This document shows, piece by piece, positions 1 through 60,872 of a stretch of DNA of 60,872 nt. Made by a program: the position numbers and the translations under genes. The notes beneath the pieces are model-generated. The model was given only the letters and a program-made list of their open reading frames with translations, was not told the DNA's origin and searched no databases. The stretch is from Kiritimatiellia bacterium (GTDB lineage: Bacteria; Verrucomicrobiota; Kiritimatiellia; RFP12; UBA1067). The stretch lies in contig JAZUHK010000030.1 in assembly GCA_045641645.1 (NCBI GenBank), forward strand, positions 1-60,872. The letters are read 5' to 3'. Position 1 is the stretch's first letter, and each line of letters starts with the position of its first letter.

Positions 1-1
1 C

Positions 2-118
2 GACTTGTTGCCGAGACGAAGGCGAAAGACCTATGTCAGGGCGGTCAAACGCAGGCCCAAGCCGTATCCGTTGCTGATGAAATCGCGCGATGAATATGCG
101 CCAGAGGAGGTGAAATGA
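2..118 (+). CDS. 3' end of an unidentified CDS entering from the left edge (partial)
   Basis: Frame 2 is open from the window edge to TGA 116-118. It has host-like G/C-rich third positions (hand count 26 of 38 codons), unlike frame 1. The visible 38 aa (DLLPRRRRKTYVRAVKRRPKPYPLLMKSRDEYAPEEVK) are basic and match no family I recognise. Confidence 0.3.
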   Translation, partial: DLLPRRRRKTYVRAVKRRPKPYPLLMKSRDEYAPEEVK

Positions 119-216
119 CGCTTAAGTTAGCGGCATTCGGGACTGACCCTTGTGATACGGTTCGAGTGATACGGTCGGAATCTAAAGAGGGTCAGCGATG
201 AACGATGCACGGAATG

Positions 217-225
217 TGGTATAAT
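217..225 (+). promoter_or_regulatory. extended -10 box TGGTATAAT
   Basis: Exact TGnTATAAT. In-frame GTG 233 lies 7 nt downstream. The ATG at 224 sits inside the box. Confidence 0.5.
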
Positions 226-874
226 GGCGCGTGTGGAAGGTAGAATCGAGTCAAGGCGTGCGGCGACGGTTATCGTGGCGGCAGGAAGTTTCCCGCGAAA
301 GGGTTCGGCGGCGTGGAGGATCCTCGCGGACGCGAAGCGGGTTGTCGGTTGCGACGGCGCCGCCGCCGCTTATCGGCGGCGATTCGGCAAGTGGCCGGCG
401 GTGATCGTCGGTGACCTTGACAGTTTTCGGCCGCCAGTCGGTTTCAATGCCCAAGCCGCCGGCGCGAGCGAGATCGTCCGCGTTGACGATCAGAATCTGA
501 ACGATCTGGAAAAGGCGCTTCGCTTTTGCGCCGGGCGCGGGTGGCGGAATCCAGTGATCGTCGGCGCGACCGGAAAGCGCGAAGACCATATGCTCGGCAA
601 TGTCTTTAGGGCGCTTGCCTATGGATGTGAGATCGTGACGGACTTCGGCCGCTTCGTTCCAGTTCGCGGCAAGGCGGTCTTGAAGGTTGCGAAGGGCGCG
701 GCGGTTTCCGTTTTCGCGCCCGACCCTAAGACGCGGATGACCTCCAAGGGGCTTAAGTGGCCGCTCAATAAGGTGCAGTTCCGGAATCTTTACTGCGCGA
801 CGCTCAATCGGGCGACGGCGTCACGCATCACGCTAACGGCGACTTGCCCGGTTTCGGTTTACATTGAGGTTTGA
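224..874 (+). CDS. thiN: thiamine pyrophosphokinase
   Basis: 216-aa ORF with the GDLDS motif (AVIVGDLDSF) and the size and layout of TPK catalytic plus B1-binding domains. The true start may be GTG 233 because ATG 224 overlaps the -10 box. Confidence 0.65.
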   Translation: MARVEGRIESRRAATVIVAAGSFPRKGSAAWRILADAKRVVGCDGAAAAYRRRFGKWPAVIVGDLDSFRPPVGFNAQAAGASEIVRVDDQNLNDLEKALRFCAGRGWRNPVIVGATGKREDHMLGNVFRALAYGCEIVTDFGRFVPVRGKAVLKVAKGAAVSVFAPDPKTRMTSKGLKWPLNKVQFRNLYCATLNRATASRITLTATCPVSVYIEV

Positions 875-875
875 C

Positions 876-1214
876 ATGAAGCTGAAGTTGAACGGCATTC
901 AGGTGAACTGCATCATCGGCGAGCGCGCCGACGAGCGGCTGCGCGAGCAAGCACTTGCGGTCGATGTCGAACTGGAGATTCCCGACCGCGCGGCGGAGAC
1001 GGATGAGCTTGCCGATACGGTTGATTACGCCGCGCTCGCTGCGGCGATTCGCACGGCTCTTCGCGAGGCGAAGTGCAGGATGATCGAGCGCGCCGCGAAA
1101 ATCGTCTGCGAGGTCTGCCGTGCGGACGCGAAGGTGCGCTCGGTGACGGCGACGGTGACGAAGGCGGGTGCGGTCCCGGGTCTCGACTCGGCCTCGGCCG
1201 TCTATCGGGAGTGA
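876..1214 (+). CDS. folB: dihydroneopterin aldolase
   Basis: About 112 aa. The N-terminus (KLNGIQVNCIIGERADER...LAVDVELE...DELADTVDYAALA) matches the FolB pattern. ATG 876 follows the upstream stop by 1 nt. Confidence 0.7.
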   Translation: MKLKLNGIQVNCIIGERADERLREQALAVDVELEIPDRAAETDELADTVDYAALAAAIRTALREAKCRMIERAAKIVCEVCRADAKVRSVTATVTKAGAVPGLDSASAVYRE

Positions 1215-1242
1215 TTTTCAGGCACGAAAGGGAGGAGACGGG

Positions 1243-2742
1243 ATGAAGACCTTGCTGATGACCGGTTGCGCCGTGTGCGCGATTACCACATTTGCCGCGA
1301 TGGAGCGCGCGACCCCCGAGTCGCAGGGCGTCGATTCCGCGGCAATCTTGAAATTTATCGACGCGAGCGAAAAGGCCTTCGATGCGGGTCCGGCCGGGGC
1401 GCTTCACGGTTTTGTGATCGTCCGTCACGGCAAGGTGATCGCCGAGGGTAGCTGGAAGCCGTTTGACACCCTGAATGAGACGCATATGCTCTACTCGCAC
1501 TCGAAGAGCTTCACGTCGTCCGCCGTCGGCTTTCTCGCGGACGAGGGGAAGATCGACCTCGACGAGCGCATTGTCGATATCTTCTCGAACGAAGTTCCGG
1601 CGAAGGTGTCGAAGAATCTCGCGCAGCTCCGTGTGCGCGATCTCCTCACGATGAATGTCGGCAAGGATGATCACCTGTTGCGCGGCGGCGGCGGCGACTG
1701 GGTACACCAGTTTCTCGCGAAGAATTTCGTGCGCGAGCCCGGCAAGGGGTTCAAGTACGATTCCGATGCAACCTATATGCTTTCGGTGATCGTCGAGAAG
1801 AAGAGCGGCGAGAAGATGATGGACTACTTAAAGCGCAAGTTGTTCGACCGGATCGGCATCGAAAAGGCGTGGACGACGTATTCCGAGCAGGGCTTCGCCT
1901 GCGGCGGCTGGGGGATGAACATGACGACGCGAGAGCTCGCGCGGTTCGGCCAGCTTTATCTTAATCGCGGCAAGTGGGGGGATGAATACATCCTTTCTCC
2001 GTTCTGGGTGGATCTGGCGACGGCGCGCCACACTTGGAGCGGCTGGCAGAATGTCGGCGTCAAGTCGCTCGGCGAGGGAACGGACTGGGAGCAGGGCTAC
2101 GGCTTCCAGTTTTGGCGCTGTACGCACGGCGCGTATCGCGCGGACGGCGCGGCGGGGCAGCTCACGGTCGTGATGCCGAAGGAGGACATGGTCGTCTCGA
2201 TCCATGCGGGGCTTTCCGACATGCAGAAGGAGCTGCAGCTTATCTGGGACAACCTCCTGCCCGCGGCGAAGGACGCGCCGCTCACCGAGGATCCTGCGGC
2301 ACAGGCAAAGCTCAAGGACCGTCTTGCCAAGCTGGCGATCAAGCCGGTGCGTTGGGATTGCAGCTTTCGGATCGATTGGCAAAGAACTTTCGAGTTCAGG
2401 GATAATTCTCGCGGATTCAAGTCCATCGCCTTCGAGCCTGCCGAGAACGGGAGGGATGTTTGTTGCCGTCTTCAGACGCGCGCCGGGGAGCAGTCCTTCA
2501 TCGCCGGTGCAGGCAAGTGGGAGAAGGGCTCGATCCGCATCGACCCGGAAAATTACGAGGGGCTTGGTGGCTATATCGGCGAGCACAAGGTCGCCGCTTC
2601 GTGTGGTGTTGAGGACGGTCCTACCTTCCATCTGAAGGCCTATCTTACGGGCGACACTGGCTTCCTTGAGTTCAAGATCAAGGACGGCAAGCTCACGGGC
2701 GAGTTCTGGGCAATGAACGGTTGCAAACTGGAGTCGAAATGA
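1243..2742 (+). CDS. beta-lactamase-family serine hydrolase, secreted
   Basis: Signal-like N-terminus [20 protein letters not shown]-x-x-K motif in [17 protein letters not shown] Shine-Dalgarno upstream of ATG 1243. The longer ORF-track start at 1168 overlaps folB and is unlikely. Confidence 0.8.
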
Positions 2743-3206
2743 GCGTTGCGGAAAAACTGGTCGAGCTTCTGAAGGCGCGGGGGCTTACCTGCGCGACGGC
2801 GGAGAGCTGCACGGGCGGCGGAGTCGGGAGCGCCATCACCGCGGTGCCCGGATCAAGTGCCGTATTTATGGGCGGGGTCATCAGTTACGCCAACGAGGTG
2901 AAGCGTGAGGTCCTCGGCGTGAAAGCCGAGACGCTCGCGACAGTAGGCGCAGTCAGCGCCGAGACCGCTGCGCAGATGGCGGAGGGTGCGCGGCGCTTAT
3001 TGAAGACCGATCTCGCCGTGTCGCTTACTGGCATCGCGGGGCCGGACGGCGGCAGTGACGAAAAGCCGGTCGGGCTCGTGTGGTGCGGCCTCGCGACGAA
3101 GGACGGCGTCAGGACCGAGAAGTGCATCTTCCGCGGCGATCGCGCAGAGGTGCGGGAACAAGCGGTCACGCATGCGCTCGGCATGCTGACGATCGGTGCA
3201 ATGTAA
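2739..3206 (+). CDS. pncC: CinA-family nicotinamide-nucleotide amidohydrolase (PncC domain only)
   Basis: [18 protein letters not shown]...SYANEVK...TGIAGPDGG is characteristic of the CinA C-terminal/PncC domain. ATGA overlap with the upstream stop. Confidence 0.85.
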
Positions 3207-3214
3207 ATAGGTCG

Positions 3215-3865
3215 CTACGGCTTCTTGGGGCTGTGGCAGTAGCTCGCGATCGGGCAGCCGTCGCATTTCGGGCGCACGGGGTGGCAGCGGGTCTGGCCGA
3301 AGCTCACCAAGTGGCTGTTCCAGGTTTTCCAATACTTGACGGGCAGCAGTTGGCGAAGCGCCATCTCCGTCTCGACCGGTTTCGAGGTCTTCACGAGCTT
3401 GAGCCAGTTCGAGATGCGGTGAACATGAACATCTACGCAGATGGCCGGGAGACCGAAGCCGACGGCAACCGTGAGGTTCGCGGTCTTGCGTCCGACGCCG
3501 GGAAGTTCGCAGAGCTCCTCGACGGTGTGCGGCAGGACGCCGTCGAACTTCGCGTCAAGGACGTCGGGTAGCGCTTTCAAGTGCCGCGCCTTGTCGCGGT
3601 AGAATCCCACCGGGAAGATGAGCTTTTCTATCCGTGCGCGCGAAAGCTTGCGCAGTCCCGCCGGGGTGTCGCCGCCGGCGGAGAAGAGACGCCTGACGGC
3701 GCCGGCCGTGCAGGCGTCTTTGGTGCGGGCGGAGAGGATCGTCCCGACGAGCACGCAGAACGGATCGTGGGTCTGGGCTTCGATGAGCTCGATGATCGGC
3801 GCGGCGTGGGTCTTAAATTCCTTTTTCAGCGCTTTGCCGATGGCGGCAATGTCCTTGATGGTCAT
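3215..3865 (-). CDS. nth: endonuclease III (DNA glycosylase/AP lyase)
   Basis: HhH-GPD element (LPGVGRKTANL). C-terminal 4Fe-4S loop C-x6-C-x2-C-x5-C (CHPVRPKCDGCPIASYC). 216 aa. Confidence 0.9.
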   Translation of the reverse strand: MTIKDIAAIGKALKKEFKTHAAPIIELIEAQTHDPFCVLVGTILSARTKDACTAGAVRRLFSAGGDTPAGLRKLSRARIEKLIFPVGFYRDKARHLKALPDVLDAKFDGVLPHTVEELCELPGVGRKTANLTVAVGFGLPAICVDVHVHRISNWLKLVKTSKPVETEMALRQLLPVKYWKTWNSHLVSFGQTRCHPVRPKCDGCPIASYCHSPKKP

Positions 3866-3872
3866 GGCCGAT

Positions 3873-3881
3873 ATTCTACCA
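3873..3881 (-). promoter_or_regulatory. extended -10 box TGGTAGAAT for nth
   Basis: The minus strand reads TGGTAGAAT, ending 7 nt before the nth ATG (3865). No SD can fit in that space. Confidence 0.5.
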
Positions 3882-3917
3882 TATCTGGTGAGGTGGTTGC
3901 TGGTCGGACATTGGCTA

Positions 3918-3926
3918 TGCTATAAT
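3918..3926 (+). promoter_or_regulatory. extended -10 box TGCTATAAT for the YhcH-like gene
   Basis: Exact TGnTATAAT about 40 nt upstream of ATG 3968, with an AAGGAG SD in between. Divergent from the nth promoter. Confidence 0.5.
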
Positions 3927-3967
3927 GCCCCCGAGTTGGTTTTAAAGGAAAAGGAGCAAGCGGAAGT

Positions 3968-4444
3968 ATGAGAGGAGAGAAGGGCGTTTGCGTAATCGGC
4001 GATCTCGGGGAGCTTGGGCAGCTGGCCGCGCTCGGGCCGGGTTTTGCCGCAGCGGCGGCTTTTGCCGCGGAACATGAGCTTGCCGCGCTTAAGCCGGGAC
4101 GGCATGCGATTGACGGCGAGCGGGTCTTCGTCAATTGTGACGAGGTGGAGTTGGTCGAGCCGGCCTCGCGCAAGGTGGAGCTGCACCATCGGTATTTTGA
4201 CATTCATGTGCCACTCTTGGACGAGGAGCTTATCGGGGTTGGGAAGTTTGAGCTGGCCTCGCGCGGCACTTTTGACGCGGAGAGGGACATCGGCTTTTTC
4301 GAGCAGGCGGTAGAGTTTGAGCGGGTCGGGGTCGGCGAGTTCCTGCTTGCCTGGCCGGGGACGTGTGCGCATGCGCCGGCCTGCACGGATGGGGTGCGGC
4401 GGAAGACGCGCAAGCTCATCTTCAAGATTCTCGCTGAGGCATAG
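3968..4444 (+). CDS. YhcH/YjgK/YiaL (DUF386, EbgC-like) family protein
   Basis: 158 aa. The pattern HHRYFDIHVPL...GEFLLAWPGTCAHAP resembles the beta-sandwich YhcH family (HxxY.D.. and ..H.P motifs). Confidence 0.65.
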   Translation: MRGEKGVCVIGDLGELGQLAALGPGFAAAAAFAAEHELAALKPGRHAIDGERVFVNCDEVELVEPASRKVELHHRYFDIHVPLLDEELIGVGKFELASRGTFDAERDIGFFEQAVEFERVGVGEFLLAWPGTCAHAPACTDGVRRKTRKLIFKILAEA

Positions 4445-4486
4445 AGCCGACTTCACTCCGCTCGCTGCCGCTCCCTTCGCTTGTCG
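4400..4486 (+). repeat. 87-bp direct repeat, copy 1 (last 45 nt of the YhcH-like CDS plus 42 nt downstream)
   Basis: Matches 6615-6701 at 84 of 87 positions by hand alignment. Confidence 0.9.
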
Positions 4487-4519
4487 CATTTTCTTCCGCT
4501 TGGCGGCGTAGCGGTTTTT

Positions 4520-4528
4520 TGCTACACT
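4520..4528 (+). promoter_or_regulatory. -10-like box TGCTACACT, duplicate of the box at 6907-6915
   Basis: TTTTGCTACACTAT here versus TTTTGCTATACTAC at 6903-6916. It points into the low-GC insert. Confidence 0.35.
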
Positions 4529-4817
4529 ATTTTCCGTCCTGTGAAAGTCGGGGCGATGCCAATCGGCCTCTCGCCACCTCTAAGCGGGGCGAAGAACGCG
4601 TCACCACGCGGACTTGTTCGTTCAAGCGAAACGTCGAAATTTCACAAAGGAACGACATGTCCTGTGAGGGGTGCGCATGGCCGAACACTCGGCTGGGCGT
4701 GTCTCCTTGCATCCATGTTTTCCTTTAGGGCTTTCGACGGCCTCGCTTGAGAACACGGGTGAAGGAGGCACGCCCGCTTTATTGTTGCCTCTGTTTAAGT
4801 GACAATGGAAAAATCTT

Positions 4818-5291
4818 ATGTCTATAGTGTACACTGCGAGTAATGTGAAAAAGAGAGAATCGGCACTTAGCCAAGTATTATTTCGAGATCCAGGCATGGA
4901 TACGGAAAGAAGTTGGATTTTTCCGCGGGTGTTGAAGTTTTTATATTTTGCCACAATATTTTTAACTCTCATTTGTTCTGCAGCCTATTTGATTATTGGC
5001 ATTATTGGGATTTTACACGATGATTCTTTTGATTCAACGGAAAAATTTCTGATAGTTTGCGGCAGCATTGTTATTTTTCCTATTGCCGTGTTTTGCCTTC
5101 TCATAATTAACCGTATTGTATATGAATGGGCGATCCTTAAATTTAGGATATTTCAAGCATTGCGAGAGGCCGTGGACGGATTAGCTAGTGTTAATAAGTC
5201 GCTCGTTGGCATTTCAAAAGTACAACAAACCGCTGGGCAATATGTTTGCGATATGCTTGCAACGATTAACGATTCATTGGGAGGGTTATGA
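4818..5291 (+). CDS. small membrane protein, unknown function (low-GC insert gene 1)
   Basis: 157 aa. Two long hydrophobic segments (FLYFATIFLTLICSAAYLIIGIIGIL and FLIVCGSIVIFPIAVFCLLII) followed by RIVYEWAILKFRIF, a topology reminiscent of DUF4282. AT-rich codons. ATGA overlap with the next gene. Confidence 0.6.
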   Translation: MSIVYTASNVKKRESALSQVLFRDPGMDTERSWIFPRVLKFLYFATIFLTLICSAAYLIIGIIGILHDDSFDSTEKFLIVCGSIVIFPIAVFCLLIINRIVYEWAILKFRIFQALREAVDGLASVNKSLVGISKVQQTAGQYVCDMLATINDSLGGL

Positions 5292-6604
5292 ATAATTGGC
5301 CATTTTTCATTCTGGGGATTGCTTTTGGTCCTGCGGCGTTTCTATTTGCGTCGGCCAAACAAAAAGGAAGCATTTCTGCTACGATCAAAGGATGTTTTTG
5401 TTTTTTCTTGCTTGTGCTTGTTGGATGGAGGATTTCTGCGAATGTACAGAAAAGGAATGAGGAGCGAGCGCGAGAACGGCAATGTGCATATGAGCATCAA
5501 ATGAAAGTGCAATTGGCTGAAAAGGAACGTTTATTTACCGAGTTGCAGGAAAGAAAGAAAGCCGTTGAATGCTTAAGTAAAGAAATTGGGTTGCCGATAG
5601 ATAATTTTAAGCTTCGGCAGTGGGAATCAATAAGCGAATATGATTCTAAAGAAAAAATAGAGTCCATGCTTAGGGCGGCTAAAGAAGAACACTCGGAATT
5701 GCAAGCTGAACAAGCGAGAATTTTGGAAGAAAAGAAACTCAAAGAAGAATACGAGCAAAATCAAAAGGCATTGGCGCGTGAGATGGCGGCGCGACAAATG
5801 CGTGAAAATGAGAGGCAGGCGGAAGAAATGCGCGTGGCTGAACAAGAAAAATTGGAAGCGGAGAAATTTGCATTTCAAAAGGAGCAGGAGAAATTAAAGG
5901 CGATAGCAAAGAAAATGATCAACAAGCTTGATCTGTCCCCTTCATCTTGTTTGATGTATCATAAGTATCTGGCCAGCAGGATTAGGTCGGGGCGGTTTCC
6001 CCAATCGCTCAAGGAATTGCGAGAGGCAAAAAAACAAGGAGATTATCTCAAATTCCTAAATCTTGCCGCAAAAGATTCTGATTGCGAACATTATGTGCGT
6101 AATGGTGCGATGTATGAGTTCCCAGATCGGGAGGGGATCCAGACGATCTTGGCTTCTTTGCGAGATCGTTTGTTTGAGATAGAGCTTACCTTTCAAGAGG
6201 GGTTTGATGTATCACAAGTTTCTCTTGTGCAACTTCAGGCTGGCGGAGGAATACTAGGAGACGAGTTATTGGAAGATTGCAATTATTCTTGCAGTGGCGG
6301 GATAATGTATGTTCCAATGTCGGTTGGTCGCGGGAAGATGTATTTGATTGAAAAGGGGGCTGCGGCGTTTTTGAATCGAGAGCTTAAACGCATTAAGCAA
6401 AAGCAAGGAAATATGCAAAAAAAGCTGGAGGAGCTTTTGTCAAAAGATGTTTCGTATGACGAGGTACGCGCTTTGCGATTAAAAGCGGAGCAAGATCGTA
6501 TTGGAGAAGAAGCTCGTCGCATGAAGAATGCGAAGCGAGAACATCTCAGGATGAAAAACTATGATCCGCGGTGGGGTAGCGATGCGGGTCGGAGATGGCG
6601 GTGA
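5288..6604 (+). CDS. membrane-anchored coiled-coil protein, unknown function (low-GC insert gene 2)
   Basis: 438 aa. Two N-terminal hydrophobic segments. A roughly 150-aa E/K/Q/R-rich heptad-like region (about nt 5450-5900). C-terminal domain with no motif I recognise. Translationally coupled to gene 1. Confidence 0.6.
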   Translation: MNNWPFFILGIAFGPAAFLFASAKQKGSISATIKGCFCFFLLVLVGWRISANVQKRNEERARERQCAYEHQMKVQLAEKERLFTELQERKKAVECLSKEIGLPIDNFKLRQWESISEYDSKEKIESMLRAAKEEHSELQAEQARILEEKKLKEEYEQNQKALAREMAARQMRENERQAEEMRVAEQEKLEAEKFAFQKEQEKLKAIAKKMINKLDLSPSSCLMYHKYLASRIRSGRFPQSLKELREAKKQGDYLKFLNLAAKDSDCEHYVRNGAMYEFPDREGIQTILASLRDRLFEIELTFQEGFDVSQVSLVQLQAGGGILGDELLEDCNYSCSGGIMYVPMSVGRGKMYLIEKGAAAFLNRELKRIKQKQGNMQKKLEELLSKDVSYDEVRALRLKAEQDRIGEEARRMKNAKREHLRMKNYDPRWGSDAGRRWR

Positions 6605-6614
6605 TATTGAGGAT

Positions 6615-6701
6615 CGGAAGACGCGCAAGCTCATCTTCAAGATTCTCGCCGAGGCATAGAGCCGACTTCACTCCGCTCGCTATCGCTCCCTTCGCTTGTC
6701 G
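6615..6701 (+). repeat. 87-bp direct repeat, copy 2 (orphan copy of the YhcH-like 3' end)
   Basis: Still encodes RKTRKLIFKILAEA-stop in the appropriate frame but has no gene body upstream. 3 mismatches to copy 1. Confidence 0.9.
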
Positions 6702-6835
6702 GGGAGGCGCTCGGATAGCCGGCTTCGCTGCCGCTCCCTTCGCTCGTCGGGGAGGCGCTCGGATAGCCGACATCACTCCTCTCGCTATCGCTTCCTTCGC
6801 TCGCTGCCGCCCCCTTCGCTCGTCGTGGCGGCTTT
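6661..6835. repeat. REP-like tandem hairpin repeats (about 2.5 units of 48-60 bp)
   Basis: GCTCCCTTCGCT(T/C)GTCGGGGAGGCGCTCGGATAGCC occurs at 6685-6720 and 6733-6768, with a third degenerate unit following. Each unit can pair CGCTCCC with GGGAG(G)CG. A related inverted segment lies at 6861-6900. Confidence 0.75.
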
Positions 6836-6906
6836 CCGCTTTCTTTGTTTGTCTGGAGGGCAAGGAGCGGAAGGAGCGAAGCGAGTGGAGCTCCTTGCAT
6901 AAGTTT

Positions 6907-6915
6907 TGCTATACT
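6907..6915 (+). promoter_or_regulatory. extended -10 box TGCTATACT
   Basis: Ends 6 nt before ATG 6922. No SD is possible. Confidence 0.45.
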
Positions 6916-6921
6916 ACCGCC

Positions 6922-7836
6922 ATGGCATCGCACAATCCAGAGGTTGCGCTTCAGCAGCGAGACAAGGCCAGAGCACTCGAGCTTGGCTTAAGCGGTGATG
7001 CCTCCGCCGGGCCCGAACTCTGCAAGCTCGCCAAAAGCCGCTACCCGGAAGTTAGGCGGCTCGCCGCCTCCGCGCTCGGCAAGATCGCCAACGCACCGCC
7101 GACCGCCCTCGTTATCCCCACGCTCTTCTCCCTCGCCACCCAGGACGAGCGCCCGCAGATTCGCCAGTATGCCCTTAAATCGCTCGCCCGCTATCCGCGC
7201 GAGCTCCTCCTCATCATCGACGACCTCAAGGACCTCGCCCGCGATCCGACGCAAAAGGAATACGTTCGCACTGCCGCCGCCGAGGCCGTCGCTGCCGCGC
7301 AAAAGGCGAATCGCGAGCGCCTTGCCGCACAGAACCGCTGGTGCGCCCGTTGTCGGAGAGTCATCACCGAGGAGGAGTACTTCGCCGGCATGGAGCGCTA
7401 CGGCAGGGGCTACTGCCGCCATTGCCTCGACGAGAAGCTGCTGGAGGACCGGAACTTCGAGTCCGTCGTGGACCAGGCGAAGCGACTGCGCACGACCGAC
7501 GGCATCGCCGTCCAGTCCCATGGCGAAAAACGCATCGCCGCGTACCTGACCGCGAAAGATATCGCCTTTACCTACGACGAGCGCTATCGCATCGCGGGCG
7601 ACGCGCGCCTCCGGCCCGATTTCTATCTTCCGGAGTTTGACCTCTACATCGAATACTGGGGCATGAACACGCCCGACTACGAGCGCAACAAGCTCCGTAA
7701 GCGCATCCTCTACCAGCGCGCCGGCAAACGGCTCATCTCCCTCTCCTTTGCGGACGCAGACCGGCTGGAGCAAACACTCGAAGCGAAGCTTTCCAAGTAC
7801 ATTCGTCTGGGACCGGATACGGAAGGGGGTAGATAA
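6922..7836 (+). CDS. HEAT-repeat / zinc-ribbon / PD-(D/E)xK-like nuclease-fold protein
   Basis: N-terminal HEAT-like repeats (PEVRRLAASALGKI, RPQIRQYALKSLARYP). CxxC...CxxC (CARCRR...CRHC). The C-terminal block SHGEKRIAAYL...RPDFYLPEFDLYIEYWGM resembles the restriction-endonuclease-like module found at the N-termini of some SF1 helicases. The ORF-track start at 6595 runs through the repeats and is rejected. Confidence 0.5.
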   Translation: MASHNPEVALQQRDKARALELGLSGDASAGPELCKLAKSRYPEVRRLAASALGKIANAPPTALVIPTLFSLATQDERPQIRQYALKSLARYPRELLLIIDDLKDLARDPTQKEYVRTAAAEAVAAAQKANRERLAAQNRWCARCRRVITEEEYFAGMERYGRGYCRHCLDEKLLEDRNFESVVDQAKRLRTTDGIAVQSHGEKRIAAYLTAKDIAFTYDERYRIAGDARLRPDFYLPEFDLYIEYWGMNTPDYERNKLRKRILYQRAGKRLISLSFADADRLEQTLEAKLSKYIRLGPDTEGGR

Positions 7837-8774
7837 TGAGCAGGCGGCTGTTGGTGGGTTTCAAGGCGGGAGACCTGAGGGCGGAGATGCTTTCTGGCGA
7901 GGTCACCTGCCATACGCTCGACATCTATCACGCTCATGCAATCGAGAAGGTCTTTCCCAGGGCGCGCGTCGTCTGTACGCCCCATCTGCCCGCCGGCCCC
8001 TGGGATGAGATCGTCTTCCGCACGGGGCCGAAGGTGATGAGCGGGGAGCTTTCGCTTGACCTTCTCCAGGAGATCCATCTCCTGAAGCCCGCCGCGTTCC
8101 GGCTTGACTTCGTGGGCAAGGAGCGCGACCGCAATGACCTTCTCGACAAGGTGCGCAAAGACCCGGACCGCGTGCGCGACTTCTCGGCCGTCTGGCCAGC
8201 GAGCGTCCCCGGGGGCGAGAAACTTTTCTTTACGAGCTACCCCGGCTGCTTCTGTCATCGCCGTCTCGATGAGGGCGGTCTTGCCCTTGCAGAAGTGGTG
8301 ACGCGAGAAATGACGAATGAAGAATTTAGAATGAAGAATGGTGGAGGAGTTAGTCTCCTCGATATGGGGTGCGGTTGCGGGCTCGTCGGGCTTCTCATCG
8401 CGAAGCGCATTTCCGGGGTTCGTCTCACGCTGATCGACTCGCATACGCGGGCGGTGGAAGCGGCGCGCAAGAATGCCGCGGCTTTCGGCGTTGAGGCGAC
8501 GGTGATTCTCTCCGACGACGGCCTTCCGACTTCGCTCGCTGGTGAGGAGATGCCGCGCTTCGATGTCTTCGTGGGCAATCCTCCTTACTACAGCGACTAT
8601 CGCATCGCCGAGGTGTTCCTAACGACGGCGCAGCGCGCGCTTAAGTCGGGCGGTACCTGCTACACGGTGGTTAAGAATGAGACGGGGCTCAAGCCAGTGC
8701 AAGAGCGCTTCTTTCCGTCGGTGGAGGTGATCCGCCGTCGCGGCTATGCGGTACTCAAGTCGGTCAGGCAATAG
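7836..8774 (+). CDS. class I SAM-dependent methyltransferase, RsmC/RlmG-like
   Basis: PGCFCHRRLDEGG...LLDMGCGCGLVG (motif I) and VFVGNPPYY (motif IV, NPPY). TAATG overlap with the upstream gene. Confidence 0.75.
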   Translation: MSRRLLVGFKAGDLRAEMLSGEVTCHTLDIYHAHAIEKVFPRARVVCTPHLPAGPWDEIVFRTGPKVMSGELSLDLLQEIHLLKPAAFRLDFVGKERDRNDLLDKVRKDPDRVRDFSAVWPASVPGGEKLFFTSYPGCFCHRRLDEGGLALAEVVTREMTNEEFRMKNGGGVSLLDMGCGCGLVGLLIAKRISGVRLTLIDSHTRAVEAARKNAAAFGVEATVILSDDGLPTSLAGEEMPRFDVFVGNPPYYSDYRIAEVFLTTAQRALKSGGTCYTVVKNETGLKPVQERFFPSVEVIRRRGYAVLKSVRQ

Positions 8775-8891
8775 GCCTCTCCCTCCGCTTTCGCTCTTTC
8801 TGCCTCTTCGGATTTGCCCTGTCTGCTTATCCACAACCTATCCCCATTTTAGGGGATTTAACCCCCTATCTATGGCGGTTGAAAATATCTC

Positions 8892-8921
8892 TTGCATAGT
8901 AATTGAAAATTGTGGTATCAT
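8892..8921 (+). promoter_or_regulatory. sigma70-like promoter (TTGCAT, 18 nt spacer, TGgTATCAT)
   Basis: -35 at 8892-8897 and extended -10 at 8913-8921. GGAGAAGG SD precedes ATG 8949. Confidence 0.45.
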
Positions 8922-8948
8922 ATGCACCGTTATCTTTGGAGAAGGTTT

Positions 8949-11900
8949 ATGGCTATGCAGAAAAAAATGAAAGCAGTTACTTTCTTTGCAGTCGCGTTCG
9001 CGCTGTGCGGTGCGGCGTTGGCAAATCCCGTGGTCGTCAACTGGGTGACAGGTAATGTCGGAAACTACACCGATTTTCCGGTCGAAGATTGGACCGAGTC
9101 GCAAGCAGGCGTTGCCGAATTAGCGGGCGACGAGGACGCAAAGTACGTCACCTTCGAGTCGGATTATGACGATCCGCTCTTCTACAGGCCCTCGGGTTCG
9201 GCTTCGAAACTCGTGAGTGTCGAGTGGGCGATCCAGCTTATCGGCGGAGATATGGCGCCGACGATGGCTATCGATGGTATGGGTCCGGCGATTACGGCCA
9301 CTACCCCCGAAGATGAAAGCGACGATACTCCTGCTCAGTGGTATGGCTATGCGTTGACCAACGAGGTGGAAGCCGGCTGGGTCAAGCTTTTTGGCAACGT
9401 GCCCTCGAACGAGGTCTGGTACACGGTCAAGATCGAACAGGGGATGTTTGCCGGGGTTCGCAAGATTCGCTATTCCGTCAAGCCGGAGGGTGCGGAATCC
9501 TTTACGATCCTCAAGGATACTAACGAGAATGAGTGGTTCGTCGATCCGCGCACCAGTGGTGCTGGTCTCGCTTCGGCGAATTTCGTGGGTGCCGGTGCTT
9601 TCGGTGATTTCAAGATCGACAACACCTGGTTTGATCAGGGCGCGCTCGCGGGTACGGCTACGGCGGGCTTCGACTGGACGAACGCCACGGTCACGGTCTC
9701 CGTGGGCGATTCGTATGTGGCGGATGAATCGCCAATCATCCTTGAACTCAAGGTCTATGATGCCGCGGGTACGCAGGTGGGCACCTATGAAGCGGGTTTG
9801 ACAACGGATAGCGGCAAGGGTAAGGGCGTCTTCGATGTCGGCAATCTCACTCCGGGCGGTAACTACTCCTATGAAGTGGTGGCGAAAGTCGGGGACGAGG
9901 AGGTGGCTTCCTTTGCCCGTGACGGCAACCTAGTTTCCGCCAACAATGTGGAGTGGATTTGCGAGAATTCCACGAAAAAACTCGGCGGTGCGTTTGCCCC
10001 GATCCCCGTTTGGAACGGCGGCGTGGCCCAGCTCTCCAATGCGGTCTTTGCGGTTAATGACATTAACCAGGAAGAGGCCTCGAACCGGCTTATTCGCATT
10101 GAGAATACGCTGATGGGCTCGGAGTTGTGCGACGACCTCGGCATCTTGGAGGATTACGACCTTTCGGTCATTCAGGGCGCGATGCTGGCGTATGTTAATC
10201 CGGAGACGGAAGAGGCAAGCTGGCTGGGCGTGGTGGATGGCGAGTGGGTGACGCTTACGGGCGCGGCTCCGGCGGCGAACCAGAAGTATGTTGTCCGCGT
10301 CGATTTCGACTTCACGCTGGCGGAACCGAAGGTGCGCTACTCTGTTTCCGCAGATGACGGGGCTTCGTTCGCGACCCTTAGGTATGAGAATGCCGAGTGG
10401 CTGGCGATTGCGCCCGAGGTGGCGGCGGCGAAGACGGTCACGGCCATTGAGCTTCCGGGCAGCTGCTCCTTCTATGGCATGAAGGGCGATTATTATGACG
10501 CGGCCGTTGCCGAGGTGGGTGGTACAAAGTATTACACGCTCGATGCGGCGCTTGCCGCGGCGAAGGTTTCTGACCAGCAGGTGAAGCTCCTCACGAACCT
10601 CACCTATCTCCCGGGCGGCTTGGACGGCACGTGGACGATTGACGAGAATGGCAAGGCGTTGCAGATCCTTACGCCGGAAGACGGCTATACCTACACCTAT
10701 GCTGAAGGTGCGCTCACGGTTGAGGCCCAGGATATGTGCGTCAAGAACCTGACGAGGGGCTATCAGCACCTTAATCTCAAGGCGGCGCAGGCGCGCGCGG
10801 AGGAGGGCGACATCCTGCAGCTCCTCAAGAATGTCGGGGCGGCGGCACTGGCAATTGAGAAGTCGCTTACGTTGGACCTTAACAACTTTAGCGTCACCAA
10901 TGACGCGGTGGATACGCAGCTCTTAGTCCTCACCAATAATGTCACCTTTACGCTTGCCGGCGAGGGTGCGCTTACGGACGGAATTGACGTTTGGGCGGGC
11001 AGCAAGCTCGCGCTCTCCAATAACTTTGCCGCGGCGGCTGAGTCGGTTGCGCTGGAGCTTAAGGGCGAGTGGGCGCATGAGGCGGTGATTGCCGAGGGGG
11101 TCTCGGCAGCGCAGGCCGCGATGCTGGCGATTACGCCCGAGAAGATCGACTTCCCGACGGCTGGCAATGGTCAGGTGGAGTATCGTGAGGAAGATGGCAT
11201 GTTCGTCTGGGCGGAGATTCCGCCGTCGGCGAAGCTCGCGTTCGAGCGCACTGATGGCTATGACCTCACCAATTTGATAGTCACGGTGACGCTGAGCGAA
11301 GTGGCGGGCGATCTCAGTAAGGTGGTGATCGACCTCTATAACGAGAATGGCACGCTCGCGAAGCGCACGGCGGTTGATTATGTGGACAACACCTTGGTTT
11401 ATCCGATTGTCCTCGATGGTTATACGAAGGGCACGCGCTATACCTTCAACGCCTATGTCCTTGGCGGCGACTCCGAGGATGTTGTCGGCGGTGGCGCGGT
11501 GGCGGGTTCGTTCTATGCGGGCGCGAACGGCCAGATCTGGTTCCGTGCGAAGCCAGATGACATCCTCTACGGCGCATGGGAGGAGGAGCCGGAAGTAGGT
11601 GAGGATGGTCGCTATGTCCTCGACGGTGACGAATATGTCTTCACGCCCACGGAACAGTCGCCCTCGAATGCGTTTGTCACGGTGGATTGGCAGGTTTCCT
11701 TCGACCGCGCAGCGGATGAGGATCTTGCGCTTGATGTCGGCGGCGAAGGCGCGTTCTCGCTCTTCGCCGGGGCGGAGCCGGAGACCTGTGTCTGGAAGGG
11801 CTTGGGCAATGGCGCGTGGGTCACGCTTACGAACGCGGTTGCCGCGCAGCCGGGTGATTACCTTGTCCACGCCGATTTCGACTACACGCTGGCGGAACCG

Positions 11901-12728
11901 AAGGTGAGCTATGCGCTCATCGTGGACGGCAGGTTGTATCGCTTTGCGGATCCGGAGGGCAATGTGTGGTTCACGGTTGCTGACTCGGCGGGTCAGATTG
12001 CATCGGTGAGCGCGGTTGGCGAGGGCAAGTTGGATGTGGTCGAGGGCTTCTGGAGCATCGATGCGGTGGCGGCGATCGGCGATGAGTTCTTCGCGACGAT
12101 TGACGCGGCCGCGGCGGCGGGCAAGGACGATGAGAATAAGGTCATCAAGCTGCTCACCAATGTCACTTGGGCGCCGACGGAAAGCGGCACCTACTACTTC
12201 AACTTAAACGACTTTAGTGTTCAGGCGACGGATAATGTCACTTGGAACGCGAATGTCGCAACCGTGAGCGGCGGTGAGATGGAGATTGAGGAGATGGATG
12301 TGAAGATTAAAGTTGACACCTCGTTTATCAAGGAGCAGCTGCCGGGGCTGCCTGAGGGAGCAACGACTGAGCAGGTGGCGGAGGCCTTGAAGGCGCCGGG
12401 TGCAAACGGCTACAAGCTCTACGAGAGCTATGTCCTCGGCCTTGATCCGAAGGATGAGTTCTCGAAGCCGGTGCTGGTTGATGAGCTTTCGGCCAAGGCG
12501 GACAAGGTGGATGTCCAGGTGCTGAATGTGAGCGTCAATGCGAAGGCGGGTGTGGAGGTGAAATACTCTCTCGTTGCTGATACGGATCCCGAATTTAAGA
12601 TGGGCGTGGAATCCGAGAAGCAGGAGTCGGGTGTCTTCGAAGTTCCGCTCCCGAGCAATGACGAAACGGTGAAGTACTACAAGGTCAATTTCTACTTCTC
12701 GAACCCGGCTCCTGCTCCGGCGGATTGA
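8949..12728 (+). CDS. large secreted repeat protein (1,259 aa), unknown function
   Basis: Signal peptide MAMQKKMKAVTFFAVAFALCGAALA. A threefold internal module, for example GEWVTLTGAAPAANQKYVVRVDFDFTLAEPKVRYSV and GAWVTLTNAVAAQPGDYLVHADFDYTLAEPKVSYAL. Cap-like motifs KYYTLDAALAAAK..VKLLTNLTY and EFFATIDAAAAAGK..IKLLTNVTW. Confidence 0.75.
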   Translation: MAMQKKMKAVTFFAVAFALCGAALANPVVVNWVTGNVGNYTDFPVEDWTESQAGVAELAGDEDAKYVTFESDYDDPLFYRPSGSASKLVSVEWAIQLIGGDMAPTMAIDGMGPAITATTPEDESDDTPAQWYGYALTNEVEAGWVKLFGNVPSNEVWYTVKIEQGMFAGVRKIRYSVKPEGAESFTILKDTNENEWFVDPRTSGAGLASANFVGAGAFGDFKIDNTWFDQGALAGTATAGFDWTNATVTVSVGDSYVADESPIILELKVYDAAGTQVGTYEAGLTTDSGKGKGVFDVGNLTPGGNYSYEVVAKVGDEEVASFARDGNLVSANNVEWICENSTKKLGGAFAPIPVWNGGVAQLSNAVFAVNDINQEEASNRLIRIENTLMGSELCDDLGILEDYDLSVIQGAMLAYVNPETEEASWLGVVDGEWVTLTGAAPAANQKYVVRVDFDFTLAEPKVRYSVSADDGASFATLRYENAEWLAIAPEVAAAKTVTAIELPGSCSFYGMKGDYYDAAVAEVGGTKYYTLDAALAAAKVSDQQVKLLTNLTYLPGGLDGTWTIDENGKALQILTPEDGYTYTYAEGALTVEAQDMCVKNLTRGYQHLNLKAAQARAEEGDILQLLKNVGAAALAIEKSLTLDLNNFSVTNDAVDTQLLVLTNNVTFTLAGEGALTDGIDVWAGSKLALSNNFAAAAESVALELKGEWAHEAVIAEGVSAAQAAMLAITPEKIDFPTAGNGQVEYREEDGMFVWAEIPPSAKLAFERTDGYDLTNLIVTVTLSEVAGDLSKVVIDLYNENGTLAKRTAVDYVDNTLVYPIVLDGYTKGTRYTFNAYVLGGDSEDVVGGGAVAGSFYAGANGQIWFRAKPDDILYGAWEEEPEVGEDGRYVLDGDEYVFTPTEQSPSNAFVTVDWQVSFDRAADEDLALDVGGEGAFSLFAGAEPETCVWKGLGNGAWVTLTNAVAAQPGDYLVHADFDYTLAEPKVSYALIVDGRLYRFADPEGNVWFTVADSAGQIASVSAVGEGKLDVVEGFWSIDAVAAIGDEFFATIDAAAAAGKDDENKVIKLLTNVTWAPTESGTYYFNLNDFSVQATDNVTWNANVATVSGGEMEIEEMDVKIKVDTSFIKEQLPGLPEGATTEQVAEALKAPGANGYKLYESYVLGLDPKDEFSKPVLVDELSAKADKVDVQVLNVSVNAKAGVEVKYSLVADTDPEFKMGVESEKQESGVFEVPLPSNDETVKYYKVNFYFSNPAPAPAD

Positions 12729-12751
12729 GCACCCTGATTGGGGATAAAGCA

Positions 12752-12783
12752 AAACGGCGGGTTCCCCCCGCCGTTTGCTTTTT
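12752..12783 (+). terminator. intrinsic terminator
   Basis: Perfect 10-bp stem AAACGGCGGG / CCCGCCGTTT with a 5-nt loop, followed by GCTTTTT. It lies 24 nt after the stop codon. Confidence 0.85.
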
Positions 12784-12791
12784 GCTATAAT
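12783..12791 (+). promoter_or_regulatory. extended -10 box TGCTATAAT for rpe
   Basis: Exact TGnTATAAT immediately after the terminator. A 52-nt pyrimidine-rich leader precedes ATG 12844. Confidence 0.5.
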
Positions 12792-12843
12792 ACCCCTAAC
12801 CACCTCAATCCTCTACACTTCCACCTTCCATCTTCTCTCCCTT

Positions 12844-13515
12844 ATGATAGTTCCCAGTCACCAAATTCTCCCCTCGCTCTTGGCGGCCGACTTTGGCCGC
12901 CTGGCCGATGAAATCCGGCGGGCCGAGGCCTCGGGCGCCGATGCCCTGCATCTGGATATCATGGACCCGCACTTCGTGCCCAATATCTCCTTTGGTCCTG
13001 AGGTGGTGGCGCTGGCGAAAAAAGTGGCGCCCGGATTCTATCGGAACGTGCACCTGATGCTCTCGCGCCCCGATCTCATCATCGAGGCCTTCGCCCAGGC
13101 GGGGGCGCAGACGATTCAGCTTCATGTCGAGGCCGACTGCGATCTCCACACCGAGCTTAAGCGCGTTCGCGCGCTCGGGTTGAAGGCGGCGATCGTGCTC
13201 AACCCCGAGACGCCGGTCGAGCGGCTTGCGCCGTATCTTGGGGAAATCGACGAGGCGCTGGTGATGACGGTGCATCCGGGGTATGGCGGGCAGAAGTTTA
13301 TTGCCGAGTGTCTTCCTAAGGTGACGTGGCTTCGGGAGCGGTGCCCTGCGCTGGACATCATGATCGATGGCGGCGGCAATGCGGAGACGATTCCGCTCGC
13401 GGCGCAGGCGGGGGCGAATCAGTTTGTGGCGGGCTCCTATCTCTTCAAGCAGCCCGACATGAAGGCGGCCGTCACTGACCTCCGCAATCGCCTGGCCAAT
13501 AACTCCTTAACTTAA
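12844..13515 (+). CDS. rpe: ribulose-phosphate 3-epimerase
   Basis: PSLLAADFGRLADE...HLDIMDPHFVPNISFG...MTVHPGYGGQKF...DGG are classic Rpe motifs. Confidence 0.9.
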   Translation: MIVPSHQILPSLLAADFGRLADEIRRAEASGADALHLDIMDPHFVPNISFGPEVVALAKKVAPGFYRNVHLMLSRPDLIIEAFAQAGAQTIQLHVEADCDLHTELKRVRALGLKAAIVLNPETPVERLAPYLGEIDEALVMTVHPGYGGQKFIAECLPKVTWLRERCPALDIMIDGGGNAETIPLAAQAGANQFVAGSYLFKQPDMKAAVTDLRNRLANNSLT

Positions 13516-13620
13516 CAATCTCAAATCTCAAATTTCAAATCTCTAAAATCTCACCGTTCTCCACCTCCACCTACTTTCCACACCTTCTTCTCCACCTCCA
13601 CCTATTTTCTCCACCTTCTC
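13516..13620 (-). repeat. polypurine composite repeat, reverse orientation (two cores plus a heptamer tail)
   Basis: The reverse complement reads GAAGGTGGAGAAAATAGGTGGAGGTGGA and GAAGGTGTGGAAAGTAGGTGGAGGTGGA, followed by GAGATTT-type repeats. This is the same architecture as 47048-47117. Confidence 0.85.
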
Positions 13621-13637
13621 TATTACCCCTAACCCCT

Positions 13638-14159
13638 ATGCGTAGAATTCTCCTTGGCGTTACTGGATCGATTGCGGCCTACAAGGCCGTGGAATTGGTG
13701 CGGCTCTTCATTAAACACGGCGATCAGGTGCAGGTGGTGATGACCCCTGCGGCGACGGAGTTCGTAAGACCCCTTACCTTCCAGACCCTCTCCCGCAATC
13801 CCGTCTTCGTCGAGCAGTTCGCGCCGATTGTCTCCTGGAAGCCCGAGCATATCGCGCTTTCGGAATGTGACCTTGCGCTCGTCGCGCCGGCGACGGCGAA
13901 TACGCTCGCGAAGATGCGCTACGGCCTCGCCGACAATCTCCTCACGGCGACGCTCCTCGCGACGCGCGCGCCGATCTGGGTGGCGCCGGCGATGAATACG
14001 GGCATGTGGGAGAGCCCCGTCACGCAGGAGAACCTCGCCGCGCTTAAAGCGCGCGGGGTCACGGTTATCGAACCCGTTGATGGCGAGCTGGCCTGTGGCG
14101 TCAAGGGTAACGGACGGATGATGGATCCCGAGAAAATTTTCGCGGCGGTCAGCCGATAA
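13638..14159 (+). CDS. coaC: phosphopantothenoylcysteine decarboxylase (stand-alone CoaC flavoprotein)
   Basis: GVTGSIAAYK, PAMNTGMW and the GELACGVKGNGRM substrate clamp. Only 173 aa, with no CoaB domain fused. Confidence 0.8.
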   Translation: MRRILLGVTGSIAAYKAVELVRLFIKHGDQVQVVMTPAATEFVRPLTFQTLSRNPVFVEQFAPIVSWKPEHIALSECDLALVAPATANTLAKMRYGLADNLLTATLLATRAPIWVAPAMNTGMWESPVTQENLAALKARGVTVIEPVDGELACGVKGNGRMMDPEKIFAAVSR

Positions 14160-14174
14160 GGAATGGGGGTGGAA

Positions 14175-14864
14175 ATGAAGACGATGGTGGTGATTCCCAC
14201 TTATGACGAAAAGGACAATGTCGCGCGGATGGCGGCGGCGGTGCTGGCGACCGAGGGCGTGGAACTGCTCTTCGTGGACGACAATTCGCCCGACGGGACG
14301 GGCGCGGCCATTGAGGAGCTGATGAAGGGCGATGAGCGCATCCACTGCCTGCACCGCGAAAAGAAGGAGGGGCTCGGGCGTGCGTATGTGGCGGGTTTCG
14401 AGCGGGCGCTGGAATTGGGCGCCGAGAAGATCGTTCAGATGGACTGCGATTTCTCGCATGATCCGAAGGATCTGCCGCGGCTCATCGCCGAGGATGCGGA
14501 TCTCGTCATCGGCTCGCGGTATGTGCCCGGTGGCGCCACGCCCGGCTGGCCGTTCAAGCGGCGGCTCATCTCGCGGGCGGGCGGGCTCTTCATTCGCACG
14601 GTGACGGGGATGCCGCTTAAGGATCCGACCGGCGGGTTCAAGTGCTGGAAGGCGGAGACGCTTCACAAGATCGACTTCCAGACCGTCGGTTCCAAGGGCT
14701 ATTCGTTCCAGCTGGAGATGAACCACCGCACTTGGAAGGCGGGGTGTACGATTCGCGAAATTCCGATTGTCTTCACCGATCGCGTGGCGGGCTACTCGAA
14801 GATCACGCCCGGAATCGCCACCGAGTCGATCAAGATCGCCCTTAAGCTCCGTTTCGGCAAATGA
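14175..14864 (+). CDS. GT2 polyprenol-phosphate mannosyltransferase-like glycosyltransferase
   Basis: VVIPTYDEKDN...LFVDDNSPDGT...QMDCDFSHDP is typical of Dpm1/Ppm1-type GT2 enzymes. Confidence 0.8.
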   Translation: MKTMVVIPTYDEKDNVARMAAAVLATEGVELLFVDDNSPDGTGAAIEELMKGDERIHCLHREKKEGLGRAYVAGFERALELGAEKIVQMDCDFSHDPKDLPRLIAEDADLVIGSRYVPGGATPGWPFKRRLISRAGGLFIRTVTGMPLKDPTGGFKCWKAETLHKIDFQTVGSKGYSFQLEMNHRTWKAGCTIREIPIVFTDRVAGYSKITPGIATESIKIALKLRFGK

Positions 14865-15553
14865 CCGATGCGCATTGCCATCTGCCGGCGGGCGCGGCGC
14901 GGCACTTCCTGTGCGAGCCGTTGTCTGCGGGCGTCGAGCCGCGCGCGGACGATGGTGTTTTTTACGGTGTTCACCCCTGGTTTGCCGAAGCGCCGGAGAC
15001 GCCGACTGTGCTTGCGTCGCTCCGCGCGCGCCTCCATGCGAATCCGCGTGCGGGCGTGGGGGAGATTGGGCTCGATCGGCTGAAGACGCGGGAAATTTCG
15101 CCGCGGATGCGCGAGGTCTTCGCGGTGCAGCTGCAGGTGGCGGCGGAACTTCATCGTCCGGTGGTCTTGCACGGGGCGAAGTGCTGGGGCGAAGTGGTGA
15201 AGGCGGTGCGCGAATTCAAGGGGAGGATTCCCGCATTTCTCTTCCATGGGTTTTCGCGCTCGGCGGGACTGCTGCCCGAGATTGTCGCCCTGAACGGCTT
15301 TGTTTCCGTGGGGCCGGCCGTCCTCAATGACCATGCGGTCAACTATCGCGCCCTGGTGAAGGCGTTGCCCGCGGACCGTCTGTTTATAGAGACCGACCGC
15401 ACGGCGGCGACCGCGGCGGACGCGCCGCAGGTAGAGGAGGTGCTTGCCGCCGTCGCCGCGCTTCGCGGCGTTTCGGTCGGGGCCCTCGCCGCGCAAACCG
15501 ATGCGAACGCACAGGCGTTTATTGGTAGCTGCGGCGGTAGCGGCTCAGCGTGA
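14861..15553 (+). CDS. TatD-family metal-dependent hydrolase
   Basis: N-terminal DAHCHL, internal VVLHGAK and FIETD motifs. ATGA overlap with the upstream gene. Confidence 0.7.
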   Translation: MTDAHCHLPAGAARHFLCEPLSAGVEPRADDGVFYGVHPWFAEAPETPTVLASLRARLHANPRAGVGEIGLDRLKTREISPRMREVFAVQLQVAAELHRPVVLHGAKCWGEVVKAVREFKGRIPAFLFHGFSRSAGLLPEIVALNGFVSVGPAVLNDHAVNYRALVKALPADRLFIETDRTAATAADAPQVEEVLAAVAALRGVSVGALAAQTDANAQAFIGSCGGSGSA

Positions 15554-16646
15554 GGCCAGTCGCGCGCTTGAAAGCGTTTTTCAGGTGGTTGGAATTGAGA
15601 TACCCGCATTCGACGGCGACTTCGGAAAGCGGCTTCTTCGAGCCGGCCAAGAGCCGCTTCACCGCTTCCAAGCGGGTCTCGCGGATGACCGCGGCGATGG
15701 ATTTGCCGGTGGCGCGGCGGAAATGCAGCTCCAGGGTGGACTTCGGCAGGGAGGAATCGGCGATTACGTCCTTCGCCTTGATGCCGAAGGTGGCGTTGAG
15801 CCGAATGTACTCCAGGGCCGCGGCAATGGCATGGCTATCATAGGCGAGCCGCAGGGAGGAATGGCGGACGACCAGCGTGCGGTAGCTGTAGCTGGACGGC
15901 ACTTCGCCGAGATCGCGCCCCGCGATGAGCGCGGCGAGTTTTTCCGCCGCCAGCTGTCCGCCCCGCCGAAAGTCGGGCTCGATGCTGGAGAGCGAGGGCG
16001 AGCAGTTCTCGCAGACGAGCTCGTCATTGTCGATGCCTAAGACCGCGAGCTCTTCGGGCACGGCGATGCCGCTGGCCGCCGCCGCTTCGATGACTTGCTG
16101 ACCGATCGCGTCGGTCACCGCCAAGAGCGCGGTGGGGCGCGGCAAGCGGCGGAGCTTTTCGCCTAAACGCTGGTCGGCGGTAAGCTTGACCGCTGTCTTG
16201 CCTGTGAGTTCGGCGATGGTTCGGGAGAAGGCCTCCGCGCGCGTCCGGGCATAGTAGTTGTTCTTTTCGGGAAGGACGATGGCGAAGGATTCGCCGCGGA
16301 GCTTGGCGAGCACGCTGGCGGCGAAGCTGGCGGTCGCGGAGTTGTCGTGGTTGACGGCGGCGAGGTTATGGCGCCGAGTGGAAGGTCCGTCAAGCATCAC
16401 GGTGGCGACGCCTTTAAGAAAACGCCGCGGCAGTTTGACGGGCGGCTCGAAGCCGTCGATAATGACGCCGCGCGGGCGGCGGCTCTTGAACAGCTCCTTG
16501 ATCTCTGCTTCGCTGATGGACTTGGTGACGGGCTTGACCGTCCACTTGCGCGCGTTCGCCGCGGCGAAAATGCCGGTCAGCTTTTCGCGCCGCGCGATCT
16601 GCGAGGTGTCGATGACAGCCAGGATTTGGACAGGAGGAACAGACAT
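15519..16646 (-). CDS. XylR-type regulator (LacI-like sensor domain plus AraC HTH)
   Basis: Periplasmic-binding-fold region (LLAVTDAIGQQV...LGIDNDELVCE) followed by an AraC HTH (LSEVAVECGYLNSNHLKNAFKRATGLT). Start chosen at ATG 16646 (MSVPPVQILAV). Confidence 0.8.
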   Translation of the reverse strand: MSVPPVQILAVIDTSQIARREKLTGIFAAANARKWTVKPVTKSISEAEIKELFKSRRPRGVIIDGFEPPVKLPRRFLKGVATVMLDGPSTRRHNLAAVNHDNSATASFAASVLAKLRGESFAIVLPEKNNYYARTRAEAFSRTIAELTGKTAVKLTADQRLGEKLRRLPRPTALLAVTDAIGQQVIEAAAASGIAVPEELAVLGIDNDELVCENCSPSLSSIEPDFRRGGQLAAEKLAALIAGRDLGEVPSSYSYRTLVVRHSSLRLAYDSHAIAAALEYIRLNATFGIKAKDVIADSSLPKSTLELHFRRATGKSIAAVIRETRLEAVKRLLAGSKKPLSEVAVECGYLNSNHLKNAFKRATGLTLSRYRRSYQ

Positions 16647-16654
16647 CAAGGAGA

Positions 16655-16663
16655 AGTGTAGCA
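16655..16663 (-). promoter_or_regulatory. -10 box TGCTACACT for the regulator
   Basis: Ends 8 nt before ATG 16646. Confidence 0.4.
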
Positions 16664-16733
16664 TAAATTTTGCGGTTTGGTCAATTAGTGGGATTTTGCT
16701 TAGTCGAAAATTAGGGTCACTGGGTTGGTTTTG

Positions 16734-16742
16734 TGCTACAAT
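16734..16742 (+). promoter_or_regulatory. extended -10 box TGCTACAAT for the GH5 gene
   Basis: Lies 36 nt upstream of ATG 16779, with a GGGGGGAAG SD in between. Confidence 0.45.
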
Positions 16743-16778
16743 GCTGAGAATTAGTAAATTGAGCATGGGGGGAAGATT

Positions 16779-17915
16779 ATGCAAAGCAGACGAATTTTGC
16801 CGTTATTGGTCGGGCTGGTGCTGGGCGTTGAGTCTGTTATGGCCGCCGAATGGCCTGGTTTCACCCACGGAGTGGGGATTGGCGGGTGGCTCACCAACTA
16901 CAAGCGCTTCAACGTGCTGCCGCTCGACAAGCGGCGTTTGCTCACCGCAGGCGACTATGAGCATTTCGAAAGCTACATTACCGAGGCGGATGTGAAGCGC
17001 ATCGCTGCTTGGGGGTTCGACCACGTGCGGCTCGGCTTCGACCAGATCGTGGTCGAGGAGCGGGCGGGAGTCCTGCGCGAGCGGACGATGAAGAAGATCG
17101 ACGAGTTCCTTTCCTGGTGCGAAAAGCATCAGCTCAAGGTGGTGCTCAATCTCCATAAGGCCGTCGGCAACTACTGCGATATCGCCGAGGAGGTGCAGCT
17201 TCTGGACGACGATCGGCTTCAGGCGCGGTTCGTCGCGTTTTGGGAGGCGTTCGAGCGGCGCTACCATGACCGCCCCGGCGTTGCCTTCGAACTCTTGAAT
17301 GAAGTGCGGGAGGTGCCGGCGGAGAAGTGGAATGCGCTCGCCGACCGCACCATCCGCGCGATTCGTGCGCTCAATCCGCAGCGCGTGATCGTGGTGGGGC
17401 CGATCGGTTACGGCGGGTCGGAGCATTTAAAGGTGCTGAAGGTCTGGGATGATCCCAAGGTGGTCTATACCTTTCATATGTACGCGCCTTTCGAGTTTAC
17501 CCATCAGCGTGGCGTGTTGCAGGCGGGGCCGCTCGCCTATAATCGCGAACTTACCTATCCGTGTGATGACGTCGATCGCTACCGCGGCTATCATGAGCTT
17601 TGGGGCAACACTAATAGCTACGGCGGCGTGACGCGCATTGACCGCGGCATTCTGGAAGGGTGGCTTGGCGGCGCGGTCGAGTTCGCGAAGAAGCATCCCG
17701 AGAAGATCCTCTGGAACGGCGAGTTCGGGGTGATTCGCCACGCGCCGCGTGCTTCGCGCGTCGCGTATCTTCGCGATGTGATGGCGATTTGCCGGGAGAA
17801 TGGCATTTCGTATTGTCTTTGGAATTATCTTTCCACGCCGAATGACGGCAACCGTTTTTCGCTCGTCGATGACGAGACGCGCGAGTGGCTTTTGCCGGAG
17901 TTGCTGGGGAAGTAG
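16779..17915 (+). CDS. glycoside hydrolase family 5 (cellulase/mannanase-like)
   Basis: Signal peptide. FDHVRLGF, the FELLNEV acid/base motif and the NGEFGV nucleophile motif. Confidence 0.8.
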   Translation: MQSRRILPLLVGLVLGVESVMAAEWPGFTHGVGIGGWLTNYKRFNVLPLDKRRLLTAGDYEHFESYITEADVKRIAAWGFDHVRLGFDQIVVEERAGVLRERTMKKIDEFLSWCEKHQLKVVLNLHKAVGNYCDIAEEVQLLDDDRLQARFVAFWEAFERRYHDRPGVAFELLNEVREVPAEKWNALADRTIRAIRALNPQRVIVVGPIGYGGSEHLKVLKVWDDPKVVYTFHMYAPFEFTHQRGVLQAGPLAYNRELTYPCDDVDRYRGYHELWGNTNSYGGVTRIDRGILEGWLGGAVEFAKKHPEKILWNGEFGVIRHAPRASRVAYLRDVMAICRENGISYCLWNYLSTPNDGNRFSLVDDETREWLLPELLGK

Positions 17916-17975
17916 GGAGGGGAGAATTGTTCGATTGATCGATTGGTCGATTGGTGGGTGGGGGTGGTTAGTCAA
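17913..17975 (+). repeat. polypurine composite repeat, truncated copy (GTAGG..GAATTGTTCGATTGATCGATTGGTCGATT)
   Basis: Shares GGAGGGGAGAATTGTTCGATTGATCGATTG with 44371-44401. The GH5 stop codon TAG is its first triplet. Confidence 0.75.
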
Positions 17976-18066
17976 AAAGTGACATTTCTTTTGGTCGGAT
18001 ATTATTGCCGGAGATTGGGAAATGGTTTACAATGCACCCGTAAATTTTGCATTATGGAGTAAGACC

Positions 18067-21000
18067 ATGAAAAAGTTGCTGATGGGTGTCGTGATGGGGA
18101 TGTTCTCGCCAGTGGCGGTGGCGCTGACGGCCGAGACCGCGCTCGACGGCGTAACTCTGCCAGGTGAGTATGTGCTCTTGGATCATGCGAAGACGACGGC
18201 AGCAGGACCGTATATCAACACGCAGATCATTCCCGACGGCACGACATCGTGGGAACTGGTAATGCGCTATGATGGGGCTACGACCACCTCGCAACACCTG
18301 ATGGGTTCACGCATCGCATTTCAGAATAATGCCGTTAGCTTGTCATCGCAGGCGAGCAATGAAGGTGCAGGGAAGACAGGGTTCGCCTGGCATTACGGCA
18401 ATGAAACCTATTATTCAGGGGAATATCCCTCTCACTCGGGGAAGCAGGATTTCATCGTGGTCGGCTTTACCCCGGAGCATAAATGCGAAGTTGACCGGAC
18501 GCAAAAATATACTTTTGACAGTGCAACAGTCACCACTACGAGGACAATTTTCCTTTTTACCTGCAATAACAACGGCAATCCTCATAATCAGAGTGCAGCG
18601 ATGGCGGTGCGTAGATTCCGCATCTGGAAAAACGAGGGGAATGGTGAGGTTTTGAAAGTTGACTATGTGCCTGCCCGGCGGGTGAGCGATGGTGAGGTGG
18701 GCTTCTACAACTTGGCGACGGGTGGGTTCAGTTTGCCAGCGAAGGGCAAGCTTACCGCTGGATCTGAGGTGGTTCCAGTTGATCCGCCTGCGGGGGACAC
18801 GGAACTTGTCTTCGCTACCGCACATAGCGACCGCGGCACGGTGGCGGCGACGGTAGGCGGAGAGAGTGCGAGTAGCGGCGAAGAAGTGGCTGTTGGCACG
18901 GAAGTTGCGCTCTCCGCCACGCCCGTCGCGGGTTATGAGTTCGCCTATTGGAACGGAGCACTGCCCGACGGGATCGACAAGACCGCGAATCCGCTTAGCT
19001 TCGCGATGCCCGATAAGCCGGTGGCAATTACCGCCTATTTCTCCACCACCAACTGCGTGAAGCCCGCGGGCTGGACGATGCCGACGAACGGGGTTTTAGT
19101 GCTCACCTTCGACGATACCGCGACCGACACGTGGAAGGCGCAGCTTGACCGCTTCGCGCAGTATAATGCGCACGCGAGCTTTGCGGTGTATGGGTCGGTC
19201 GCTACCTATTGGAGCAATCTTTCGGCACTTAAGCAGGCGGGGCATACGGTTGGCCTCCATACGCAAGGCCATGTGAATACTGACAATTACGCCAATCAGG
19301 CGGAAGCGTATTTTAACGAACAGGTGAAGCCCCAGCTTGATGAATACACGGCGAAGGGGCATACGGCTACCTATATGGCCTATCCCAACAACAAGCACCG
19401 CGACGAGATTGACGACTACATCCTCGCCAATTCGACACTTCGCCATCTGCGGGCGGCGAAGTTGGATACCGTAAGCGGCATTTACGGGAAGTTCGCCGCC
19501 GCGGGGCAGAACCTGGCCGCCAACAACGAGGCCTTCACGCCGGTCTCCGAGCTCGCGACGACGCGCATCCTCGACGGCATCGGTTGCGCCGCGTACTACG
19601 GCGTTGATATGGAGGTGCTCAAGGCCGGAATCCGCCGCGCCGCCGCTTCGAACGAGTTGATGGTCGTCTTCTCGCACGCGATTAAGACGTCGCCAGAGAA
19701 TATCGATATGACGCCGGAGCAATTGGAGACGATTCTCCAAACCGCCTCCGAGGCGGGAATGCGCATCGTGGGGACGGAAGAGTTGCCCTATGCTCTATAT
19801 GGAACGCCGGGCGAGGAGGATCCGGAGGAACCCGACGAGCCCGATGAGCCGCCGGTGGGGCCTACCGAGCCCGAGGATGATCGGGGGCTCGTGCGCGAGG
19901 GCTATATGATCTTCGAAGATGCGTACGAGCGCCTCGATTATCTCGAAATTTCCACCGCCACCCCGGGGTTCGAAACCGATTATCTCTGTAAGACCGATAC
20001 CCGTTTCCGTACCAAGGTGGCGATTACGTCGCATCCGGCGACCAATCAGAGATCGCGCATGGGTATTTGCGGCGGCGGCAGCCAATTGGCGTGTATGGTG
20101 GGTGCGGGGTATGACAACGGCCAGTGGAAGCTCTTTACCGCTTACGGAAATGCCGTCAGCTACGATTATGGTATTCAGGATGACGGTGAGCCGCATGAAT
20201 ACGATCTGGCGCCTGGTAGTCAGACGATTGACGGAACGCAAACGTCAGGTGGTACGCGCACAATTGACACCGATTTCCCGTCCACATATACTTGGGGTTC
20301 TACCACCATGTCGCCGACGATTTGGCTGTTTAAGGTGCACAACAATTTCGGGAGCTCCAATGACATCATCGGCAAATTCTACTACGCCGAGATCAGCGAG
20401 AGCGGGGAGACGATACACCGCTATTATCCGGTAAAGCGGATGGCGGATGGAGTGATCGGGCTTTATGACGAAGTTACCAAGGTCTTTACGGAAGTCGCTT
20501 CGGCGGTGGCCAAAGAATACGAGGTGGAGCTGACGACATCGCGCGTCATTACCAACGTGAAGCGTAATTGCGGGGGCGGGACGACGAAGACCATGGATTT
20601 TACCTTCGCCCCTGCCGCGACGAATAGCTGTTCAATCCTCTATGTTGCCTATGGCGCAAAAAAGGGCGGCGACACGATCGCTTCGTGGGAACATTCCGCT
20701 CGCGTTGGTGCCGTGGCCGGTTTGGTCAATGCGCTTTCCGTCCCGTGGCCGAGTGGAGCGAAGCATGCGCGGTGGTTCTGGCAGATTGACGGCGGGGGTC
20801 GGCTCGAACCGAGTGACCTGTACACCTCGGAGGTAGAGTATGTCGCTTCGGCGGGCGGCACTACCGGTGGCTATGTGAATACGGGTATCTACCCAGATGG
20901 TAAAACGAGTTATGAGGTGGTAGCAAAATGGCTCACAACAAGTGCCGCCGCCTTTCTTCTGGGCAGCCGAGAAAATGCAAGCTCTTATAAGTACTCTTTC

Positions 21001-21522
21001 CACGCATCCACCTATGTGGATGGCGGGCATTATTATTGGGCTGGCGGCTATGGTAATCAAAATGCAGGTCGGTCTAAAGAGGCGGGCTTATCTCCAGTTG
21101 AGGCGGATTCGACAAAGTTTCAGACCTGGTCTTTTGATGCGGCAACTAAGGTGCTTAAACTGGATGAGGATACCATCTATGACTTTACTGCTTACACGTG
21201 GGGAGAGAGTGGCGAGCAGTCGAGTTATCCGATTTATCTCCTGACGGCGAATAATGGGGGTTCACCAAGTAACAATCGAGCCAAGGCGCAGATTAAGTCG
21301 TTCAAGCTCTGGCAAGAAGTGGAAGGGGAGAAGACGCTGGTGGGCGACTATGTGCCGGTGCGGGTCGGGGCGACCGCGGCGTTTTACGATTGCGTTTCGG
21401 GTGAGCTTAAATATTCCGCCGGCGGAACGCTCACCTGCGGCGATGATGTTGCTCTTCCTGAGGAAGCCCCCGCCACGGACGCTTTTTTTCATATCCCCGG
21501 CCTCATTCTCGTCTTCCGGTAA
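18067..21522 (+). CDS. secreted multidomain protein with a CE4 polysaccharide deacetylase domain (1,151 aa)
   Basis: Signal peptide MKKLLMGVVMGMFSPVAVALTA. Three copies of a roughly 190-aa module at nt 18163-18762, 19897-20493 and 20821-21441. InlB-B-repeat-like segment (GTEVALSATPVAGYEFAYWNG) at about 18811-19041. NodB motifs TFDD and HTQGH at about 19090-19791. Confidence 0.8.
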   Translation: MKKLLMGVVMGMFSPVAVALTAETALDGVTLPGEYVLLDHAKTTAAGPYINTQIIPDGTTSWELVMRYDGATTTSQHLMGSRIAFQNNAVSLSSQASNEGAGKTGFAWHYGNETYYSGEYPSHSGKQDFIVVGFTPEHKCEVDRTQKYTFDSATVTTTRTIFLFTCNNNGNPHNQSAAMAVRRFRIWKNEGNGEVLKVDYVPARRVSDGEVGFYNLATGGFSLPAKGKLTAGSEVVPVDPPAGDTELVFATAHSDRGTVAATVGGESASSGEEVAVGTEVALSATPVAGYEFAYWNGALPDGIDKTANPLSFAMPDKPVAITAYFSTTNCVKPAGWTMPTNGVLVLTFDDTATDTWKAQLDRFAQYNAHASFAVYGSVATYWSNLSALKQAGHTVGLHTQGHVNTDNYANQAEAYFNEQVKPQLDEYTAKGHTATYMAYPNNKHRDEIDDYILANSTLRHLRAAKLDTVSGIYGKFAAAGQNLAANNEAFTPVSELATTRILDGIGCAAYYGVDMEVLKAGIRRAAASNELMVVFSHAIKTSPENIDMTPEQLETILQTASEAGMRIVGTEELPYALYGTPGEEDPEEPDEPDEPPVGPTEPEDDRGLVREGYMIFEDAYERLDYLEISTATPGFETDYLCKTDTRFRTKVAITSHPATNQRSRMGICGGGSQLACMVGAGYDNGQWKLFTAYGNAVSYDYGIQDDGEPHEYDLAPGSQTIDGTQTSGGTRTIDTDFPSTYTWGSTTMSPTIWLFKVHNNFGSSNDIIGKFYYAEISESGETIHRYYPVKRMADGVIGLYDEVTKVFTEVASAVAKEYEVELTTSRVITNVKRNCGGGTTKTMDFTFAPAATNSCSILYVAYGAKKGGDTIASWEHSARVGAVAGLVNALSVPWPSGAKHARWFWQIDGGGRLEPSDLYTSEVEYVASAGGTTGGYVNTGIYPDGKTSYEVVAKWLTTSAAAFLLGSRENASSYKYSFHASTYVDGGHYYWAGGYGNQNAGRSKEAGLSPVEADSTKFQTWSFDAATKVLKLDEDTIYDFTAYTWGESGEQSSYPIYLLTANNGGSPSNNRAKAQIKSFKLWQEVEGEKTLVGDYVPVRVGATAAFYDCVSGELKYSAGGTLTCGDDVALPEEAPATDAFFHIPGLILVFR

Positions 21523-21541
21523 GGGAATTTCAGTGCAATCG

Positions 21542-22759
21542 TTAGCGGGGAGGCATGCGATGTGGTGGCGCGGCGCGGTAGGGTGCCGCGGTGCTGAGAA
21601 CAAACCCAATAACTTCGGACTCTCGGTAGGCGGACGGAGAGCGGCCGAAGGCGCGGGTGAAGTTGCGGTGGAAGTTCGCCGCCGAGGGAAAGCCCGCTTT
21701 GCTCGCCACTTCGCCGATGGGGAGACGGGTCGTGGCCAGAAGGTTCTGTGCCCGCTGGAGCCGATAGTCGATGATGGCCTCTTTAGGTCCGATTGCCAAC
21801 AGCTTCTTGAATGAGAGGTTGAGCATCTGCTCGGAGACGTTGAGCGCCTGGGTTAGGGTCGAAACCGTGAGGCGGCCGCCATACTGATCGATGAGTTTCT
21901 GCGCCGCATTGACGAGGCGGCTATGAGAATTTGTCGGGCGCGTGGAATCGCGCTCGTGGACGAAGGGCGCGCGCGGCAACGGGAGGGAATCGGCGGCGGC
22001 TTCGCCGTCGCGAATAAGCCGGCAGGCGTAGCGGCCGAAGGTGAAGAAGTCGGTTGCCACCGAACTGATGGAGGGAAGCGATGCCTCGCAAATGTTCTCG
22101 TCATCATCGACACCGAGGATGGCGACGGTGTCGGGGATCATGAATTCATGGGTCTGACAGAAGGTGACGAGGTCGTGCGCCACCGAGTCGTTGTAGGTGA
22201 AGATGCCGCAGGGCTTGGGGATGGCGCTGAGAAAATCGAAGAACTTTTTCGTCGTGCGATTGGTTTTTGACCAGCAGAAGTCGCCGCAATATCGGGCATT
22301 GCCCCTGATAATCGCCTCGCGGAAGGCGAGACGTCGGGGCTCGGAGTATTGCGGTTCCCGCTTAAAGCCGATGTAGCCGAGATGCCGGATGCCGCGCGCG
22401 AGGAAGAATTCGGCGGCGGCAACCCCGATGGCGCGGTTGTCAACATAATACCGGAAGTCGCGCATGCCGGTGCCGACGTCGAGGATATGGATTTGCGCTT
22501 GCAACCGCGTTTGTCGGATCAGCCGCCTGAGCGACGGGGCACAGTCGGGATGAGCGGCGAGAAGGTCAATCTTCAGGTCGCGGACGAGCGTTTTCAGCTC
22601 GTGTTGCCAGCTCGCCTGAGAAATATCGACGAGGAACGCCGCGAGGCGGTCGTTGATTGCCGCTTCGCGGAAGAAGCCGACGATGCGCTGGCGATGCGAT
22701 TCGATATTGGCCGGCCAGAGGAGGACGGCGGTTTTGCGCTTTGGGGAGCGGGTCTTCAT
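21542..22759 (-). CDS. XylR-type regulator (LacI-like sensor plus AraC HTH)
   Basis: ILGVDDDENICE sensor region and C-terminal AraC HTH (IGEVASKAGFPSAANFHRNFTRAFGRSP). Confidence 0.8.
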   Translation of the reverse strand: MKTRSPKRKTAVLLWPANIESHRQRIVGFFREAAINDRLAAFLVDISQASWQHELKTLVRDLKIDLLAAHPDCAPSLRRLIRQTRLQAQIHILDVGTGMRDFRYYVDNRAIGVAAAEFFLARGIRHLGYIGFKREPQYSEPRRLAFREAIIRGNARYCGDFCWSKTNRTTKKFFDFLSAIPKPCGIFTYNDSVAHDLVTFCQTHEFMIPDTVAILGVDDDENICEASLPSISSVATDFFTFGRYACRLIRDGEAAADSLPLPRAPFVHERDSTRPTNSHSRLVNAAQKLIDQYGGRLTVSTLTQALNVSEQMLNLSFKKLLAIGPKEAIIDYRLQRAQNLLATTRLPIGEVASKAGFPSAANFHRNFTRAFGRSPSAYRESEVIGFVLSTAAPYRAAPPHRMPPR

Positions 22760-22766
22760 GGTGGGG

Positions 22767-22775
22767 ATTGTAGCA
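22767..22775 (-). promoter_or_regulatory. extended -10 box TGCTACAAT for the regulator
   Basis: Ends 7 nt before ATG 22759. Confidence 0.45.
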
Positions 22776-22859
22776 TGTGAGGGTAAATGGCGTCAAGAGT
22801 TATTTGTGATTTTGAGATATCATATTTTCGTTTTTGGTATTTTATTTTCATGAATGGTC

Positions 22860-22868
22860 TGATACAAT
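22860..22868 (+). promoter_or_regulatory. extended -10 box TGATACAAT for the glycine-rich giant gene
   Basis: Lies 30 nt upstream of ATG 22899, in an AT-rich divergent intergenic region. Confidence 0.4.
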
Positions 22869-22898
22869 AGAAGCACAATTGTGAAAGGATTGGTTAAA

Positions 22899-25800
22899 AT
22901 GAAAAGAAATTCACTGGTTCTTTGCGGCGTGATGACCTTGGCTTTTGCCGGTAGTCGAGTTCTTGCCTATGAAGACGATTACCTGACGACGACCGATAGT
23001 GGCGTGACGGTGATTGATACCGAGGAGGGGAATCGCGTCTATGTGTTTACGACTGCAGGAACGGAATTGACGGCAACCCTTAAAAGGGATATGAAGCTCG
23101 ACCAGGTTCTGCTGGTTGGCGGTGGCGGTGGTGGCGGCGGATTTAAGGGCGGTGGCGGTGGTGCCGGTCAGGTGATTCATTTGCAGAATCTTAACCTGCT
23201 TCATTCTGTCGGCGTGAGCTATCGCTTTACAGTTGGCTCCGGAGGAACGGCAGGGACGAGCGCGTTTAATGTTTCTGCGGGCGATGGTGGCGATGGTTTG
23301 GCTACGAGTTTCGCCATAACGGGTGCCGATATCGGCGGGAGCGCGAGTTATAGCGCAGCTGGCGGCGGTGGCGGCGGACGCTGGGGAGTCGCGGGGCATA
23401 ATGGCGCATGCGGTGGTGGCGCGGGTGGAACGTCTGATGCTAAGCCGAGTGGTGGCGTGGGTTCGGTCGGCGGCGATGGCGGCAACAATGTCGGTGTCGC
23501 TCGTAATGCCGGTAGCGGTCCGGGCGGCGGCGGCATGGGACGCGATCTTCAGGGCGCAGACGGTGAATCAACCGATACCGGGTTGGGTGGCGCAGGGTAC
23601 CTCTGTTCGATCACCGGGGTGGAGAAGGAGTATGGCCGCGGCGGCGATGGCGGCGGCTTGGCTTCGGCGGCGGCGGGGGCGCTCGGGTCTGGCAATGGTG
23701 GCGGCGGCGGTGCGATGAGCGCGGCTGCCTATTCGGGTGGTTCGGGCACGGTCATTCTGGCTTTTTCACTCAATGCGAAGCCGAAAATCAAGGCCACGCT
23801 TGATGCTGTGGAGCTTCGTCCGAATGGGGAGGCGACAATTCGTTATTCGCTCACTGATGTCGGCTCGGGATCCTGTTCGGTAGCGGTGGCTGTTGCTGTT
23901 GACGAAGGGGACTTCGGGGACACGAATGTCATTGGCAACGTCACGGAACCGGGGACCTTCACGAGCGCGCCGATGGCAATAAGCGGGTTTGCAACTAAGA
24001 CAACCTATCGTTTTAAGCTGATCGTCACCAACGAGAGCGACGATCCATTGGTGACCGAGCCGGTTTCCGCCATTTCGATTCCCGAGCCGGCGGCGACTTT
24101 TGCTGTTCGTGAGGTTGCGGCCGCCATGGACAGTGAGACCTTTTCGGCCCAGGGCGCGATTGCCGTTACGGGGTGTGGAGATTTTTGCGATGCGGTTGAC
24201 GTTTATCTTGTGCTGGCGAAGGAGGGGAACGAAAGGCCGGCGTGGGACGCACCGGTAATGACGGTGGGCTTGGGTGAGGCGGAATACGCTTTCACTGGGC
24301 TTGAGGAGCTTACAACCTATCGCTATTGGTTTAAGGTCGTCAATGCCAATGCGTATGCGACGGAGGTTGCGACGGGAACGTTCAAGACGCCGAAGTATGT
24401 GGAACCTGCGGTGTTGCCCGAGCCGGTCGCGGGTATGACGGTCGAGGAGGCGATGGCCGCCTTGCGGCCGCAGTCCCACCGCGGACCCAAGGTGCTCATC
24501 ATTGGCGACAGTTATTCCACCTTTTATGGATGTATCCCAGAGGATTACGCCGCCTATTACGCGATGACCGCCGGGCAGGTTAAGAACGGCGTCGAGAATC
24601 CGTCCTATACCTGGTGGTACAAGTTCATCAAGGCGGTTGACGGCTATTTGGTGCGCAATGATTCCTATAGTGGATCAACCATCGCCTGGTGGGGGATTTA
24701 TGCCCAAGCCCATAATTTCACCGGCTGGACCTATTGGCAGGCAGACCGTGACGAGTCGTTCTGTGAGCGGGTTAAGAATCTGGGCGAAACCGAAGCGGAT
24801 CGGCCCGATCTTATCTTGGTTTTCGGCGGCACCAACGATAACTGGATGCGGCAGCGCGTGAAAGAAGGCGATGCGTCGCAGATGGGGCCCTACACTTTCG
24901 ATCCGCGTGCTCGCGACGGCCTCGTAAATGAAAACGACTGCGTTCACCTCGCGCCGGCGATTCATCAGCTGATGTGGGTGCTTCGTAACAAGTATCCTTT
25001 GGCCAAGACGATGTTCATCATCAATTCGAGATCCACGGTAAATTATGGTGGAGGGGCTCCGACGGGGAAGGAACAAGACGGTATGACCGATGAATATATC
25101 GAGGCCATTGACGTAGCCGCGCGTGGTCTCGGGTGCGCGACGGTCAAGCTCAAAGACATCGGTAAGGAAAACCAACATCCCAATGTCGAAGGCATGGTGG
25201 CGATTGCCCAGCAGGTGGCGGATAACTATAATGCGTGGAAGAGCATGGATTGGGAGGTGATCTCGCCGTCGGCAGGGATAGGGGCCGATGAAGATGGCAG
25301 CCGTTCGGAGACGGGCGACGAGATCGCTGGTACGGCGAATGAGGACTTCGGTTTCTGGCGGCTCGTCAATCACCGCGATGCCGGTGGCGTTACGCGGCAC
25401 TACCGGGTGATCGCTGTCACCAACGACACGCAGGAACAGCAGGTGGATGTGCCGGCAGATACCGCGGTTGAATATCTTTTGGTAGGCGGTGGTGGCGGCG
25501 CCGGTACGGTGTTTAACGCGAAGTATGGCGGTTGCGGTGGTGCTGGCGCGTTGAACGAGGGCTTCCGGCGGTGGGAAGCGGCGACGACACTGACGGTGCG
25601 ACTGGGTGTGGGCGGGAGTCATGATGCGAGTAACAATGGTCTTCCCGGCTTGCCTACGGTGGTGTATGCGCCGGCGATCACGTGTTTACCATTTGAGGGT
25701 GATGGCGGTAGCCAAGTGACGGAGCGCGAATGTCGGCTCTTGATGGCGGCTGGCGGTGGTGGTGGCGCTAATTGCAATAGTTCGACTATGGGCGTGGTGA

Positions 25801-28064
25801 ATGACGGCTCCTTGGGCGGTACGGCAACCGGAGGAACACGCGCGGAAACCAATCAAGGGCGCGGCATTTATGCGCATGCGGGCGGCATTGGATACAGCAG
25901 CACCTATCCGGGCGGCGGCGGCGGCGCCGGCGGCGTGGGCGGTGATGGTTCGGCATCCGCCGCAGGTACGGCCGGCGCGGGCCTAATTAGGGCGATTACG
26001 GGCGAGGCGATTGAGTATGCGCGCGGCGGCGATGCGACTACGGAGGAGACAGTTCCGGCGGCGCTTGGCTATGGCGGCAACCTCAATCAGGCGGGTGGCT
26101 CGGGCGTAGCGATTTTCCGCTATGAAATCTCCGACGAACAGTATGAGACGCTCTTGGCACAGCTTCCCAAGCTGGCGGCGAAACCGAAGCTCACGGCGGA
26201 TAGTGCCGTTTACGATGGGGCGGATCACCGCCCGGCGTTACCTGGCTCGATCGGCTATCAGATCCGTTATTCGGCGGAGGAGTGGATTAATGCCGGCGAA
26301 TATCGGGCGGAGATCGTGCTGAACGACGGCTATCAGTGGGAGGATGATCTTTCCGAGGAGCCGCTGACGCTGGACTTTACGATAACGCAAGCGGAGAACG
26401 AGTGGGTGACGGAGCCGACGATCAGCAAGGTCTCTTGGCTGGAGCAGACGGAGAGCGGGGTGGTGGATGCCGGCGAAGCGCGGTTTGGTACGCCCGTTGT
26501 GACCTATGACGGCGGGGTTTCGGAGATGCCGACGATTCCGGGCGTTTATACGGCCACCGTTGCTGTTCCTGGCTGTGGCAATTATAGCGCACTTAACTAT
26601 GCGCTCAATTTTGAAATCACCTTTAATAGTGCGACGCGCGAGAGTGTGGAGATTCCGGAGTTGCCGGAATCCGGGACGGTTTTTGCGTACGATGGCACGG
26701 ATCACCATCCGTCAATCGCCGAGACCGATCTCATCGCGGTTAGCTATTCCAAGGCGCAGTGGACGGAGATCGGGGTTTACACGCTGACGCTCTCGCTGAA
26801 GGATCCGGGGCGGTATATGTGGGCGGACGAGACGGTGCAAAATCGCATTTATACCTATTATGTGCGCGAACAGCACACCTCGACGACCGGTACTCCGGTG
26901 GAGGGTACGCTTGAGAACACGACTTGGGGGAGGCAGTATGTCTTGTGCGATGACGGCAATCATGGCAATTATCGGATTGTGGTGGTTACGAATGCGAATG
27001 AATCCGTTTCGGTGCAAGTGCCAGCGGGGACTTCGGTCGAATATCTGATTGTGGGCGGCGGCGGTGGCGCGGGTGGAACCTTCAACCGCTTTGGTGGCGG
27101 CGGTGGCGGTGCGGGCGCTTTTCAATTCGGATTTTTAGATATTGCTCAGTCATCGACAATCGTTGTTAGCGTGGGTGCGGGCGGTGCGGGTGATGATAGC
27201 GATGCCGCTAAGTGGACGGGGAGTAACGGCGGGGATACAACGCTCTCAATGGCCGGACAAGTGGTGCGCTTGGCCACCGGCGGAGGAGCTGGCGGGGCGT
27301 ATAATCGGGCGGGTGCAGATTCGGAGGGTGGCTCCGGCGGCGGCGGACCGAACGGAACTATTAATGCTGCCGGATCTTCGGTGGCGCCGACGGATGCGGC
27401 GTCGGCGGAATCGTTAGGGCATAATGGCGGAGCTGGCTTTGCTGGAAATAGTGCTTATACTGGCGGTGGCGGCGGCGCCGGCAGTGCGGGAGCTGACGCG
27501 GCTTCAAATAAAGGCGGCAATGGCGGGGATGGCGTTCAATGTTATATTACGGGCGAGGGTAAGTGGTATGCGGCCGGCGGCGGTGGCGCATATGGCGGCG
27601 TAGGCGGTAGTGAGGTTGGCGGCAGTAATGGTCAGGCGGCGGTGGCAAATACCGGTTCTGGCGGAGGTGCGGGTGATGGTCATGGCGGTGCCGGTTCCGA
27701 AGGTATTGCGGTTTTACGTTTCCGCTTACCCGAGGGAGTTCCTTTGCTTTCCGCGGCATCGCTGACGGTTACGGATACGGCGGCGGGGACGGTTGCGGTG
27801 ACGGCGACGGTGCCGTGGCTTGGTGGCGAGGAGGTCTGCGATCTCGTCCTCAAATACGGGAAGACGCCGGGCGTTTATTCGAGGCAGACGGTGGTTTGCG
27901 CCGGGGCGAGTGCTGGCGAGATCGAGGGAACGGCTACGATTTCGCGCGGCACTTGGTACGGCGTACTGGTAGCTCGGACGGCGGCAGGCGAAAGCGTTGC
28001 CTCGCAGGAATTTCAGTTCGTCTCGGAAAAGCGGCATCAGGGCGTGATTGTCGTCATTAAATGA
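22899..28064 (+). CDS. giant secreted protein (1,721 aa): three glycine-rich domains, an SGNH hydrolase domain and MBG-like repeats
   Basis: Signal peptide. Glycine-rich domains at about 23004-23765, 25440-26125 and 27011-27730, each starting (Y)L(L/I)VGGGGG.G and ending GGSG.VI..F/Y-like. SGNH blocks IIGDSYS and FGGTNDNW at about 24488-25230. YDGADHRP and YDGTDHHP MBG-like units at about 26190-26850. Confidence 0.8.
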   Translation: MKRNSLVLCGVMTLAFAGSRVLAYEDDYLTTTDSGVTVIDTEEGNRVYVFTTAGTELTATLKRDMKLDQVLLVGGGGGGGGFKGGGGGAGQVIHLQNLNLLHSVGVSYRFTVGSGGTAGTSAFNVSAGDGGDGLATSFAITGADIGGSASYSAAGGGGGGRWGVAGHNGACGGGAGGTSDAKPSGGVGSVGGDGGNNVGVARNAGSGPGGGGMGRDLQGADGESTDTGLGGAGYLCSITGVEKEYGRGGDGGGLASAAAGALGSGNGGGGGAMSAAAYSGGSGTVILAFSLNAKPKIKATLDAVELRPNGEATIRYSLTDVGSGSCSVAVAVAVDEGDFGDTNVIGNVTEPGTFTSAPMAISGFATKTTYRFKLIVTNESDDPLVTEPVSAISIPEPAATFAVREVAAAMDSETFSAQGAIAVTGCGDFCDAVDVYLVLAKEGNERPAWDAPVMTVGLGEAEYAFTGLEELTTYRYWFKVVNANAYATEVATGTFKTPKYVEPAVLPEPVAGMTVEEAMAALRPQSHRGPKVLIIGDSYSTFYGCIPEDYAAYYAMTAGQVKNGVENPSYTWWYKFIKAVDGYLVRNDSYSGSTIAWWGIYAQAHNFTGWTYWQADRDESFCERVKNLGETEADRPDLILVFGGTNDNWMRQRVKEGDASQMGPYTFDPRARDGLVNENDCVHLAPAIHQLMWVLRNKYPLAKTMFIINSRSTVNYGGGAPTGKEQDGMTDEYIEAIDVAARGLGCATVKLKDIGKENQHPNVEGMVAIAQQVADNYNAWKSMDWEVISPSAGIGADEDGSRSETGDEIAGTANEDFGFWRLVNHRDAGGVTRHYRVIAVTNDTQEQQVDVPADTAVEYLLVGGGGGAGTVFNAKYGGCGGAGALNEGFRRWEAATTLTVRLGVGGSHDASNNGLPGLPTVVYAPAITCLPFEGDGGSQVTERECRLLMAAGGGGGANCNSSTMGVVNDGSLGGTATGGTRAETNQGRGIYAHAGGIGYSSTYPGGGGGAGGVGGDGSASAAGTAGAGLIRAITGEAIEYARGGDATTEETVPAALGYGGNLNQAGGSGVAIFRYEISDEQYETLLAQLPKLAAKPKLTADSAVYDGADHRPALPGSIGYQIRYSAEEWINAGEYRAEIVLNDGYQWEDDLSEEPLTLDFTITQAENEWVTEPTISKVSWLEQTESGVVDAGEARFGTPVVTYDGGVSEMPTIPGVYTATVAVPGCGNYSALNYALNFEITFNSATRESVEIPELPESGTVFAYDGTDHHPSIAETDLIAVSYSKAQWTEIGVYTLTLSLKDPGRYMWADETVQNRIYTYYVREQHTSTTGTPVEGTLENTTWGRQYVLCDDGNHGNYRIVVVTNANESVSVQVPAGTSVEYLIVGGGGGAGGTFNRFGGGGGGAGAFQFGFLDIAQSSTIVVSVGAGGAGDDSDAAKWTGSNGGDTTLSMAGQVVRLATGGGAGGAYNRAGADSEGGSGGGGPNGTINAAGSSVAPTDAASAESLGHNGGAGFAGNSAYTGGGGGAGSAGADAASNKGGNGGDGVQCYITGEGKWYAAGGGGAYGGVGGSEVGGSNGQAAVANTGSGGGAGDGHGGAGSEGIAVLRFRLPEGVPLLSAASLTVTDTAAGTVAVTATVPWLGGEEVCDLVLKYGKTPGVYSRQTVVCAGASAGEIEGTATISRGTWYGVLVARTAAGESVASQEFQFVSEKRHQGVIVVIK

Positions 28065-28130
28065 GGATAGTTGGAGTGAAGAGTTGGAGTTAGGTGGCGC
28101 CCGAACCGGTTGCCCGAAGCGGCGGAATTA

Positions 28131-28139
28131 TGATAGAAT
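28131..28139 (+). promoter_or_regulatory. extended -10 box TGATAGAAT (internal promoter for the fucosidase gene)
   Basis: Lies 31 nt upstream of ATG 28171, with an AAGGAG SD between. Confidence 0.4.
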
Positions 28140-28170
28140 AAGAGCAACTGTTCGCGAAAGGAGACAAACG

Positions 28171-29235
28171 ATGACACGTAAGGACTTTATTACCGGTGGC
28201 GCTTCGGCGTTGGCGTTCGCTTCGACCTTCGGGCTCAACGGCTTCGGCGAGGAACTCGATTCGCCGCAGCTCGCGGCAGCCAAACGGTGGTTCAAGGAGG
28301 CGCAGTACGGGATGATGATCCACTGGGGGCTCTATTCGCTTTTGGCCGGCGAGTGGAAGGGCCAGCGTATGGCCCAGCAGTTCATCGCCGAGTGGATTCA
28401 GCAGTATTACCGCATTCCGAACGCCGAATATTCCCGGCTCGCGTCGGTCTTTAACCCCATCTACTTCAACGCCGACGAGTGGGTCAAGCTCGCGCGGGAT
28501 GCGGGCATGAAGTACGTCGTCCTCACTTCTAAGCACCACGACGGGTTCGCGATGTTCCACTCGAAGGTGTCGAAGTACAATGTCGTCGATGCGACGCCGT
28601 TTAAGCGCGATGTCGTCGGCGAGCTCGCCGAAGCGTGCCGCAAGCACGGGCTTAAGCTGGGGCTCTACTATTCGCAGGACCTCGACTGGCATGAGCCCAA
28701 CGGCGGCGGCTATACGCTCGGCAAGACCTGGACGGATTGCGCGGCCTATTGGACGAATAACTGGGATTTCCCCGAAGACGGGAAGAAGGATTTTTCGGAA
28801 TACTTCTACTCGAAGGCGGTTCCGCAGGTGAAGGAGATTTTGACGCAGTATGGCGACCTCTGCCTCATCTGGTTCGATATCGGCATGACGCTCTCTAAGG
28901 AGCAGTCGAACGAGCTGTACCAGCTGGTGCGCAAGCTGCAGCCGGGCTGCCTCATCAATTCGCGCATCGGCAGCGGCAAGTGCGACTACACCTCCTCGGG
29001 CGATAACGAGATTCCGGAAGGCGACCGCGGCGGAATGCTCTACGAGACGTGCGCGACCACCAACGACTCCTGGGGCTACAAGGCGAGCGACCAGAAATGG
29101 AAGAGCGCCGAAGAAATCCGCAAGACGCGCGAGCACCTGAAGGCGATCGGGGCGAATTATCTCCTCAACGTCGGTCCCGACGGTCTCGGGCGCATTCCCG
29201 CGCCGGCGATCGCCAATCTGCTCGCGGCGCGCTGA
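28171..29235 (+). CDS. alpha-L-fucosidase (GH29)
   Basis: YGMMIHWGLYS...KYVVLTSKHHDGFAMFHS are canonical GH29 motifs. Signal-like N-terminus MTRKDFITGGASALAFAS. Confidence 0.85.
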   Translation: MTRKDFITGGASALAFASTFGLNGFGEELDSPQLAAAKRWFKEAQYGMMIHWGLYSLLAGEWKGQRMAQQFIAEWIQQYYRIPNAEYSRLASVFNPIYFNADEWVKLARDAGMKYVVLTSKHHDGFAMFHSKVSKYNVVDATPFKRDVVGELAEACRKHGLKLGLYYSQDLDWHEPNGGGYTLGKTWTDCAAYWTNNWDFPEDGKKDFSEYFYSKAVPQVKEILTQYGDLCLIWFDIGMTLSKEQSNELYQLVRKLQPGCLINSRIGSGKCDYTSSGDNEIPEGDRGGMLYETCATTNDSWGYKASDQKWKSAEEIRKTREHLKAIGANYLLNVGPDGLGRIPAPAIANLLAAR

Positions 29236-29260
29236 ACGGAATTCCGATTAAGCTGACATA

Positions 29261-30655
29261 ATGAAGAAGCTCACGATTCTTGCCGTACTGGCCCTCGCCT
29301 CGACGGCGTTCGCCTCCGCCCCCAAGAACATCATCCTCTTTATCGGCGACGGGATGTCCACGCCGCAGCGGATGACGGCGGACGAATTCGCCCGCAAGGC
29401 GGGTTTCCCCGAGCTGGTGATGAACCGCCTGCCGTATCAGGCGACGACTCGCACCTGCTCCGCGGACTCGCTCGTCACCGATTCCGCGGCAGCGGCGACG
29501 GCGATCGCCTGCGGCGAGAAGACCTACAACGGCGCGGTCGGCGTCAACGCGGCGACCAACCGCCTCCTCTCGTCCGCCAGCGCGGCGAAGGCGTCCGGGC
29601 GCAAGGTCGGCATCGTGACGTCCGTCACCAACAACCACGCGACGCCCGCCGGCTTCTACGGGCACCGCAAGCATCGCGGCGAGGGCTACGGGCTCGGCCT
29701 CGACCTGCTCGCGTCCGATTTCGACTACTTCGCCGGCGGCGGGCTGGATGGTCATGATGACAAGAGCTACCCGTCCTATAAGGGCGACATTTATGCGCTG
29801 GCGGCGGATGCGGGCTACACCTTCGTCAATACGGACGCCGTGGCGTTTCGGGCGCTGAAGCCGGGCGCGGGCAAGGTCTGGTATGTGGCGTGCGCAGGCC
29901 CGATGCCGTTTGCAATCGACGCGGACGATTGGGGCGCGGGGTTGCCGTCGCTGGCGGAGCTTACCGCCAAGGGCATTGAGCTATTGGAGAACGACCAGGG
30001 TTTCTTCATGATGGTCGAAGGTGGCAAGATCGATTGGGCGGGGCACGCCAACGACGCGGCGACGAACCTGCGCGAGGTGTTGGCGCTCGACGAGGCCGTG
30101 CGGGTGGCGCTCGACTATCAGCAGACGCATCCCGACACGCTGATCGTGACGACGGGCGACCATGAGACGGGCGGCATGTCGATGGGTTTTGCAGGGACGG
30201 GCTATGCGTTCTATATGGATCGGCTCGCGAACCAGAAGTGCTCTTCCGAGAAGATCGGAAGGTACATCGCGGCGAATCATCCGGCAACGTTCGACGACCT
30301 GAAGACGTTTCTCACGGAGAACTTCGGCTTCGACTTCTCCGGCGAACAGGCGAAGGGCAATCCGATGGCGCTTTCAAAGGACGAGATCGCGACGCTCTCC
30401 GAGGCGTTCGCGCACGATCTTGAACTGGCGAAGAAAGGCAAGCGGGATGACGAGGCGTATGACGCGCACAAGATCTCGCGGCTCCCGACCGCAGTCAAGG
30501 ACATCTTCTCCCACAAGTGTGGCATCGGCTGGAGCTCCGGGGCGCATACGGCCTTGCCGGTGCTCACGACCGCGGGCGGCCCGGGGGCGGAGCGGTTTTT
30601 GGGATTCCTCGACAATACGGACATCGCCAAGATCCTGAAGTCGCTGATGGAATAA
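29261..30655 (+). CDS. alkaline phosphatase (PhoA family)
   Basis: Signal peptide. ILFIGDGMS metal site, active-site VTDSAAAATA, and later GDHETGG and AHT motifs. Confidence 0.85.
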   Translation: MKKLTILAVLALASTAFASAPKNIILFIGDGMSTPQRMTADEFARKAGFPELVMNRLPYQATTRTCSADSLVTDSAAAATAIACGEKTYNGAVGVNAATNRLLSSASAAKASGRKVGIVTSVTNNHATPAGFYGHRKHRGEGYGLGLDLLASDFDYFAGGGLDGHDDKSYPSYKGDIYALAADAGYTFVNTDAVAFRALKPGAGKVWYVACAGPMPFAIDADDWGAGLPSLAELTAKGIELLENDQGFFMMVEGGKIDWAGHANDAATNLREVLALDEAVRVALDYQQTHPDTLIVTTGDHETGGMSMGFAGTGYAFYMDRLANQKCSSEKIGRYIAANHPATFDDLKTFLTENFGFDFSGEQAKGNPMALSKDEIATLSEAFAHDLELAKKGKRDDEAYDAHKISRLPTAVKDIFSHKCGIGWSSGAHTALPVLTTAGGPGAERFLGFLDNTDIAKILKSLME

Positions 30656-30663
30656 GGGGGAAA

Positions 30664-31764
30664 GTGCGGAAGGTATTGCCAGTTGCCGTTCTGGCGGCGG
30701 TTTGCGTCGTGCTGGCGTTGCTGCCGGGGCCGCGCAAGCTGGCGGCGGCGGGCGGCGAGACCTCGCGGGCCGAGGTCGTCGAAGTTGATGACTCGGCTCT
30801 TGCGCTTCACGGAATCGTCGAGTTCGGTACGCAGAAACTGAAGGTGCGGCTGCCGGACGGTTCGGTTCACACTGGCTTTAACGAGCTTCGCGCCCAGATG
30901 GAGCTGGACAAGAAGTTCAAGGTCGGCGACACGGCGCTGGTTGTCCTCGGATCGGATCCGCTCGTCGTCCGCGACCACTGGCGTCTCGGTTGGATGGCCG
31001 TGCTCTTCGGGGGCTTCGCGCTGCTGCTTTTCGCCTTCGGCGGTTGGACGGGGCTCAAGGCGCTTTTCAGCTTTGTCTTCAGCTGCTTCGCCGTATGGAA
31101 GTTTCTCATTCCGCTCTGTCTCTCCGGTTGGAGCGCGGAGTGGACGGCGTTCGGCGTTGTCTCGGTGCTGACGGCGGTCATCATGTACCTTGTCGCCGGA
31201 TGGACGCGAAAGGGCGCCGCGGCGTTTCTCGGCGCGATTCTCGGCGTCGTCGTCTCGCTGGGGCTCGCGGACTTCTTCGCGGTGGTGCTTCACGTGAATG
31301 GTGCGACGATGCCGTTCGTGCAGACACTGCTCTACTCCGGCTATGTCGATCTTGACCTTGCGGATGTCTTCACGGGCGCGGTCATCCTCGCCTCGTCCGG
31401 CGCGGTGATGGACCTTGCGATGGATATCGCCTCGGCCGTCGAGGAGGTTGCGCGGCACAATCCGTCCCTCTCGCGCCGCGAACTCCTCCTTTCGGGGCTG
31501 CGCGTCGGCCGTTCTGTCGTCGGGACGATGACAACGACACTCCTCCTTGCGTATTCGGGCGGATACTTAACGCTCCTCATGGTTTTCGCGGCGCAGGGGA
31601 CCGATCCCCTCGACTTCGTCAATTCGACGCTCGTCTCGGCGGAAATCGTTAAGACGCTAGTCGGCAGCTTCGGGCTCGTCTTGGTCGCGCCGTTCACGGC
31701 ATTGGTGAGCGCGGCGTTTCCCCGCCCGTCATTGAAAACACGACATGAATTTGTAATCGGTTAG
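30664..31764 (+). CDS. YibE/F-family integral membrane protein
   Basis: GTG start 3 nt after an AAGGGGG SD. N-terminal TM segment, an extracytoplasmic beta domain (EVVEVDD...KLKVRLPDG), then at least 6 TM segments. Confidence 0.65.
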   Translation: MRKVLPVAVLAAVCVVLALLPGPRKLAAAGGETSRAEVVEVDDSALALHGIVEFGTQKLKVRLPDGSVHTGFNELRAQMELDKKFKVGDTALVVLGSDPLVVRDHWRLGWMAVLFGGFALLLFAFGGWTGLKALFSFVFSCFAVWKFLIPLCLSGWSAEWTAFGVVSVLTAVIMYLVAGWTRKGAAAFLGAILGVVVSLGLADFFAVVLHVNGATMPFVQTLLYSGYVDLDLADVFTGAVILASSGAVMDLAMDIASAVEEVARHNPSLSRRELLLSGLRVGRSVVGTMTTTLLLAYSGGYLTLLMVFAAQGTDPLDFVNSTLVSAEIVKTLVGSFGLVLVAPFTALVSAAFPRPSLKTRHEFVIG

Positions 31765-31830
31765 TTTTGCTCGTCCCTCGCAAAACTAACCGGCGGTTGC
31801 GGAGGGTTGACCATGAGTGAGCTTTTTCGC

Positions 31831-31836
31831 TATAAT
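31831..31836 (+). promoter_or_regulatory. -10 box TATAAT for the 3,587-aa gene
   Basis: TCGCTATAATACCC resembles the other boxes. It ends 7 nt before ATG 31844. Confidence 0.4.
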
Positions 31837-31843
31837 ACCCAAC

Positions 31844-34800
31844 ATGATGCGTCGCCTGATATTCGGAGCGATTACTCTTGGCTTATGCCTTCTCGGGCAT
31901 AGGGCCTGGGCAGATACCGCCGTGTCCATCAAGGGCGAGACGGTTGGCTTTACCGGCGCCATCCTGAAGCGGTCGGGCGTTCTCGTCCCGGCCGGCTATA
32001 CGCTCCTTAAGGCGGTCAAGACGGATGGGAAATCCTACATCGACACGGGCTATCAGCCCACCTCGCTCGATTTGGGTTTTGACCTCGATTTCACTTATCA
32101 CTCGCCGCTTTCGACGACGAACGGGCGGCGGATTCTGGGCGCGAGCGGCAAGTCGAATGGCGAGTGGAGCGGGCTCTTTTTAAGCGGCACGACGATTGCG
32201 GGTGCGGAGGGTGGCGGCACTTTCTACTTCGGCAAGATGGCTTCGCCGATCAATCCCGAGCTTAAGCAGAACGAGCGGGTGCTGTTGCGGGTTCGCAACC
32301 ATGCGCTTAAGTCCTCGGCGGGGCTTGGGGAGGCGCTGACGGCGACAGACGCTAATTTCGGCGTAACTAATCTGTGGATTGGACGGGTGGGCACCTCTTC
32401 GGGTTATCAGGTATCCACCTCGGCCTTGTTGACGCTCTACGGCTTTAAGATCTACGAGGGGGATACGCTGGTAGCGAACTTCATTCCCGTGCAGCGCAAT
32501 GAAGACGGGGCGGTCGGGCTTCTTGATATCGCGGGCAACCAGGGCTTCTGCGGCAATGCGGCCGGCGAAGGAGAGCTTGCCGCGATTGAGCTTACCGATG
32601 CGCCGCCCAGCTTGGTCATCACTTCTTCGCTCGGGGACGGAGTGGCGGCGCAGCCCGGCGAAGTGTTCCCCGGTTACGGCGTTGAGGCGGGACTGCAGGC
32701 GGGCGAGAAGATCGCCATCGGGATCTTGCGTGATAACGAGTTTGGCAACTTCTGCTCGGGCTGGAAGCTCTATCATCAAGAGGGCGAAGCTTGGGTCTTG
32801 GATCAAAGTGGCTCCGGGCCGTTAGCATATGTGCAGGGCGGCGTTCCCGCCAAGCTCGAATGGCAGTGGCATCAGCTGGTGCTGAACGGGTTTGAGGCCA
32901 TCAAGAATGGTGGCATCGAATCTGGCACTTGGATTAAGAATGACGGGGCGTATGGCTCTAATGACGGAACCGCCGCGTTTACCGCAGATTGGACGGGGGG
33001 AATTATTTCCAAGGCGGGCAGCGGCGGATACAATGTTCCGACGGAATTGGTGGCGGGAACCTATTGCATGGTGGCTCAGGGAAATACGACTTTTTCCCAG
33101 AAGATTAGTATTCCCGTGGCGGGCACTGGGGTTTTGAGTTTTAGTTGTGCGCGGAGGGGAGGAACATATAATCCTAACACTCCGCATTATTTGACGGTTT
33201 CGCTCGGCGGTCAGGTTGTGGTGGACAACGCATCCATCATCGGCGATAATGTTCAGCAAAAGTCCTTCGATCTTGGACAGGTGCCCGCAGGTGAAACAAC
33301 GCTGGAATTCGTCTTTTCTAAGACCAGCGGCGACCTGGCTACTTTCCTTGAGGATATTTCGCTTAAGGTGACTTCAAAGGAGTCGAGTGACGAGGGAACA
33401 TTCATTATCTCCTCTTCGGTGGATGGAGAAAGAGGTGCGCCGCAGCCGGCCTATGGCTCGTATAGCGGTTTTGCCGAGGGTGACCCCGTTTCGGCGCGGA
33501 TGGAAAATGCCGTCGTCACCAACGGCATAGAGGTTTTTAGCTGCGTCGGCTGGCGGCTTTACGGCTATGACCGTATGACCGATGGCTGGGAACTGCGTTC
33601 CGAGGGTGCCGGCACGGCCTTTGCCGGGGTCTTCGCCTATCCGCGCATGAAGCTCGAGTGGGTGTGGCTAAAGTGGTTGTCTGAAAATCCGCTGCCAGAG
33701 GGATATACCTTGCTGGACTATGTGGAATCGAATGGTAGCCAGTATTTCGATACTGACGTTGTGCCGAAAGATAATACGCGGTTAGTTATTGATCTTCAAT
33801 ACTATCAGCTTCCACTTCCACCGAATTATCTCGCTCGAAACGGTTGGGGGTCTTCTGCTACTCAAGAGGCGTTTGAATGGGGTATTCGAAATGGGCAATT
33901 CATGGTGTGCGTTAGCCCGGATACGGCATATGTGGATTGTGGAGCGATGGATACGGAGCGGCACAATTTCGATATCGGAAACGGCAAGCAGTATTTTGAC
34001 GGCGAGCTTGTCTCGCAGACGTCGGTTGGCAATACGGCAACCTCAGGGCAGACGATATATCTCTTCAACTTGCATGGTGAATGGATTACGTCGTCGGGAG
34101 GAAATGTGGGCGACCAATGCTATGAACGGATTTTCCGTTGCCAGATCTTTAACGGCGGGACATGGTTGCGGGACTATGTGCCGGCTAAGGATGATAATGG
34201 AACGATCGGGTTTTACGATTTGATAGCGAAGTCGTTTAAGACCTCGGAGAGCGGAACTCTGGACGCGGGGCCACCGAAGGAGCCGCCGAGCGTGGGTACG
34301 CCGGGGACGGTCGCCGTTGAGGGCGTGCCGGCTGCTTACGCCCAGGTCTTTCCCGCCTACGGCATTTATGAGATACCGACGGAGCCGATCGTCTGCTCCG
34401 CGCCCGAGGCCCCGACGGGGCTTGATGTGGTTGTCCGTTGCCGCGGATACCGCCTCTCGGTTCTGGATGCGCAGGGCGAGTGGCAGGAGGCGGAGGCCGG
34501 CGAGACCTCCTCGTTCCTACTGGAGCCGTCCGCTTCGCCGATGAAGGTGGAGTGGCTGTGGGAAGCGCATACCGAAACCTATCACGCGACGATTGGCGGC
34601 ACGCAGCGCTTGAGCGAGATCGCCTGGCTGGATGCGAACAACCGGCTGGTCGATTGGGATACCGTGCGGCTTTCGGCGGCGGAACTGCAGCTCTCCGCAG
34701 GCGGGGCGGTGACGGTGGATTTCGATGCTTCAATCGAATTTTCGCGACTCACGCTTGCGGGCGGCGGCTATTTCCGGCTGGTGAACACGGTTCTGCCGTC

Positions 34801-37800
34801 GATTTCCGAGGGCGTGACGCTTTCGGGTTCGACCAAATACGAGTTGGTGTATCCATTTGCCGCCGGGAGTTCCGAGCAGACGCTGGAAATGCCGACGAAC
34901 GCCGCGGCGGTGGTGCTCAAGGGACCCGACGGCGATCAGGCCGCCGTCCTGAGCGGGGCGTTGGCGAGTGCGGAATCAAAGGTGGCGGTCGAAGGGCGCC
35001 TGCGGATAGAGAACGCGGGGAGCGATTTCGGTGGCGGCGTGGAAGTGCGTGCGGGGAGTGTGGCCGAGGTGGCGGGGCAGATCAGCGGCAAACTGACGGT
35101 CGCAAAGGGCGCCCGCTTGGTGGCGCTCGGCAATGATCAGCTTGATTCCAATGCGCAAATGGATATCGCGGGCGTCCTCGACCTCGGCACGCACTGTTGG
35201 ACGTTGCCCCGCTCTTCGCTGGCGGAGCGGCGCATCTATTTGCGCCCAGGGGCGGTGGTAATGGGCACCGGCAATGCCGAGGGCATAGCGTTCGTCGTTT
35301 CCGTGGAGAACTGCTGCGTCGCTTGTCAGGACACGGTCGCCGGCGGCATTAAGGAGCCCGTCGTCTGGAGCGCCAATATCCGGGCGGACGGCGAAGTGAC
35401 GATGTTTTTCGTTGATGACGGCCATACCCTGCGCTTCGGCGGGCGTTTGCAGGCGGGTACTCAGGCCGCGACACCGTCGATCATCAAGAACGGCAAGGGG
35501 CGGCTCGATCTTACCGAGGGCTTTGCGCAGGACGAGAAGCTGAAACTCTCGGTCGCCAAAGACGGCACGCTTGGCGTGGCGGCACCGCTGACGGTGCCTA
35601 AGCTGGAGATGGCCGGTGGGGCGGTCTTCAGTCCGGCGGCGATCTTGACGGTCACGAACTTGACGGCTGAGGTCCTGGATGTGGATCTCGCCGGCTATCT
35701 CGCCGCCAAACCCTGGTGCAAGCGCTTCGAGATCCTGCATCTGCCTACGGCGGATTCCTTCGCGGTCGAGAAGGTTCACTTTACGCCGCCCTCCAAGGGC
35801 GAATGGGCGGCCAAATTCGATGCCGAGGCGCATCTCCTCAAGATCGAACTTCCCGACCTCGACATCACCTGGACGGGGGCGGCCGGTGGTGGCTTCGACT
35901 GGACGAAGGCCGAGAACTGGTCGCCGCGCGTTCCCGATGACGGCACCTATGTGACGCTCGCCCCCGCGCGGACGGCGGAGATTTCACTCCCGGCGGACGG
36001 TACGGCGTTCCTCGCCCGGCTGACGCTCTCGGGCGGACCCGTCGCCTTTGCGGGCGGGACGCTCAGGGTGGACGAGCTGATCGCCGACGAGCTTACGAAT
36101 GCGCTGGCGGTCGCCGAGGAATCGGAAGTCGTCGTCAGCAGCCGCCTCTCCGCGAGCGCGGGGCTGAACCTCGCGGAGACGGCCTTGCTCGTCATCAGCA
36201 ACGACCTCGCCATGACCTTCGCGACGGCGGTCGGCGGTGCGGGCGAGGTGCTGAAGGAGGGCGAGGGGACGCTGACGCTCGTCGGCCCCGTCTCCTGTGC
36301 GGGCGGGCTGACGCTGGCGACGGGGCTTACGCGCCTTGGTGCCGAAAATGCCGCGGGTGCGAAGGTGTCGGTGGCCGCTGGCGCGTCGCTGGATCTCGCG
36401 GGCTTCGGCGGCGTGAAGGAACTGGTCGTCTCGGGCGCGGGAGATGGTCTCGGCCGCCCGTGGGCGCTCACTTCCTCGGGGGCTTCGAGTGCGGGCGTCA
36501 CCAATGTCGTCTTGCGGGGCGACACGACGGTGAAGACGGAGGAGGGCACGGTGATCGGCTTCGGCGGCGAGGCGCCGGGGGCGCTCGATCTCCTCGGCCA
36601 CACCCTCGTCAAGAACGGGGACGGCGTACTGGCGCTTACGAACCTCGTCATCCGCGGCGGTACGCTGGAGGTGCGCGAGGGCGGGGTGGAGATTGCAGGA
36701 GATAGTGCGTTCGCGGCGAACGGAGCGATGGGGTCGGCGCTCGTCATCCGCGAGGGGGCCTGGGTGCGCGGCGCAGCTGTCCGCGGCGGCGAGGCCGTGC
36801 CGCTAATGGTGGGCGAGCTCGTTTGCGAGGGCGAATACCGCGGCGCGGCGGACGGTTGTGGGCTTTGGGTCACTTCGCGGCTCGCGGGCGCGGGGGTGAT
36901 CGATTCCTTGCGGCTCGGCGAGGGCGCGACGATGGTCGTCGGGGCGTCGCCGATGGTGGCGACGAACGAATTCACGGCTCCCCAGAAGACCTATGCGCTC
37001 GACTTCGGTTCGATAGACCTTTCGACGCTGGCGAAAGGCGAGGAATATCCGGCGGCGCTTTTGGCCGCGCCCCTGCCGACTGATCTTGCCGGCATTTCCT
37101 TCTCCGACGACCTGCCGCCGTTGGAACTCTACTGCACCGAGGATGCCGCGACCGGCGTCTGGACCTTCGGCGTCCGCCGCAAGATTCTTCCGGCCGTCCT
37201 CACCTGGGTAGGACAGGCCGGCGGCACCTGGACGAAGCGTGATTTCGACGGGGTCGGCCAGATTTACGACGATGCCGAGCGGCAGAGCATCTTCTTTGCC
37301 GACAGCACCAACAAGACGGTGGAGGGCATCGTCGTGCGGGCGGTGGGGGCGAAGCAGGTGGACGCCCTCGTCTTCAGCAACGATTTCCGGGAGGTGCGGC
37401 TGGAGGGCGATGCCGTCTCGGCGCGGCGTTTCGTCAAGACCGGGGCGGGACGGGCGGTGCTGGCGGCGGAAGTGGCGGTGTCGTCGCGTGAAATCGTGCT
37501 CAAGAACGGCGTCCTTGTCTTCGAGGTGCCGGCGGGAACCTCGCGCACGGTTACTGCGCAAATCGTGGGCGCGGGGGCGATTGAACTCGTGGGCGGCGGT
37601 ACGCTGGTTCTCGCTGGCGCGAATTCCTTTGGCGGCGGCATCACGGTGACGGACGGCGTCCTCCGTATGGGGTCGAAGACGGCGCTGGGCGCGAGCGCGT
37701 CAGCCGTCAGGGTGCTGCCGGGCGGCACCTTGGATATGAACGGACAGTGCGGCTATGCCGCGGATGAGGGCTATGCGCTCGTCCTCGCCGGCGGCTGTCT

Positions 37801-40800
37801 CGCCGATTTCGCGGCGGCGTCGGTAGATCCGACCAATTCGCGCCCCTTCTCCGTCTGGCGGGTGACGGCCTCCTCCGAGGTGTCGGGCTCGGCCGAGGTG
37901 GGGCTGGTGGCGGTTGAAGGCGGGGCGACGGCAATTGGGCTTGCGAACGGTGCCGTACTCAACAAGCGCGGTGAGAATACCTTGCGCATCGCGAACGCCA
38001 CGGTCAGCGGCAACGGCAGGATGCAGGTGACGGGCGGGTCTTTGACGGTGGATGCGGCCTCGACGCTGGTCGATGGCGTGGCGCTGGAGGTCTCGGCGAG
38101 CGGACGGCTGGTTCTGAACGGCGCCCTCACGACGGACGAGGTCTTCATGAATGGCGGGGTTGCCGGGCAGGGGACGCTGACCGTGCGCAAGCGCTTCAAT
38201 TCCAGCTCGACGGCGAACATCCCCTATCTCTCCTTGGCGAGCGGAACTCTCCTTTCTGGTATCGCCCCGCGCATTGCGGGGCGGCTCACGCTTGGCGACA
38301 CCCTCGATCTCGATCGCGCCAAAGTGCCGGAGAACGGGACGATCTTCGCGTACGTTCCTGCCGACACCTACCTCGCCGAGACGCGCGCGACGGTGCGGGG
38401 GCAGGGCTCCTATCGGCTCTACGTGAGCGCGGGCGAACTCAAGTTCTTCAGGCCGCCGGTGGTGGACTACGAGAAACTGGAAGTGGTGCAGAACTTCCAG
38501 GAGGTGCGGCTTACCGTCAAGGTGCGCAACCTCCTCTACGGGCCGAATGTGGACGGTGGTGCGAAGGCCTGGGCCGTCATCGTCGATGAGCGCGGGGCCG
38601 AACGGACGGGCGACGGCTTCGAGCTGCCCACGGAAAACGGCGAGAAGTACTATAACTTCAAGGGTCTTGCCTACGGCCACCTCTACCATGTGGAGACGCG
38701 GCTCGAATACGACGGCGCGCTCTTCACGCTCGACGCCTGCCAGCCGCTGGTGACGGCGAATCGCGTCCATAACCAACCGGACTGGGTGGGGATGGACGGG
38801 ATTTGGATGTATGAGAACGCCTATTCCTACGAAGATCCCTTCTTCTCTTCCGGCGAATGGCGCGCCGATCCGGCGGCGGTCAAGTCGGTGGCGGGGCAGA
38901 TTGTCGTCGATCCCTCGGAAGCCGACGAAGAGGAGCTGACGACGCTCTTCATCCCCACCAATTCCATTCCCGAGTGCTCGGGCTACGAAATCGTCTTCCA
39001 GGCCACTCCCGACGGCGCTTATGCGCCCGGCGACCTGCCGCCGGCCGACGGCGTCTTCGGCGTCGCCCTCGGCCGCGACGCCGTGCGGACGGAGAAGCTG
39101 GCGTTCTGGGTGACGGTGGACGGGGGGTGGGTCCAGGTGCCGCGTTCGCGGTACGCGCCGCGGCTCGGCGCCACCTACGAGTTCGAGGTGGCCACCTGCC
39201 TGCGGGGCGACATGAACGGCGACCGCCCGGCCATCGCCTACTATGTGTCTGAAGTGAATGGCTCCACGGTGGGCTCGCGGCATTTCCTTTACGGCTCGGG
39301 GATGACCACCCGCCGTTTCCCCGAGAGCATCGAATTCGACGGCTTCATGCATCTCTCCTTTATCCGCGGCGACGTGCTCGACGACTCGCTCCTTAAGGTA
39401 GAGGTGAATTTCGCCGATGGCGGCGTGGTGGGGCAGAATTTCACCAACCTCAATCTTAACGGCATCATCAACCTCGCCGAGCTTTTCCCGACCGACTACA
39501 CGAACGGCATCGCCTATCTGCGCGTGCGCGATGCGGCGGGGCGGCTCGTCTTCAACGACGAGATCTGGCTTTCCGACACCCATAGGTTCAACCTGCCCTG
39601 CGAGGTGAAGCCGGGCGGGATCTATTCGCTCGAACTTGACGTGATGACCGAGAACGGGCTCAGGGTCAAGGGCGATAACGACTACCGCGATTCGGTCGCC
39701 GACGGGCGGCGCGCGGAGTTCGGCGCCACCGACAGGTTCGGAGAGCCGGCGGGCGGCTGGATTCGCGAAGACGCGCTGACGCTTGCGGGCGAACGCGCGG
39801 GAACCGGTGAATGGCGCACGGAGGGGGCCATCGACCTCCTGCGGACGGAATTCGGGCGAGCCGAACCCTGCGTTGACTTTTCCGGCGAAGGCGGCGCGAA
39901 ACTGGCCTTCGTGCCCACCAACGATTCCGTTCAGGTGCGGAATGCGACCACGCGCGAGTTCCGCTTCACCGTGGTTCAGCGCGGCTGCGACACGCCTTAC
40001 CGCTTCCAGAGCGACGTGGAGGACCGGATGGGCGAAGACCTGCCGCCGGACCTCAGGATGGACGGGGAGTTCGCGGGCGTCACCCTCGTCGCCGACGAGC
40101 GCTTCCCGCTGGTGTCCACGAATCTCAGCGAGAATGTGGTGCTTACCAATTACCTGACGCGCCTCGCGGTCTGGGACGCGCCGGCGGCGCGCTGGCGGAT
40201 GGTGGAGGACTCCACCACCCGGTACGCCCGCTTCCTCGTCACCAACCGTACGGACGTGCTCCTGTACGATACCTATGAAATCCTCGTCCTCGTCAACTAC
40301 CCGAATCCCCAGAACGACAAGACCTTCGTTTCGTATTACCGTACGCTCGAAGGCGAGAACCAGTTCCTCGCGGGCTTCGAACTGCCGGACGGGATGCTGC
40401 CGGCCCTGGGCACGGTCTTCACCAACGATGTGAGCTTCGCGGGCGTGGGCACCTTCCTGAAGTTGGAAGGCGACTGCTACGACGCGCATCTCGCCGAAGT
40501 CGATGGCGAGGAGTATTGGACCATCGAGGAGGCGCGCCTCGCCGCCGAAGAGAAGGGGACGGGCTTCAAGCCGCTCTGGAACGCCACCTACGAACTCACG
40601 CAGGAAAGCGGGCGCTTCTCGGTAATCGACCCGGACGGCATCCTGAAGGTGCTCTGGAACGGGCGCGCCTACGAGACCGAGCGTGTGGGCGAAGTGGTGT
40701 GGTACTACTACTCGCCCGTCAACAACTGGATCGGCTTCGCCGACGACCGCCACCTCGTTTCGAATGGGCTGGAGTACGTGGTGGGTGACGCGCGGGCGCT

Positions 40801-42607
40801 CGCGTGGATCGCGCGCGCCTCTACCAACGCCGATTTCCGCGCCGCGCGCGTGGTGCTCTCCAATCGGATCGACCTCACCGCCCACGACTGGACGCCGATT
40901 GCGCGCTTCGACGGTGTCTTCGACGGCCAAACCAATGTAATCGCGGGACTCAATACGGGCGATTTCCGCGGCGGGCTTACGAATGCGGCGAACATCTCCG
41001 CCTACGGGCTTTTCGCCTCGGCCTCGAACGCCGTCTTCCAGAATGTCGCCTTCGAGCGCGTGGCGATCACCAACGGTGCCGATGCGGTCGCCGCGCTCCT
41101 CGGCTGCTCGCTCGGGGAGCTTACGGTTTCCAATGTCACCATCCGTTCGGGCGTCATCTGCGGCGACGGCACTTGGACTGCGGGCGCGGTGGGGCTGGCG
41201 GAGGACTATCCGAAGCTCGTCCTCGTCGCCAGCACCAACGCCGCGGCGCTGGTCGCGGGCGAGCCCGCATCCTACCTCGCGGGTCTCGTCAACTTGGGTG
41301 GCTTTACCGAATATCGGGAAGGGCGCGGCGAACTCAAGCTGGTCGATAACGAGAACCGCGGCGAACTTAAGGCGCAAATCGAACTTGGTAAGGGCAATGT
41401 GGCGCAAGTGGCGGGCGGCGCCAAGGAAGGGGCTACCTTCGGCGCGCGCGAGATTCACGGCAATGTGGGCACGGGAGCGGTAGAGCGCGTTGTTTGCGAG
41501 ACGGGCGGGGACGATCACGACCTGCCGCCCTATCCGGTGGTGAACCTCGCTTCGGTCTTCGCGCGCTACGGCCGCTATTCCGAGTCGATGGGCGATTACG
41601 GGTTCCGCCGTTACATTGAGGCCGAGGGTTCGCCTGATTTGACGTCCTTCGATCTCCTGGTGGACCCGTGCTACCGCACGGCGCGGCTCCTCGGGGCGTT
41701 CGACTCGAACGGCGAGACGAATCTGGTCGGGCTCGTGAACGATATGATCACCACCTTGCCCGACGGCGGGCGCTTCGACCTCAACTTCGATCTCGAGTCG
41801 CGGGACCCCATCGAGCTCGACCGCAACCTCGGCTTCAACCTGAACGGGCATATGCTCGATGTGGTCTTTGAGAACAGCGCCTTCGCGATGACGCATAGCG
41901 ACACGGCTACGGTCATCTCCAATGGTACGGTCATTGTCAACGCCCAGCAGGAGGCGCCGTTCATGACCATCGGCGAGGGCGTGGAGCGCGCCTTCTGGAC
42001 GACGAACGACATCCATCTCGTCAAGTGGGGCGAGGACGGCACGGAGTATTACGACCGCGACATCTATCTCCCCGAGAACGAGGAGTACAGGGACTCCGTT
42101 TCGGCACCGCAGCTTATGACATACCTCAAGATGGGGGTGGTGGTGTCGTTCAACTATGATTCGGTTTATTCGGTGGACGAGAAAGGCAATGTGAAGGTCG
42201 CTGGGCAGACGGTTGCCACTTTCGGCAAGGGCTACAAGGTCGTGCCCTTCATCGGCGAGGATGGCTATCCTGCCTGTAAGGTCGAGTTGGAGCCGATTGA
42301 GCTAAAGGAGGCCGTGGCGGAGGTGGCGCTTGATTTGAGCGAAGTCCTGAAGTCCGTGGGCGAGATCGGACCTAAGGGCAAGAACGTGGAGCTGGAAGTC
42401 GCGGGCAATACGCTTGCCGCCTGCGACTACTGCCTCCAGGAGACCACCTCTCTGGAGCAGGGTTGGCCGACGGTGAAGGAGACGGACTGGAAGAGCGTCG
42501 CCAAGGACGGCGATCCCCTCCGCTTCACCGTCCACCTCACGGCCGAAGCCGGCTTCTTCCGCATCACCATTCGTGAAAAACCGGAAAGAAACAATGTCGA
42601 TGAGTGA
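31844..42607 (+). CDS. giant secreted/surface protein (3,587 aa)
   Basis: Signal peptide MMRRLIFGAITLGLCLLGHRAWA. Two copies of the roughly 190-aa module (31991-32575, 33698-34267). Three GW.LY...KLEW.W units. A long tract of autotransporter-associated beta-strand-type repeats (for example GEGTLTLVGPVSCAGGLTLATG and GGGTLVLAGANSFGGGITVTDGVLRMG) at about 34800-38200. GLUG-like segment (YGLFASASNAVFQNVAFERVAI) at about 40950-41300. Confidence 0.85.
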   Translation: MMRRLIFGAITLGLCLLGHRAWADTAVSIKGETVGFTGAILKRSGVLVPAGYTLLKAVKTDGKSYIDTGYQPTSLDLGFDLDFTYHSPLSTTNGRRILGASGKSNGEWSGLFLSGTTIAGAEGGGTFYFGKMASPINPELKQNERVLLRVRNHALKSSAGLGEALTATDANFGVTNLWIGRVGTSSGYQVSTSALLTLYGFKIYEGDTLVANFIPVQRNEDGAVGLLDIAGNQGFCGNAAGEGELAAIELTDAPPSLVITSSLGDGVAAQPGEVFPGYGVEAGLQAGEKIAIGILRDNEFGNFCSGWKLYHQEGEAWVLDQSGSGPLAYVQGGVPAKLEWQWHQLVLNGFEAIKNGGIESGTWIKNDGAYGSNDGTAAFTADWTGGIISKAGSGGYNVPTELVAGTYCMVAQGNTTFSQKISIPVAGTGVLSFSCARRGGTYNPNTPHYLTVSLGGQVVVDNASIIGDNVQQKSFDLGQVPAGETTLEFVFSKTSGDLATFLEDISLKVTSKESSDEGTFIISSSVDGERGAPQPAYGSYSGFAEGDPVSARMENAVVTNGIEVFSCVGWRLYGYDRMTDGWELRSEGAGTAFAGVFAYPRMKLEWVWLKWLSENPLPEGYTLLDYVESNGSQYFDTDVVPKDNTRLVIDLQYYQLPLPPNYLARNGWGSSATQEAFEWGIRNGQFMVCVSPDTAYVDCGAMDTERHNFDIGNGKQYFDGELVSQTSVGNTATSGQTIYLFNLHGEWITSSGGNVGDQCYERIFRCQIFNGGTWLRDYVPAKDDNGTIGFYDLIAKSFKTSESGTLDAGPPKEPPSVGTPGTVAVEGVPAAYAQVFPAYGIYEIPTEPIVCSAPEAPTGLDVVVRCRGYRLSVLDAQGEWQEAEAGETSSFLLEPSASPMKVEWLWEAHTETYHATIGGTQRLSEIAWLDANNRLVDWDTVRLSAAELQLSAGGAVTVDFDASIEFSRLTLAGGGYFRLVNTVLPSISEGVTLSGSTKYELVYPFAAGSSEQTLEMPTNAAAVVLKGPDGDQAAVLSGALASAESKVAVEGRLRIENAGSDFGGGVEVRAGSVAEVAGQISGKLTVAKGARLVALGNDQLDSNAQMDIAGVLDLGTHCWTLPRSSLAERRIYLRPGAVVMGTGNAEGIAFVVSVENCCVACQDTVAGGIKEPVVWSANIRADGEVTMFFVDDGHTLRFGGRLQAGTQAATPSIIKNGKGRLDLTEGFAQDEKLKLSVAKDGTLGVAAPLTVPKLEMAGGAVFSPAAILTVTNLTAEVLDVDLAGYLAAKPWCKRFEILHLPTADSFAVEKVHFTPPSKGEWAAKFDAEAHLLKIELPDLDITWTGAAGGGFDWTKAENWSPRVPDDGTYVTLAPARTAEISLPADGTAFLARLTLSGGPVAFAGGTLRVDELIADELTNALAVAEESEVVVSSRLSASAGLNLAETALLVISNDLAMTFATAVGGAGEVLKEGEGTLTLVGPVSCAGGLTLATGLTRLGAENAAGAKVSVAAGASLDLAGFGGVKELVVSGAGDGLGRPWALTSSGASSAGVTNVVLRGDTTVKTEEGTVIGFGGEAPGALDLLGHTLVKNGDGVLALTNLVIRGGTLEVREGGVEIAGDSAFAANGAMGSALVIREGAWVRGAAVRGGEAVPLMVGELVCEGEYRGAADGCGLWVTSRLAGAGVIDSLRLGEGATMVVGASPMVATNEFTAPQKTYALDFGSIDLSTLAKGEEYPAALLAAPLPTDLAGISFSDDLPPLELYCTEDAATGVWTFGVRRKILPAVLTWVGQAGGTWTKRDFDGVGQIYDDAERQSIFFADSTNKTVEGIVVRAVGAKQVDALVFSNDFREVRLEGDAVSARRFVKTGAGRAVLAAEVAVSSREIVLKNGVLVFEVPAGTSRTVTAQIVGAGAIELVGGGTLVLAGANSFGGGITVTDGVLRMGSKTALGASASAVRVLPGGTLDMNGQCGYAADEGYALVLAGGCLADFAAASVDPTNSRPFSVWRVTASSEVSGSAEVGLVAVEGGATAIGLANGAVLNKRGENTLRIANATVSGNGRMQVTGGSLTVDAASTLVDGVALEVSASGRLVLNGALTTDEVFMNGGVAGQGTLTVRKRFNSSSTANIPYLSLASGTLLSGIAPRIAGRLTLGDTLDLDRAKVPENGTIFAYVPADTYLAETRATVRGQGSYRLYVSAGELKFFRPPVVDYEKLEVVQNFQEVRLTVKVRNLLYGPNVDGGAKAWAVIVDERGAERTGDGFELPTENGEKYYNFKGLAYGHLYHVETRLEYDGALFTLDACQPLVTANRVHNQPDWVGMDGIWMYENAYSYEDPFFSSGEWRADPAAVKSVAGQIVVDPSEADEEELTTLFIPTNSIPECSGYEIVFQATPDGAYAPGDLPPADGVFGVALGRDAVRTEKLAFWVTVDGGWVQVPRSRYAPRLGATYEFEVATCLRGDMNGDRPAIAYYVSEVNGSTVGSRHFLYGSGMTTRRFPESIEFDGFMHLSFIRGDVLDDSLLKVEVNFADGGVVGQNFTNLNLNGIINLAELFPTDYTNGIAYLRVRDAAGRLVFNDEIWLSDTHRFNLPCEVKPGGIYSLELDVMTENGLRVKGDNDYRDSVADGRRAEFGATDRFGEPAGGWIREDALTLAGERAGTGEWRTEGAIDLLRTEFGRAEPCVDFSGEGGAKLAFVPTNDSVQVRNATTREFRFTVVQRGCDTPYRFQSDVEDRMGEDLPPDLRMDGEFAGVTLVADERFPLVSTNLSENVVLTNYLTRLAVWDAPAARWRMVEDSTTRYARFLVTNRTDVLLYDTYEILVLVNYPNPQNDKTFVSYYRTLEGENQFLAGFELPDGMLPALGTVFTNDVSFAGVGTFLKLEGDCYDAHLAEVDGEEYWTIEEARLAAEEKGTGFKPLWNATYELTQESGRFSVIDPDGILKVLWNGRAYETERVGEVVWYYYSPVNNWIGFADDRHLVSNGLEYVVGDARALAWIARASTNADFRAARVVLSNRIDLTAHDWTPIARFDGVFDGQTNVIAGLNTGDFRGGLTNAANISAYGLFASASNAVFQNVAFERVAITNGADAVAALLGCSLGELTVSNVTIRSGVICGDGTWTAGAVGLAEDYPKLVLVASTNAAALVAGEPASYLAGLVNLGGFTEYREGRGELKLVDNENRGELKAQIELGKGNVAQVAGGAKEGATFGAREIHGNVGTGAVERVVCETGGDDHDLPPYPVVNLASVFARYGRYSESMGDYGFRRYIEAEGSPDLTSFDLLVDPCYRTARLLGAFDSNGETNLVGLVNDMITTLPDGGRFDLNFDLESRDPIELDRNLGFNLNGHMLDVVFENSAFAMTHSDTATVISNGTVIVNAQQEAPFMTIGEGVERAFWTTNDIHLVKWGEDGTEYYDRDIYLPENEEYRDSVSAPQLMTYLKMGVVVSFNYDSVYSVDEKGNVKVAGQTVATFGKGYKVVPFIGEDGYPACKVELEPIELKEAVAEVALDLSEVLKSVGEIGPKGKNVELEVAGNTLAACDYCLQETTSLEQGWPTVKETDWKSVAKDGDPLRFTVHLTAEAGFFRITIREKPERNNVDE

Positions 42608-43826
42608 TATGGCAGTGGAAGGCGCGGCTGATTGGACGGCCTATATCGAAACGAAAGGCCGTGCGGCGCGGGCGGCGGCGGCGGAACTGGCGCGACTCAA
42701 GGCGGAGGATAAGAATGCGGCGCTCGGGCGGATGGCCGACGCACTGACGGCGAAGCGGGCGGCCATTCAGGCGGCGAACGCGGAGGATGTGGCGGCGGCG
42801 AAGGCGGCTGGGCTTAGTCCCGCGATGGTCGATCGGCTGACGCTTACGGAGGCGCGTTTCGCGGCGATGACGGCGGGGGTGCTGCAAGTGGCGGAGCTTC
42901 CCGATCCCGTGGGCGAAGAGCTGTGGGCGCGCACGCGGCCGAGCGGAATCACCATCAGGAAGGTGCGCGTTCCCCTCGGGGTCGTGGCAGTGGTCTTCGA
43001 GTCGCGCCCGAATGTCTTCGTGGATACGGCGGCATTGTGCCTCAAGACGGGGAACGCCGTCATTCTGCGCGGCGGCAAGGAGGCGATTCGCACCAATACG
43101 GCGCTCGCGGCGGCGGTGCGCGAAGGACTGGGGGCGCTCGCCGAGGCGGTGCAGTTCGTGGAGGCGCTCGATCATGCGGCGGTGACGGCACTCGTTCGGG
43201 CGGTGGAGTTTGTGGATGTGGCGATTCCGCGCGGCGGCGAGCGGCTGATCCGCGCGATGTGCGAGGCGGCGCTTGTTCCCGTCCTCAAGCACTACAAGGG
43301 GGTGTGCCACCTCTATGTCGATGACAAGGCCGATCTCGTGAAGGCGCTCGCGATTCTCGATAACGCCAAGACCCAGCGGCCGGGAGTGTGTAATGCGGTG
43401 GAGGGGCTGCTTATTCATGAGCGGCTGATGCCGCTGTTCCGGCCGATGGTGGAGGCGTGGGCGAAGGATAAGGGCGTAACTCTTCACGAGGGCGAGGAGG
43501 GGACGGAGTTCCTGGCGCTCGACCTCAACGTGGCGACGGTGCCGGACGTGCGCGCGGCCATCGAGTTCATCAACGCGCACGGTTCGCACCACAGTGACGC
43601 GATTGTCACCGAGGACGCGGCGCGCGCGGCGGAATTCCTGCGGGATGTCGATTCGGCGTGCGTCTATCACAACGCCTCGACCCGCTTCACCGACGGCGGC
43701 GAGTTCGGCATGGGCGCGGAGATCGGCATCTCCACCGACAAACTGCACGCGCGCGGACCGATGGGGCTCGAAGAGCTTACCACCTACAAGTATCTCGTCA
43801 CCGGCGACGGCACGGTGAGGGTTTGA
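42594..43826 (+). CDS. proA: glutamate-5-semialdehyde dehydrogenase
   Basis: KNAALGRMADAL...GVVAVVFESRPNV...NAILRGG...CNAVEGLLIH...HGSHHSDAIVT...YHNASTRFTDG are classic ProA motifs. ATG 42600 or 42609 are alternative starts. Confidence 0.85.
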   Translation: MSMSDMAVEGAADWTAYIETKGRAARAAAAELARLKAEDKNAALGRMADALTAKRAAIQAANAEDVAAAKAAGLSPAMVDRLTLTEARFAAMTAGVLQVAELPDPVGEELWARTRPSGITIRKVRVPLGVVAVVFESRPNVFVDTAALCLKTGNAVILRGGKEAIRTNTALAAAVREGLGALAEAVQFVEALDHAAVTALVRAVEFVDVAIPRGGERLIRAMCEAALVPVLKHYKGVCHLYVDDKADLVKALAILDNAKTQRPGVCNAVEGLLIHERLMPLFRPMVEAWAKDKGVTLHEGEEGTEFLALDLNVATVPDVRAAIEFINAHGSHHSDAIVTEDAARAAEFLRDVDSACVYHNASTRFTDGGEFGMGAEIGISTDKLHARGPMGLEELTTYKYLVTGDGTVRV

Positions 43827-43828
43827 GC

Positions 43829-44326
43829 ATGGGCAGGCGTACGATGGTGTCGCAGGGTAGGTTGTTTGCGCTCGCCTTTTCGCTGCTGGCTTTGCCACTT
43901 CTTGCCGAGACGACCGTGGGCGTGAGCGGGCTGATCGCGCTTCCGCAGGGCGGCACGGGTGACCGGCGGCGCGGCGGTGCGGCGGTGCGGTTCGTGCAGA
44001 CGCTCGGCGAGGACTGGGCGCTCGAAGGCGAGGCGGGGGCGCTGGAGGATTCGGCTTTGCTTGCCGCCCGCGCCCGTTGGTTCTGGCACGGCTGGGAGGA
44101 GTTCAACCTGCTCTTCGGCTATGAGCGTCTGGATCCGTTCTTTACGCTGGGCGTCCGCGGCACTTTGGGCGGTGACGCCGCCTTCGGGCCGGCGGCCGGA
44201 CTGGGCGCGCTCTATTATCTTACCGACGAATGGGCGCTTCGCTTCGATGCCGAGGCCATGCTTTCGCTGGACGGCTCGGAGGCGATGGTCTATGCCCTTG
44301 GATTGGGAATTGAGTATGCGTGGTGA
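43829..44326 (+). CDS. small outer-membrane beta-barrel protein
   Basis: 165 aa. Signal peptide. Alternating amphipathic strands. C-terminal aromatic residue (..GLGIEYAW), typical of OMP barrels. Confidence 0.5.
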   Translation: MGRRTMVSQGRLFALAFSLLALPLLAETTVGVSGLIALPQGGTGDRRRGGAAVRFVQTLGEDWALEGEAGALEDSALLAARARWFWHGWEEFNLLFGYERLDPFFTLGVRGTLGGDAAFGPAAGLGALYYLTDEWALRFDAEAMLSLDGSEAMVYALGLGIEYAW

Positions 44327-44425
44327 GAAGGTTGAGGGAGGGGGAAGGTGGAGAAAGTAGGTGGAGGTGGAGAGGGGAAGAATTGTTCGATTGATCGATT
44401 GAGGGGGAGAAGGTTGAGGTTGTGG
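44326..44425 (+). repeat. polypurine composite repeat, full copy
   Basis: GAGAAGGTTGAGGG flank, exact 28-mer core GAAGGTGGAGAAAGTAGGTGGAGGTGGA at 44344-44371, then GAAGAATTGTTCGATTGATCGATT, then a second GAGAAGGTTGAGG. Confidence 0.9.
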
Positions 44426-44426
44426 A

Positions 44427-45221
44427 ATGAGGAAAGATTGTAGAGAAGAATGGTTTGATGCCGAAAAGAAGGTGGCGGTGACGATGGTTGACGTCACTTC
44501 CGCCGCGCAGGCGCTCGCGCGCGGGCATCTCGCGGGGCCGACGGCGGCGCATTATCTCACCAAGGCGCTTGCCGCCGCGGCACTCTTGGGCGCCGAGGTT
44601 TCGGAAAAGGACGAGACGGTGATCCTGCAGGCGAAGTGCTCTGGTCCCCTTGGCGGCTATACGGCCGAATGTACCGCCGCCGGGACGCTGCGCGGCTATA
44701 CCGAGAAGAAGCTGCTTGACGCCTTCGACGGGATGGGCAGGCCCGACGACCGGCTCGTGATCGGCAAGGAGCAGGTGCAGGTGACGCGCTCCGTTCCCGG
44801 GAAGATTCTCTCCCAGGGAATTTCGGCTTCGCTGGACGGGTACCTCGCGGGTTCCCTGCAGCGCAAGGCCGTCATTCAGCTGGAAGCCGCCGTCTCCGAT
44901 GAGGTGGAGATTTTGTGCGCCCGCGGCATTTTGGTGGAGGAGTTGCCCGATGGCCGCGATACCGGCGTCCTCGGGGTCGTCTTTAAGTCGCTCGCCGTCT
45001 CCTCCCGCAAGCTCCTCGACCAGCTGGGGCTTAAGGCGGCGGAGCTGAAGAAGACGACGCCGCTTTCCTTCGCGTGCCGCTGTTCGCCGGAGCGCGCGAC
45101 GGCGATGCTCGCGGCGCTTTCGGAGGAGGAGCGGGAAAAGCTGCCGCCGACGCTGGACATCACCTGCCACATGTGCGGGCGGACGTTCTCCGTCGCCACC
45201 GGTAACGGGGAACGCGGATGA
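44427..45221 (+). CDS. hslO: Hsp33-family redox-regulated chaperone
   Basis: C-terminal zinc centre CRCSPER...CHMCGRTF (CxC...CxxC) and an Hsp33-like N-terminal domain. Confidence 0.8.
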   Translation: MRKDCREEWFDAEKKVAVTMVDVTSAAQALARGHLAGPTAAHYLTKALAAAALLGAEVSEKDETVILQAKCSGPLGGYTAECTAAGTLRGYTEKKLLDAFDGMGRPDDRLVIGKEQVQVTRSVPGKILSQGISASLDGYLAGSLQRKAVIQLEAAVSDEVEILCARGILVEELPDGRDTGVLGVVFKSLAVSSRKLLDQLGLKAAELKKTTPLSFACRCSPERATAMLAALSEEEREKLPPTLDITCHMCGRTFSVATGNGERG

Positions 45222-45625
45222 CGCTTTGGCGCTACGGGGCAATCAGCTTGCTGCTCCTGGCCGCCGGGGGCTGTCGCGCGTGCCATTACTTCATCCGCGA
45301 GCCGGTCGCAAGCCAGGTCCTGGAGGTGAAGGCCAATGACCGCTGGTACGTGCATCTCGACGAGAACGGCACCACCGGCTACCAATGGGTGGCGACGAGC
45401 GACAGTCCCGAGGTGCGGCTGCAGGTGGAACATCGCCCCCCGAAGGCGGAGAAGGGACTGTGCGGCGCACCCGGTAAGGCGGTGGTGACGATGCATGTCC
45501 TCCCCGGCTTTTCGGATATGGCGACGGTCACCCTGAGCTATCGCCGTTCGTGGTCGGGGGAAACGGCGCGGGAGGTGGTCTTCGCGCTCTACCGCAATGT
45601 GAAGGACACGGCGCCATGGCGATAA
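45218..45625 (+). CDS. chagasin-family (I42) cysteine-peptidase inhibitor, probable lipoprotein
   Basis: NGTTGYQW motif (family signature NPTTGY.W). N-terminal LLLLAAGGC. ATGA overlap with hslO. Confidence 0.75.
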   Translation: MTLWRYGAISLLLLAAGGCRACHYFIREPVASQVLEVKANDRWYVHLDENGTTGYQWVATSDSPEVRLQVEHRPPKAEKGLCGAPGKAVVTMHVLPGFSDMATVTLSYRRSWSGETAREVVFALYRNVKDTAPWR

Positions 45626-46257
45626 AGGTGCTTTTCTGGGACTGGAACGGAACCCTCCTCGACGATACCGATGCCGCGCTCGCGACGCTCAATCTGATGC
45701 TGGCGAAGCGAGGGAAGAAGCCGATCGGACGGGAGTTCTACCGCAATCGCTTCGCCTTCCCCGTCAAGCCGTTCTACGAGACGATCGGCGTCTGTCTGGA
45801 GGGCGAGGACTGGGATGCGCTCGCCCGCGAGTACCACGAGATCTACGCGCGGCAGCCGGTGAAGCTGAATGCGGACGCGCTTACGGCACTCAGGCGCGTG
45901 CAGGCGGCGGGAGTGCGGCAGGCGATCATTTCGGCCCTGCGGCAGGACCTCCTCGATGAAGTGACGGCGGCGTTCGGGGTGGCGCCGTATATGGAATACA
46001 TCTACGGGGTGAACAACCTCGACGGCTCCTCCAAGCTTTCGCGCGCGAAGGAGCTGATGGCGCGCTTGCAGGCGGAGGGGATCGCGGCCGCCGAGGTGGC
46101 GATCGTCGGCGATGCGCTGCACGACAAGGAAGTGGCCGATGCGCTCGGCATCCGCTGCGTCCTCCACGGTCAGGGCAGCCACGCCCCCGACCGTCTTGCC
46201 CGCGTAGCCCTCACCGGGGAGACGCTCTTGGACGCCGTTGCACTTGCCTTGGGTTGA
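45616..46257 (+). CDS. HAD-superfamily hydrolase (phosphoglycolate-phosphatase-like)
   Basis: Motif I FWDWNGTLLDD and motif IV VGDALHD. The start at ATG 45616 overlaps the upstream gene by 10 nt. Confidence 0.75.
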   Translation: MAIKVLFWDWNGTLLDDTDAALATLNLMLAKRGKKPIGREFYRNRFAFPVKPFYETIGVCLEGEDWDALAREYHEIYARQPVKLNADALTALRRVQAAGVRQAIISALRQDLLDEVTAAFGVAPYMEYIYGVNNLDGSSKLSRAKELMARLQAEGIAAAEVAIVGDALHDKEVADALGIRCVLHGQGSHAPDRLARVALTGETLLDAVALALG

Positions 46258-46272
46258 CGGCGCAAGGTTCCG

Positions 46273-48144
46273 TTACCGTCGGTCGAACTTGCGGTCGAGC
46301 TCGCTCGTGGAGGTGAAGATCATCACGGGTTTGCCGCGCGGGCAGACATAGGGCATTTTGCTCGCCGCCAGTTCCTCGACCAGTTGCGTCGCCTGTTCGG
46401 CGTCCAGCTTGATCGCCGCGCCCGCAAACGAGCGGGCGACTGATTTCGCCACCAGCTCCTCGCGCCAGCGCTCGCCCCCGCGGCGTCCCGAACCGTCGGC
46501 GAGATCCCGGGCGATGGTGGAGAGGACTTTCTCGCATTTAAGCTCCCCGATCAGTTGCGGCACCGCCTCCACCTTGTAGGTATCGGTGCCGAATTCCTCC
46601 AGCAGGAAGCCCATGCTCCGCAAAACCCCGGACGAGGCCTTGACGCGTGCGAAATCGGGCGGCGAGAGGCGCACCACTTCGGGGATGAGGAGCGGTTGGG
46701 AAAGTACGGCGGCATCGCCGTCGCTGGCGAGCAACCGCTCGAAGGCGATGCGCTCGCGGGCAGCGTGCGGATTGATGGTGACAACGCCTGCGTCGGTCTC
46801 GACGAGCAGATAACCGGAGTCGGTGAGGGCGAGGAACTTGAACCAGTTCCAGGGCTTGGCGCGGTCGCCCTCGGCGGCGAGGGGAAGGGATTGCGGTTGG
46901 GGTTGAGGGAGGGGAGGAGGTGGAGAAAGTAGGTGGAGGTGGACAGAGGAAGAATTTTTCGATTCGTCGATTTTTCGATTCGTCGATTGATTTGGGGATT
47001 GGGTGATTGGGGAATTTGAGGGAATGAGAGAAGGTTGAGGGAGGGGAGAAGGTGGAGAAAGTAGGTGGAGGTGGACAGAGGAAGAATTTGAGATTTGAGA
47101 TTTGAGATTTGAGAAGGAAGGTTGACCGGAGGAGGAGGATCGGAGGCCGAGCGCTTGCTCGATTGCCGCGATGAGCGCACGCTTGACGGCAAAATTGTCG
47201 CGGAAACGGACTTCGCGCTTCGTCGGATGCACGTTGACATCCACTTCGCGCGGCGGCAGGTCGATAAAGAGGATCGCCGCCGGCCGCGCTTCGCCGACGC
47301 GCCGCGGATACGCCTCCTTGAGGGCATAGGCGATGGCCGGCGCCGAGGCAGCGCGCCCGTTGACGAAGACATACTGGTCGCGCCGCGTGGCCAGCCCCAG
47401 CCCCGGACGCTCAATGAAGCCCGTCACCCGCACCTCGTCGCCGCGGTGTTCGCCGCCCGCGGGCAACGGCAGGAGGTCTTCAAGGAACTCGTTGCCGAAA
47501 AGTTCGCGCACGCGGTCGCGGACCGTCGTTGCCGGCGGCAGGCGGTAGAGTTCGCGACCGTCAACCGTGAGGACGAAGCCCACTTCGGGGTGCGCCAGCG
47601 CCTGGCTCGTGAAGATCGCCTTGATGTGACCTTCCTCGGTGGCCGCCGAACGGAGGAACTTCTTGCGCGCCGGCACGTTCAGGAAGAGGTCGCGCACCTC
47701 GACGCGCGTGCCGGGCGGCGCCCCGGCCGCCGTCGCCTCGGGCGCTTCCCCGGGCAGGACGCGGATCGCCGTCCCCTCGTCTGCGTCGGCGCGCCGCGTG
47801 ATGAGCGTGAAGCGCGAGACGGCGGCGATGGAGGGGATCGCCTCGCCGCGGAAGCCGAGGGTGTCGATCCGCTCGATGTCATCGACGTCGCGGATCTTGG
47901 AGGTTGCCTGCCGGATGAGCGCGGTGAGCGCGTCCTCGCGCGTCATCCCCGAACCGTCATCCTGGACGACGACGAGCTTGCGCCCGCCTTGCTCCAGGAC
48001 GACCTGGATGTGCCTGGCGCCGGCGTCGAGCGCGTTTTCCACGAGTTCCTTGACGACGCTCGCCGGCCGCTCCACCACTTCGCCGGCGGCGATCTTGTTG
48101 GCGACGTGCTCCGGGAGCACGCGGACGTGTCCGTCGGTAGGCAT
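46273..48144 (-). CDS. mutL: DNA mismatch repair protein MutL
   Basis: GHKL ATPase motifs (IAAGEVVERPASVVKELVENALDAG, DDGSGM, LGFRGEA). C-terminal dimerisation/endonuclease-type domain (INPHAARERIAFE, CPRGKPV). The linker carries two in-frame repeat copies. Confidence 0.9.
   Translation of the reverse strand: MPTDGHVRVLPEHVANKIAAGEVVERPASVVKELVENALDAGARHIQVVLEQGGRKLVVVQDDGSGMTREDALTALIRQATSKIRDVDDIERIDTLGFRGEAIPSIAAVSRFTLITRRADADEGTAIRVLPGEAPEATAAGAPPGTRVEVRDLFLNVPARKKFLRSAATEEGHIKAIFTSQALAHPEVGFVLTVDGRELYRLPPATTVRDRVRELFGNEFLEDLLPLPAGGEHRGDEVRVTGFIERPGLGLATRRDQYVFVNGRAASAPAIAYALKEAYPRRVGEARPAAILFIDLPPREVDVNVHPTKREVRFRDNFAVKRALIAAIEQALGLRSSSSGQPSFSNLKSQISNSSSVHLHLLSPPSPLPQPSLIPSNSPITQSPNQSTNRKIDESKNSSSVHLHLLSPPPPLPQPQPQSLPLAAEGDRAKPWNWFKFLALTDSGYLLVETDAGVVTINPHAARERIAFERLLASDGDAAVLSQPLLIPEVVRLSPPDFARVKASSGVLRSMGFLLEEFGTDTYKVEAVPQLIGELKCEKVLSTIARDLADGSGRRGGERWREELVAKSVARSFAGAAIKLDAEQATQLVEELAASKMPYVCPRGKPVMIFTSTSELDRKFDRR
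46893..47120 (+). repeat. two tandem polypurine composite repeats inside the mutL linker
   Basis: Exact core copies at 46919-46943 and 47048-47075, with TCGATT- and GAGATTT-type tails. On the minus strand they translate in frame as ..SSSVHLHLLSPPSPLPQP.. twice. Confidence 0.9.
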
Positions 48145-49229
48145 CAGAAGTCGAGCGAAACGCCCTTGCGGAGATAGGTGGGAGTGTCGAGGTCTTCGTC
48201 GTGCCAGATCGTCGGCACCACGTTGGCGAAACGCCCGCGGCCCGAGACCCCGGACGCGAGGACCGAACGCTTCGGCCGCGCCTGGCCCTTGGCCTTGGCC
48301 GCGGCCTCCTCCGCGCTCGACTCGAAGAGCATCGCCACCACGGAGATGCGCCCGCAGAAGGTCGCCTCGTCGTTGACGGTGGCCAGTTCGAAATCGGCGC
48401 GTTCGCCGAAGGCGCCGCGGATGCCGCCGGCGATGACTTCGATTTCCGACAGCCGCAGGTCTTCGCCGGCGAGAACGCCGATAAGCATGGAGCGGACGCC
48501 GGCGGAACCGGTCGTAAGGGTCTCGGCGCGGACGAGCGCGTCCACCGCCTCCTTGGCGCGGTCGGGGCCCTGCACCGTCACCGCGGCGAAGCGGCCGCGC
48601 CCGGATTTGGCGAGGAGATGGCGGATGCGCTCGACATCCAGCCGCAGATAGCCCGGCTTCTCGACGAGCCGCCAGAAGAAGGTGATGCCCGTTGCCACCG
48701 TATCGACGGCTCGCCGCAGGGCCTCATCCATGTTGTCGATGCCCGAGACCAGCTTGTCGAGCGGCAGGAAGAAGGTGGCGTTCGCCGCCTCTTCGATCAT
48801 CGAACGGATGCCGCGGGCCGCCCGCTGACGGTTTTCGCCTTCGAAGGTGAAGGGCGTGGTGGCGAAGACCACCGAGGGAATGCCGCGCTCGCTCAGGTGC
48901 TTGACGGCTTCGAGGGTGATGCCGCCGCCCGCGCCGCCGCCGAGGGCGGTGACGATCACCGCGAGGCGGACGCCTTCGAGCGACTCGTCGAGGACGCCGA
49001 TCGAGTCCTCGGCCGCGAGCCGCGCGGTGACGATGTCGCCGCCGGTGCCGTGGCCGGAAAGCCGGTCGCCGCCGATGAGCGCGAAGGGCGAGCCGTCGGT
49101 GTCGGTGGAGGCGTCGGTGTCGGCGGTGAGGTGGCGGAGGTTCCCGCCGTAGGCGCGGTTGACGCCGCGCGCGATGGCCGCGCCCGCGCCGCCGATGCCG
49201 ATGAGGATCATCTTGGACGAGTCGTTCAT
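48144..49229 (-). CDS. ftsZ: cell division protein FtsZ (divergent, short)
   Basis: IGIGGAGAAIA, the tubulin-signature position reads GGGAGGG, TTPFTFEG, and a C-terminal FtsA-binding-like peptide DTPTYLRKG. 361 aa. Confidence 0.8.
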   Translation of the reverse strand: MNDSSKMILIGIGGAGAAIARGVNRAYGGNLRHLTADTDASTDTDGSPFALIGGDRLSGHGTGGDIVTARLAAEDSIGVLDESLEGVRLAVIVTALGGGAGGGITLEAVKHLSERGIPSVVFATTPFTFEGENRQRAARGIRSMIEEAANATFFLPLDKLVSGIDNMDEALRRAVDTVATGITFFWRLVEKPGYLRLDVERIRHLLAKSGRGRFAAVTVQGPDRAKEAVDALVRAETLTTGSAGVRSMLIGVLAGEDLRLSEIEVIAGGIRGAFGERADFELATVNDEATFCGRISVVAMLFESSAEEAAAKAKGQARPKRSVLASGVSGRGRFANVVPTIWHDEDLDTPTYLRKGVSLDF

Positions 49230-50425
49230 TTGAAAAGCTCCCCGAAGAGGTTCTTGAGGAGCGGCTTCTCCTCGTAGTTGCGGTGTGCGTAGAGCAGGGC
49301 GCCGGCGATGGCGGCGTAGGAGGCGGGGGCGTCGACGTCGGCGAACCCGTCCACCGTGTTCGGCCGCCCGATGCGCACGGAGAGCCCGTAGGAGTTCTGG
49401 ACGAGCGCATCGAGGCCCTTCATCGCCGCGCCGCCGCCGACGAGCACCACGCCCGCATGAAGCCGGTTGAAGAGATCGAGGTCCTCGAGTTTTTCGCGGA
49501 TGATGCCCAGCAGCTCCTTGAGCCGCACGTTCACCACCGTATCGAGCGCCCGCCGCGAGACGGTGCGCGACTCCATCAGTGAAGAGGTGCCCTTCAAGGT
49601 CGCCCGCGCCGAGGCGTCGTCTTCGCCGCCCACGACGGCGGAGGCCTCCGTGCGCTTGAGCTCTTCGGCCTGGTTGTGCGTCGCCTGGAAGGCGAGGGCG
49701 ATGTCGTTGGTGATGTGGTCGCCGCCGACGCCGATCACCTCGGCGGCGGCGAGGGTGCCGTCGAGATAGACCGCATAACCGGTGGAGCCGCCGCCGAAGT
49801 CGATGACCAGGACGCCGTTCTTGCGCTCATGCTCCTCCAGTACCGCCTCGGCCGCGCAGGTGGTGGCGAAAAGCGGTTCGCGGATTTCGAGATGCGCGTC
49901 TTCGCAGGCCGTGCGCGCGTCCTGGATGCGGTTGCGGTCGGCGTGGAGGTGGAGGGCGTTGAGCTTGAGGATGCGCCCGGCCATGCCCTTGGGGGTGACG
50001 ATGCCGCCCATCTCGTCGAGGACGTAGTCCTGATTGACGATGTCGAGGAGTTCGCGGTCTTTCGGCAGCGGCATTTCGCGCGTCGCCTCGTTGACGGCGC
50101 GGATGTCGTCCGTCCCCACTCGCCCGCCTTCGACCTGTACGAAACCGGCGTAGCGGTCGGCCTTCACGTGCTGGCCCGAGAGGACGAGGAAGGCGTTGCC
50201 GATGGACACCGACCAGTTGCCGGCCGAGCCGCGTTTCTCGACTTCGCGCAGGACCGAGCGCACCGATTCGCGCGCGTTGCCGATGTCGATGATCTGGCTC
50301 TTGCGCACGCCGGAGGAGGGGATCTCGGCGTGGATCGCCTTGAGCCGTCCGCCGTTTTCCGACTCACCCACGGCGAGCACGGTGCGGGTGGTTCCGATTT
50401 CAATGGCTGCGTAGATGTTGGTCAC
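49226..50425 (-). CDS. ftsA: cell division protein FtsA
   Basis: Actin-fold motifs (IYAAIEIGTTRT, VIDFGGGSTGYAV, VLVGGGAAMKGL). GTG start with an AAGGAG SD. The longer ORF-track form overlaps ftsQ and is rejected. Confidence 0.85.
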   Translation of the reverse strand: MTNIYAAIEIGTTRTVLAVGESENGGRLKAIHAEIPSSGVRKSQIIDIGNARESVRSVLREVEKRGSAGNWSVSIGNAFLVLSGQHVKADRYAGFVQVEGGRVGTDDIRAVNEATREMPLPKDRELLDIVNQDYVLDEMGGIVTPKGMAGRILKLNALHLHADRNRIQDARTACEDAHLEIREPLFATTCAAEAVLEEHERKNGVLVIDFGGGSTGYAVYLDGTLAAAEVIGVGGDHITNDIALAFQATHNQAEELKRTEASAVVGGEDDASARATLKGTSSLMESRTVSRRALDTVVNVRLKELLGIIREKLEDLDLFNRLHAGVVLVGGGAAMKGLDALVQNSYGLSVRIGRPNTVDGFADVDAPASYAAIAGALLYAHRNYEEKPLLKNLFGELFK

Positions 50426-50429
50426 GGCT

Positions 50430-51248
50430 TCAGTTGACTCCTTGGGTGTCGGCGTAGATGCGGTTCGGAACGGTGGCGTTCCAGATCTTGACGTTGGTCG
50501 AGAGGCGGGCGCGGATGGCATCGCGCAGGCAGGCGAGCTGGCCGCACAGGGCTTGCTTGGCCGAGCCGAGCGAGCCGTCCATTCCCGTCCAGGCGATCTT
50601 CGCGCGCGAATAGTTGCCGAGGGTGGCCAGCAGGTAGTCGGCCCTGGAGATGTCCACTTCCAGGATGCCGAGTTCGGAGAATTCCGGGTCGCGGGCGGTT
50701 TCGAGCAGTTCCAGCGCCGCGCGGGCACGGCCTTCGAGCCGCTTCCCGGGCTGGGTGCCCGGACGCCCCTTTTCGCGAATGACGGGAAGGGCGGACGTGC
50801 CGCGGCGGCAGTTGAAGACCATGCCTTCCGCATCGGCGACGCGCCCGGTCTCGGTGCGCTGAGCGGTGATGCCGAGCCGTACCGACGGCACCCGCTCGAT
50901 GACGGAGATCTCGACCCGGTCGGGGAGGTGACGGGTGACGGAGATCGAACGGAGGATGGGATAGCGCTTGAGGGCGTCGGCGCGCTGCTTCGAGAAGTCC
51001 ACGAGCGCGAGGTTGACGCCGTTGCGGAGCCCGAACGCCTCCATTATCGCATCGGGGCTGACCATCCTTCCCGACGAGACCGTGACCTGGGAGGCGACGT
51101 CGGTGATGACGCACTGCTCCAGCCAGAGGTCGCGGAGGCGCGAATAGGCAACCGTTATCCCGATGCCGAGGGCGGCGAGGACGACGAGGGAGATGAAGAC
51201 GGCGAAAGTGCGCTTGCCGCCCGAATGGCTGACGGTGTTCTGCTTCAT
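50430..51248 (-). CDS. ftsQ: cell division protein FtsQ
   Basis: 272 aa. Single N-terminal TM (FAVFISLVVLAALGIGITVA) followed by POTRA-like and FtsQ-type domains. ATGA overlap with ddl. Confidence 0.75.
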   Translation of the reverse strand: MKQNTVSHSGGKRTFAVFISLVVLAALGIGITVAYSRLRDLWLEQCVITDVASQVTVSSGRMVSPDAIMEAFGLRNGVNLALVDFSKQRADALKRYPILRSISVTRHLPDRVEISVIERVPSVRLGITAQRTETGRVADAEGMVFNCRRGTSALPVIREKGRPGTQPGKRLEGRARAALELLETARDPEFSELGILEVDISRADYLLATLGNYSRAKIAWTGMDGSLGSAKQALCGQLACLRDAIRARLSTNVKIWNATVPNRIYADTQGVN

Positions 51249-52156
51249 GGGGCGGATCCTTCGTCGCAGGCGGCGGTGGCGAGGATGCGGTCGCAGACCT
51301 CGGCGAACGTAAGCCCCGTCTTCATGCCCGCCTTGGGGACGAGCGAATGGGAGGTGAAGCCGGGCGAGGTGTTGAGTTCGAGGACATAGCAGCGCCCGAG
51401 CGGGGAGACGCGGAAATCGACGCGCGTCACTCCGCGGCAGCCGACGGCGCGGTAGGCGTCGACGGCGAGCTTCTTCAGCTTCGCGGCGAGCTCGTCGGCG
51501 TCGTCCAGGAAGGGATAGCGCGTCTCTTCGGAATTGTATTTCTCCTCGTAGCCGTACCACCCGCCCTTGGCGACGATTTCGATGACAGGCAGGGCCTCGC
51601 CGTCGATGACGCCCACGGTGAACTCGCGCCCCGGAACGAATTCCTCCACAAGGACGGGCCCGGGAGCGGCCATCGCCTTCGTCGCGCAGGCGAGGGCGGC
51701 GGCCCATTCGCCGGGCGACGAGACCTTGGAGATGCCCACGGAGGAGCCGTCGGCCGGCGGCTTGACGACGACCGGGAGCGGCAGGGGACTCTTTTCGGCA
51801 TCCGGTTCTGCGAGCGACCACCTGGCGGTGGGGACGCCCTTCATCTCCAGGACGAGCTTCGTCTTCACCTTGTCCATGGCGATGCGCGAGGCCGCGACGC
51901 CGGGGCCCGTGTAGGGGATACGGAGCGCGTTGAGCGCGGCCTGCACGCCGCCGTTTTCGCCCCAGCCGCCGTGGAGGGCGATGTAGGCGCGCGAAATCCC
52001 GGGCGGCAGTGCCGTGAGCTTTTCGCCGCGCACATCGACGCTGACAACCTCATACTTGCCGAGGGAAGCGAGGCCCTCGGCGACGTTCTTTCCGCTGACC
52101 AGGGACACTTCGCGTTCGTTGGAGTCCCCGCCCATCAAAACCGCAATCTTTTCCAT
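51245..52156 (-). CDS. ddl: D-alanine--D-alanine ligase
   Basis: KIAVLMGGDSNEREVSLVSG, ATP-grasp motifs, and LELNTSPGFT. Confidence 0.9.
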   Translation of the reverse strand: MEKIAVLMGGDSNEREVSLVSGKNVAEGLASLGKYEVVSVDVRGEKLTALPPGISRAYIALHGGWGENGGVQAALNALRIPYTGPGVAASRIAMDKVKTKLVLEMKGVPTARWSLAEPDAEKSPLPLPVVVKPPADGSSVGISKVSSPGEWAAALACATKAMAAPGPVLVEEFVPGREFTVGVIDGEALPVIEIVAKGGWYGYEEKYNSEETRYPFLDDADELAAKLKKLAVDAYRAVGCRGVTRVDFRVSPLGRCYVLELNTSPGFTSHSLVPKAGMKTGLTFAEVCDRILATAACDEGSAP

Positions 52157-52164
52157 ACGGTGGT

Positions 52165-52173
52165 ATTATAGCA
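52165..52173 (-). promoter_or_regulatory. extended -10 box TGCTATAAT for the ddl-ftsQAZ-mutL operon
   Basis: Minus-strand TGCTATAAT ends 8 nt before the ddl ATG (52156). Confidence 0.5.
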
Positions 52174-52191
52174 AATCGGAGGTCGGTTTTT

Positions 52192-52200
52192 TGGTATAAT
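52192..52200 (+). promoter_or_regulatory. extended -10 box TGGTATAAT for the third regulator
   Basis: Exact TGnTATAAT abutting GTG 52201. This argues that the real start lies downstream. Confidence 0.4.
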
Positions 52201-53475
52201 GTGCGGCAGGTCGAAAGGTTCTGGGAGAGAGAATTGAGAAGGTCAAGTCATCGTCGCATTGCGTTCGTCTGTCTGCGTTCGGATTCGCTGGTGCGCAGCT
52301 TCTATTCCGGCGTCATGCTCTATGCGCGCCGCAATCCGCGGTGGTTCGTGCGCGTGATCGAGGCGGAGCTGCGGCCGGGCTCCGACTGGATCGATTTCGG
52401 CGAGGCCCATCCCAACGGCGTCATCTGCTGCGGGGTCTCGCCGCGCGAGGTGCAGCGGGCGCTGAAGGCCTTCGGCATGGAGCATATCCCCGTGGTGGCT
52501 GCGCCTCAGCAGCTGCCCTATCCCGGCGTCAGCAGCGTATGCTTCGACATGCGCGGCATCGCCGGGCGCGCTATCGAGCTCTTCGCCCGCCGCGGATGCC
52601 GGGCGGTGGCGTACGTCGGTTCCCATTTCCCGCCCGAACGCCGCACTTCGCGGATGCTTCGCGATGCCGTCCGCGAGAAGTCCGCCGAGCGCGGGCTGCC
52701 GTTTTTCACCATCTTGCGCCGTCCCTCCCTGGGGCGCGGCATCGCCATCGTCGAGTCGCAGGACATCTTCCCCTGGATACAGTCGCTTCCGAAGCCCTGC
52801 GGCATCCTGACGTGGAACGACCATGTCGGGCGGGACGTCCTCGACATCTGCCGCTATGCGAACATCAACGTCCCCGGTGCCGTCTGCGTCCTCGGGATCA
52901 ACGACGACGAGTTCATCTGCGAACGGGCGTCGCCCACGCTCTCCTCGTTGCAGCTCGATACCGAACGCGCGGCGTTTCTGGCGGCGGAACGGCTCGACGG
53001 GCTCATTTCACGCCGGGTGAACAACGTGGAGCCGATCTTGTGCGGTCCGAGGGATATCGTCGAGCGCGCCTCCACCCAAGACCGCCTCGGCTCCGGAATG
53101 CTGGTCTCCCTCGCGTGCGAATACATCGCCCAGAACGCCTGTCGTGCAGGCGGCCTCAACCAGGGCGACATCGCCCGTCACTTCGGCGTTTCGGTCCGCA
53201 CCTTGCAGATGCGCTTCAAGGAGGCGCAGTTCGCGAACACCATCCTCAAGGAGATCCAGCGCGTGCAGCTCAAACGGGTCTGCAAGCTCTTGGGCACTAC
53301 CGACAAGTCCATTACCGAGATCACCTTCGCCAGCGGCTTCAATTCGCTCTCCCGGCTGAAGGCCCTATTTCGGCAGGAGTTCGGCATGAGCATGCGGGAA
53401 TACCGCGATGCCGCCGGATCCCGTGGGGGGGGGGGGATCGCGGAAAACCAGTGCGGTTCGCCGAGATTTAACTAA
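52201..53475 (+). CDS. XylR-type regulator (LacI-like sensor plus AraC HTH)
   Basis: VLGINDDEFICE sensor region and AraC HTH (ITEITFASGFNSLSRLKALFRQEFGMS). The start is uncertain: GTG 52201 touches the -10 box, and TTG 52234 preceded by GGGAGAG is an alternative. Confidence 0.75.
   Translation: MRQVERFWERELRRSSHRRIAFVCLRSDSLVRSFYSGVMLYARRNPRWFVRVIEAELRPGSDWIDFGEAHPNGVICCGVSPREVQRALKAFGMEHIPVVAAPQQLPYPGVSSVCFDMRGIAGRAIELFARRGCRAVAYVGSHFPPERRTSRMLRDAVREKSAERGLPFFTILRRPSLGRGIAIVESQDIFPWIQSLPKPCGILTWNDHVGRDVLDICRYANINVPGAVCVLGINDDEFICERASPTLSSLQLDTERAAFLAAERLDGLISRRVNNVEPILCGPRDIVERASTQDRLGSGMLVSLACEYIAQNACRAGGLNQGDIARHFGVSVRTLQMRFKEAQFANTILKEIQRVQLKRVCKLLGTTDKSITEITFASGFNSLSRLKALFRQEFGMSMREYRDAAGSRGGGGIAENQCGSPRFN
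53425..53436 (+). repeat. homopolymeric G12 tract
   Basis: 12 consecutive G in the last 17 codons of the regulator gene (encoding GGGG). Confidence 0.9.
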
Positions 53476-53517
53476 TCACTGAACACTAATCTAACCAAAT
53501 CTAAAAGGACAGATCAA

Positions 53518-54414
53518 GTGACTAACGAAGTATGCACGTCGGCAGCCGCAACGGCTGGGAAACTTACCGGTGAATTCACCCGTCAGCTCACGGAGGGGCA
53601 GGAGCTTTGGAATCAAGCGCTCGCGTGGCTTACCGACAAGGGGCTCTCCTTTGCGGTCTCGCTCGTCGCCGCGCTCGTCATCTTCGTCGTCGGGTTCTTT
53701 GTCATCAAGGGGATCGTCGCCGTCGTCGTCAGGGCGGTGGAGAAGGGCGGCAAGAAGAACACGCTCTTCGCGAATTTCGTTCGTAATGTCACATCCAAGG
53801 TGCTGTGGGCGATACTCGTCGTCATCATCCTCGGCAAGCTCGGCGTTGACGTGGGGCCCCTCGTCGCCGGCCTCGGCGTCACCGGCTTCATCCTCGGCTT
53901 CGCCTTCCAGGAGTCGCTCGGCAATCTCGCCTCGGGGCTCATGATCGCCATCAACGAGCCCTTCAAGATCGGCGACTACGTGATCGTCGCGGGGTTGGAG
54001 GGCACGGTCCTCAAGGTGGACATGATGGCCACCGTCCTCGCCACCGCCGACAACAAGAAGGTGGTCATTCCCAACAAGAGCGCCTGGGGCTCGCCCATCA
54101 CGAACTTCTCGGCGCTCGGCCGCCGCCGCGTGGACATCCAGATCGGCATCGACTACGGCGCCGACGTCCTCAAGGCGATCGAGGTGGCGCTTTCCGCGCT
54201 CAAGACCGTTCCCGGCGTGCTCGCCGATCCTCAGCCCGCCGTCTCGGTGGCGACGCTCGGCGACAGCGCCGTCACCCTCAATGTCCGCCCCTGGACGGAC
54301 GGAGCCACCTACTGGAGCGTCTATAACGACGCGCAGGTGGCGGTGAAGGCGGCGTTCGAGCGCAGCGGCATTCAGATTCCGTTCCCGCAGCTCACGGTGC
54401 ATACGGAGAAGTGA
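53518..54414 (+). CDS. MscS-family mechanosensitive channel
   Basis: TM3/beta-domain signature GVTGFILGFAFQESLGNLASGLMIAINEPFKIGDYV. Confidence 0.85.
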   Translation: MTNEVCTSAAATAGKLTGEFTRQLTEGQELWNQALAWLTDKGLSFAVSLVAALVIFVVGFFVIKGIVAVVVRAVEKGGKKNTLFANFVRNVTSKVLWAILVVIILGKLGVDVGPLVAGLGVTGFILGFAFQESLGNLASGLMIAINEPFKIGDYVIVAGLEGTVLKVDMMATVLATADNKKVVIPNKSAWGSPITNFSALGRRRVDIQIGIDYGADVLKAIEVALSALKTVPGVLADPQPAVSVATLGDSAVTLNVRPWTDGATYWSVYNDAQVAVKAAFERSGIQIPFPQLTVHTEK

Positions 54415-55052
54415 TGGCGGTGCGCGCGTTCGTCATCGCCATGCGGAAGGAGGCGGAGGCCATCCGCCTGGCGCTCGGTCCGGGCGACCGTCTCTACGTC
54501 TCGGGCATCGGCAAGGTGAATGCCGCCGCCGCGACGATGAAGGCGATTTGCGAAGGCGCCACCGAAATCTGGAACGTGGGGCTCGCGGGCGGTTTCGGCG
54601 CGGATCTCGCCGTCGGCGACATCTGGGGCGTGGAGGATGCGTGCGAATACGATTTCGACCTCGCGAAGATCAACGGGGTTTCGGTGGGGGTTCTCGACGG
54701 CTTCGATTCGCCCTACATCCGCTTGGCGAAGATCCCCGCGCTGACGTCCGGCGCCTTCCCTTGGTTCAAGGGCTGGAAGACGCTGGCGACCGGCGACCGC
54801 TTCAATGACCGCGAAGACGATACGGAGCTGATCGAACAGGTTCTCAAGGCGGGTCTTCGCGATATGGAGGGCGCGGCGATCGCGCATGTCTGCAAGCAGG
54901 AAGGCGTGCGCTGCTCGTCCCTGAAGTGCGTCTCCGATGTTCATGGCGCGGGCGGGATGACTGGCCAATATCTGGAGAACGCCGAGCGGTGTCTCGGTAT
55001 TCTGGGTACGGCGATGCGGGAACTGCTGGCCAAGGAGGAGGTGGGAGAATGA
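54414..55052 (+). CDS. PNP/UDP-1 family nucleosidase (MTA/SAH nucleosidase or futalosine hydrolase-like)
   Basis: GIGKVNAAAAT, VGLAGG, and DMEGAAIAHVC...SLKCVSD. Confidence 0.7.
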   Translation: MAVRAFVIAMRKEAEAIRLALGPGDRLYVSGIGKVNAAAATMKAICEGATEIWNVGLAGGFGADLAVGDIWGVEDACEYDFDLAKINGVSVGVLDGFDSPYIRLAKIPALTSGAFPWFKGWKTLATGDRFNDREDDTELIEQVLKAGLRDMEGAAIAHVCKQEGVRCSSLKCVSDVHGAGGMTGQYLENAERCLGILGTAMRELLAKEEVGE

Positions 55053-55459
55053 CGCGGGAGAAAAAGGCGGAGGCGCTTTTCGCGAGCGGGCTCAATTGCG
55101 CCCAGAGCGTCTTCGGCGCGTTCGCCGACGAATTCGGGATGGATGCGGACTTGGCCGCCAGGGTCTCCTGCGGGCTCGGCGGCGGCGTCGGGCGGCTGCG
55201 CGAGGTGTGCGGGGCGGTGACGGGCGGCGCGCTGGTCCTCGGCATGCGTCACGGCCCCGACAAGACGGCGGTCTATCCGCGGGTGCAGGATTTCGCCGCG
55301 GCGTTCAGGCGGGAGGCCGGTTCCGTCGTCTGCCGCGATCTTTTGGCGGGGACGGGGGCGACGGCCGGCGGCGCGCCCGAGGCGCGTACCGCCGCCTATT
55401 ACGCCAAGCGTCCGTGCGCGGAGCTGGTGAAGCTCGCGGTGCGGCTCCTTTCCCCATGA
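55049..55459 (+). CDS. C_GCAxxG_C_C family protein
   Basis: GLNCAQSV...CGLGGG......CGAVTGG...C..L pattern. 136 aa. ATGA overlap. Confidence 0.75.
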   Translation: MTREKKAEALFASGLNCAQSVFGAFADEFGMDADLAARVSCGLGGGVGRLREVCGAVTGGALVLGMRHGPDKTAVYPRVQDFAAAFRREAGSVVCRDLLAGTGATAGGAPEARTAAYYAKRPCAELVKLAVRLLSP

Positions 55460-56139
55460 TCGAGATTCTCTACGCAGACGCCGATCTCGTGGTCGTCAAC
55501 AAGGAGGCGGGGCGTCCCGTCCATCCTTCGCCCGGCTACGAGGAGAACGCCCTTACCGCGGAACTGGTGAAGCGGTTTCCGGAAATGGCGTGCGTCGGTT
55601 CGGCGGAGCGTCCCGGGGTGGTGCATCGGCTGGACGTGGAGACGAGCGGTGTGATGGTGCTGGCGAAGAGCGCGCGTGCCTATCGGGGGCTGCGGGCGGC
55701 GTTCGAGGGCCATGCGGGGGTCGAGAAGACCTATCTCGCCGTGCTGCACGGGGCGCCGAAGGCGCGGAGGGGGACGGTTTCCGCTCCGCTTGCGAAACGG
55801 GCCGACAAGCGCCGGATGCGCGTCGCCGAGGCGGGGGCGCCGGGGGCGCTCCGGGCGGTGACGCACTGGGAGGTCCTTGCGCGGCATGGCGCGGTGGCGC
55901 TCGTCAAGTTCGTCATCGAGACGGGGCGCACGCATCAGATCCGCGTCCACGCGGCGCATCTCGGGCACCCGATCGTCGGCGACCGGCTCTACGGGGATGC
56001 GGCGAAGGACGCGAGGCTCAAGGTGAAGCCGCCGCGGCTGCTGCTCCATGCCGTGCAGCTGGCCTTCAGCCATCCGGTGACGGGCGGGCGGATGGAGTTC
56101 GCGGCGGAAGTGCCGCGGGAAATCGTCTTCGCGGGGTGA
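55456..56139 (+). CDS. RluA-family pseudouridine synthase
   Basis: Catalytic HRLDVETSGVMVLAK and GRTHQIRVH motifs. No S4 domain. ATGA overlap. Confidence 0.85.
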   Translation: MIEILYADADLVVVNKEAGRPVHPSPGYEENALTAELVKRFPEMACVGSAERPGVVHRLDVETSGVMVLAKSARAYRGLRAAFEGHAGVEKTYLAVLHGAPKARRGTVSAPLAKRADKRRMRVAEAGAPGALRAVTHWEVLARHGAVALVKFVIETGRTHQIRVHAAHLGHPIVGDRLYGDAAKDARLKVKPPRLLLHAVQLAFSHPVTGGRMEFAAEVPREIVFAG

Positions 56140-57471
56140 ATGATGTTCGAGGTGCGCGGCTATCTTCTGGATATAAGCAGAGACAGGGTGCCAACCATGA
56201 AGACCCTGCGGGAGATCGTCGATCTCCTGGCGCTTTGCCGCTACAACCAGCTGCAGCTCTACACCGAGCACACCTTCGCCTATTCGCGCCATCCCGTCGT
56301 CTGGGAGGAGGCCGACCCGCTGACGGCGGCGGAGATCCGCAAGCTCGATGCCTATTGCCGGATGCAGGGGATCGAGCTGGTGGCGAACCAGAATGCGTTC
56401 GGGCACATGGAGCGCTGGCTCGTCCATCCCGAGTACAACGCGCTCGCCCGGTTCCCGCAGGGCGGGGCGGTGACGCCGTGGGGGACGGTGAAGAAGTTCC
56501 CCACCACCCTCGATCCGAAGAATCCGGAGTCGATTGAACTCGTGAAGGGGCTTTTCGAGGAGCTCTTGCCGAACTTCTCCTCGCCGCTCGTGAACGTCAA
56601 CTGCGACGAGACCTTCGAGATCTCCGATCCCGAGGAGTACCTCGGCTTCCTCCTTCGGGTCTTCGACTGCGCGCGCAGCTGCGGCAAGCGTCCGATGTTC
56701 TGGGGCGACATCGTCCTAAGGCATCCTGAGTTGATCACCAGATTGCCTAAGGATGTAATCGCGCTTGACTGGGGCTATGAAGGCAACCATCCTTTCGAGC
56801 GGGAGTGCGCGGCGTTTCAGCGCGCGGGGCTCGACTTCTACGTCTGCCCCGGCACTTCGAGCTGGCGTTCGCTCGGCGGGCGGGTGGAGAACATGCGCGA
56901 GAACCTGGAGGCGGCGGAGGCGGCGGGGCGGCGTTTCGGCGCGAAGGGCTATCTCGTCACCGACTGGGGCGACGAGGGGCATTGGCAGCCGCTCGCGGCG
57001 TCGCTTCCCGGCATCGTGATGGGCGGAGCCTTCTCGTCCTCGGGGGCGAAGGCGGCGAAGATGGATCTGGAGCGCGAGCTCAACCGCGTGATGGACGCGC
57101 CGCTCGGAGGGCTGCTGCTCAAGCTTGGCACCCTGTATCTGCGCGGCGGGGCGCTCAGGGCCAACTGTTCGGAGCTTTTCAATATCCTCCTAAACGACCA
57201 TGGTTATTCCCGCCATCCCGCGCTTACCGATGGCATCTTGGAGGAGATCGGCGGCATCGCCCACGGCATCCGGCTCGCGGCGGAGCGGTGGGCGGACGAC
57301 AACGTGTGGGCGAAGGAGATCGTCTATATGGCCGATCTCATCGACTGCGCCTGCCATCGGCGCGACGAGAAGCGCCTGCGGGAACTTCGCGAGGAGCACG
57401 GGCGGGTCTGGCGTCTCCGTTCGCGCGAGGGCGGGCGGGCCGATTCGCTGGCCAAACTGCCGCGGTTCTGA
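56140..57471 (+). CDS. GH20-like glycoside hydrolase (beta-N-acetylhexosaminidase family)
   Basis: GYLLDISRDRVPT...YNQLQLYTEH...VANQNAFGH...NCDE resembles the GH20 TIM-barrel core. No signal peptide seen. Confidence 0.65.
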   Translation: MMFEVRGYLLDISRDRVPTMKTLREIVDLLALCRYNQLQLYTEHTFAYSRHPVVWEEADPLTAAEIRKLDAYCRMQGIELVANQNAFGHMERWLVHPEYNALARFPQGGAVTPWGTVKKFPTTLDPKNPESIELVKGLFEELLPNFSSPLVNVNCDETFEISDPEEYLGFLLRVFDCARSCGKRPMFWGDIVLRHPELITRLPKDVIALDWGYEGNHPFERECAAFQRAGLDFYVCPGTSSWRSLGGRVENMRENLEAAEAAGRRFGAKGYLVTDWGDEGHWQPLAASLPGIVMGGAFSSSGAKAAKMDLERELNRVMDAPLGGLLLKLGTLYLRGGALRANCSELFNILLNDHGYSRHPALTDGILEEIGGIAHGIRLAAERWADDNVWAKEIVYMADLIDCACHRRDEKRLRELREEHGRVWRLRSREGGRADSLAKLPRF

Positions 57472-57488
57472 ATCTTTTAAGGAGACCT

Positions 57489-58328
57489 ATGCTGTTGACG
57501 GTGGAGCATCTGCGCATTGAATTCGATCTGGGCGAGCGGCGGTCGGTGCCGGTGCGCGACGTGAGCTTCGCCGTGCCCGAACACGGCCGGGTGGCGCTCG
57601 TCGGCGAATCGGGTTCGGGCAAGTCGCTCACGGCGCTCGCGCTCGGGGGGCTCGTCGATCACGCGCGCATTTCGGGGAAAATCACGGGTTCGCCACGCCT
57701 CGCCTATATCTTCCAGAATCCGATGCAGTCGCTCAATCCCGTCTGGCGCGTCGGCGACCAGGTGGCCGAGCGCGCCGCGGAGAGCGACATCCCCGCCCTC
57801 TTCGAGGCGGTGCAGCTGCCGCGTGAGACGATGCGCAAGTACCCCTGTCAGCTTTCCGGCGGCCAGCAGCAGCGGGTGATGATCGCGATGGCCCTCGCCC
57901 GCCGTCCCGAACTGCTGATCGCCGACGAGCCCACCACCGCCCTCGACGTGACGACCCAACGGGAAGTGCTGGATCTGCTGGTGCGCGTCGCCGACGCGCG
58001 CGGGAGCGCGATCCTGCTCATCACCCACAACCTGGGGCTCGTGAGCCGCTATGCCGACGAGGTGAACGTGATGTATGCGGGGGAAGTCGTGGAGCGAGGG
58101 CGGACGGCCGAGGTGTTGTCGCATCCGCGGCATCCCTATACGGAGGGGCTCTTGAAGGCGGTGCCGCGGCTCGACGCGCCGAAGGATGCGCCGCTTGCCG
58201 ACATTCCCGGCACCGTGCCGCCGCCGACCGACTGGCCGACCGGCTGTGCGTTCCATCCCCGCTGTCCTTACGCCCAAAGCGCCTGTGCGGCGCCGGATTT
58301 CACCCGTTGCCCGCGTTTTTTGGTATAA
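57489..58328 (+). CDS. ABC transporter ATP-binding protein, DppD/OppD type
   Basis: Walker A GESGSGKS, signature LSGGQQQR, Walker B LLIADEPTTALD, and an oligopeptide-type C-terminal extension (HPYTEGLL...CAFHPRCPYA). No permease or binding-protein gene is adjacent. Confidence 0.85.
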   Translation: MLLTVEHLRIEFDLGERRSVPVRDVSFAVPEHGRVALVGESGSGKSLTALALGGLVDHARISGKITGSPRLAYIFQNPMQSLNPVWRVGDQVAERAAESDIPALFEAVQLPRETMRKYPCQLSGGQQQRVMIAMALARRPELLIADEPTTALDVTTQREVLDLLVRVADARGSAILLITHNLGLVSRYADEVNVMYAGEVVERGRTAEVLSHPRHPYTEGLLKAVPRLDAPKDAPLADIPGTVPPPTDWPTGCAFHPRCPYAQSACAAPDFTRCPRFLV

Positions 58329-58329
58329 T
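58321..58329 (+). promoter_or_regulatory. extended -10 box TGGTATAAT for smc
   Basis: Contains the TAA stop of the ABC ATPase gene. Ends 9 nt before the smc ATG 58339. Confidence 0.45.
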
Positions 58330-58338
58330 AGCCCCCTA

Positions 58339-60840
58339 ATGTACCTCAAGCAGTTAGACATCCTCGGTTTCAAGAGCTTCGCGGACAAGACGAAGCTCGC
58401 TTTCGATCCCGGCCTGATCGCGATCGTCGGTCCGAACGGGTGCGGCAAGTCGAATGTTTCCGATGCGATCCGCTGGGTGCTCGGAGAACAGCGGCCGACG
58501 GCGCTTCGCTGTTCGAAGCTGGTGGATGTGGTCTTCAACGGCACCGATACCCGCAAGCCCCTCGGGCTCGCCGAGGTCTCGATCACCTTCGCCGACTGCG
58601 AGCGGGAGCTGGGGACGGAATATCACGAGGTGACGATCACCCGCCGCGTCTATCGCGATGGCTCGGGCGAGTATTTCCTCAACAAGCAGTCGTGCCGGCT
58701 CAAGGACATTCAGCATCTTTTCATGGGCACGGGCATCGGCACGAACTCCTATTCAGTGATGGCCCAGGGTCAGATCGATGCGATTCTCTCCTCCAAGCCC
58801 GAAGACCGCCGCGCCGTCTTCGAGGAGGCGTCGGGCATCACCAAGTTCAAGGCCGACCGCAAGGAGGCGATCCGCAAAATCGAGCAGACCGAGCAGAACC
58901 TCCTGCGGGAAGCCGATGTCCTCCGGGAGATGAAGCGGCAGATCGGCTCCTTGCAGCGGCAGGTGGGGAAGGCCCAGAAGTACAAGGAGCTGCGCGACGA
59001 GCTCAAGGGGCTGGACATCTACGTCTCCAAGAACCGCATCCACGGCTTCGACCAGGAGCTGGAGCAGAACGCTGTCAACCGCCAGGAGATCGACAAGGCC
59101 ATCGCCGAGGCGACGGAGACGGTGGTGGTCGCCGAGAAGACCCAGCAGGAGCTGCACGCCGAGATCCATGCGCTGGAGGAGCGGTTGCAGACGCTCGCCT
59201 CCCAGCAGGCGGCGGCCGACAGCGCCTATAGCCGCGCCAACGAGGTGATCGGCGTCAATACGACGCGCATCGCCGAATACCGCGAGTTCGCCGCGCGCGA
59301 CGAGTCGGAGATCGCGGGTGCGAAGGAGCAGCTCGGGGAGCTGGCGCTGCAGGTGGAGTCGCTCGACCAGAAGACGAAGCTCCTCACCGATTCGCTCGCC
59401 GCCACGCGCGAGGCGCTGGCCGAGAGCGAGGGCGCTTTCGCCGATTCCCAGGCGAAGATCGAGACCCTTAGGGCCGATATCGCCGCGCGGCGTCAGGAGG
59501 CGGCGAACACCACGCTTACCGGCACGCTCGCCGAGGACGCGAAGGTCAGCCGCGAGGGGAAGGTCGAGGTGTGGAAGGCGGGCACTACGGTCTCCACCGC
59601 CGATCGCCGCGAGTTCCTGCTGGCCGAGCTTTCGGGGAGCGAGGACGAGCTTCGTCAGGCCGAGATCGCTTCGATGACGCTTTCCCAGCAGCTTACCGAG
59701 CGCCGCATCGCGACGAGCCAGATGGAGCAGGAGCTTTCGTTCGTCGGGCAGCAGGCGGCCGACGCGCAGAAGCGCCGCGATGAGCTGCAACGCTCCATCG
59801 AGGGGCGGCTCAAGGGTATCGAGGGCTATCACGATTCGATCGACCGGCTCACCGAGGAGTCGCGGGAGCTTACCGCCAGTTTGGAGGACCTGAGGGGCGC
59901 GGCGGTCGATTGCCGCGCGGCGATCGAGGAGGAGCGCGGGAAGCGCGCTTCGCTGATGGATCGGATTTCCGAGGCCGACCGCGTGGTGGCCGAGAAGCGC
60001 GGCGGGCTCGATCAGGCGCGCGACTTCCGCGCCAAGCTGGAGGTGCAGGCGGCCGAGGCGACGATGCGCCGGCAGAACGTCTATGCACACTTGCAGGACG
60101 AGTACGGGCTTTTCGCCGATGCGGTGATGCGCGAGCCGGATCCCGAGTGGAAGGGCGAGGTGCCGTCGATGGACGTCCTCGAAAAGAAGGTGGAGAAGCT
60201 GCAGGCCGACATCGCCGCGCTCGGCCCCGTCAACATGGTCGCGATCGACGAGTGTCGCGAGCTGGAGGAGCGCTATGCGCGCGAGAAGGCGCAGGAGGAG
60301 GATCTCCTGGCGGCGAAGGCGCAGATCCTGGAGCTCATCACCAATCTCAACACCACTTCGTCCGATCTTTTCCGCAAGACCTTCGAGCAGGCGAACAAGA
60401 ATTTTCAGACGATGTTCACCAAGCTCTTCGGCGGCGGCGAGGCGCGGCTTGTCCTCCTGGAGAACGAGGAGGATCCGCTTGAATGCGGCATCGACATCAT
60501 CGCGCGTCCGCCCGGAAAGCGGCCGCAGTCGGTGACGCTGCTCTCCGGCGGCGAGCGGACGATGACGGCGGTGGCGCTCCTCTTTTCGATCTTCATGATC
60601 AAGCCCGCGCCGTTCTGCATGCTCGACGAACTCGATGCGGCACTCGACGATGCCAACATCGGCCGCTTCGTCGATCAGCTCAAGGAGTTTTTGGCGAAGT
60701 CCCAGTTCCTCATCATCACCCACAACCAGCACACGATCGCCGGCTCCGACCTCGTTTACGGCGTCTCGCAGCAGGAGAAGGGCATTTCCCGCGTCATCTC
60801 CATGAAGCTGGGCGATCTGGGGGTGAAGGGGAGAGAGTAG
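58339..60840 (+). CDS. smc: SMC-family chromosome condensation ATPase, short form (833 aa)
   Basis: Canonical Smc head: FKSFADKT, GPNGCGKSNVSDAIRWVLGEQ, LSGGERTMTAVALLFSIF, FCMLDELDAALD. Two coiled-coil arms of about 235 aa each. No recognisable hinge domain. Confidence 0.8.
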   Translation: MYLKQLDILGFKSFADKTKLAFDPGLIAIVGPNGCGKSNVSDAIRWVLGEQRPTALRCSKLVDVVFNGTDTRKPLGLAEVSITFADCERELGTEYHEVTITRRVYRDGSGEYFLNKQSCRLKDIQHLFMGTGIGTNSYSVMAQGQIDAILSSKPEDRRAVFEEASGITKFKADRKEAIRKIEQTEQNLLREADVLREMKRQIGSLQRQVGKAQKYKELRDELKGLDIYVSKNRIHGFDQELEQNAVNRQEIDKAIAEATETVVVAEKTQQELHAEIHALEERLQTLASQQAAADSAYSRANEVIGVNTTRIAEYREFAARDESEIAGAKEQLGELALQVESLDQKTKLLTDSLAATREALAESEGAFADSQAKIETLRADIAARRQEAANTTLTGTLAEDAKVSREGKVEVWKAGTTVSTADRREFLLAELSGSEDELRQAEIASMTLSQQLTERRIATSQMEQELSFVGQQAADAQKRRDELQRSIEGRLKGIEGYHDSIDRLTEESRELTASLEDLRGAAVDCRAAIEEERGKRASLMDRISEADRVVAEKRGGLDQARDFRAKLEVQAAEATMRRQNVYAHLQDEYGLFADAVMREPDPEWKGEVPSMDVLEKKVEKLQADIAALGPVNMVAIDECRELEERYAREKAQEEDLLAAKAQILELITNLNTTSSDLFRKTFEQANKNFQTMFTKLFGGGEARLVLLENEEDPLECGIDIIARPPGKRPQSVTLLSGGERTMTAVALLFSIFMIKPAPFCMLDELDAALDDANIGRFVDQLKEFLAKSQFLIITHNQHTIAGSDLVYGVSQQEKGISRVISMKLGDLGVKGRE

Positions 60841-60872
60841 GTGGAGGGGGAGAGAGAAGGTGGAGAAAGTAG
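60820..60872 (+). repeat. polypurine composite repeat (runs off the right edge)
   Basis: GAGAGAGTAGGTGGAGGGGGA, followed by GAAGGTGGAGAAAGTAG at 60856-60872. The smc stop codon TAG lies within the GTAGGTGGAGG core. Confidence 0.8.

Follow-up and report, generated by a model that had tools for sequence, protein, structure and literature searches.

Positions 4487-6614 of the window, by which we mean the whole stretch of 60,872 nucleotides that was analysed, are DNA of foreign composition that was truly inserted behind a YhcH gene, at its 3' end, and the end of this gene is duplicated. The insertion is real and specific to one strain of an uncultured gut bacterium. The inserted cassette, most likely a recent acquisition, is a compact and self-contained unit built from a promoter, a structured leader RNA, and two membrane-protein genes. 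The insertion site comprises the following features:

3968-4444, forward strand: target gene YhcH/YjgK/YiaL (DUF386), 158 residues (Pfam PF04074, E=5.4e-26).
4400-4486, forward strand: left direct-repeat copy, attL-like, made up of the final 45 nt of the YhcH coding sequence, with the stop codon, and 42 nt that belong to the first intergenic repeat unit.
4487-4519, forward strand: leftmost part of the insert, a spacer predicted to form a stem with CCGCTCGCTGCC of the repeat; a T6 run comes after the stem.
6615-6701, forward strand: right direct-repeat copy, attR-like, an orphan YhcH 3' end that runs on into the native intergenic array.
6660-6860, forward strand: native YhcH-HEAT spacer, a tandem array of units of about 48-57 nt (TRF period 48, repeat families D1 and D2).
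6907-7836, forward strand: HEAT_CxxC_PD-(D/E)XK host gene, a candidate anti-phage defence nuclease (PADLOC PDLC01150, E=8.1e-77; Pfam HEAT repeats).

The direct repeat is 87 nt long and covers the last 14 codons of YhcH, the stop codon, and 42 nt downstream. Its two copies are identical at 84 of the 87 positions (97%), with the longest exact stretches common to both being only 35, 31, and 18 nt, and both read CGG AAG ACG CGC AAG CTC ATC TTC AAG ATT CTC GCY GAG GCA TAG, which encodes RKTRKLIFKILAEA followed by the stop. The repeat was thus re-found as given in the preliminary description, including the missing gene body of the second copy: ORF438, the gene to the left of this copy, ends at 6604. 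Because the left copy provides the last 14 codons and the stop codon, YhcH is intact, and its 158 residues are also the length of the orthologues in strains with an empty site. The earlier statement that about 4778-6565 is strongly AT-rich holds as well, and the repeats bracket 2128 bp of low-GC DNA. The GC content is 0.36-0.47 over 4800-6600, the lowest-GC stretch of the window, whereas the flanks have 0.56-0.68 and the window as a whole has 0.618. GC3 is 0.35 in ORF157, the first cargo gene, and 0.43 in ORF438; the other long ORFs have values of 0.61-0.91, except one ORF of 121 residues at 0.45. A dispersed REP-like family is ruled out as the source of the repeat, as the 19-nt repeat core (at most three mismatches) has four matches in the window versus 0.13 expected, all of them local in the two copies and the adjacent tandem array.

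The suggestion that the whole interval from the gene end to the promoter was duplicated did not hold up well. Similarity past the 87 bp is marginal, and the likeness of TTTTGCTACACTAT and TTTTGCTATACTAC may reflect a promoter consensus because TGCTAYAMT is the general extended -10 motif of this organism (eight sites in the window versus 0.39 expected). Apart from this, only one co-linear stretch past 4486 resembles the native spacer, namely 12 nt that match the allele of contig L003, a level reached in 3 of 500 shuffles. The spacer at 4487-4519 has no match in any empty-site contig. Its stem together with the T6 is a possible replacement terminator for YhcH, although the fold is not significant (z=-0.9).

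An empty site in relatives, which the preliminary description had proposed to look for, was found in six contigs of the same species (L003, L004, L005, L006, L017, and L019), where YhcH is followed by a single 87-bp copy and then by the HEAT gene. None of these relatives has the arrangement of the window. Their flanks are 97-99% identical to the window, and the five contigs besides L003 come from other samples. The comparison with L003 is exact to the base: 212-4486 of the window aligns with 6235-10519 of L003, and 6615-15537 with 10433-19343, so that the two alignments overlap by exactly 87 bp in L003 and colinearity stops at 4486 and restarts at 6615. Since the identity to L003 is 97-99.7% in the left and the right flank, the insertion is a polymorphism within the species. 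The YhcH region is a recombination mosaic, with 90% identity at 3812-4111 versus 97-99% nearby. The three differences between the repeat copies are found at positions 36 (T/C) and 68-69 (GC/AT/GT) of the repeat. Because these positions are polymorphic among the strains, the copies look like two alleles of the population.

The native spacer also varies, as the copy number of its array differs among strains. Its length is 139 nt in L005 and L006, 186 nt in L017, 201 nt in L003 and L004, 262 nt in the window, and 459 nt in L019, and according to a terminator scan it ends in a terminator-like hairpin with a T-run at 6827-6850. The HEAT gene has its own extended -10 element (TGCTATACT) located 6 nt before the ATG at 6922, and is present in all empty-site strains. 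Peptide-pattern searches of GTDB genomes and JGI metagenomes gave no close relatives, and relatives were reached only via members of 90%-identity clusters. P0024, which belongs to the 90% nth cluster of the window (DNA about 79% identical), is surrounded by other genes in pig-gut contigs and does not inform on the YhcH site. An orthologous YhcH is also present in GCA_024500545.1.

Within the cassette, the following features were identified:

4520-4528, forward strand: extended -10 promoter TGCTACACT in the inserted DNA, upstream of the leader RNA and the operon.
4535-4800, forward strand: structured leader RNA of about 265 nt, conserved and with covariation support.
4818-5291, forward strand: ORF157, first cargo gene, encoding a small membrane protein that has two helices and a DUF4282 domain (PF14110, E=2.1e-06, 28.6 bits versus a cutoff of 27).
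5288-6604, forward strand: ORF438, a membrane-anchored coiled-coil protein of 438 residues with an N-terminal transmembrane segment.

The first gene is thus separated from the left repeat by roughly 330 bp that hold a promoter and a conserved structured RNA, both of which the preliminary description had missed. The promoter TGCTACACT is predicted to drive the leader RNA and the operon, and the homologous position in L020 and L022, two contigs of a second host lineage, reads TGGTATAAT. The RNA, which is homologous to L020 4483-4725 and L022 3788-4030, is composed of a P1 hairpin carrying a window-specific insertion of 33 nt, a rod-like composite hairpin of about 51 bp, the conserved single-stranded motif GAGAACAYGGGUG, and a 3' hairpin. 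The single sequence already folds with z=-5.8. Its consensus structure has 72 pairs, 14 of them with compensatory changes and 97.2% of the cells paired, and the observed covariation was reached in none of 500 shuffles, with slid controls giving 2-3. Rfam 15 contains no family matching the leader RNA at the gathering threshold (the only hit is a chance microRNA, E=0.76), nor was an Rfam family found for the counterparts in L020, L022, and L001. The stretch GGGCGUGUCUCC of the leader is predicted to pair alternatively with 4762-4775 or within the rod. The leader RNA probably has a regulatory role.

Both cargo genes encode membrane proteins. In L001 and L002, the homologues of ORF438 are preceded by a gene with 40-42% identity to ORF157. 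In ORF438, the transmembrane segment is followed by a coiled coil of about 150 residues and a conserved alpha/beta domain (residues ~200-395). Neither Pfam, PADLOC, nor PHROGs gave a hit to ORF438. The protein represents a very small, uncharacterised family: only two close homologues with 34-35% identity were found among 5.8 billion clusters, a profile search gave 18 hits among 1.84 billion representatives, and there is no other member with at least 90% identity among about 15 billion proteins. The AlphaFold model has a pLDDT of 74.9 and did not match any PDB fold, and the sequence did not match any solved structure. The genes next to this family are of the defence type, namely the HEAT-PD-(D/E)XK nuclease here and vapBC in the other lineage. 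That the cargo is a membrane-acting defence or stress module is a guess of low confidence.

In L020 and L022, the homologous RNA and a distantly related cassette are bounded by a direct repeat of 54 nt (93% identical). The repeats of 54 and 87 nt have no recognisable common sequence, and each represents local sequence of its own lineage. In L020, the repeat, promoter, RNA, operon, and second repeat are all contained within one contig of 8.3 kb. In L022, a second, different cargo lies in tandem and is delimited by the 54-nt repeat as well, an arrangement that resembles accretion at an att-type site. The kinase genes adjacent to the site are 95% identical between L020 and L022 and the stretch of repeat plus RNA is 85% identical over 347 nt, whereas the cassette proteins share only 40-47%. 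Finding such divergent cassettes at one site speaks for an insertion that is directed to the site and not random. The 54-nt repeat also forms a strong hairpin with inverted arms of 10 nt around a centre of 5 nt (z=-2.8 and -2.2), a geometry that would be typical of the core sites of recombinases. Many homologous cassettes are located on short contigs of 2-4 kb, suggesting that assembly graphs break at cassette borders.

Mobility genes were not detected. The earlier observation that integrase, transposase, and excisionase are missing is confirmed for the insert by Pfam, PADLOC, and PHROGs searches with both cargo genes and by Pfam searches with the seven small ORFs, and neither the Pfam-scanned long ORFs of the 60-kb window nor contigs L020 and L022 include a recombinase gene. 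A cognate element with the same att specificity is found neither in the window nor in L003. The preliminary description had also asked whether the insert occurs on phage or plasmid contigs, and the answer from tblastn and blastn searches of phage and plasmid collections is negative. Together with the missing PHROGs hits for the cargo and the absence of an IMG/VR relative, a phage or plasmid origin is rejected; 13 pattern matches in IMG/VR are due to chance, and nhmmer does not find the RNA in them.

Several known element classes were compared to the cassette. The window does not contain a tRNA or tmRNA that could have been the target. DDE transposons, IS elements, and MITEs have terminal inverted repeats, short target duplications (2-15 bp), and a transposase, and are rejected here because no terminal inverted repeats pair the insert ends, the duplication is 87 bp, and there is no transposase. 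Like integron cassettes and CALIN arrays, the units described here contain one to three genes, occur in tandem arrays, and have a repeated hairpin-forming site with no recombinase nearby (as in CALINs). However, integron cassettes are usually promoterless, whereas this cassette has its own promoter and a 5' leader, and the repeat in the window is a piece of a host gene. An integron attC, whose R''/R' core sequences are RYYYAAC and GTTRRRY, is rejected, as none of the boundaries in the window and in L020 has GTTRRRY, and RYYYAAC was found only inside the promoter region of L020. Xer-dependent elements (IMEX, dif modules) are flanked by 28-bp dif-like XerC/XerD sites and are located at, or derived from, the dimer-resolution site; in the window, the cumulative GC skew rises almost steadily without a terminus-like turn, and the insertion site is a gene 3' end. 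Elements of the IS110 type encode a DEDD recombinase and have a bridge RNA whose loops are complementary to target and donor; such an element is rejected because there is no recombinase and the energies of RNA-to-repeat duplexes are like those of shuffles. Likewise, the leader RNA is rejected as a guide to the flanking repeat: short complementarities exist, but the duplex energies cannot be told apart from shuffled controls (z between -1.2 and +0.3).

Tyrosine-integrase islands in gene 3' ends share with the cassette the direct repeats around foreign low-GC DNA, the intact target gene, and the precise one-copy empty site. They differ in that the cassette has only 2.1 kb without integrase or excisionase, the repeat is not from a tRNA or tmRNA, and the related cassette uses an unrelated repeat. 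Campbell-type single-crossover integration, as known from suicide plasmids, results in the same product, in which the shared segment is directly duplicated on the two sides of the insert and its copies are chimeric. It is a laboratory paradigm, and for RecA to recombine efficiently, 87 bp is a short stretch. Homology-facilitated illegitimate recombination during natural transformation also does not need an element-encoded enzyme and joins foreign DNA beside a homologous anchor, but it usually deletes target DNA instead of duplicating it and does not explain the repeated use of a site by divergent cassettes. The definition of CIMEs and the tandem accretion at att sites have been described (PMC5704250). 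As in CIMEs, att-like repeats are kept, integration and transfer genes are absent, and in the second lineage two cargos in tandem are separated by the same repeat. In contrast to CIMEs, the cassette has neither remnants of a decayed ICE or IME nor a cognate ICE, IME, or integrase, and it has the look of a designed unit, filled entirely by the promoter, the leader RNA, and the operon.

Our preferred explanation, tentative with a probability of about 45%, is that 4487-6614 is a mobile cassette without its own recombinase, which entered by a reciprocal crossover through a carried copy of the YhcH gene end. The cassette would arrive as a circular, or circularisable, molecule already bearing one 87-bp copy of the gene end. 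One reciprocal crossover between the carried and the chromosomal copy would then place it between the attL-like sequence at 4400-4486 and the attR-like sequence at 6615-6701, leaving YhcH intact and the HEAT gene with its native spacer and promoter. The enzyme would not be encoded by the cassette, and could be a site-specific recombinase acting in trans or the RecA-dependent machinery of Campbell-type recombination. If the carried copy came from another strain, the two 87-bp copies are expected to look like population alleles, as they do. A repeat that starts 14 codons inside YhcH and continues past the stop is the layout of an integrating element with a substitute gene end. The precise empty sites, the compactness of the unit, the repeat-bounded relative in L020 and L022, the divergent cassettes at one site, and the 54-nt hairpin are also in favour of this entry route. 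The missing recombinase in the insert, the 60-kb window, L020, and L022 speaks against it. In addition, a single attP-type site cannot explain both lineages because the repeats of 87 and 54 nt have no recognisable common sequence. All six related contigs spanning the site are empty and ORF438 has no relative with at least 90% identity, which would be odd if the cassette had circulated in this species long enough to gain a species-specific gene end. The un-ameliorated GC3 of 0.35-0.43 suggests a recent donor of lower GC content, which would not carry the 87-bp sequence.

Alternatively, the duplication was made at insertion, which we consider doubtful, albeit the most serious of the rivals. Linear or replicating foreign DNA would have been joined illegitimately or replicatively while copying 87 bp of the target, and the cassette would never have carried a YhcH end. 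Possible routes are overlapping joints formed in homology-facilitated illegitimate recombination, a template switch in repair, and long staggered-break fill-in. Unrelated local repeats of different lengths in the two lineages and the lack of a recombinase gene speak for it, a cargo GC3 far from that of the host is consistent with a direct arrival from a distant donor, and the cassette is found only in this genome among the databases searched. Under random joining, however, it would be a coincidence that the repeat starts inside the gene and yet leaves it intact, and reading the sequence does not reveal obvious microhomology at the junctions. Also, the 3 differences in 87 positions all fall at sites polymorphic in the population, although, given the mosaicism of the YhcH region, a later allele replacement could explain the mismatches. 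Finally, independent random insertions are unlikely to have placed the cassettes of L020 and L022 at the same site next to almost identical kinase genes, with a second cargo in tandem using the same repeat. Of the earlier claim of an attL/attR scar, the foreign insertion flanked by a duplicated gene end stands, while the assignment as attL/attR is only one possibility, as a Campbell crossover or a duplication at insertion fits about equally.

The cassette could also be what decay has left of a larger integrative island (prophage, ICE, or IME) that lost its integrase and other genes but kept attL, attR, and a few cargo genes. Repeats like attL/attR that include a gene 3' end and the absence of integration and transfer genes would match the definition of a classical CIME (PMC5704250). 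This is quite unlikely, given that the insert does not contain pseudogene fragments, that none of its seven small ORFs has a Pfam hit, and that phage or plasmid homology is missing. The functional parts almost abut the repeats, as only 34 nt separate the promoter from the left copy and 10 nt separate the ORF438 stop codon from the right copy, and the same compact layout in an unrelated lineage would need two equally tidy decays. Very unlikely is an assembly artefact, in which a separate circle, or DNA from a different organism with the same 87-bp segment, was built into the chromosome contig at a repeat node of the graph. The window appears to be a metagenome-type contig, as are all relatives used here, the insert is present on only this contig, and many of the homologous cassettes are on short contigs. 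But the copies differ at three positions and are not one collapsed node, L020 independently has the same architecture in one contig, and the foreign molecule would still have to carry the YhcH end of this species, which is the att-type scenario itself. A bolder and rather unlikely reading is that these cassettes form an undescribed class of very small recombinase-less mobile units defined by a conserved structured 5' RNA of about 250 nt. They would insert by gene ends or intergenic hairpins, duplicate 54-87 bp of local sequence, and build tandem arrays of swappable membrane-protein cargos, and the RNA, or the module of promoter plus P1 hairpin that different cargos have in common, would act in targeting or mobilisation and not only in regulation.

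The cassette represents a clean, datable gain of a small gene module without a visible mobility gene, for which both the occupied and the empty allele are in hand. It brings with it a structured RNA with strong covariation and no Rfam match, which is better conserved than the proteins encoded after it. Scans for mobile elements that are keyed on integrases or transposases miss such events. If the repeats prove to serve a trans-acting recombinase as substrates, or turn out to be products of a new insertion route, this would add to the known ways by which gut bacteria swap small cassettes.

The empty sites found in other metagenomes prove, as far as sequence comparison reaches, that a cassette was inserted at the 3' end of the YhcH gene. 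Pattern-based searches retrieved no relatives, and the empty-site contigs were reached via proteins from other metagenomes that cluster at 90% identity with the YhcH or the HEAT protein. All six same-species contigs (L003, which is 39 kb long, L004, L005, L006, L017, and L019, each from a different sample) have the YhcH gene directly followed by the HEAT gene, and L003 contains a single copy of the 87-bp repeat, which is the empty site that the preliminary description had proposed to look for. By blastn, 212-4486 of the window corresponds to L003 6235-10519 and 6615-15537 to L003 10433-19343. On L003 the two alignments overlap by exactly the 87 bp, and the inserted DNA is therefore 4487-6614 (2128 bp), for which no match was found in any relative or elsewhere in the window. 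The flanks on both sides including the HEAT gene are 97-99.7% identical to L003, and thus the insertion is a within-species polymorphism. The earlier reading as site-specific integration (attL/attR) is thus supported in part: the insertion is certain, and its mechanism is inferred.

The two copies of the direct repeat (4400-4486 and 6615-6701; repeat family D3) are identical at 84 of 87 positions. As had been described, they duplicate the YhcH 3' end: both encode RKTRKLIFKILAEA-stop, the end of a 158-aa ORF (3968-4444) that is a DUF386/YhcH protein (Pfam E=5.4e-26). The final 42 nt of the repeat are the start of the first unit of the native intergenic array. The repeat core does not occur in the window beyond the two copies and this adjacent local array, so that a dispersed REP-like element, which would have undermined the earlier interpretation, was rejected. 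Neither tRNA genes nor Rfam families were found in the window. Between YhcH and HEAT, the native spacer consists of tandem units of ~48-57 nt (AGCCGAC...CGCTCCCTTCGCTCGTCGGGRNGGCGCTCGGAT; window 6660-6860, L003 10478-10678, L019 334-792) and is hypervariable, with a number of units that differs within one species. The spacer comprises 139 nt in L005 and L006, 186 in L017, 201 in L003 and L004, 262 in the window, and 459 in L019.

The window and L003 also differ elsewhere. A second strain-level indel is located at window ~15538-16128 and ~16230-17792 versus L003 19337-19591: an AraC-type regulator (15519-16784, minus strand) and a GH5 glycoside hydrolase (16779-17915) are mostly absent from L003, which has only short fragments of them with junction overlaps of 7-8 bp. 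Window regions 8115-8414 and 8715-12914 cover part of a methyltransferase gene and a secreted or surface protein of 1272 aa without a Pfam domain (8910-12728). Their identity to L003 is just 73-93%, compared to 97-99% for the neighbouring genes, which makes them hypervariable surface loci. The protein of the window's nth gene (3215-3865; endonuclease III) falls into a cluster that has 559 members at 90% identity. One of these, P0024, whose DNA is ~79% identical to the window's nth, was found on hundreds of contigs, of which several are labelled pig gut, and its gene neighbourhood there differs from that in the window (survey contigs L007-L016). The host is probably a gut-associated uncultured bacterium.

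The low GC content noted earlier for the insert holds: it is 0.36-0.47 between the repeat copies, the minimum of the 60.9-kb window, versus about 0.6 in the flanks. GC3 of the two insert genes is 0.35 and 0.43, while the window's other long ORFs range from 0.61 to 0.91 with a single exception, a 121-aa ORF at 0.45.

Features of the cassette and related sites (window positions unless stated otherwise)
4487-4519: spacer ending in a T6 run; possible terminator-like stem with CCGCTCGCTGCC inside the repeat
4520-4528: extended -10 TGCTACACT, an instance of the motif TGCTAYAMT
about 4535-4800: GC-rich non-coding leader folding far better than shuffles (z=-5.8); structured RNA of ~240-265 nt, also at L020 4483-4725 and L022 3788-4030
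4818-5291: ORF157, small membrane protein with DUF4282
5288-6604: ORF438, N-terminal transmembrane segment, long coiled coil, conserved alpha/beta domain
3918, 4520, 6907, 12783, 16655 (minus strand), 16734, 22767 (minus strand), 52165 (minus strand): TGCTAYAMT sites

The fold of the predicted terminator-like stem at 4487-4519 was not significant. The stop codon of ORF438 is located 10 nt upstream of the right repeat, and the terminator-like hairpin downstream of it comes from the native spacer. TGCTAYAMT occurs at eight sites in the window versus 0.39 expected, and at the four sites examined (3918, 4520, 6907, and 12783) an ORF starts no more than about 300 nt downstream. The motif is probably the principal promoter signature of the organism. 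The gene 3' of the insertion (6907-7836) encodes a HEAT_CxxC_PD-(D/E)XK candidate defence nuclease (PADLOC E=8.1e-77). Only 6 nt separate the end of its extended -10, TGCTATACT, from the ATG, and the mRNA may therefore be leaderless.

ORF438 matches nothing in Pfam, PADLOC, or PHROGs, its AlphaFold model (pLDDT 74.9) has no fold match in the PDB, and when its conserved domain was compared as a profile with the sequences of PDB chains, no match was significant (best E=0.24). A search of 5.8 billion protein clusters identified only two close homologues (34-35% identity; contigs L001 and L002), and each of them follows an ORF157 homologue. With a profile built on the C-terminal domain, 1.84 billion representatives yielded 18 proteins; eight remote homologues were scanned with Pfam, and none has a domain above cutoff. 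Remote homologues on L020 and L021 (P0038, 26% identical to ORF438) and L022 (P0072) belong to a three-gene cassette encoding a small Zn-ribbon membrane protein with a TM2 or DUF4282 match, a 274- or 288-aa protein, and the 469- or 478-aa homologue. All three cassettes are preceded by a leader homologous to window 4528-4800, which in L021 is cut by the contig start. The cassette is thus a conserved unit. Most cassettes of the ORF438 family sit on contigs of just 2-4 kb, which fits assembly graphs breaking at cassette borders, as expected with strain-variable or repeated flanks.

Judged by strong covariation, the leader is a structured RNA. Aligning three sequences gave a consensus structure of 72 base pairs with 97.2% of the cells paired, and 14 pairs show compensatory changes compared to 2-3 if partners are slid by 1-3 columns; none of 500 shuffles reached the observed values. 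The 3' hairpin is also present upstream of the L001 cassette, with compensatory changes seen by eye. Rfam has no match at the window, L020, L022, or L001 loci. The RNA outlasts the proteins in conservation (L020 versus L022: 85% nucleotide versus 40-47% protein identity). Because of its position between promoter and operon it would most simply be a cis-regulatory leader. Two alternative pairings are possible for the conserved segment GGGCGUGUCUCC, one inside the rod and one with 4762-4775, which suggests that the RNA may act as a switch.

An independent second example of repeat-bounded cassettes is provided by the host lineage of L020 and L022 (lineage B). The L020 cassette lies between 54-nt direct repeats (4373-4426 and 7920-7973, 93% identical), and it is preceded by a PIN (vapC-like) gene whose stop codon lies 14 nt upstream of the left copy. 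In L022, whose kinase gene adjoining the site is 95% identical in protein to that of L020, the repeat directly follows the kinase gene (1649-1700) and is found again at 3677-3730, just before the RNA cassette. The first interval contains a different cargo, a 591-aa protein (no match in Pfam or PADLOC), behind a promoter and first hairpin like those of the RNA cassette. In lineage B the order repeat, promoter, cargo thus recurs in tandem. While adjoining host sequence of L020 and L022 is 94-95% identical and the repeat-plus-RNA stretch 85%, the cassette proteins share only 40-47%, so that one and the same site holds divergent cassettes, each following a conserved 5' module. The lineage B repeat can form a strong hairpin, in which 10-nt inverted arms enclose AATAT (z=-2.8 and -2.2), and has no recognisable sequence in common with the window repeat. 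Directly upstream of the 54-nt repeat, the vapBC (PIN toxin) pair is a precise indel (L020 3702-4358 versus L022 1645-1649), and the site behaves like a small variable island. Between the last cassette gene and the right repeat, L020 has four 22-nt units in tandem (GGGAWTWATGAGACC...; 7700-7851).

How could such a cassette have entered? We favour, at a probability of roughly 0.45, reciprocal recombination of the chromosomal YhcH gene end with a second copy of it brought by the cassette, which would proceed either by site-specific recombination in trans or by a Campbell-type homologous crossover. The repeat starts inside YhcH and keeps the gene intact, the cassette is compact and complete, and the three mismatches between the copies are at sites polymorphic among strains, so that the copies look like two alleles. 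In addition, divergent cassettes in lineage B have used one site repeatedly, with tandem accretion, as has been described for att-based elements and CIMEs (PMC5704250). What counts against this route is that no recombinase gene was seen, that the two lineages have unrelated repeats, that the databases contain no other copy of the cassette, and that its GC3 is un-ameliorated. In line with the preliminary description, which saw no integrase, transposase, or excisionase, Pfam scans found no integrase, transposase, or recombinase gene among the window's other long ORFs, which include core genes such as ftsA, ftsZ, ddl, mutL, and smc, and the small ORFs of the insert have no Pfam match. Terminal inverted repeats of the insert were not found either.

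The missing enzyme and the unrelated, local repeats would be accounted for if the duplication was made at insertion by illegitimate or replicative joining, a possible but less probable route that leaves both the preservation of the gene end and the reuse of one site unexplained. It is harder to imagine a larger island having decayed to the same tidy layout in two lineages with no remnants whatever, and we regard this as improbable. Misassembly is very unlikely given that the two repeat copies differ and that L020 shows the same architecture on a single contig. An RNA-guided mechanism was rejected, since complementarity of leader to repeat is no better than chance.

Like an integrative island the window cassette sits at a gene 3' end, but without an element-encoded recombinase. 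With CIMEs it shares retained repeats and the absence of mobility genes, but it has no decay remnants, and no cognate element was found in the window or in L003. A transposon is excluded by the lack of inverted repeats and the 87-bp duplication, an integron cassette by the lack of attC core sites and the cassette's own promoter; similarity to phage or plasmid fragments was not found. Based on this comparison we rate it as a minimal att-type cassette without a recombinase gene and with a leader RNA absent from Rfam. The cargo has no significant match in PADLOC. The membrane topology of both cargo proteins, the extreme divergence between alleles of neighbouring lineages, and the neighbours (the candidate nuclease in the window, vapBC in L020) are consistent with a role in defence or envelope stress, for which the cargo is a candidate.

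What the first reader, a model, noticed from the sequence alone, without database searches (positions are those of the whole stretch)
4818..6604. Orphan two-gene operon: small 2-TM protein translationally coupled to a TM-anchored coiled-coil protein
The only cargo of the low-GC insert is a 157-aa protein and a 438-aa protein. The 157-aa protein has two long hydrophobic helices and an amphipathic tail. The 438-aa protein has two N-terminal hydrophobic helices, about 150 aa of E/K/Q/R-rich coiled coil, and a roughly 200-aa C-terminal domain with no motif I recognise. The genes overlap by ATGA.

Small horizontally acquired membrane-protein pairs with no enzymatic signature are typical of phage-exclusion or abortive-infection modules, toxin-immunity pairs, or phage lysis/superinfection-exclusion cassettes. 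None of those families is identifiable here. This is my best candidate for an undescribed accessory system, but the functional guess is pure inference.
Basis: inference. Interest (0 to 1): 0.65.

Follow-up and report, generated by a model that had tools for sequence, protein, structure and literature searches.

The report
Strain-variable membrane two-gene cassette
A gut Kiritimatiellia bacterium carries a 2.1-kb cassette, absent from sister strains, that encodes a small two-helix membrane protein and a membrane-anchored stalked protein of a very rare new family, both placed behind a previously undescribed structured leader RNA that elsewhere precedes defence-type and envelope genes; what the pair does is still unknown.

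Summary
Genes A (4818-5291, 157 aa) and B (5288-6604, 438 aa) overlap by ATGA in a low-GC stretch (about 0.40 against 0.60).

New evidence:
- **Indel.** The stretch is a true indel. Contigs from sister strains in three other samples join 4486 directly to about 6660/6800. An 87-nt direct repeat brackets the cassette.
- **Gene A.** A belongs to Pfam DUF4282. It carries a family-specific tail, QYxCDxLAxIxD.
- **Gene B.** B has no hit in Pfam, NCBIfam, PADLOC, PHROGs, PDB, phages or plasmids. Only about 15 relatives exist among 1.84 billion representative proteins.
- **Linkage.** In 8 of 9 informative operons an A-type gene sits directly upstream of B.
- **Fold and location.** A confident AlphaFold model of B's C-terminal domain matches no known fold. 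Related modules sit behind lipoprotein signals and single-pass anchors, so B's stalk and domain are probably periplasmic.
- **Leader.** The cassette starts with a promoter and a roughly 280-nt structured leader RNA. The leader shows strong covariation, is not in Rfam, and elsewhere precedes DrmD-like and HKD-SNF2 helicases, proteases and lipoproteins.

Function is inferred only. My best guess is an accessory envelope-level conflict or exclusion module, at about 0.35.

The parts
3968..4444 (+). Upstream core gene, YhcH/YjgK/YiaL (DUF386) family. Its last 45 nt form part of the left direct repeat.
   Evidence: Pfam PF04074, E 5e-26. It is present in the empty-site contigs.
4400..4486 (.). Left copy of the 87-nt direct repeat that brackets the cassette.
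   Evidence: the repeat finder family D3: 97% identical to 6615-6701. There is no other copy in the window.
4487..6614 (+). Strain-variable cassette of 2128 nt: promoter, leader RNA, gene A and gene B.
   Evidence: Contigs of sister strains join 4486 to 6801 (X1, 1596-nt contig, depth 21), 4486 to 6660 (X4) and 4486 to 6800 (X6, 6071-nt contig). The coding part is low in GC.
4500..4528 (+). Putative promoter: TTGGCG, 17-nt spacer, extended -10 TGcTACACT.
   Evidence: The -10 block TTTTGnTATAAT is conserved at the 5' end of all 13 full-length leader copies. The simple promoter scan did not list it (8 of 12 matches).
4518..4797 (+). Conserved structured leader RNA (the 5' UTR of A-B, about 4535-4817). 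It is a multi-copy element of gut Kiritimatiellia.
   Evidence: Contig depth reaches 12,500 against 21 for the flanks. nhmmer E 9e-71. The consensus has 63 pairs, 16 of them with compensatory changes; 97.8% of cells are paired and 0 of 500 shuffles reach this. MFE z-score is -6.2. No Rfam match.
4818..5291 (+). Gene A: 157-aa DUF4282 two-TM protein. TM1 is about 4929-5015 and TM2 about 5043-5117. The conserved C-terminal amphipathic tail with QYVCDMLATIND lies at about 5118-5288. An alternative start is the GTG at 4845.
   Evidence: Pfam PF14110, 28.6 bits. Hydropathy. Partner-family alignment A6 has invariant P25, P36, Y43, Q141, Y142, C144, L147 and A148.
5279..5291 (+). Translational coupling signal: SD GGGAGGG (5279-5285) and the ATGA start/stop overlap (5288-5291).
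   Evidence: Read directly from the sequence.
5288..5428 (+). Gene B membrane anchor (aa 1-47). It comprises a hydrophobic segment with a conserved G-x3-G-P (possibly re-entrant), a basic loop KQKGS, and a transmembrane helix.
   Evidence: Hydropathy. Family alignment A4. AF2 gives low confidence for aa 1-28 and a helix running on from aa 29.
5429..5923 (+). Gene B charged alpha-helical stalk (aa 48-212), rich in E/K/R/Q.
   Evidence: AF2 helices 29-100 and 121-212, pLDDT 78-95.
5924..6442 (+). Gene B C-terminal alpha/beta domain (aa 213-385). It has a helical subdomain and a beta-rich subdomain. Conserved residues are H225, Y352, E355, G357 and A358.
   Evidence: AF2 with a 13-sequence alignment: pLDDT 87.3, pTM 0.72. 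No fold match: best Foldseek PDB E 0.07 with TM 0.15, best BFVD E 0.12. No PDB sequence match.
6443..6604 (+). Gene B conserved SYDE(V) motif, basic terminal helix and C-terminal end (family consensus (R/K)x(K/R)x(K/T)GP; MKNYDPRW here), followed by the stop codon.
   Evidence: Alignments A4 and A5. The same tail motif is seen in the lipoprotein relative P0018; P0019 shares only the basic tail.
6615..6701 (.). Right copy of the 87-nt direct repeat. It carries a second copy of the yhcH 3' end.
   Evidence: At position 4435/6650 the right copy agrees with the empty-site allele.
6677..6848 (.). Array of 48-nt tandem-type repeats in the yhcH-HEAT intergenic region. Copy number varies between strains.
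   Evidence: the repeat finder family D1. 'Goes back 42/46/57' joints and variable fillers at the empty site.
6922..7836 (+). Downstream gene: HEAT-repeat, CxxC, PD-(D/E)xK nuclease-like protein. It is a PADLOC candidate defence protein and is present with or without the cassette.
   Evidence: PADLOC PDLC01150, E 2e-76; Pfam HEAT repeats. It is covered by the empty-site contigs.

Best explanation
Shown:
- Positions 4487-6614 are a self-contained accessory cassette in the chromosome of a horse/gut Kiritimatiellia bacterium.
- It is bracketed by an 87-nt direct repeat and is missing from sister strains.
- It has its own promoter and a roughly 280-nt structured leader RNA, followed by two translationally coupled genes.
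- A is a DUF4282-family inner-membrane protein with two TM helices and a family-specific amphipathic C-terminal tail (QYxCDxLAxIxD).
- B founds a very small family. Its order of parts is membrane anchor, about 165 aa of charged helical stalk, an alpha/beta domain of about 175 aa with an unrecognised fold, and a basic C-terminal helix.
- A-type and B-type genes are almost always adjacent.

Inferred:
- A's termini are cytoplasmic. Zn-ribbon-extended A paralogues indicate this.
- B's stalk and domain project into the periplasm. The same module occurs behind lipoprotein signal peptides and behind N-in single-pass anchors. B therefore has a TolA-like or i-spanin-like architecture.
- A and B form a stoichiometric inner-membrane complex through their membrane segments.
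- B acts as the periplasm-facing sensor or tether. A acts as the membrane-embedded partner, possibly a channel-type effector.
- Expression is gated by the leader RNA, probably at translation. A decoy GGAGG pairs with UCUCC just upstream of the real ribosome-binding site.
- The most likely role is an accessory envelope-level conflict function, such as exclusion of phage or another envelope-targeting attack. The reasons are that the cassette is strain-variable, that it sits next to a candidate defence nuclease, and that its leader also drives DISARM-like and HKD-SNF2 helicase genes.

Only the anatomy, linkage, variability and leader structure are demonstrated. Topology, complex formation and function are inference.
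For: - **Anatomy:**
- **Empty site in three other samples, with the cassette at low depth in five:**
- **Pair linkage:** an A-type gene lies directly upstream of B in the window, L001, L002, L086, L087, L088, L084/85 and L092, with invariant tail residues.
- **Rarity of B:** 18 hits among 1.84e9 representatives, about 15 of them convincing relatives and two Ig-repeat matches. Nothing in phages, plasmids, IMG/VR, GTDB representatives or JGI metagenomes.
- **Leader:** 14 copies, 16 covarying pairs, controls clean.
- **Leader cargo:** includes DrmD-like SNF2 (E 1e-100), HKD+Snf2 (E 1e-118), Trypsin_2 protease, dynamin-like GTPase, radical-SAM/SPASM enzyme and lipoproteins.
- **Neighbours:** HEAT_CxxC_PD-DEXK, and in L084 a PIN toxin pair.
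Against: - No experiment or homology ties A or B to any function. PADLOC gives only noise (E 0.04 and 0.64).
- The family appears confined to a narrow group of gut bacteria. Leader-bearing relatives are gut Kiritimatiellia. Successful defence systems usually spread more widely.
- The window neighbourhood is mostly housekeeping: FolB, Nth, CinA-type and a methyltransferase.
- Much of the leader's cargo is ordinary-looking envelope lipoproteins, so a shared leader is weak guilt by association.
- Topology is unresolved. B's N-tail is positively charged in most members, and two full TM helices would place the stalk in the cytoplasm.
- Window B lacks the conserved N-terminal IPxRF tail and part of the stalk, so it may be a degenerate member.
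- There is no RNA evidence for A-B expression.
- Eleven of 12 differences from the 98.9%-identical copy L003 are non-synonymous. This fits relaxed constraint as well as diversifying selection.
Confidence: 0.35

Rival explanations
1. A-B is a non-conflict envelope module: an accessory inner-membrane-anchored tether or scaffold. On this view B's stalk spans the periplasm and its C-terminal domain and basic tail bind an envelope component such as peptidoglycan, outer membrane or a lipoprotein. A stabilises or anchors B. The pair contributes to envelope integrity or surface architecture under conditions sensed by the leader.
For: - B has a TolA-like order of parts.
- Related modules occur in Sel1-repeat lipoproteins.
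- Most leader cargo consists of lipoproteins, PA14-like secreted proteins and TolB-like proteins.
- There is no enzymatic or nucleic-acid-targeting signature.
Against: - The cassette is missing from closely related strains (about 96% identity), which evidently do without it.
- It has a foreign GC content.
- There is no similarity to TolA_C, TonB_C, OmpA or LysM domains.
Confidence: 0.28
2. Cytoplasmic-face scaffold. Both hydrophobic segments of B span the membrane, so the stalk and domain are cytoplasmic. A's conserved cytoplasmic tail docks on B. The pair then works like small-anchor plus coiled-coil membrane-stress systems such as LiaI-LiaH/PspA or NfeD-SPFH.
For: - B has two hydrophobic segments, and most members have positively charged N-tails.
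- A's most conserved element is a cytoplasmic tail, which needs a cytoplasmic partner.
- ER/K-rich helices are commoner in the cytoplasm.
Against: - The homologous stalk and domain module sits behind lipoprotein signals and N-in single-pass anchors.
- The first hydrophobic segment has a central Gly-Pro and is modelled with low confidence.
- There are no PspA/IM30, Band_7 or NfeD Pfam hits.
Confidence: 0.15
3. Lysis or release cassette. A acts as a class-II-type holin (two TM helices, N-in/C-in, charged tail). B acts as an i-spanin-like periplasm-spanning coiled-coil protein. The cassette would be domesticated for regulated lysis or vesicle release.
For: The architecture is analogous: a small two-TM protein followed by a TM-anchored periplasmic helical protein, with overlapping genes.
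Against: - There is no endolysin or o-spanin.
- There is no PHROG holin or spanin hit.
- No phage or IMG/VR relatives exist.
- At 438 aa with a globular domain, B is far larger than known i-spanins.
- Some variants add Zn-ribbon domains and large periplasmic loops to A.
Confidence: 0.07
4. Toxin-immunity or toxin-antitoxin pair, or a decaying remnant of a larger element with no current function.
For: - The two-gene layout has overlapping ORFs.
- A PIN toxin-antitoxin pair lies next to the L084 cassette.
- Window B is trimmed relative to its relatives.
- Eleven of 12 substitutions against L003 are non-synonymous.
- The right cassette end abuts the B stop codon.
Against: - Both ORFs are intact, and motifs are conserved over 22-40% identity across about 10 lineages.
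- Neither protein resembles any toxin, antitoxin or immunity family.
Confidence: 0.1

Closest known systems
Pfam DUF4282 (PF14110), small integral membrane proteins of unknown function
   Same: A matches above the gathering cut-off. Five of seven partner proteins match. All share a two-TM core.
   Different: The family has no known function, and no paper in the searched library mentions it. The QYxCDxLAxIxD tail, the DPxM...FP N-motif and the obligatory pairing with B are specific to this subgroup.
TolA (and TonB): inner-membrane anchor, long charged helical domain II, globular C-terminal domain reaching across the periplasm
   Same: B has the same order of parts: membrane anchor, long E/K/R/A-rich helix, C-terminal alpha/beta domain. 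The location is probably periplasmic.
   Different: There is no TolA_C or TonB_C sequence or fold similarity. The partner is a two-TM DUF4282 protein, not TolQ/R or ExbB/D. B has an extra hydrophobic segment and a basic C-terminal helix. The cassette is accessory, not core.
Phage holin plus i-spanin (for example lambda S and Rz)
   Same: A small two-TM protein with a charged cytoplasmic tail sits next to a TM-anchored, helix-rich periplasmic protein, and the genes overlap.
   Different: There is no endolysin or o-spanin, no PHROG match and no phage context. B is two to three times larger and has a globular domain.
Small-anchor plus coiled-coil membrane-stress pairs (LiaI-LiaH/PspA; NfeD-SPFH)
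   Same: A two-gene operon encodes a small membrane protein and a helical or coiled-coil protein that acts at the membrane.
   Different: There are no PspA_IM30, Band_7 or NfeD hits. B carries its own anchor, and its soluble part is probably periplasmic.
Membrane-anchored two-gene anti-phage systems (for example Kiwa KwaA/KwaB, Zorya ZorA/B) and SLATT two-TM effectors
   Same: An accessory, strain-variable pair with a membrane component. It lies next to a candidate defence gene. There is a marginal PADLOC RTasSLATT hit for A (E 0.04).
   Different: No significant PADLOC hit exists for either protein. No phenotype is known.
Mobile promoters, and riboswitch-type 5' leaders shared by unrelated genes
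   Same: The leader is a highly similar sequence (75-86% nt) of about 280 nt with its own -10 box. It sits directly upstream of non-homologous genes in many genomes and shows conserved secondary structure.
   Different: It matches none of 4227 Rfam families. The ligand or binding factor is unknown. Its cargo is accessory, defence and envelope genes rather than one metabolic pathway.

Membership tests
Pfam DUF4282 (gene A) | Score at or above the Pfam gathering threshold for PF14110. | tested here: met
   28.6 bits against a cut-off of 27, E 2e-6, aa 31-117. Five of seven partner proteins match at E <= 0.1, best 2.9e-7.
Pfam DUF4282 (gene A) | Small integral membrane protein with a pair of TM helices. 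| tested here: met
   Two hydrophobic segments in every partner protein.
Known anti-phage defence systems (PADLOC-DB v2) | Significant match of at least one component to a defence-system model. | tested here: not met
   A: RTasSLATT, E 0.04. B: JetC, E 0.64. Both are noise level.
Defence-island or mobile-element cargo | Presence/absence polymorphism between close strains. | tested here: met
   Empty-site contigs in X1, X4 and X6.
Defence-island or mobile-element cargo | Neighbourhood enriched in defence genes, or carriage on a phage or plasmid. | tested here: inconclusive
   There is one candidate defence neighbour (HEAT_CxxC_PD-DEXK) and one PIN toxin-antitoxin neighbour (L084). The other neighbours are housekeeping. 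There are no phage, plasmid or IMG/VR homologues. Most homologous contigs are too short (2-4 kb) to judge.
TolA / TonB energy-transducing tethers | TolA_C or TonB_C C-terminal domain (by sequence or fold). | tested here: not met
   No Pfam hit. The best Foldseek PDB hits are Ig V domains at E 0.07, TM 0.15.
TolA / TonB energy-transducing tethers | Partner proton-channel proteins (TolQ/R or ExbB/D) in the operon. | tested here: not met
   The only partner is a two-TM DUF4282 protein.
Holin / spanin lysis cassette | Adjacent endolysin and o-spanin lipoprotein; phage context; match to holin or spanin families. | tested here: not met
   The cassette holds only A and B. There are no PHROG hits and no phage relatives.
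PspA/IM30, SPFH (Band_7) and NfeD membrane-stress proteins | Match to PF04012, PF01145 or PF01957. | tested here: not met
   No Pfam family matches B at E <= 1, and A matches only DUF4282.
Toxin-antitoxin or toxin-immunity pair | Recognisable toxin or antitoxin domain; toxicity of one partner neutralised by the other. | not testable with these tools
   No domain hit was found. Toxicity needs an expression experiment.
Rfam RNA families (leader 4518-4797) | cmscan match to any of 4227 covariance models. | tested here: not met
   The only hits are chance miRNA matches at E 0.96 and 0.14.
Structured cis-regulatory RNA (generic) | Conserved secondary structure supported by compensatory changes, on the sense strand upstream of genes. 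| tested here: met
   16 of 63 pairs show changes on both sides. 97.8% of cells are paired, against 36-53% for slid controls. 0 of 500 shuffles reach this. Many G-U pairs fix the strand. The gene start lies within about 30 nt of the 3' end in about 10 of the 12 full-length copies with downstream sequence first examined.

The most novel reading that the evidence does not exclude
Gut Kiritimatiellia use a previously unknown structured leader RNA, carrying its own promoter, as a common 5' module for exchangeable accessory-gene cassettes. Those cassettes include DISARM-like and HKD-SNF2 helicases, proteases and dynamin-like GTPases. On this reading A-B is one such cassette and encodes a new envelope-level anti-phage or exclusion system. 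B would be a periplasm-spanning stalked sensor with a novel fold, coupled to a DUF4282 membrane effector.
Probability: 0.2. Interest if true: 0.85.

Novelty: categorically new. Interest (0 to 1): 0.6.

Why it matters
If the pair is a working system, three things follow.
- It would give a first functional handle on DUF4282, a family found in bacteria, archaea and eukaryotes that has no literature.
- It would define a new protein family with an unrecognised fold.
- It would add an envelope-level accessory module from a poorly studied gut phylum.

The leader found with it may matter more. It is a roughly 280-nt RNA with strong covariation that is absent from Rfam. It is present in many copies per community and sits in front of defence-type and envelope genes. 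That makes it a candidate for a new riboswitch-like or protein-bound regulator of accessory genes, or for a 'mobile promoter/leader' that lets newly acquired genes plug into an existing regulon.

The 'categorically new' label rests on the absence of any relative. It does not rest on a demonstrated new mechanism.

Tried and rejected
- **Family libraries for B.** Pfam, NCBIfam, PADLOC and PHROGs gave nothing.
- **PDB sequence search** with a 13-sequence profile gave nothing.
- **Homologue searches.** tblastn of B against phages and plasmids found no match. The search for related loci with the B-domain alignment found none in IMG/VR, GTDB genomes or JGI metagenomes. The wider alignment A4 was rejected as too divergent.
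- **Tool quirk.** The search for homologous proteins with alignment A3 returned nothing, not even the query's own proteins. I treated this as a tool quirk.
- **Empty site through GTDB genomes** failed because no close YhcH relative exists. It was then found in raw metagenome contigs instead.
- **The 87-nt repeat as a DGR TR/VR pair:** rejected. There is no reverse transcriptase, and the three differences are not adenine-specific.
- **The repeat as a transposon target duplication:** rejected as too long. No terminal inverted repeats or shared end motifs appear between the window and L084 cassettes.
- **The leader as protein-coding:** rejected. A short ORF starts at the invariant ATGTCCTG, but indels among copies shift the frame while base pairs are kept.
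- **Known structured RNAs.** The leader is not a tRNA or tmRNA and matches no Rfam family.
- **My first assumption that B's stalk is cytoplasmic** was downgraded after I found the lipoprotein and single-pass relatives.
- **Literature.** No paper mentions DUF4282 or the HEAT_CxxC_PD-DEXK model, and nothing relevant links Kiritimatiellae to defence.
- **RNA-seq evidence for A-B:** no run could be listed.
Full report
**1. Observation**

The two ORFs exist as described. A runs 4818..5291 (157 aa) and B runs 5288..6604 (438 aa), both on the + strand. They overlap by ATGA at 5288-5291. A GGGAGGG Shine-Dalgarno sequence lies at 5279-5285 inside the end of A, so translational coupling is plausible.

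GC falls to 0.37-0.46 between 4800 and 6600, against 0.58-0.67 on both sides. Hydropathy confirms two hydrophobic segments in each protein.

**2. The host and the insert**

MutL, FtsA and SMC genes in the window show that this is a bacterial chromosome. MutL is 62% identical to that of a gut 'Kiritimatiellae bacterium' MAG, and the next-best hit is a Kiritimatiellales MAG at 45%. Public runs that hold the locus are horse, gut and faecal metagenomes.

An 87-nt direct repeat brackets the region (4400-4486 and 6615-6701, 97% identical). Its first 45 nt are the 3' end of the upstream YhcH/DUF386 gene. Neither half of the repeat occurs elsewhere in the window.

Laying metagenome contigs on the locus gave direct proof of an indel.
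- In run X1 a 1596-nt contig (depth 21, about 96% identical) joins 4486 to 6801.
- In run X6 a 6071-nt contig joins 4486 to 6800.
- In the RNA run X4 a contig joins 4486 to 6660.
- In each case only one unit of the local 48-nt repeat lies between the two sides.

Cassette-bearing contigs appear at low depth in X1, X2, X3, X8 and X11.

The cassette is therefore 4487-6614 (2128 nt) and is strain-variable. Whether the empty strains never had it, or lost it through recombination between the repeats, cannot be told. The foreign GC content argues that it was acquired at some point.

The downstream gene (6922-7836) matches the PADLOC candidate-defence model HEAT_CxxC_PD-DEXK at E 2e-76. It is present with or without the cassette. 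The remaining neighbours are housekeeping genes.

**3. Gene A**

A scores 28.6 bits against Pfam DUF4282, where the gathering cut-off is 27. No paper in the searched library mentions that family.

Only one close homologue (97%) exists among 5.8 billion clustered proteins. More distant partners were recovered through B's neighbours. An alignment of seven partner proteins shows these invariant residues: P25, P36, Y43, and Q141, Y142, C144, L147 and A148. Together they define an N-terminal DPxM...FP motif and a C-terminal tail, QYxCDxLAxIxD.

Two partners (274 and 288 aa, in L084 and L092) add an N-terminal Zn ribbon and a loop of about 100 aa between the TM helices. A Zn ribbon is cytoplasmic, so with two TM helices the conserved tail must be cytoplasmic as well. 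This last step is inference.

**4. Gene B**

B has no match in Pfam, NCBIfam, PADLOC or PHROGs. A word-indexed search found only two homologues, at 34-35% identity.

An exhaustive HMM search with the C-terminal domain against 1.84 billion representatives found 18 proteins. About 15 look like true relatives, and two are Ig-repeat noise. Seven relatives are 471-484 aa and share B's architecture. Two (773 and 829 aa) carry an N-terminal Zn ribbon and a single TM helix. Two are fragments.

The conserved features of the family are as follows:
- an N-terminal IPxRF tail, which is missing in the window's B;
- a hydrophobic segment with G-x3-G-P;
- a short basic loop;
- a TM helix with GWxxGW;
- a charged helical stalk;
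- a domain with H225, the motif YxIExGA (Y352, E355, G357, A358) and SYDE (Y390, D391);
- a basic helix;
- an end resembling (R/K)x(K/R)x(K/T)GP.

AlphaFold2 on the full protein with 3 sequences gave pLDDT 75. On aa 200-438 with 13 sequences it gave pLDDT 87.3 and pTM 0.72. Foldseek found nothing better than Ig V domains at E 0.07 and TM 0.15 in the PDB, and E 0.12 in BFVD. A profile search of PDB sequences was empty.

**5. Linkage**

Nine operons have upstream sequence available. In eight of them a DUF4282-type partner lies directly upstream of the B homologue: the window, L001, L002, L086, L087, L088, L084/85 and L092. In L089 a Zn-ribbon-TM protein takes that position instead.

Other linked genes are:
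- a Zn-ribbon plus TM2 protein (L084);
- Zn-ribbon-TM-domain proteins (L086, L089);
- a Zn-ribbon-PrsW protease (L091).

B has no relatives in phages, plasmids, IMG/VR, GTDB representative genomes or JGI metagenomes.

**6. Topology**

I first assumed that B's stalk is cytoplasmic. Three observations argue the other way.
- P0018 and P0019 begin with classic lipoprotein signals (lipoboxes LFGC and LSGC), followed by Sel1 repeats and an ER/K-rich helix. Both then carry a module that matches B's helical subdomain, at E 1.9e-12 and 1.2e-10 scaled to the whole library. P0018 ends in the same basic ...LRLRGP tail.
- P0006 and P0011 have a cytoplasmic Zn ribbon and a single TM helix, with positive charge on the N-terminal side. 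That places their B-type stalk and domain outside the cytoplasm.
- B's first hydrophobic segment has a central Gly-Pro and is modelled with low confidence, whereas the second runs straight on into the stalk helix.

The most economical reading has four parts: a cytoplasmic N-end, a re-entrant segment, a basic cytoplasmic loop, and one TM helix leading to a periplasmic stalk and domain. That is a TolA-like or i-spanin-like architecture. This is inference, and the cytoplasmic alternative is kept as a rival.

**7. The leader**

The first roughly 330 nt of the cassette are non-coding and have extraordinary contig depth in the metagenomes. Depth reaches 12,500 against 21 for the flanks, and the sequence is held as many 55-85-nt unitigs.

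The same element precedes the B operon in L084/85, and a weak match precedes the one in L088. L084's cassette is also bracketed by a direct repeat, here 54 nt.

Exact-match scans of GTDB genomes with two conserved cores returned 35 hits (16 and 19, with several loci in both lists). Most were gut Kiritimatiellia MAGs from sheep, rumen and human. Four hits in other taxa matched only the short core. At least two MAGs carried copies on more than one contig.

An alignment of 14 copies starts with an extended -10 box, TTTTGnTATAAT (TGcTACACT at 4520-4528 in the window). It ends about 20-30 nt before the downstream start codon.

Evidence for structure:
- RNAalifold predicts 63 pairs in 9 helices, and 16 pairs show compensatory changes.
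- For that structure 97.8% of cells pair. No shuffle out of 500 reaches any measure. Sliding the partners by 1-3 columns drops pairing to 36-53% and leaves only 3-7 covarying pairs.
- Many G-U pairs fix the strand as +.
- The window copy folds with a z-score of -6.2.
- No Rfam family matches.

A 3' helix pairs a GGAGG with UCUCC just before the real ribosome-binding site. This suggests a translational switch, but that is inference.

Cargo found behind other copies:
- a DrmD-like SNF2 helicase (PADLOC E 1e-100);
- an HKD+Snf2 protein (E 1e-118);
- a radical-SAM/SPASM/PqqD enzyme;
- a TM-coiled-coil protein with a Trypsin_2 protease;
- a protease with a dynamin-like GTPase;
- a Zn-ribbon-TM-ER/K protein;
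- several lipoproteins and PA14-like proteins.

The leader thus marks a mixed set of accessory, defence-type and envelope genes.

**8. Interpretation**

The demonstrated facts are these:
- a strain-variable cassette;
- a conserved A-B pair;
- a new B family with an unmatched fold;
- A's membership of DUF4282;
- a new structured leader.

The function is inferred. I favour an accessory envelope-level conflict or exclusion module, at about 0.35. In this reading B is the periplasm-facing sensor or tether, and A is its membrane partner and possible effector.

Four things support this: the variability, the defence-type neighbour, the defence-type co-cargo of the leader, and the lack of any housekeeping signature.

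The rivals are:
- a non-conflict envelope tether (0.28);
- a cytoplasmic-face scaffold of the LiaI/LiaH or NfeD/SPFH kind (0.15);
- a holin/spanin-like release cassette (0.07);
- a toxin pair or decaying remnant (0.10).

Against the 98.9%-identical copy L003, 11 of 12 differences are non-synonymous. That fits either diversifying selection or relaxed constraint, and the sample is too small to decide.

**9. Verdict**

Novelty is high in the sense that nothing known resembles B or the leader. Confidence in any mechanism is low.

Noticed in passing
window 4518-4797; also L084:4462-4711 and L093-L118: A structured leader RNA of about 280 nt with its own extended -10 promoter. It is multi-copy in gut Kiritimatiellia, absent from Rfam 15, and shows strong covariation. 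It lies directly upstream of unrelated accessory genes, including DrmD-like SNF2, HKD-SNF2, radical-SAM/SPASM, proteases, a dynamin-like GTPase and lipoproteins.
   Followed up: partly
window 6677-6848: A 48-nt repeat array in the yhcH-HEAT intergenic region, with the unit TCGCTGCCGCTCCCTTCGCTCGTCGGGGAGGCGCTCGGATAGCCGGCT. Copy number differs between strains: 'goes back 42/46/57' joints appear, and the fillers at the empty site vary. The cassette was inserted, or lost, exactly at the first unit.
   Followed up: partly
window 6922-7836: A HEAT-repeat, CxxC, PD-(D/E)xK protein that matches the PADLOC candidate-defence model PDLC01150 (E 2e-76). A TGcTATACT box ends 6 nt before its ATG, which suggests a leaderless transcript. 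The longer ORF from 6595 only reads through the repeat array.
   Followed up: partly
window 13545-13635 (-), 44329-44385, 46901-46957, 47033-47089, 60819-60856: An interspersed repeat of 30-60 nt, GGTGGAGAAAGTAGGTGGAGGTGGA. Two copies lie inside the mutL ORF (46273-48144, - strand), where they would encode a Pro/Thr/Ser-rich linker.
   Followed up: no
L084:4373-4426 and 7920-7973; L084:7640-7860: The related three-gene cassette (Zn-ribbon-TM2, A-like, B) is also bracketed by a direct repeat, here 54 nt and 93% identical. Its 3' non-coding end carries five or six copies of an ATGAGACC motif. A PIN toxin-antitoxin pair lies immediately upstream.
   Followed up: partly
P0018, P0019, P0017 (L109 for P0018): Sel1-repeat lipoproteins of 672-1112 aa carry the helical subdomain of B's C-terminal region. 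P0018 and P0019 also have an ER/K helix and a basic C-terminal tail. The module is therefore used with at least three different anchors.
   Followed up: partly
L107:384-809; L105:3733-6204; L108:4459-5670: Other leader-driven genes encode membrane proteins with a B-like GLLFGPFAL hydrophobic motif, or Zn-ribbon/TM anchors followed by long ER/K-rich helices. This hints at a wider superfamily of stalked envelope proteins in this clade.
   Followed up: no
window 22881-28064, 31817-42607, 8910-12728: Very large ORFs of 1727, 3596 and 1272 aa. The 1272-aa protein has internal repeats, and a GC dip lies upstream of it at about 8600-9200. I did not examine any of them.
   Followed up: no
window 4818-5892 versus L003: The only near-identical copy (98.9% nt, from another sample) differs at 12 positions. 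Eleven of them change the amino acid: 6 of 6 in A and 5 of 6 in B.
   Followed up: partly

Follow-up and report, generated by a model that had tools for sequence, protein, structure and literature searches.

Short, nearly cytosine-free mosaic repeats in gut Kiritimatiellia, possibly spread by short-homology copying

Element sites in the window

The window, one whole contig of 60,872 nt, carries a methyltransferase gene, rpe, a flavoprotein gene, GH5 and fucosidase genes, hsp33, mutL and an SMC-like gene. Within or beside these lie eight sites of one repeat family, full, truncated and degenerate copies taken together (Table 1). The repeat unit measures ~30 to 90 nt, and one of its strands is nearly free of cytosine. 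Its 25-mer core, GGTGGAGAAAGTAGGTGGAGGTGGA, is present in five full-length copies, where none was expected by chance (100 shuffles). Each element is a mosaic of a 5' G-rich module, the core, a CAGMGG linker and microsatellite tails, and several core "dialects" exist (A, B, C and D).

Table 1 Repeat elements in the window and their gene context
Positions	Strand	Element	Core positions	Location
8305-8356	+	Variant C-free cassette with (AATGAAG)n		Inside methyltransferase gene 7836-8774
12778-12849	-	Degenerate element		G-free leader of rpe (ATG at 12844)
13516-13637	-	Composite: GAGATTT-type tail (13517-13553), two cores, GGGGTTAGGGGTAATAGAGAA module	13560-13584 (2 mismatches); 13591-13615 (1 mismatch)	Entire spacer from rpe (stop 13515) to flavoprotein gene (ATG 13638)
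17913-17975	+	Coreless partial element: GGGAGGGGAGAATTG, (TTCGATTG)n tail, GGTGGGTGGGGGTGG		3' end of GH5 gene 16779-17915; TAG stop inside element
28053-28099	+	Dialect-B core GTTGGAGTGAAGAGTTGGAGTTAGG	28069-28093	Junction of ORF 22881-28064 and fucosidase gene
44325-44419	+	Full element	44347-44371 (exact)	Between 165-aa ORF (TGA 44324-44326) and hsp33 (ATG 44427)
46879-47126	+	Two tandem full elements	46919-46943 (exact); 47051-47075 (exact)	Interdomain linker of mutL (46273-48144, -)
60806-60872	+	Degenerate core, then cut core	60819-60856; 60859-60872	End of SMC-like gene 58186-60840

An earlier note on this DNA had proposed the family, which is confirmed here as genuine, modular and dispersed. 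The module order given there (GAGAAGGTTGAGGGA, core, GAAGAATT, then TTCGATTG or GAGATTT tails) was recovered, as were the two reverse near-exact cores within 13557-13620 and the edge-truncated copy, GGTGGAGAAAGTAG, inside which the window ends. The mutL linker location was also borne out, with the copies in frame. A degenerate copy suspected near 60832-60855 corresponds to a core-like sequence of 82% identity over 38 nt, and the possible copy in the rpe leader is a degenerate element whose orthologue in another strain, GTGTAGGTGGAAGGTG, is closer to the core. The copy described as degenerate or truncated at 17913-17975 is indeed a partial element, but the core is absent and only the linker and tail module are present. 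Two sites, the methyltransferase cassette and the second core dialect at 28069-28093, were missing from that description. The generalisation that all copies lie at gene 3' ends or in the mutL linker is wrong for the 8.3-kb, 12.8-kb and 13.5-kb sites; the lack of terminal inverted repeats or a REP-type palindrome holds in this genome.

The methyltransferase cassette encodes TREMTNEEFRMKNGGGV, shortly ahead of the LDMGCGCG motif of the enzyme. At the same codon position strain L031 carries an unrelated, oppositely oriented cassette (SKELSQPPTPTPTSSPCI; G-strand GTAGGGGTAGGGGTAGGGGG), the protein flanks being ~99% identical between L031 and the window strain. An intrinsic terminator (12752-12776) and a TATAAT box lie upstream of the rpe-leader element. 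With respect to rpe and the flavoprotein gene alike, the 13.5-kb element is antisense, and it adjoins a start codon; it is kept in strains L031 and L032, where both cores match the consensus exactly, and is missing in a species with 85% Rpe identity, in which the spacer is 22 nt. Positions 17919-17945 are 96% identical to 44375-44401 (family D12), and the L031 counterpart of the coreless element has another number of tail units followed by an inverted dialect-C module. Positions 44325-44337 and 44407-44419 hold the two copies of a 13-nt direct repeat, GAGAAGGTTGAGG. Both mutL elements are antisense to the gene; the region also holds a TTCGATTCG-type tail, GATTGGGG repeats, a second module 1 and a (GAGATTT)4 tail, and copy 2 is flanked by a 9-nt direct repeat, GAAGGTTGA. 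The degenerate core at the end of the SMC-like gene provides its TAG stop (60838-60840).

Distribution among species and turnover between strains

The most important features lay beyond the reach of the earlier note: that other species carry in-frame copies in many housekeeping genes, that copies turn over from strain to strain, and that there are several core dialects. That note had said that confinement to the window would mean local duplication; the family extends outside it. Exact core 22-mers were found at 12 loci in ~8 gut Kiritimatiellia/Verrucomicrobia MAG species, with 1-3 exact core copies per MAG elsewhere, and at 13 genuine metagenome loci. The comparison with catalogued families that had been suggested gave no match in Rfam or in phage, plasmid and viral collections, and no counterpart in the searched literature. 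The family looks like a previously undescribed type of small copy-and-paste DNA. The same 25-mer encodes VEKIGGGG in a eukaryotic kinase exon, a match we regard as coincidence.

The family is multicopy and modular, occurs in several dialects and many species, occupies operon spacers and in-frame loops or linkers, and is gained, lost or swapped at the level of strains. Coding hosts of in-frame copies include mutL, pyrG, carA, methyltransferase, glycosidase and other genes, and in PyrG and CarA the same protein loops were struck repeatedly by different dialects. Copies also occupy operon spacers and furnish stop codons. Composite units of 70-90 nt at different loci are 80-93% identical.

Between conspecific strains with flanks 91-100% identical, elements are present, absent or replaced, and these differences often fall at rearrangement junctions. 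At the hsp33 site L029 lacks 82 nt, retains one 13-mer and has an 18-nt spacer; its mutL has both copies plus 6 nt. In L028 mutL, with flanks 100% identical, copy 2 has been lost between the 9-nt repeats and dialect B/C modules replace core 1, which is of type A. Repeats flanking the elements measure 0, 9, 9, 10 or 13 nt and in every case look like the 5' end of the element itself; ends are imprecise, without a fixed duplication, and the 30-nt pyrG insertion has no target duplication. The L019 copy brings ~20 nt of the gene neighbouring the donor locus. One element lies at the end of a 216-nt duplication, and a 69-nt duplicated gene fragment and truncated helicase genes were found at other element junctions. 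Strain identity shifts from 85-94% to 98-100% at the 44.3-kb element, and the same species shows a 1.6-kb deletion between two GGGAGAA words.

Composition, orientation and conservation

The G-rich strand is ~80-85% purine with regular T, and contains 0-2 C per 60-145 nt. "C-depleted" is therefore a better label for it than "polypurine", and the suggestion of an almost pure purine strand with triplex or H-DNA potential is weak, since T breaks the purine strand every 3-6 nt; given the absence of C and the G-tracts, a G-quadruplex is the more plausible predicted non-B form. Because one strand is nearly C-free, secondary structure is predicted on neither strand and five of six reading frames are open. 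Predicted folding energies were 0 to -5 kcal/mol in 5/7 elements, compared with -15 to -44 kcal/mol for equally long genome segments; the other two, with TCGA-type tails, fold to a predicted -11 and -21 kcal/mol.

All nine coding loci (eight distinct insertion sites, the pyrG site being common to L001 and L008) are sense and in the VEKV frame, reading VEKVGGGG. Of 26 copies, 22 have a G-strand that follows the local GC skew. Outside the elements, related words are biased between the + and - strands (GAAGGTG 23:7, GGTGGAG 26:7, GTGGAG 49:11), and sense-strand words in genes fall mostly in phase 0 (AAGGTG 33/35, GTGGAG 28/32). This bias towards the sense strand and one codon phase matches the orientation bias and single frame of the copies, although within genes the sense:antisense ratio of words is only ~2:1, weaker than the 9:1 observed for copies. 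The frame bias could also stem from selection against the alternative peptide GGESRWRW.

In pyrG the copy differs at 1/30 positions and its flanks at 120/600 (p=0.018); at third positions the figures are 0/10 and 88/200 (p=0.006). Between species with saturated synonymous sites, the rare central AAAGTAG spacer does not vary. Such conservation suggests either that a conserved factor recognises the sequence or that copies are still being homogenised.

Origin of the copies and comparison with known repeats

Our best explanation, offered tentatively and with a little less than even confidence, is that these are lineage-specific short interspersed mosaic repeats of gut Kiritimatiellia, spread by short-homology copying and tolerated as harmless. 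The copying mechanism is inferred from junction anatomy in a few filled/empty pairs; where a filled allele has flanking repeats, it may just as well be ancestral, the partner strain having undergone a deletion. No dedicated transposase that recognises ends would be needed to make new copies: a DNA end, or a strand being synthesised at a stalled fork or break, would pair through a few homologous bases with an existing copy, copy through it and then return, by template switching or short-patch gene conversion. The core arms, GAAGGTGGAG and AGGTGGAGGTGGA, probably consist of the genome's commonest C-free words (ranks 2-16 among 729 C-free hexamers; 250-670 for the central AGAAAGTAGGT) and, being so common, would offer plentiful landing sites. 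The mostly sense gene words, nearly always in the phase AAG-GTG-GAG, would explain the sense-oriented VEKVGGGG copies. Copies would persist because they do little harm: a strand of three letters cannot fold, contains few stop codons and uses common codons; host use as stop codon, ribosome-binding site or linker may have come later.

Passive copying does not readily explain the identical AAAGTAG spacer and the excess conservation of the pyrG copy. Both speak for a rival reading, which we consider unlikely, in which the repeats are non-autonomous mobile DNA whose conserved core, a ~30-nt block identical across species, is recognised by a dedicated but unseen enzyme encoded elsewhere (an HUH/Y1-type transposase, recombinase or reverse transcriptase). 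The GC-skew orientation recalls single-strand transposition, and the microsatellite tails and variable flanking repeats are reminiscent of retroposition. One species has a PF05635 gene between inverted cores and, at another place on the same contig, a derivative with an internal deletion, an arrangement that resembles an IS-to-MITE relation; in the R19 organism TTAC and a 7-bp hairpin with a compensatory variant come after the core. However, most copies lack inverted repeats or hairpins, target duplications are not constant, the L019 "derivative" marks the end of a segmental duplication and is not a clean insertion, and no transposase, reverse transcriptase or other candidate enzyme was recognised near copies in the inspected loci (~250 kb of fetched flanks). 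Rather less probable is a host-selected cis-acting signal in RNA or single-stranded DNA, which could be a very strong Shine-Dalgarno-like site holding 30S for coupling, pausing or mRNA protection, a spacer that is Rho-proof when sense and Rho-loading when antisense, or a G-quadruplex. GGAGGTG and AGAAAGtAGGTGgA are complementary to what we take to be the usual 16S 3' tail (the 16S gene lies outside the window), and the core serves as a ribosome-binding site at two loci, GGAGGTGGAcgATG (L009, L014, L023) and GGAGGTGGAcagcgGTG before APRT (L027). Sense copies start at or within stop codons, the pyrG conservation is at the nucleotide level, a quadruplex is predicted at GGTGGAGGTGG, and 8/36 regions with a G4Hunter score of at least 1.5 are element sites. 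Against such a signal, orientation varies (the 12.8-kb, 13.5-kb, mutL, L016 and L024 copies are antisense), the start codon is 2 to >70 nt away, promoter and terminator motifs are absent from the elements, in dialects B, C and D the architecture survives while the strong match to a ribosome-binding site and the tight G4 do not, and close strains or sister species have no copies at the same sites.

It is highly improbable that the core is an oriented chromosomal signal (a DNA-uptake sequence, Chi-like hotspot or KOPS-like polar motif). The motif is G-rich and follows GC skew, strain identity shifts at the 44.3-kb element, and copies occur in genome-maintenance genes (mutL; the end of the SMC-like gene); but the conserved block is 25-30 nt rather than the 5-12 nt of such signals, arrives as an insertion with tails and not embedded in pre-existing sequence, is unevenly dense (five full copies per 61 kb here, a few exact ones per MAG elsewhere) and differs in dialect inside one genome. 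Convergence of independent low-complexity linkers or microsatellites through purine-rich Glu/Lys/Gly/Val codons is scarcely credible. In homologues of MutL, PyrG and CarA the linkers generally vary and consist of low-complexity sequence, and the kinase exon does reach the same 25-mer; yet blocks of 25-33 nt are identical, with no synonymous variation, in unrelated genes and noncoding spacers, loci have the composite units in common, and the noncoding copies common to loci already contradict convergence without copying.

The family has partial likenesses to several known systems. Rickettsia palindromic elements are likewise short selfish repeats, intergenic and in frame in housekeeping genes, lineage-specific and translated as extra surface loops; however, they are palindromic, 100-150 bp and found in Rickettsia, whereas the present repeats span 30-90 nt and are strand-asymmetric, with no predicted secondary structure and with microsatellite tails. 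BIME/REP and NIME are also high-copy mosaics of a few short modules in varying order, in operon spacers and at gene ends, and are recombination or rearrangement hot spots, but the building blocks of BIMEs are GC-rich REP palindromes, on which RAYT transposases act; the present elements have no palindrome and lie inside coding sequence as well. MITEs (Correia, ERIC, RUP) are small, noncoding and strain-variable and may fuse to ORFs or supply expression signals. Their terminal inverted repeats, fixed target duplication and parent IS were not found here, except for the one inverted pair in one species. MIRUs are 40-100-bp units, strain-variable in number, in operon spacers touching the flanking stop and start codons; unlike the present elements, whose orientation varies and whose in-frame coding copies are common, they form tandem minisatellites that invariably run in the direction of the operon and do not occur inside conserved enzymes. 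STAB-SD sequences of Bacillus mRNAs are purine-rich (GAAAGGAGG-like), with extended 16S 3' complementarity, away from start codons, but are single regulatory sites and not a dispersed mobile family in two orientations with predicted 16S pairing. Cyanobacterial STRR heptamers and intrastrand-triplex motifs (PMC4666352) are strand-asymmetric simple units, including heptamers, associated with genome instability; they are simple tandem arrays or G/C triplex motifs, whereas in the present family it is a fixed 25-mer core, containing rare central words, that is copied from one locus to another.

A dispersed family of cytosine-free repeats

The 25-mer core GGTGGAGAAAGTAGGTGGAGGTGGA is present in the window as three exact copies, with near-exact copies carrying one or two mismatches; no core match is expected in shuffled window sequence. 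The window end cuts through another copy, with a degenerate core immediately upstream, and since the window is the entire 60,872-nt contig, assembly broke in the repeat. Aligned copies show the module order GAGAAGGTTGAGGGA, core, CAGAGGAAGAATT and tails of the TTCGATTG or GAGATTT type, bearing out both the dispersed family and the modular build proposed in an earlier note. That note had also described one strand as almost pure purine. The window was scanned for stretches with at most one C (or G) per 30 nt, which recovered every site noted earlier and added two (a cassette at 8.3 kb and a second core dialect at 28.07 kb); the trait that defines the family is a strand without cytosine, not pure purine. 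The consensus of 27 distinct copies contains the conserved block aAGGTGGAGAAArTAGGTGGAGGTGGA(c/g)AGcGG, and the GTAG of the core is ATAG in many copies. Units measured 30–90 nt among the loci compared. A longer master element was rejected by all-against-all BLAST of the loci, in which the largest shared unit was ~90 nt.

A 22-mer scan of 185,579 species genomes returned 12 loci in ~8 MAGs, all labelled Kiritimatiellia or Verrucomicrobia and originating from horse faeces, rumen or human gut. Scanning metagenomes with the same 22-mer added 15 loci, two of them in a eukaryotic kinase exon. Confinement of the motif to the window, which the earlier note had named as evidence against its own reading, was looked for across these genomes and metagenomes and does not hold, exact copies being present in ~8 MAGs. 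Density is about one copy per 8 kb in the window, versus one to three exact copies per MAG elsewhere. The family is real and dispersed, and apparently undescribed so far; the earlier note had not recognised it, and neither Rfam, nor the phage, plasmid and viral collections, nor the literature searched contained a match to it. Rfam gave no match at the gathering threshold for the window and five related loci, nor at E ≤ 1 for positions 44250–47200. In the literature searched, a 16-mer of the element was absent, a 12-mer matched cloning linkers only, and nothing relevant was found on Kiritimatiellia repeats, polypurine mosaic elements or PF05635 mobility. A phage or plasmid origin was rejected on zero matches in a phage collection, a plasmid collection and viral contigs, and an assembly artefact or chimera because identical insertions recur in independent assemblies and inside intact genes. 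Exact-protein look-ups for sequence past the contig end, and for extra strains at other sites, returned no match.

The eukaryotic 25-mers (loci L015 and L026) lie in glycine-loop codons (ELVEKIGGGGFS) of an exon encoding ELVEKIGGGGF, and are a coincidental match, not the element. A convergent peptide motif, which accounts for these two, was ruled out for the bacterial copies by a comparison of nucleotide-level conservation. A more distant Kiritimatiellia species (L033–L035) carries a C-free repeat of its own, ATAGTGAATAGGTTATRGTGAAT, at two sites, of which one lies immediately upstream of rpe; this sequence suggests that the phenomenon may extend beyond the A-type core.

Genomic sites and insertions in coding sequence

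The gene context of eight window sites was assigned from Pfam scans and from gene calls on syntenic contigs.

Positions of the elements and of other features, in the window unless a related locus (L number) is named
Feature	Position	Orientation	Context
Cassette	8.3 kb (8305–8356)		Within methyltransferase gene
Element	12.8 kb	antisense	G-free leader of rpe, 3' of intrinsic terminator and TATAAT box
Element	13.5 kb; near-exact cores 13560 (−, 2 mismatches), 13591 (−, 1 mismatch)	antisense	Entire 122-nt rpe–flavoprotein spacer, reaching ATG
Element	17.9 kb	sense	Source of TAG of GH5 gene
Dialect core	28.07 kb (28069–28093)		Gene junction
Element	44.3 kb; exact core 44347 (+)	sense	Occupies spacer upstream of hsp33
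Two tandem elements	46.9–47.1 kb; exact cores 46919, 47051 (+)	antisense	MutL interdomain linker; open frame, ...SSVHLHLLSPP... encoded twice
Element	60.8 kb	sense	Source of TAG of SMC-like gene
16-nt unit, 2.2 copies	46954–46988		In mutL frame
7-nt GAGATTT unit, 4.1 copies	47086–47114		In mutL frame
12-G run	53425–53436		Near ends of ORFs 52201–53475 and 53491–54402
Exact 25-mer	L015 962–986; L026 6979–7003		Protein kinase exon, AT-rich eukaryotic contig
ATAGTGAATAGGTTATRGTGAAT repeat	e.g. L034 8114–8169, 12183–12227		Distant Kiritimatiellia species
Inverted A-type cores	L023 6190–6665		Either side of PF05635 gene
Internally deleted derivative	L019 826–975		End of 216-nt duplication
1.6-kb deletion junction	L031 12781–12792; window 16225–16232, 17786–17793		Shared GGGAGAA word
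Low-GC segment, 2.3 kb	4487–6800		Absent from L031
87-nt direct repeats	4400–4486, 6615–6701		Borders of low-GC segment
C-rich 48-nt repeat	6677–6848, 4462–4509		Tandem array adjoining low-GC segment
Giant ORF, 3596 aa	31817–42607		Between-strain mosaic

The earlier note had placed every copy at a gene 3' end or in a mutL linker. The linker copies are indeed there, as two tandem antisense elements with the frame open, and 3' ends apply at some sites but not at others, for example the intragenic cassette at 8.3 kb, the rpe leader at 12.8 kb and the antisense spacer at 13.5 kb. Of the core's six reading frames five are open, and the remaining one holds the TAG that serves as stop codon of two genes. 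The elements place frame-sensitive 7- and 16-nt microsatellites in mutL, where one unit gained or lost would shift the frame and could so switch mismatch repair on or off; unit numbers are equal in the two strains compared. The 12-G run could, from its sequence, be a slippage-prone tract.

In other species the core lies on the sense strand of a long ORF at nine loci, always encoding VEK(V/I)GGGG. These are eight distinct insertion sites, the pyrG site being common to L001 and L008, in genes for CTP synthase (pyrG, same site in two species), a GH3 glycosidase, two GT2 glycosyltransferases, an ABC exporter, an M3 oligopeptidase, a coiled-coil protein and a large secreted-type protein. In-frame insertions of the family were also found in mutL, carA and the methyltransferase gene. 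A translational bypass or frameshift element was rejected because the frame stays open in every coding copy. A CTP synthase homologue, 94% identical, reads EELEK-DPSLIE-GVDG without the insertion, and the pyrG DNA alignment contains a clean 30-nt addition, GTGGAGAAAGTAGGTGGAGGTGGACAGCGG, corresponding to a 9-residue gap in a glutaminase-domain loop of a solved CTP synthase. Exactly this loop carries other purine-encoded insertions in other lineages; one is a different dialect, GGGAAGAAGGAAGAAGGAAGAAGTG, which recurs, twice sense and once antisense, in the CarA linker encoded on the same contig. MutL linkers of relatives are similarly variable.

Conspecific strains were represented by L028, L029 and L031/L032 (three contigs from other assemblies, 91–100% flank identity). 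In the window the 44.3-kb element is flanked by the 13-nt word GAGAAGGTTGAGG; L029 is 82 nt shorter here and keeps the word in a single copy. At this point strain identity steps from 85–94% on the left to 98–100% on the right. Both mutL copies are present in L029. L028 lacks copy 2, which in the window is flanked by the 9-nt word GAAGGTTGA, with coding flanks 100% identical, and has dialect GTTGGAGTAAAGAGTTGGAGTTGGA instead of core 1, with unchanged architecture and an additional inverted third module. In the methyltransferase gene, the cassettes of two strains occupy the same codons but are unrelated and oppositely oriented. The 13.5-kb element is common to the conspecific strains and missing in a species whose Rpe is 85% identical, where the spacer is 22 nt. 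Elements also coincide with the end of a 216-nt segmental duplication (L019), with a 69-nt duplicated gene fragment, and with truncated helicase genes in two MAGs. Separately, a stretch of ~1.6 kb that covers most of the GH5 gene is missing from L031, and the junction in a shared word points to a microhomology deletion beside the 17.9-kb element.

Orientation, conservation and the manner of spread

In 22 of 26 copies the G-rich strand accords with the GC skew of the surrounding sequence. Coding A-type copies are antisense in mutL only, and the sense coding copies all share one of the two open frames. Words of the core arms, counted outside the elements, show a 3- to 4.5-fold excess on the + strand, which is mostly sense (GAAGGTG 23:7, GGTGGAG 26:7, GTGGAG 49:11). 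Within genes, the phase is AAG-GTG in 33 of 35 cases and GTG-GAG in 28 of 32; arm hexamers rank 2–16 among the 729 C-free hexamers of the genome, and those of the central AGAAAGTAGGT rank ~250–670. Given this strand bias, phase and ranking, insertion at short homology would by itself give the sense orientation and the VEKVGGGG frame, and would land in Glu/Lys/Val/Gly-rich loops. Flanking direct repeats, where present, are 9–13 nt and always like the element's own 5' end (GTGAAGGTG, GAAGGTTGA, GAATGAGGTG, GAGAAGGTTGAGG); lengths of 0, 9, 9, 10 and 13 nt were seen, and most copies have none. The L019 copy carries ~20 nt of the gene adjoining a donor-like copy in L023, an apparent signature of templated copying that overran the element. 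Copying into sites anchored on short homology, with passive tolerance of the result, is the best-supported mechanism, and we favour it tentatively.

That an unseen dedicated enzyme drives the spread is, in our judgement, unlikely: flanking repeats that vary or are absent argue against the fixed duplication of a transposase. Such an enzyme would nevertheless fit the rare central spacer, identical across species, and the conservation of two insertions. Between two species the pyrG insertion differs at 1/30 positions versus 120/600 in its flanks (p=0.018), and at 0/10 third codon positions versus 88/200 (p=0.006). The non-coding 13.5-kb element differs at 5/122 positions versus 40/398 neighbouring third positions (p=0.04). 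It would also fit the inverted A-type cores that bracket, in L023, a gene of PF05635 (23S rRNA intervening-sequence protein, Avd-like). Conservation of this kind could reflect either continual homogenisation of copies or a sequence read by a conserved factor, and candidate readers of the core are the unseen enzyme and the ribosome. A selected RNA or DNA signal, which we consider quite improbable, draws on the same conservation and on GGAGGTG and AGAAAGtAGGTGgA, complementary to the 16S 3' tail; we take this to be the generic bacterial tail, the organism's 16S gene lying outside the window. At two loci the core stands at ribosome-binding distance from a start codon, as a putative RBS. Conservation, RBS-like use and the cores around PF05635 keep both rivals to homology-anchored copying alive.

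It is rather unlikely that the elements represent a novel category of mobile DNA in bacteria, a ~30-nt C-free mimic of codons. The arms of such an element would imitate the in-phase codon pairs that occur most often in the host, and it would paste itself in frame, without its own transposase, into operon spacers and essential enzymes; alternatively, the work would be done by a repair polymerase or reverse transcriptase templated by a copy in RNA or single-stranded DNA. The rare central spacer and cross-species identity would then mark recognition by a factor, and protein linkers such as MutL's would be continually remodelled.

L019, on the same 59.6-kb contig as L023, holds an internally deleted derivative that retains ~18 nt of the 5' end of the PF05635 gene and an internal piece, and adjoins a NusG-like gene and an AbiEii toxin pair. 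A diversity-generating retroelement acting through the PF05635 gene was rejected, as a reverse transcriptase was not found nearby. A promoter or terminator role was likewise rejected, since promoter-like and terminator-like motifs were searched for and none was found within the elements. A quadruplex-aware model predicted a two-tetrad G4 at GGTGGAGGTGG; in the A dialect, sequence pattern and model energy favour this candidate, and loops are longer in dialect B. Element sites make up 8 of the 36 regions with a G4Hunter score of at least 1.5.

Relation to known repeat families

The view that the elements lack terminal inverted repeats and resemble neither MITEs nor REPs held up: inverted arms are absent within them, predicted folding energy is ~0, and the core is unable to pair with itself because one strand has no C. 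For five of seven elements both strands are predicted to fold at 0 to −5 kcal/mol, whereas length-matched genome segments reach −15 to −44; the other two, whose tails contain TCGA, have small predicted hairpins (−11 and −21 kcal/mol). MITE-like inverted ends are limited to the one inverted core pair of L019/L023, flanking repeats vary from 0 to 13 nt where MITEs have a fixed-length target-site duplication, and a search of the window and of ~250 kb of retrieved loci revealed no related autonomous IS whose ends match. REP/BIME units are GC-rich imperfect palindromes of 20–40 nt with a GTAG head and a RAYT, whereas no palindrome is present here. Rickettsia palindromic elements are the closest match in behaviour, inserting likewise in frame in conserved protein genes, but are palindromic units of 100–150 bp, unlike the 30–90-nt, predicted unstructured elements. 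DUS/USS have a 9–12-nt core at ~1/kb in both orientations, often as inverted pairs that act as terminators; here a 25–33-nt block is biased in orientation (22/26) and sparser. Chi/KOPS are 5–8-nt words embedded in ordinary sequence and co-oriented with replication; the present elements show an orientation bias, but the unit is far longer and arrives as an insertion. MIRUs are tandem, co-oriented 40–100-bp units of operon spacers that overlap stop and start codons; intercistronic copies resemble them, as at 44.3 kb, but the antisense 13.5-kb element and the coding copies do not, and in architecture BIME and NIME mosaics are closest. The family thus falls outside MITEs, REP/BIME, Rickettsia palindromic elements, uptake sequences and every Rfam family, and probably outside Chi-type words, leaving a small interspersed mosaic repeat of distinctive C-free, codon-mimicking design.

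To our knowledge, few bacterial repeats inside essential genes have been found since the Rickettsia palindromic elements. The present family lives in such genes in a different phylum and is built quite differently, with no palindrome, a three-letter alphabet and arms made up of codon pairs that are common. How very short DNA spreads without obvious machinery, and how operon spacers and protein linkers are remodelled between strains, can be tested on it. In practice the elements interrupt metagenome assembly, as at the end of this contig, and inflate or change the proteins predicted from Kiritimatiellia MAGs.

Separate REP-like hairpins adjoin some copies in other species. In the R19 metagenome (L013, L016, L022, L025) the core is followed, ~20–45 nt downstream, by TTAC and a 7-bp hairpin, CGGCGTG-CCT-CACGCCG, with a compensatory change in L013 (GGCCTG/CAGGCC); by sequence, the C-free core of that organism appears to be fused to a REP-like module. 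The 2.3-kb low-GC (~48%) segment of the window, absent from the conspecific L031 and bordered by direct repeats 97% identical, encodes a DUF4282 protein and a 438-aa protein without Pfam match, and looks like a strain-specific insertion or a between-repeat deletion. The C-rich 48-nt repeat beside it (TCGCTRYCGCTCCCTTCGCT...) is unrelated to the C-free family. The giant ORF, with a weak PATR repeat match, is a mosaic of 87–98% identity blocks between strains (window 34337–44337 versus L029), and the 11 kb that follow are 98–100% identical between the window and L029.
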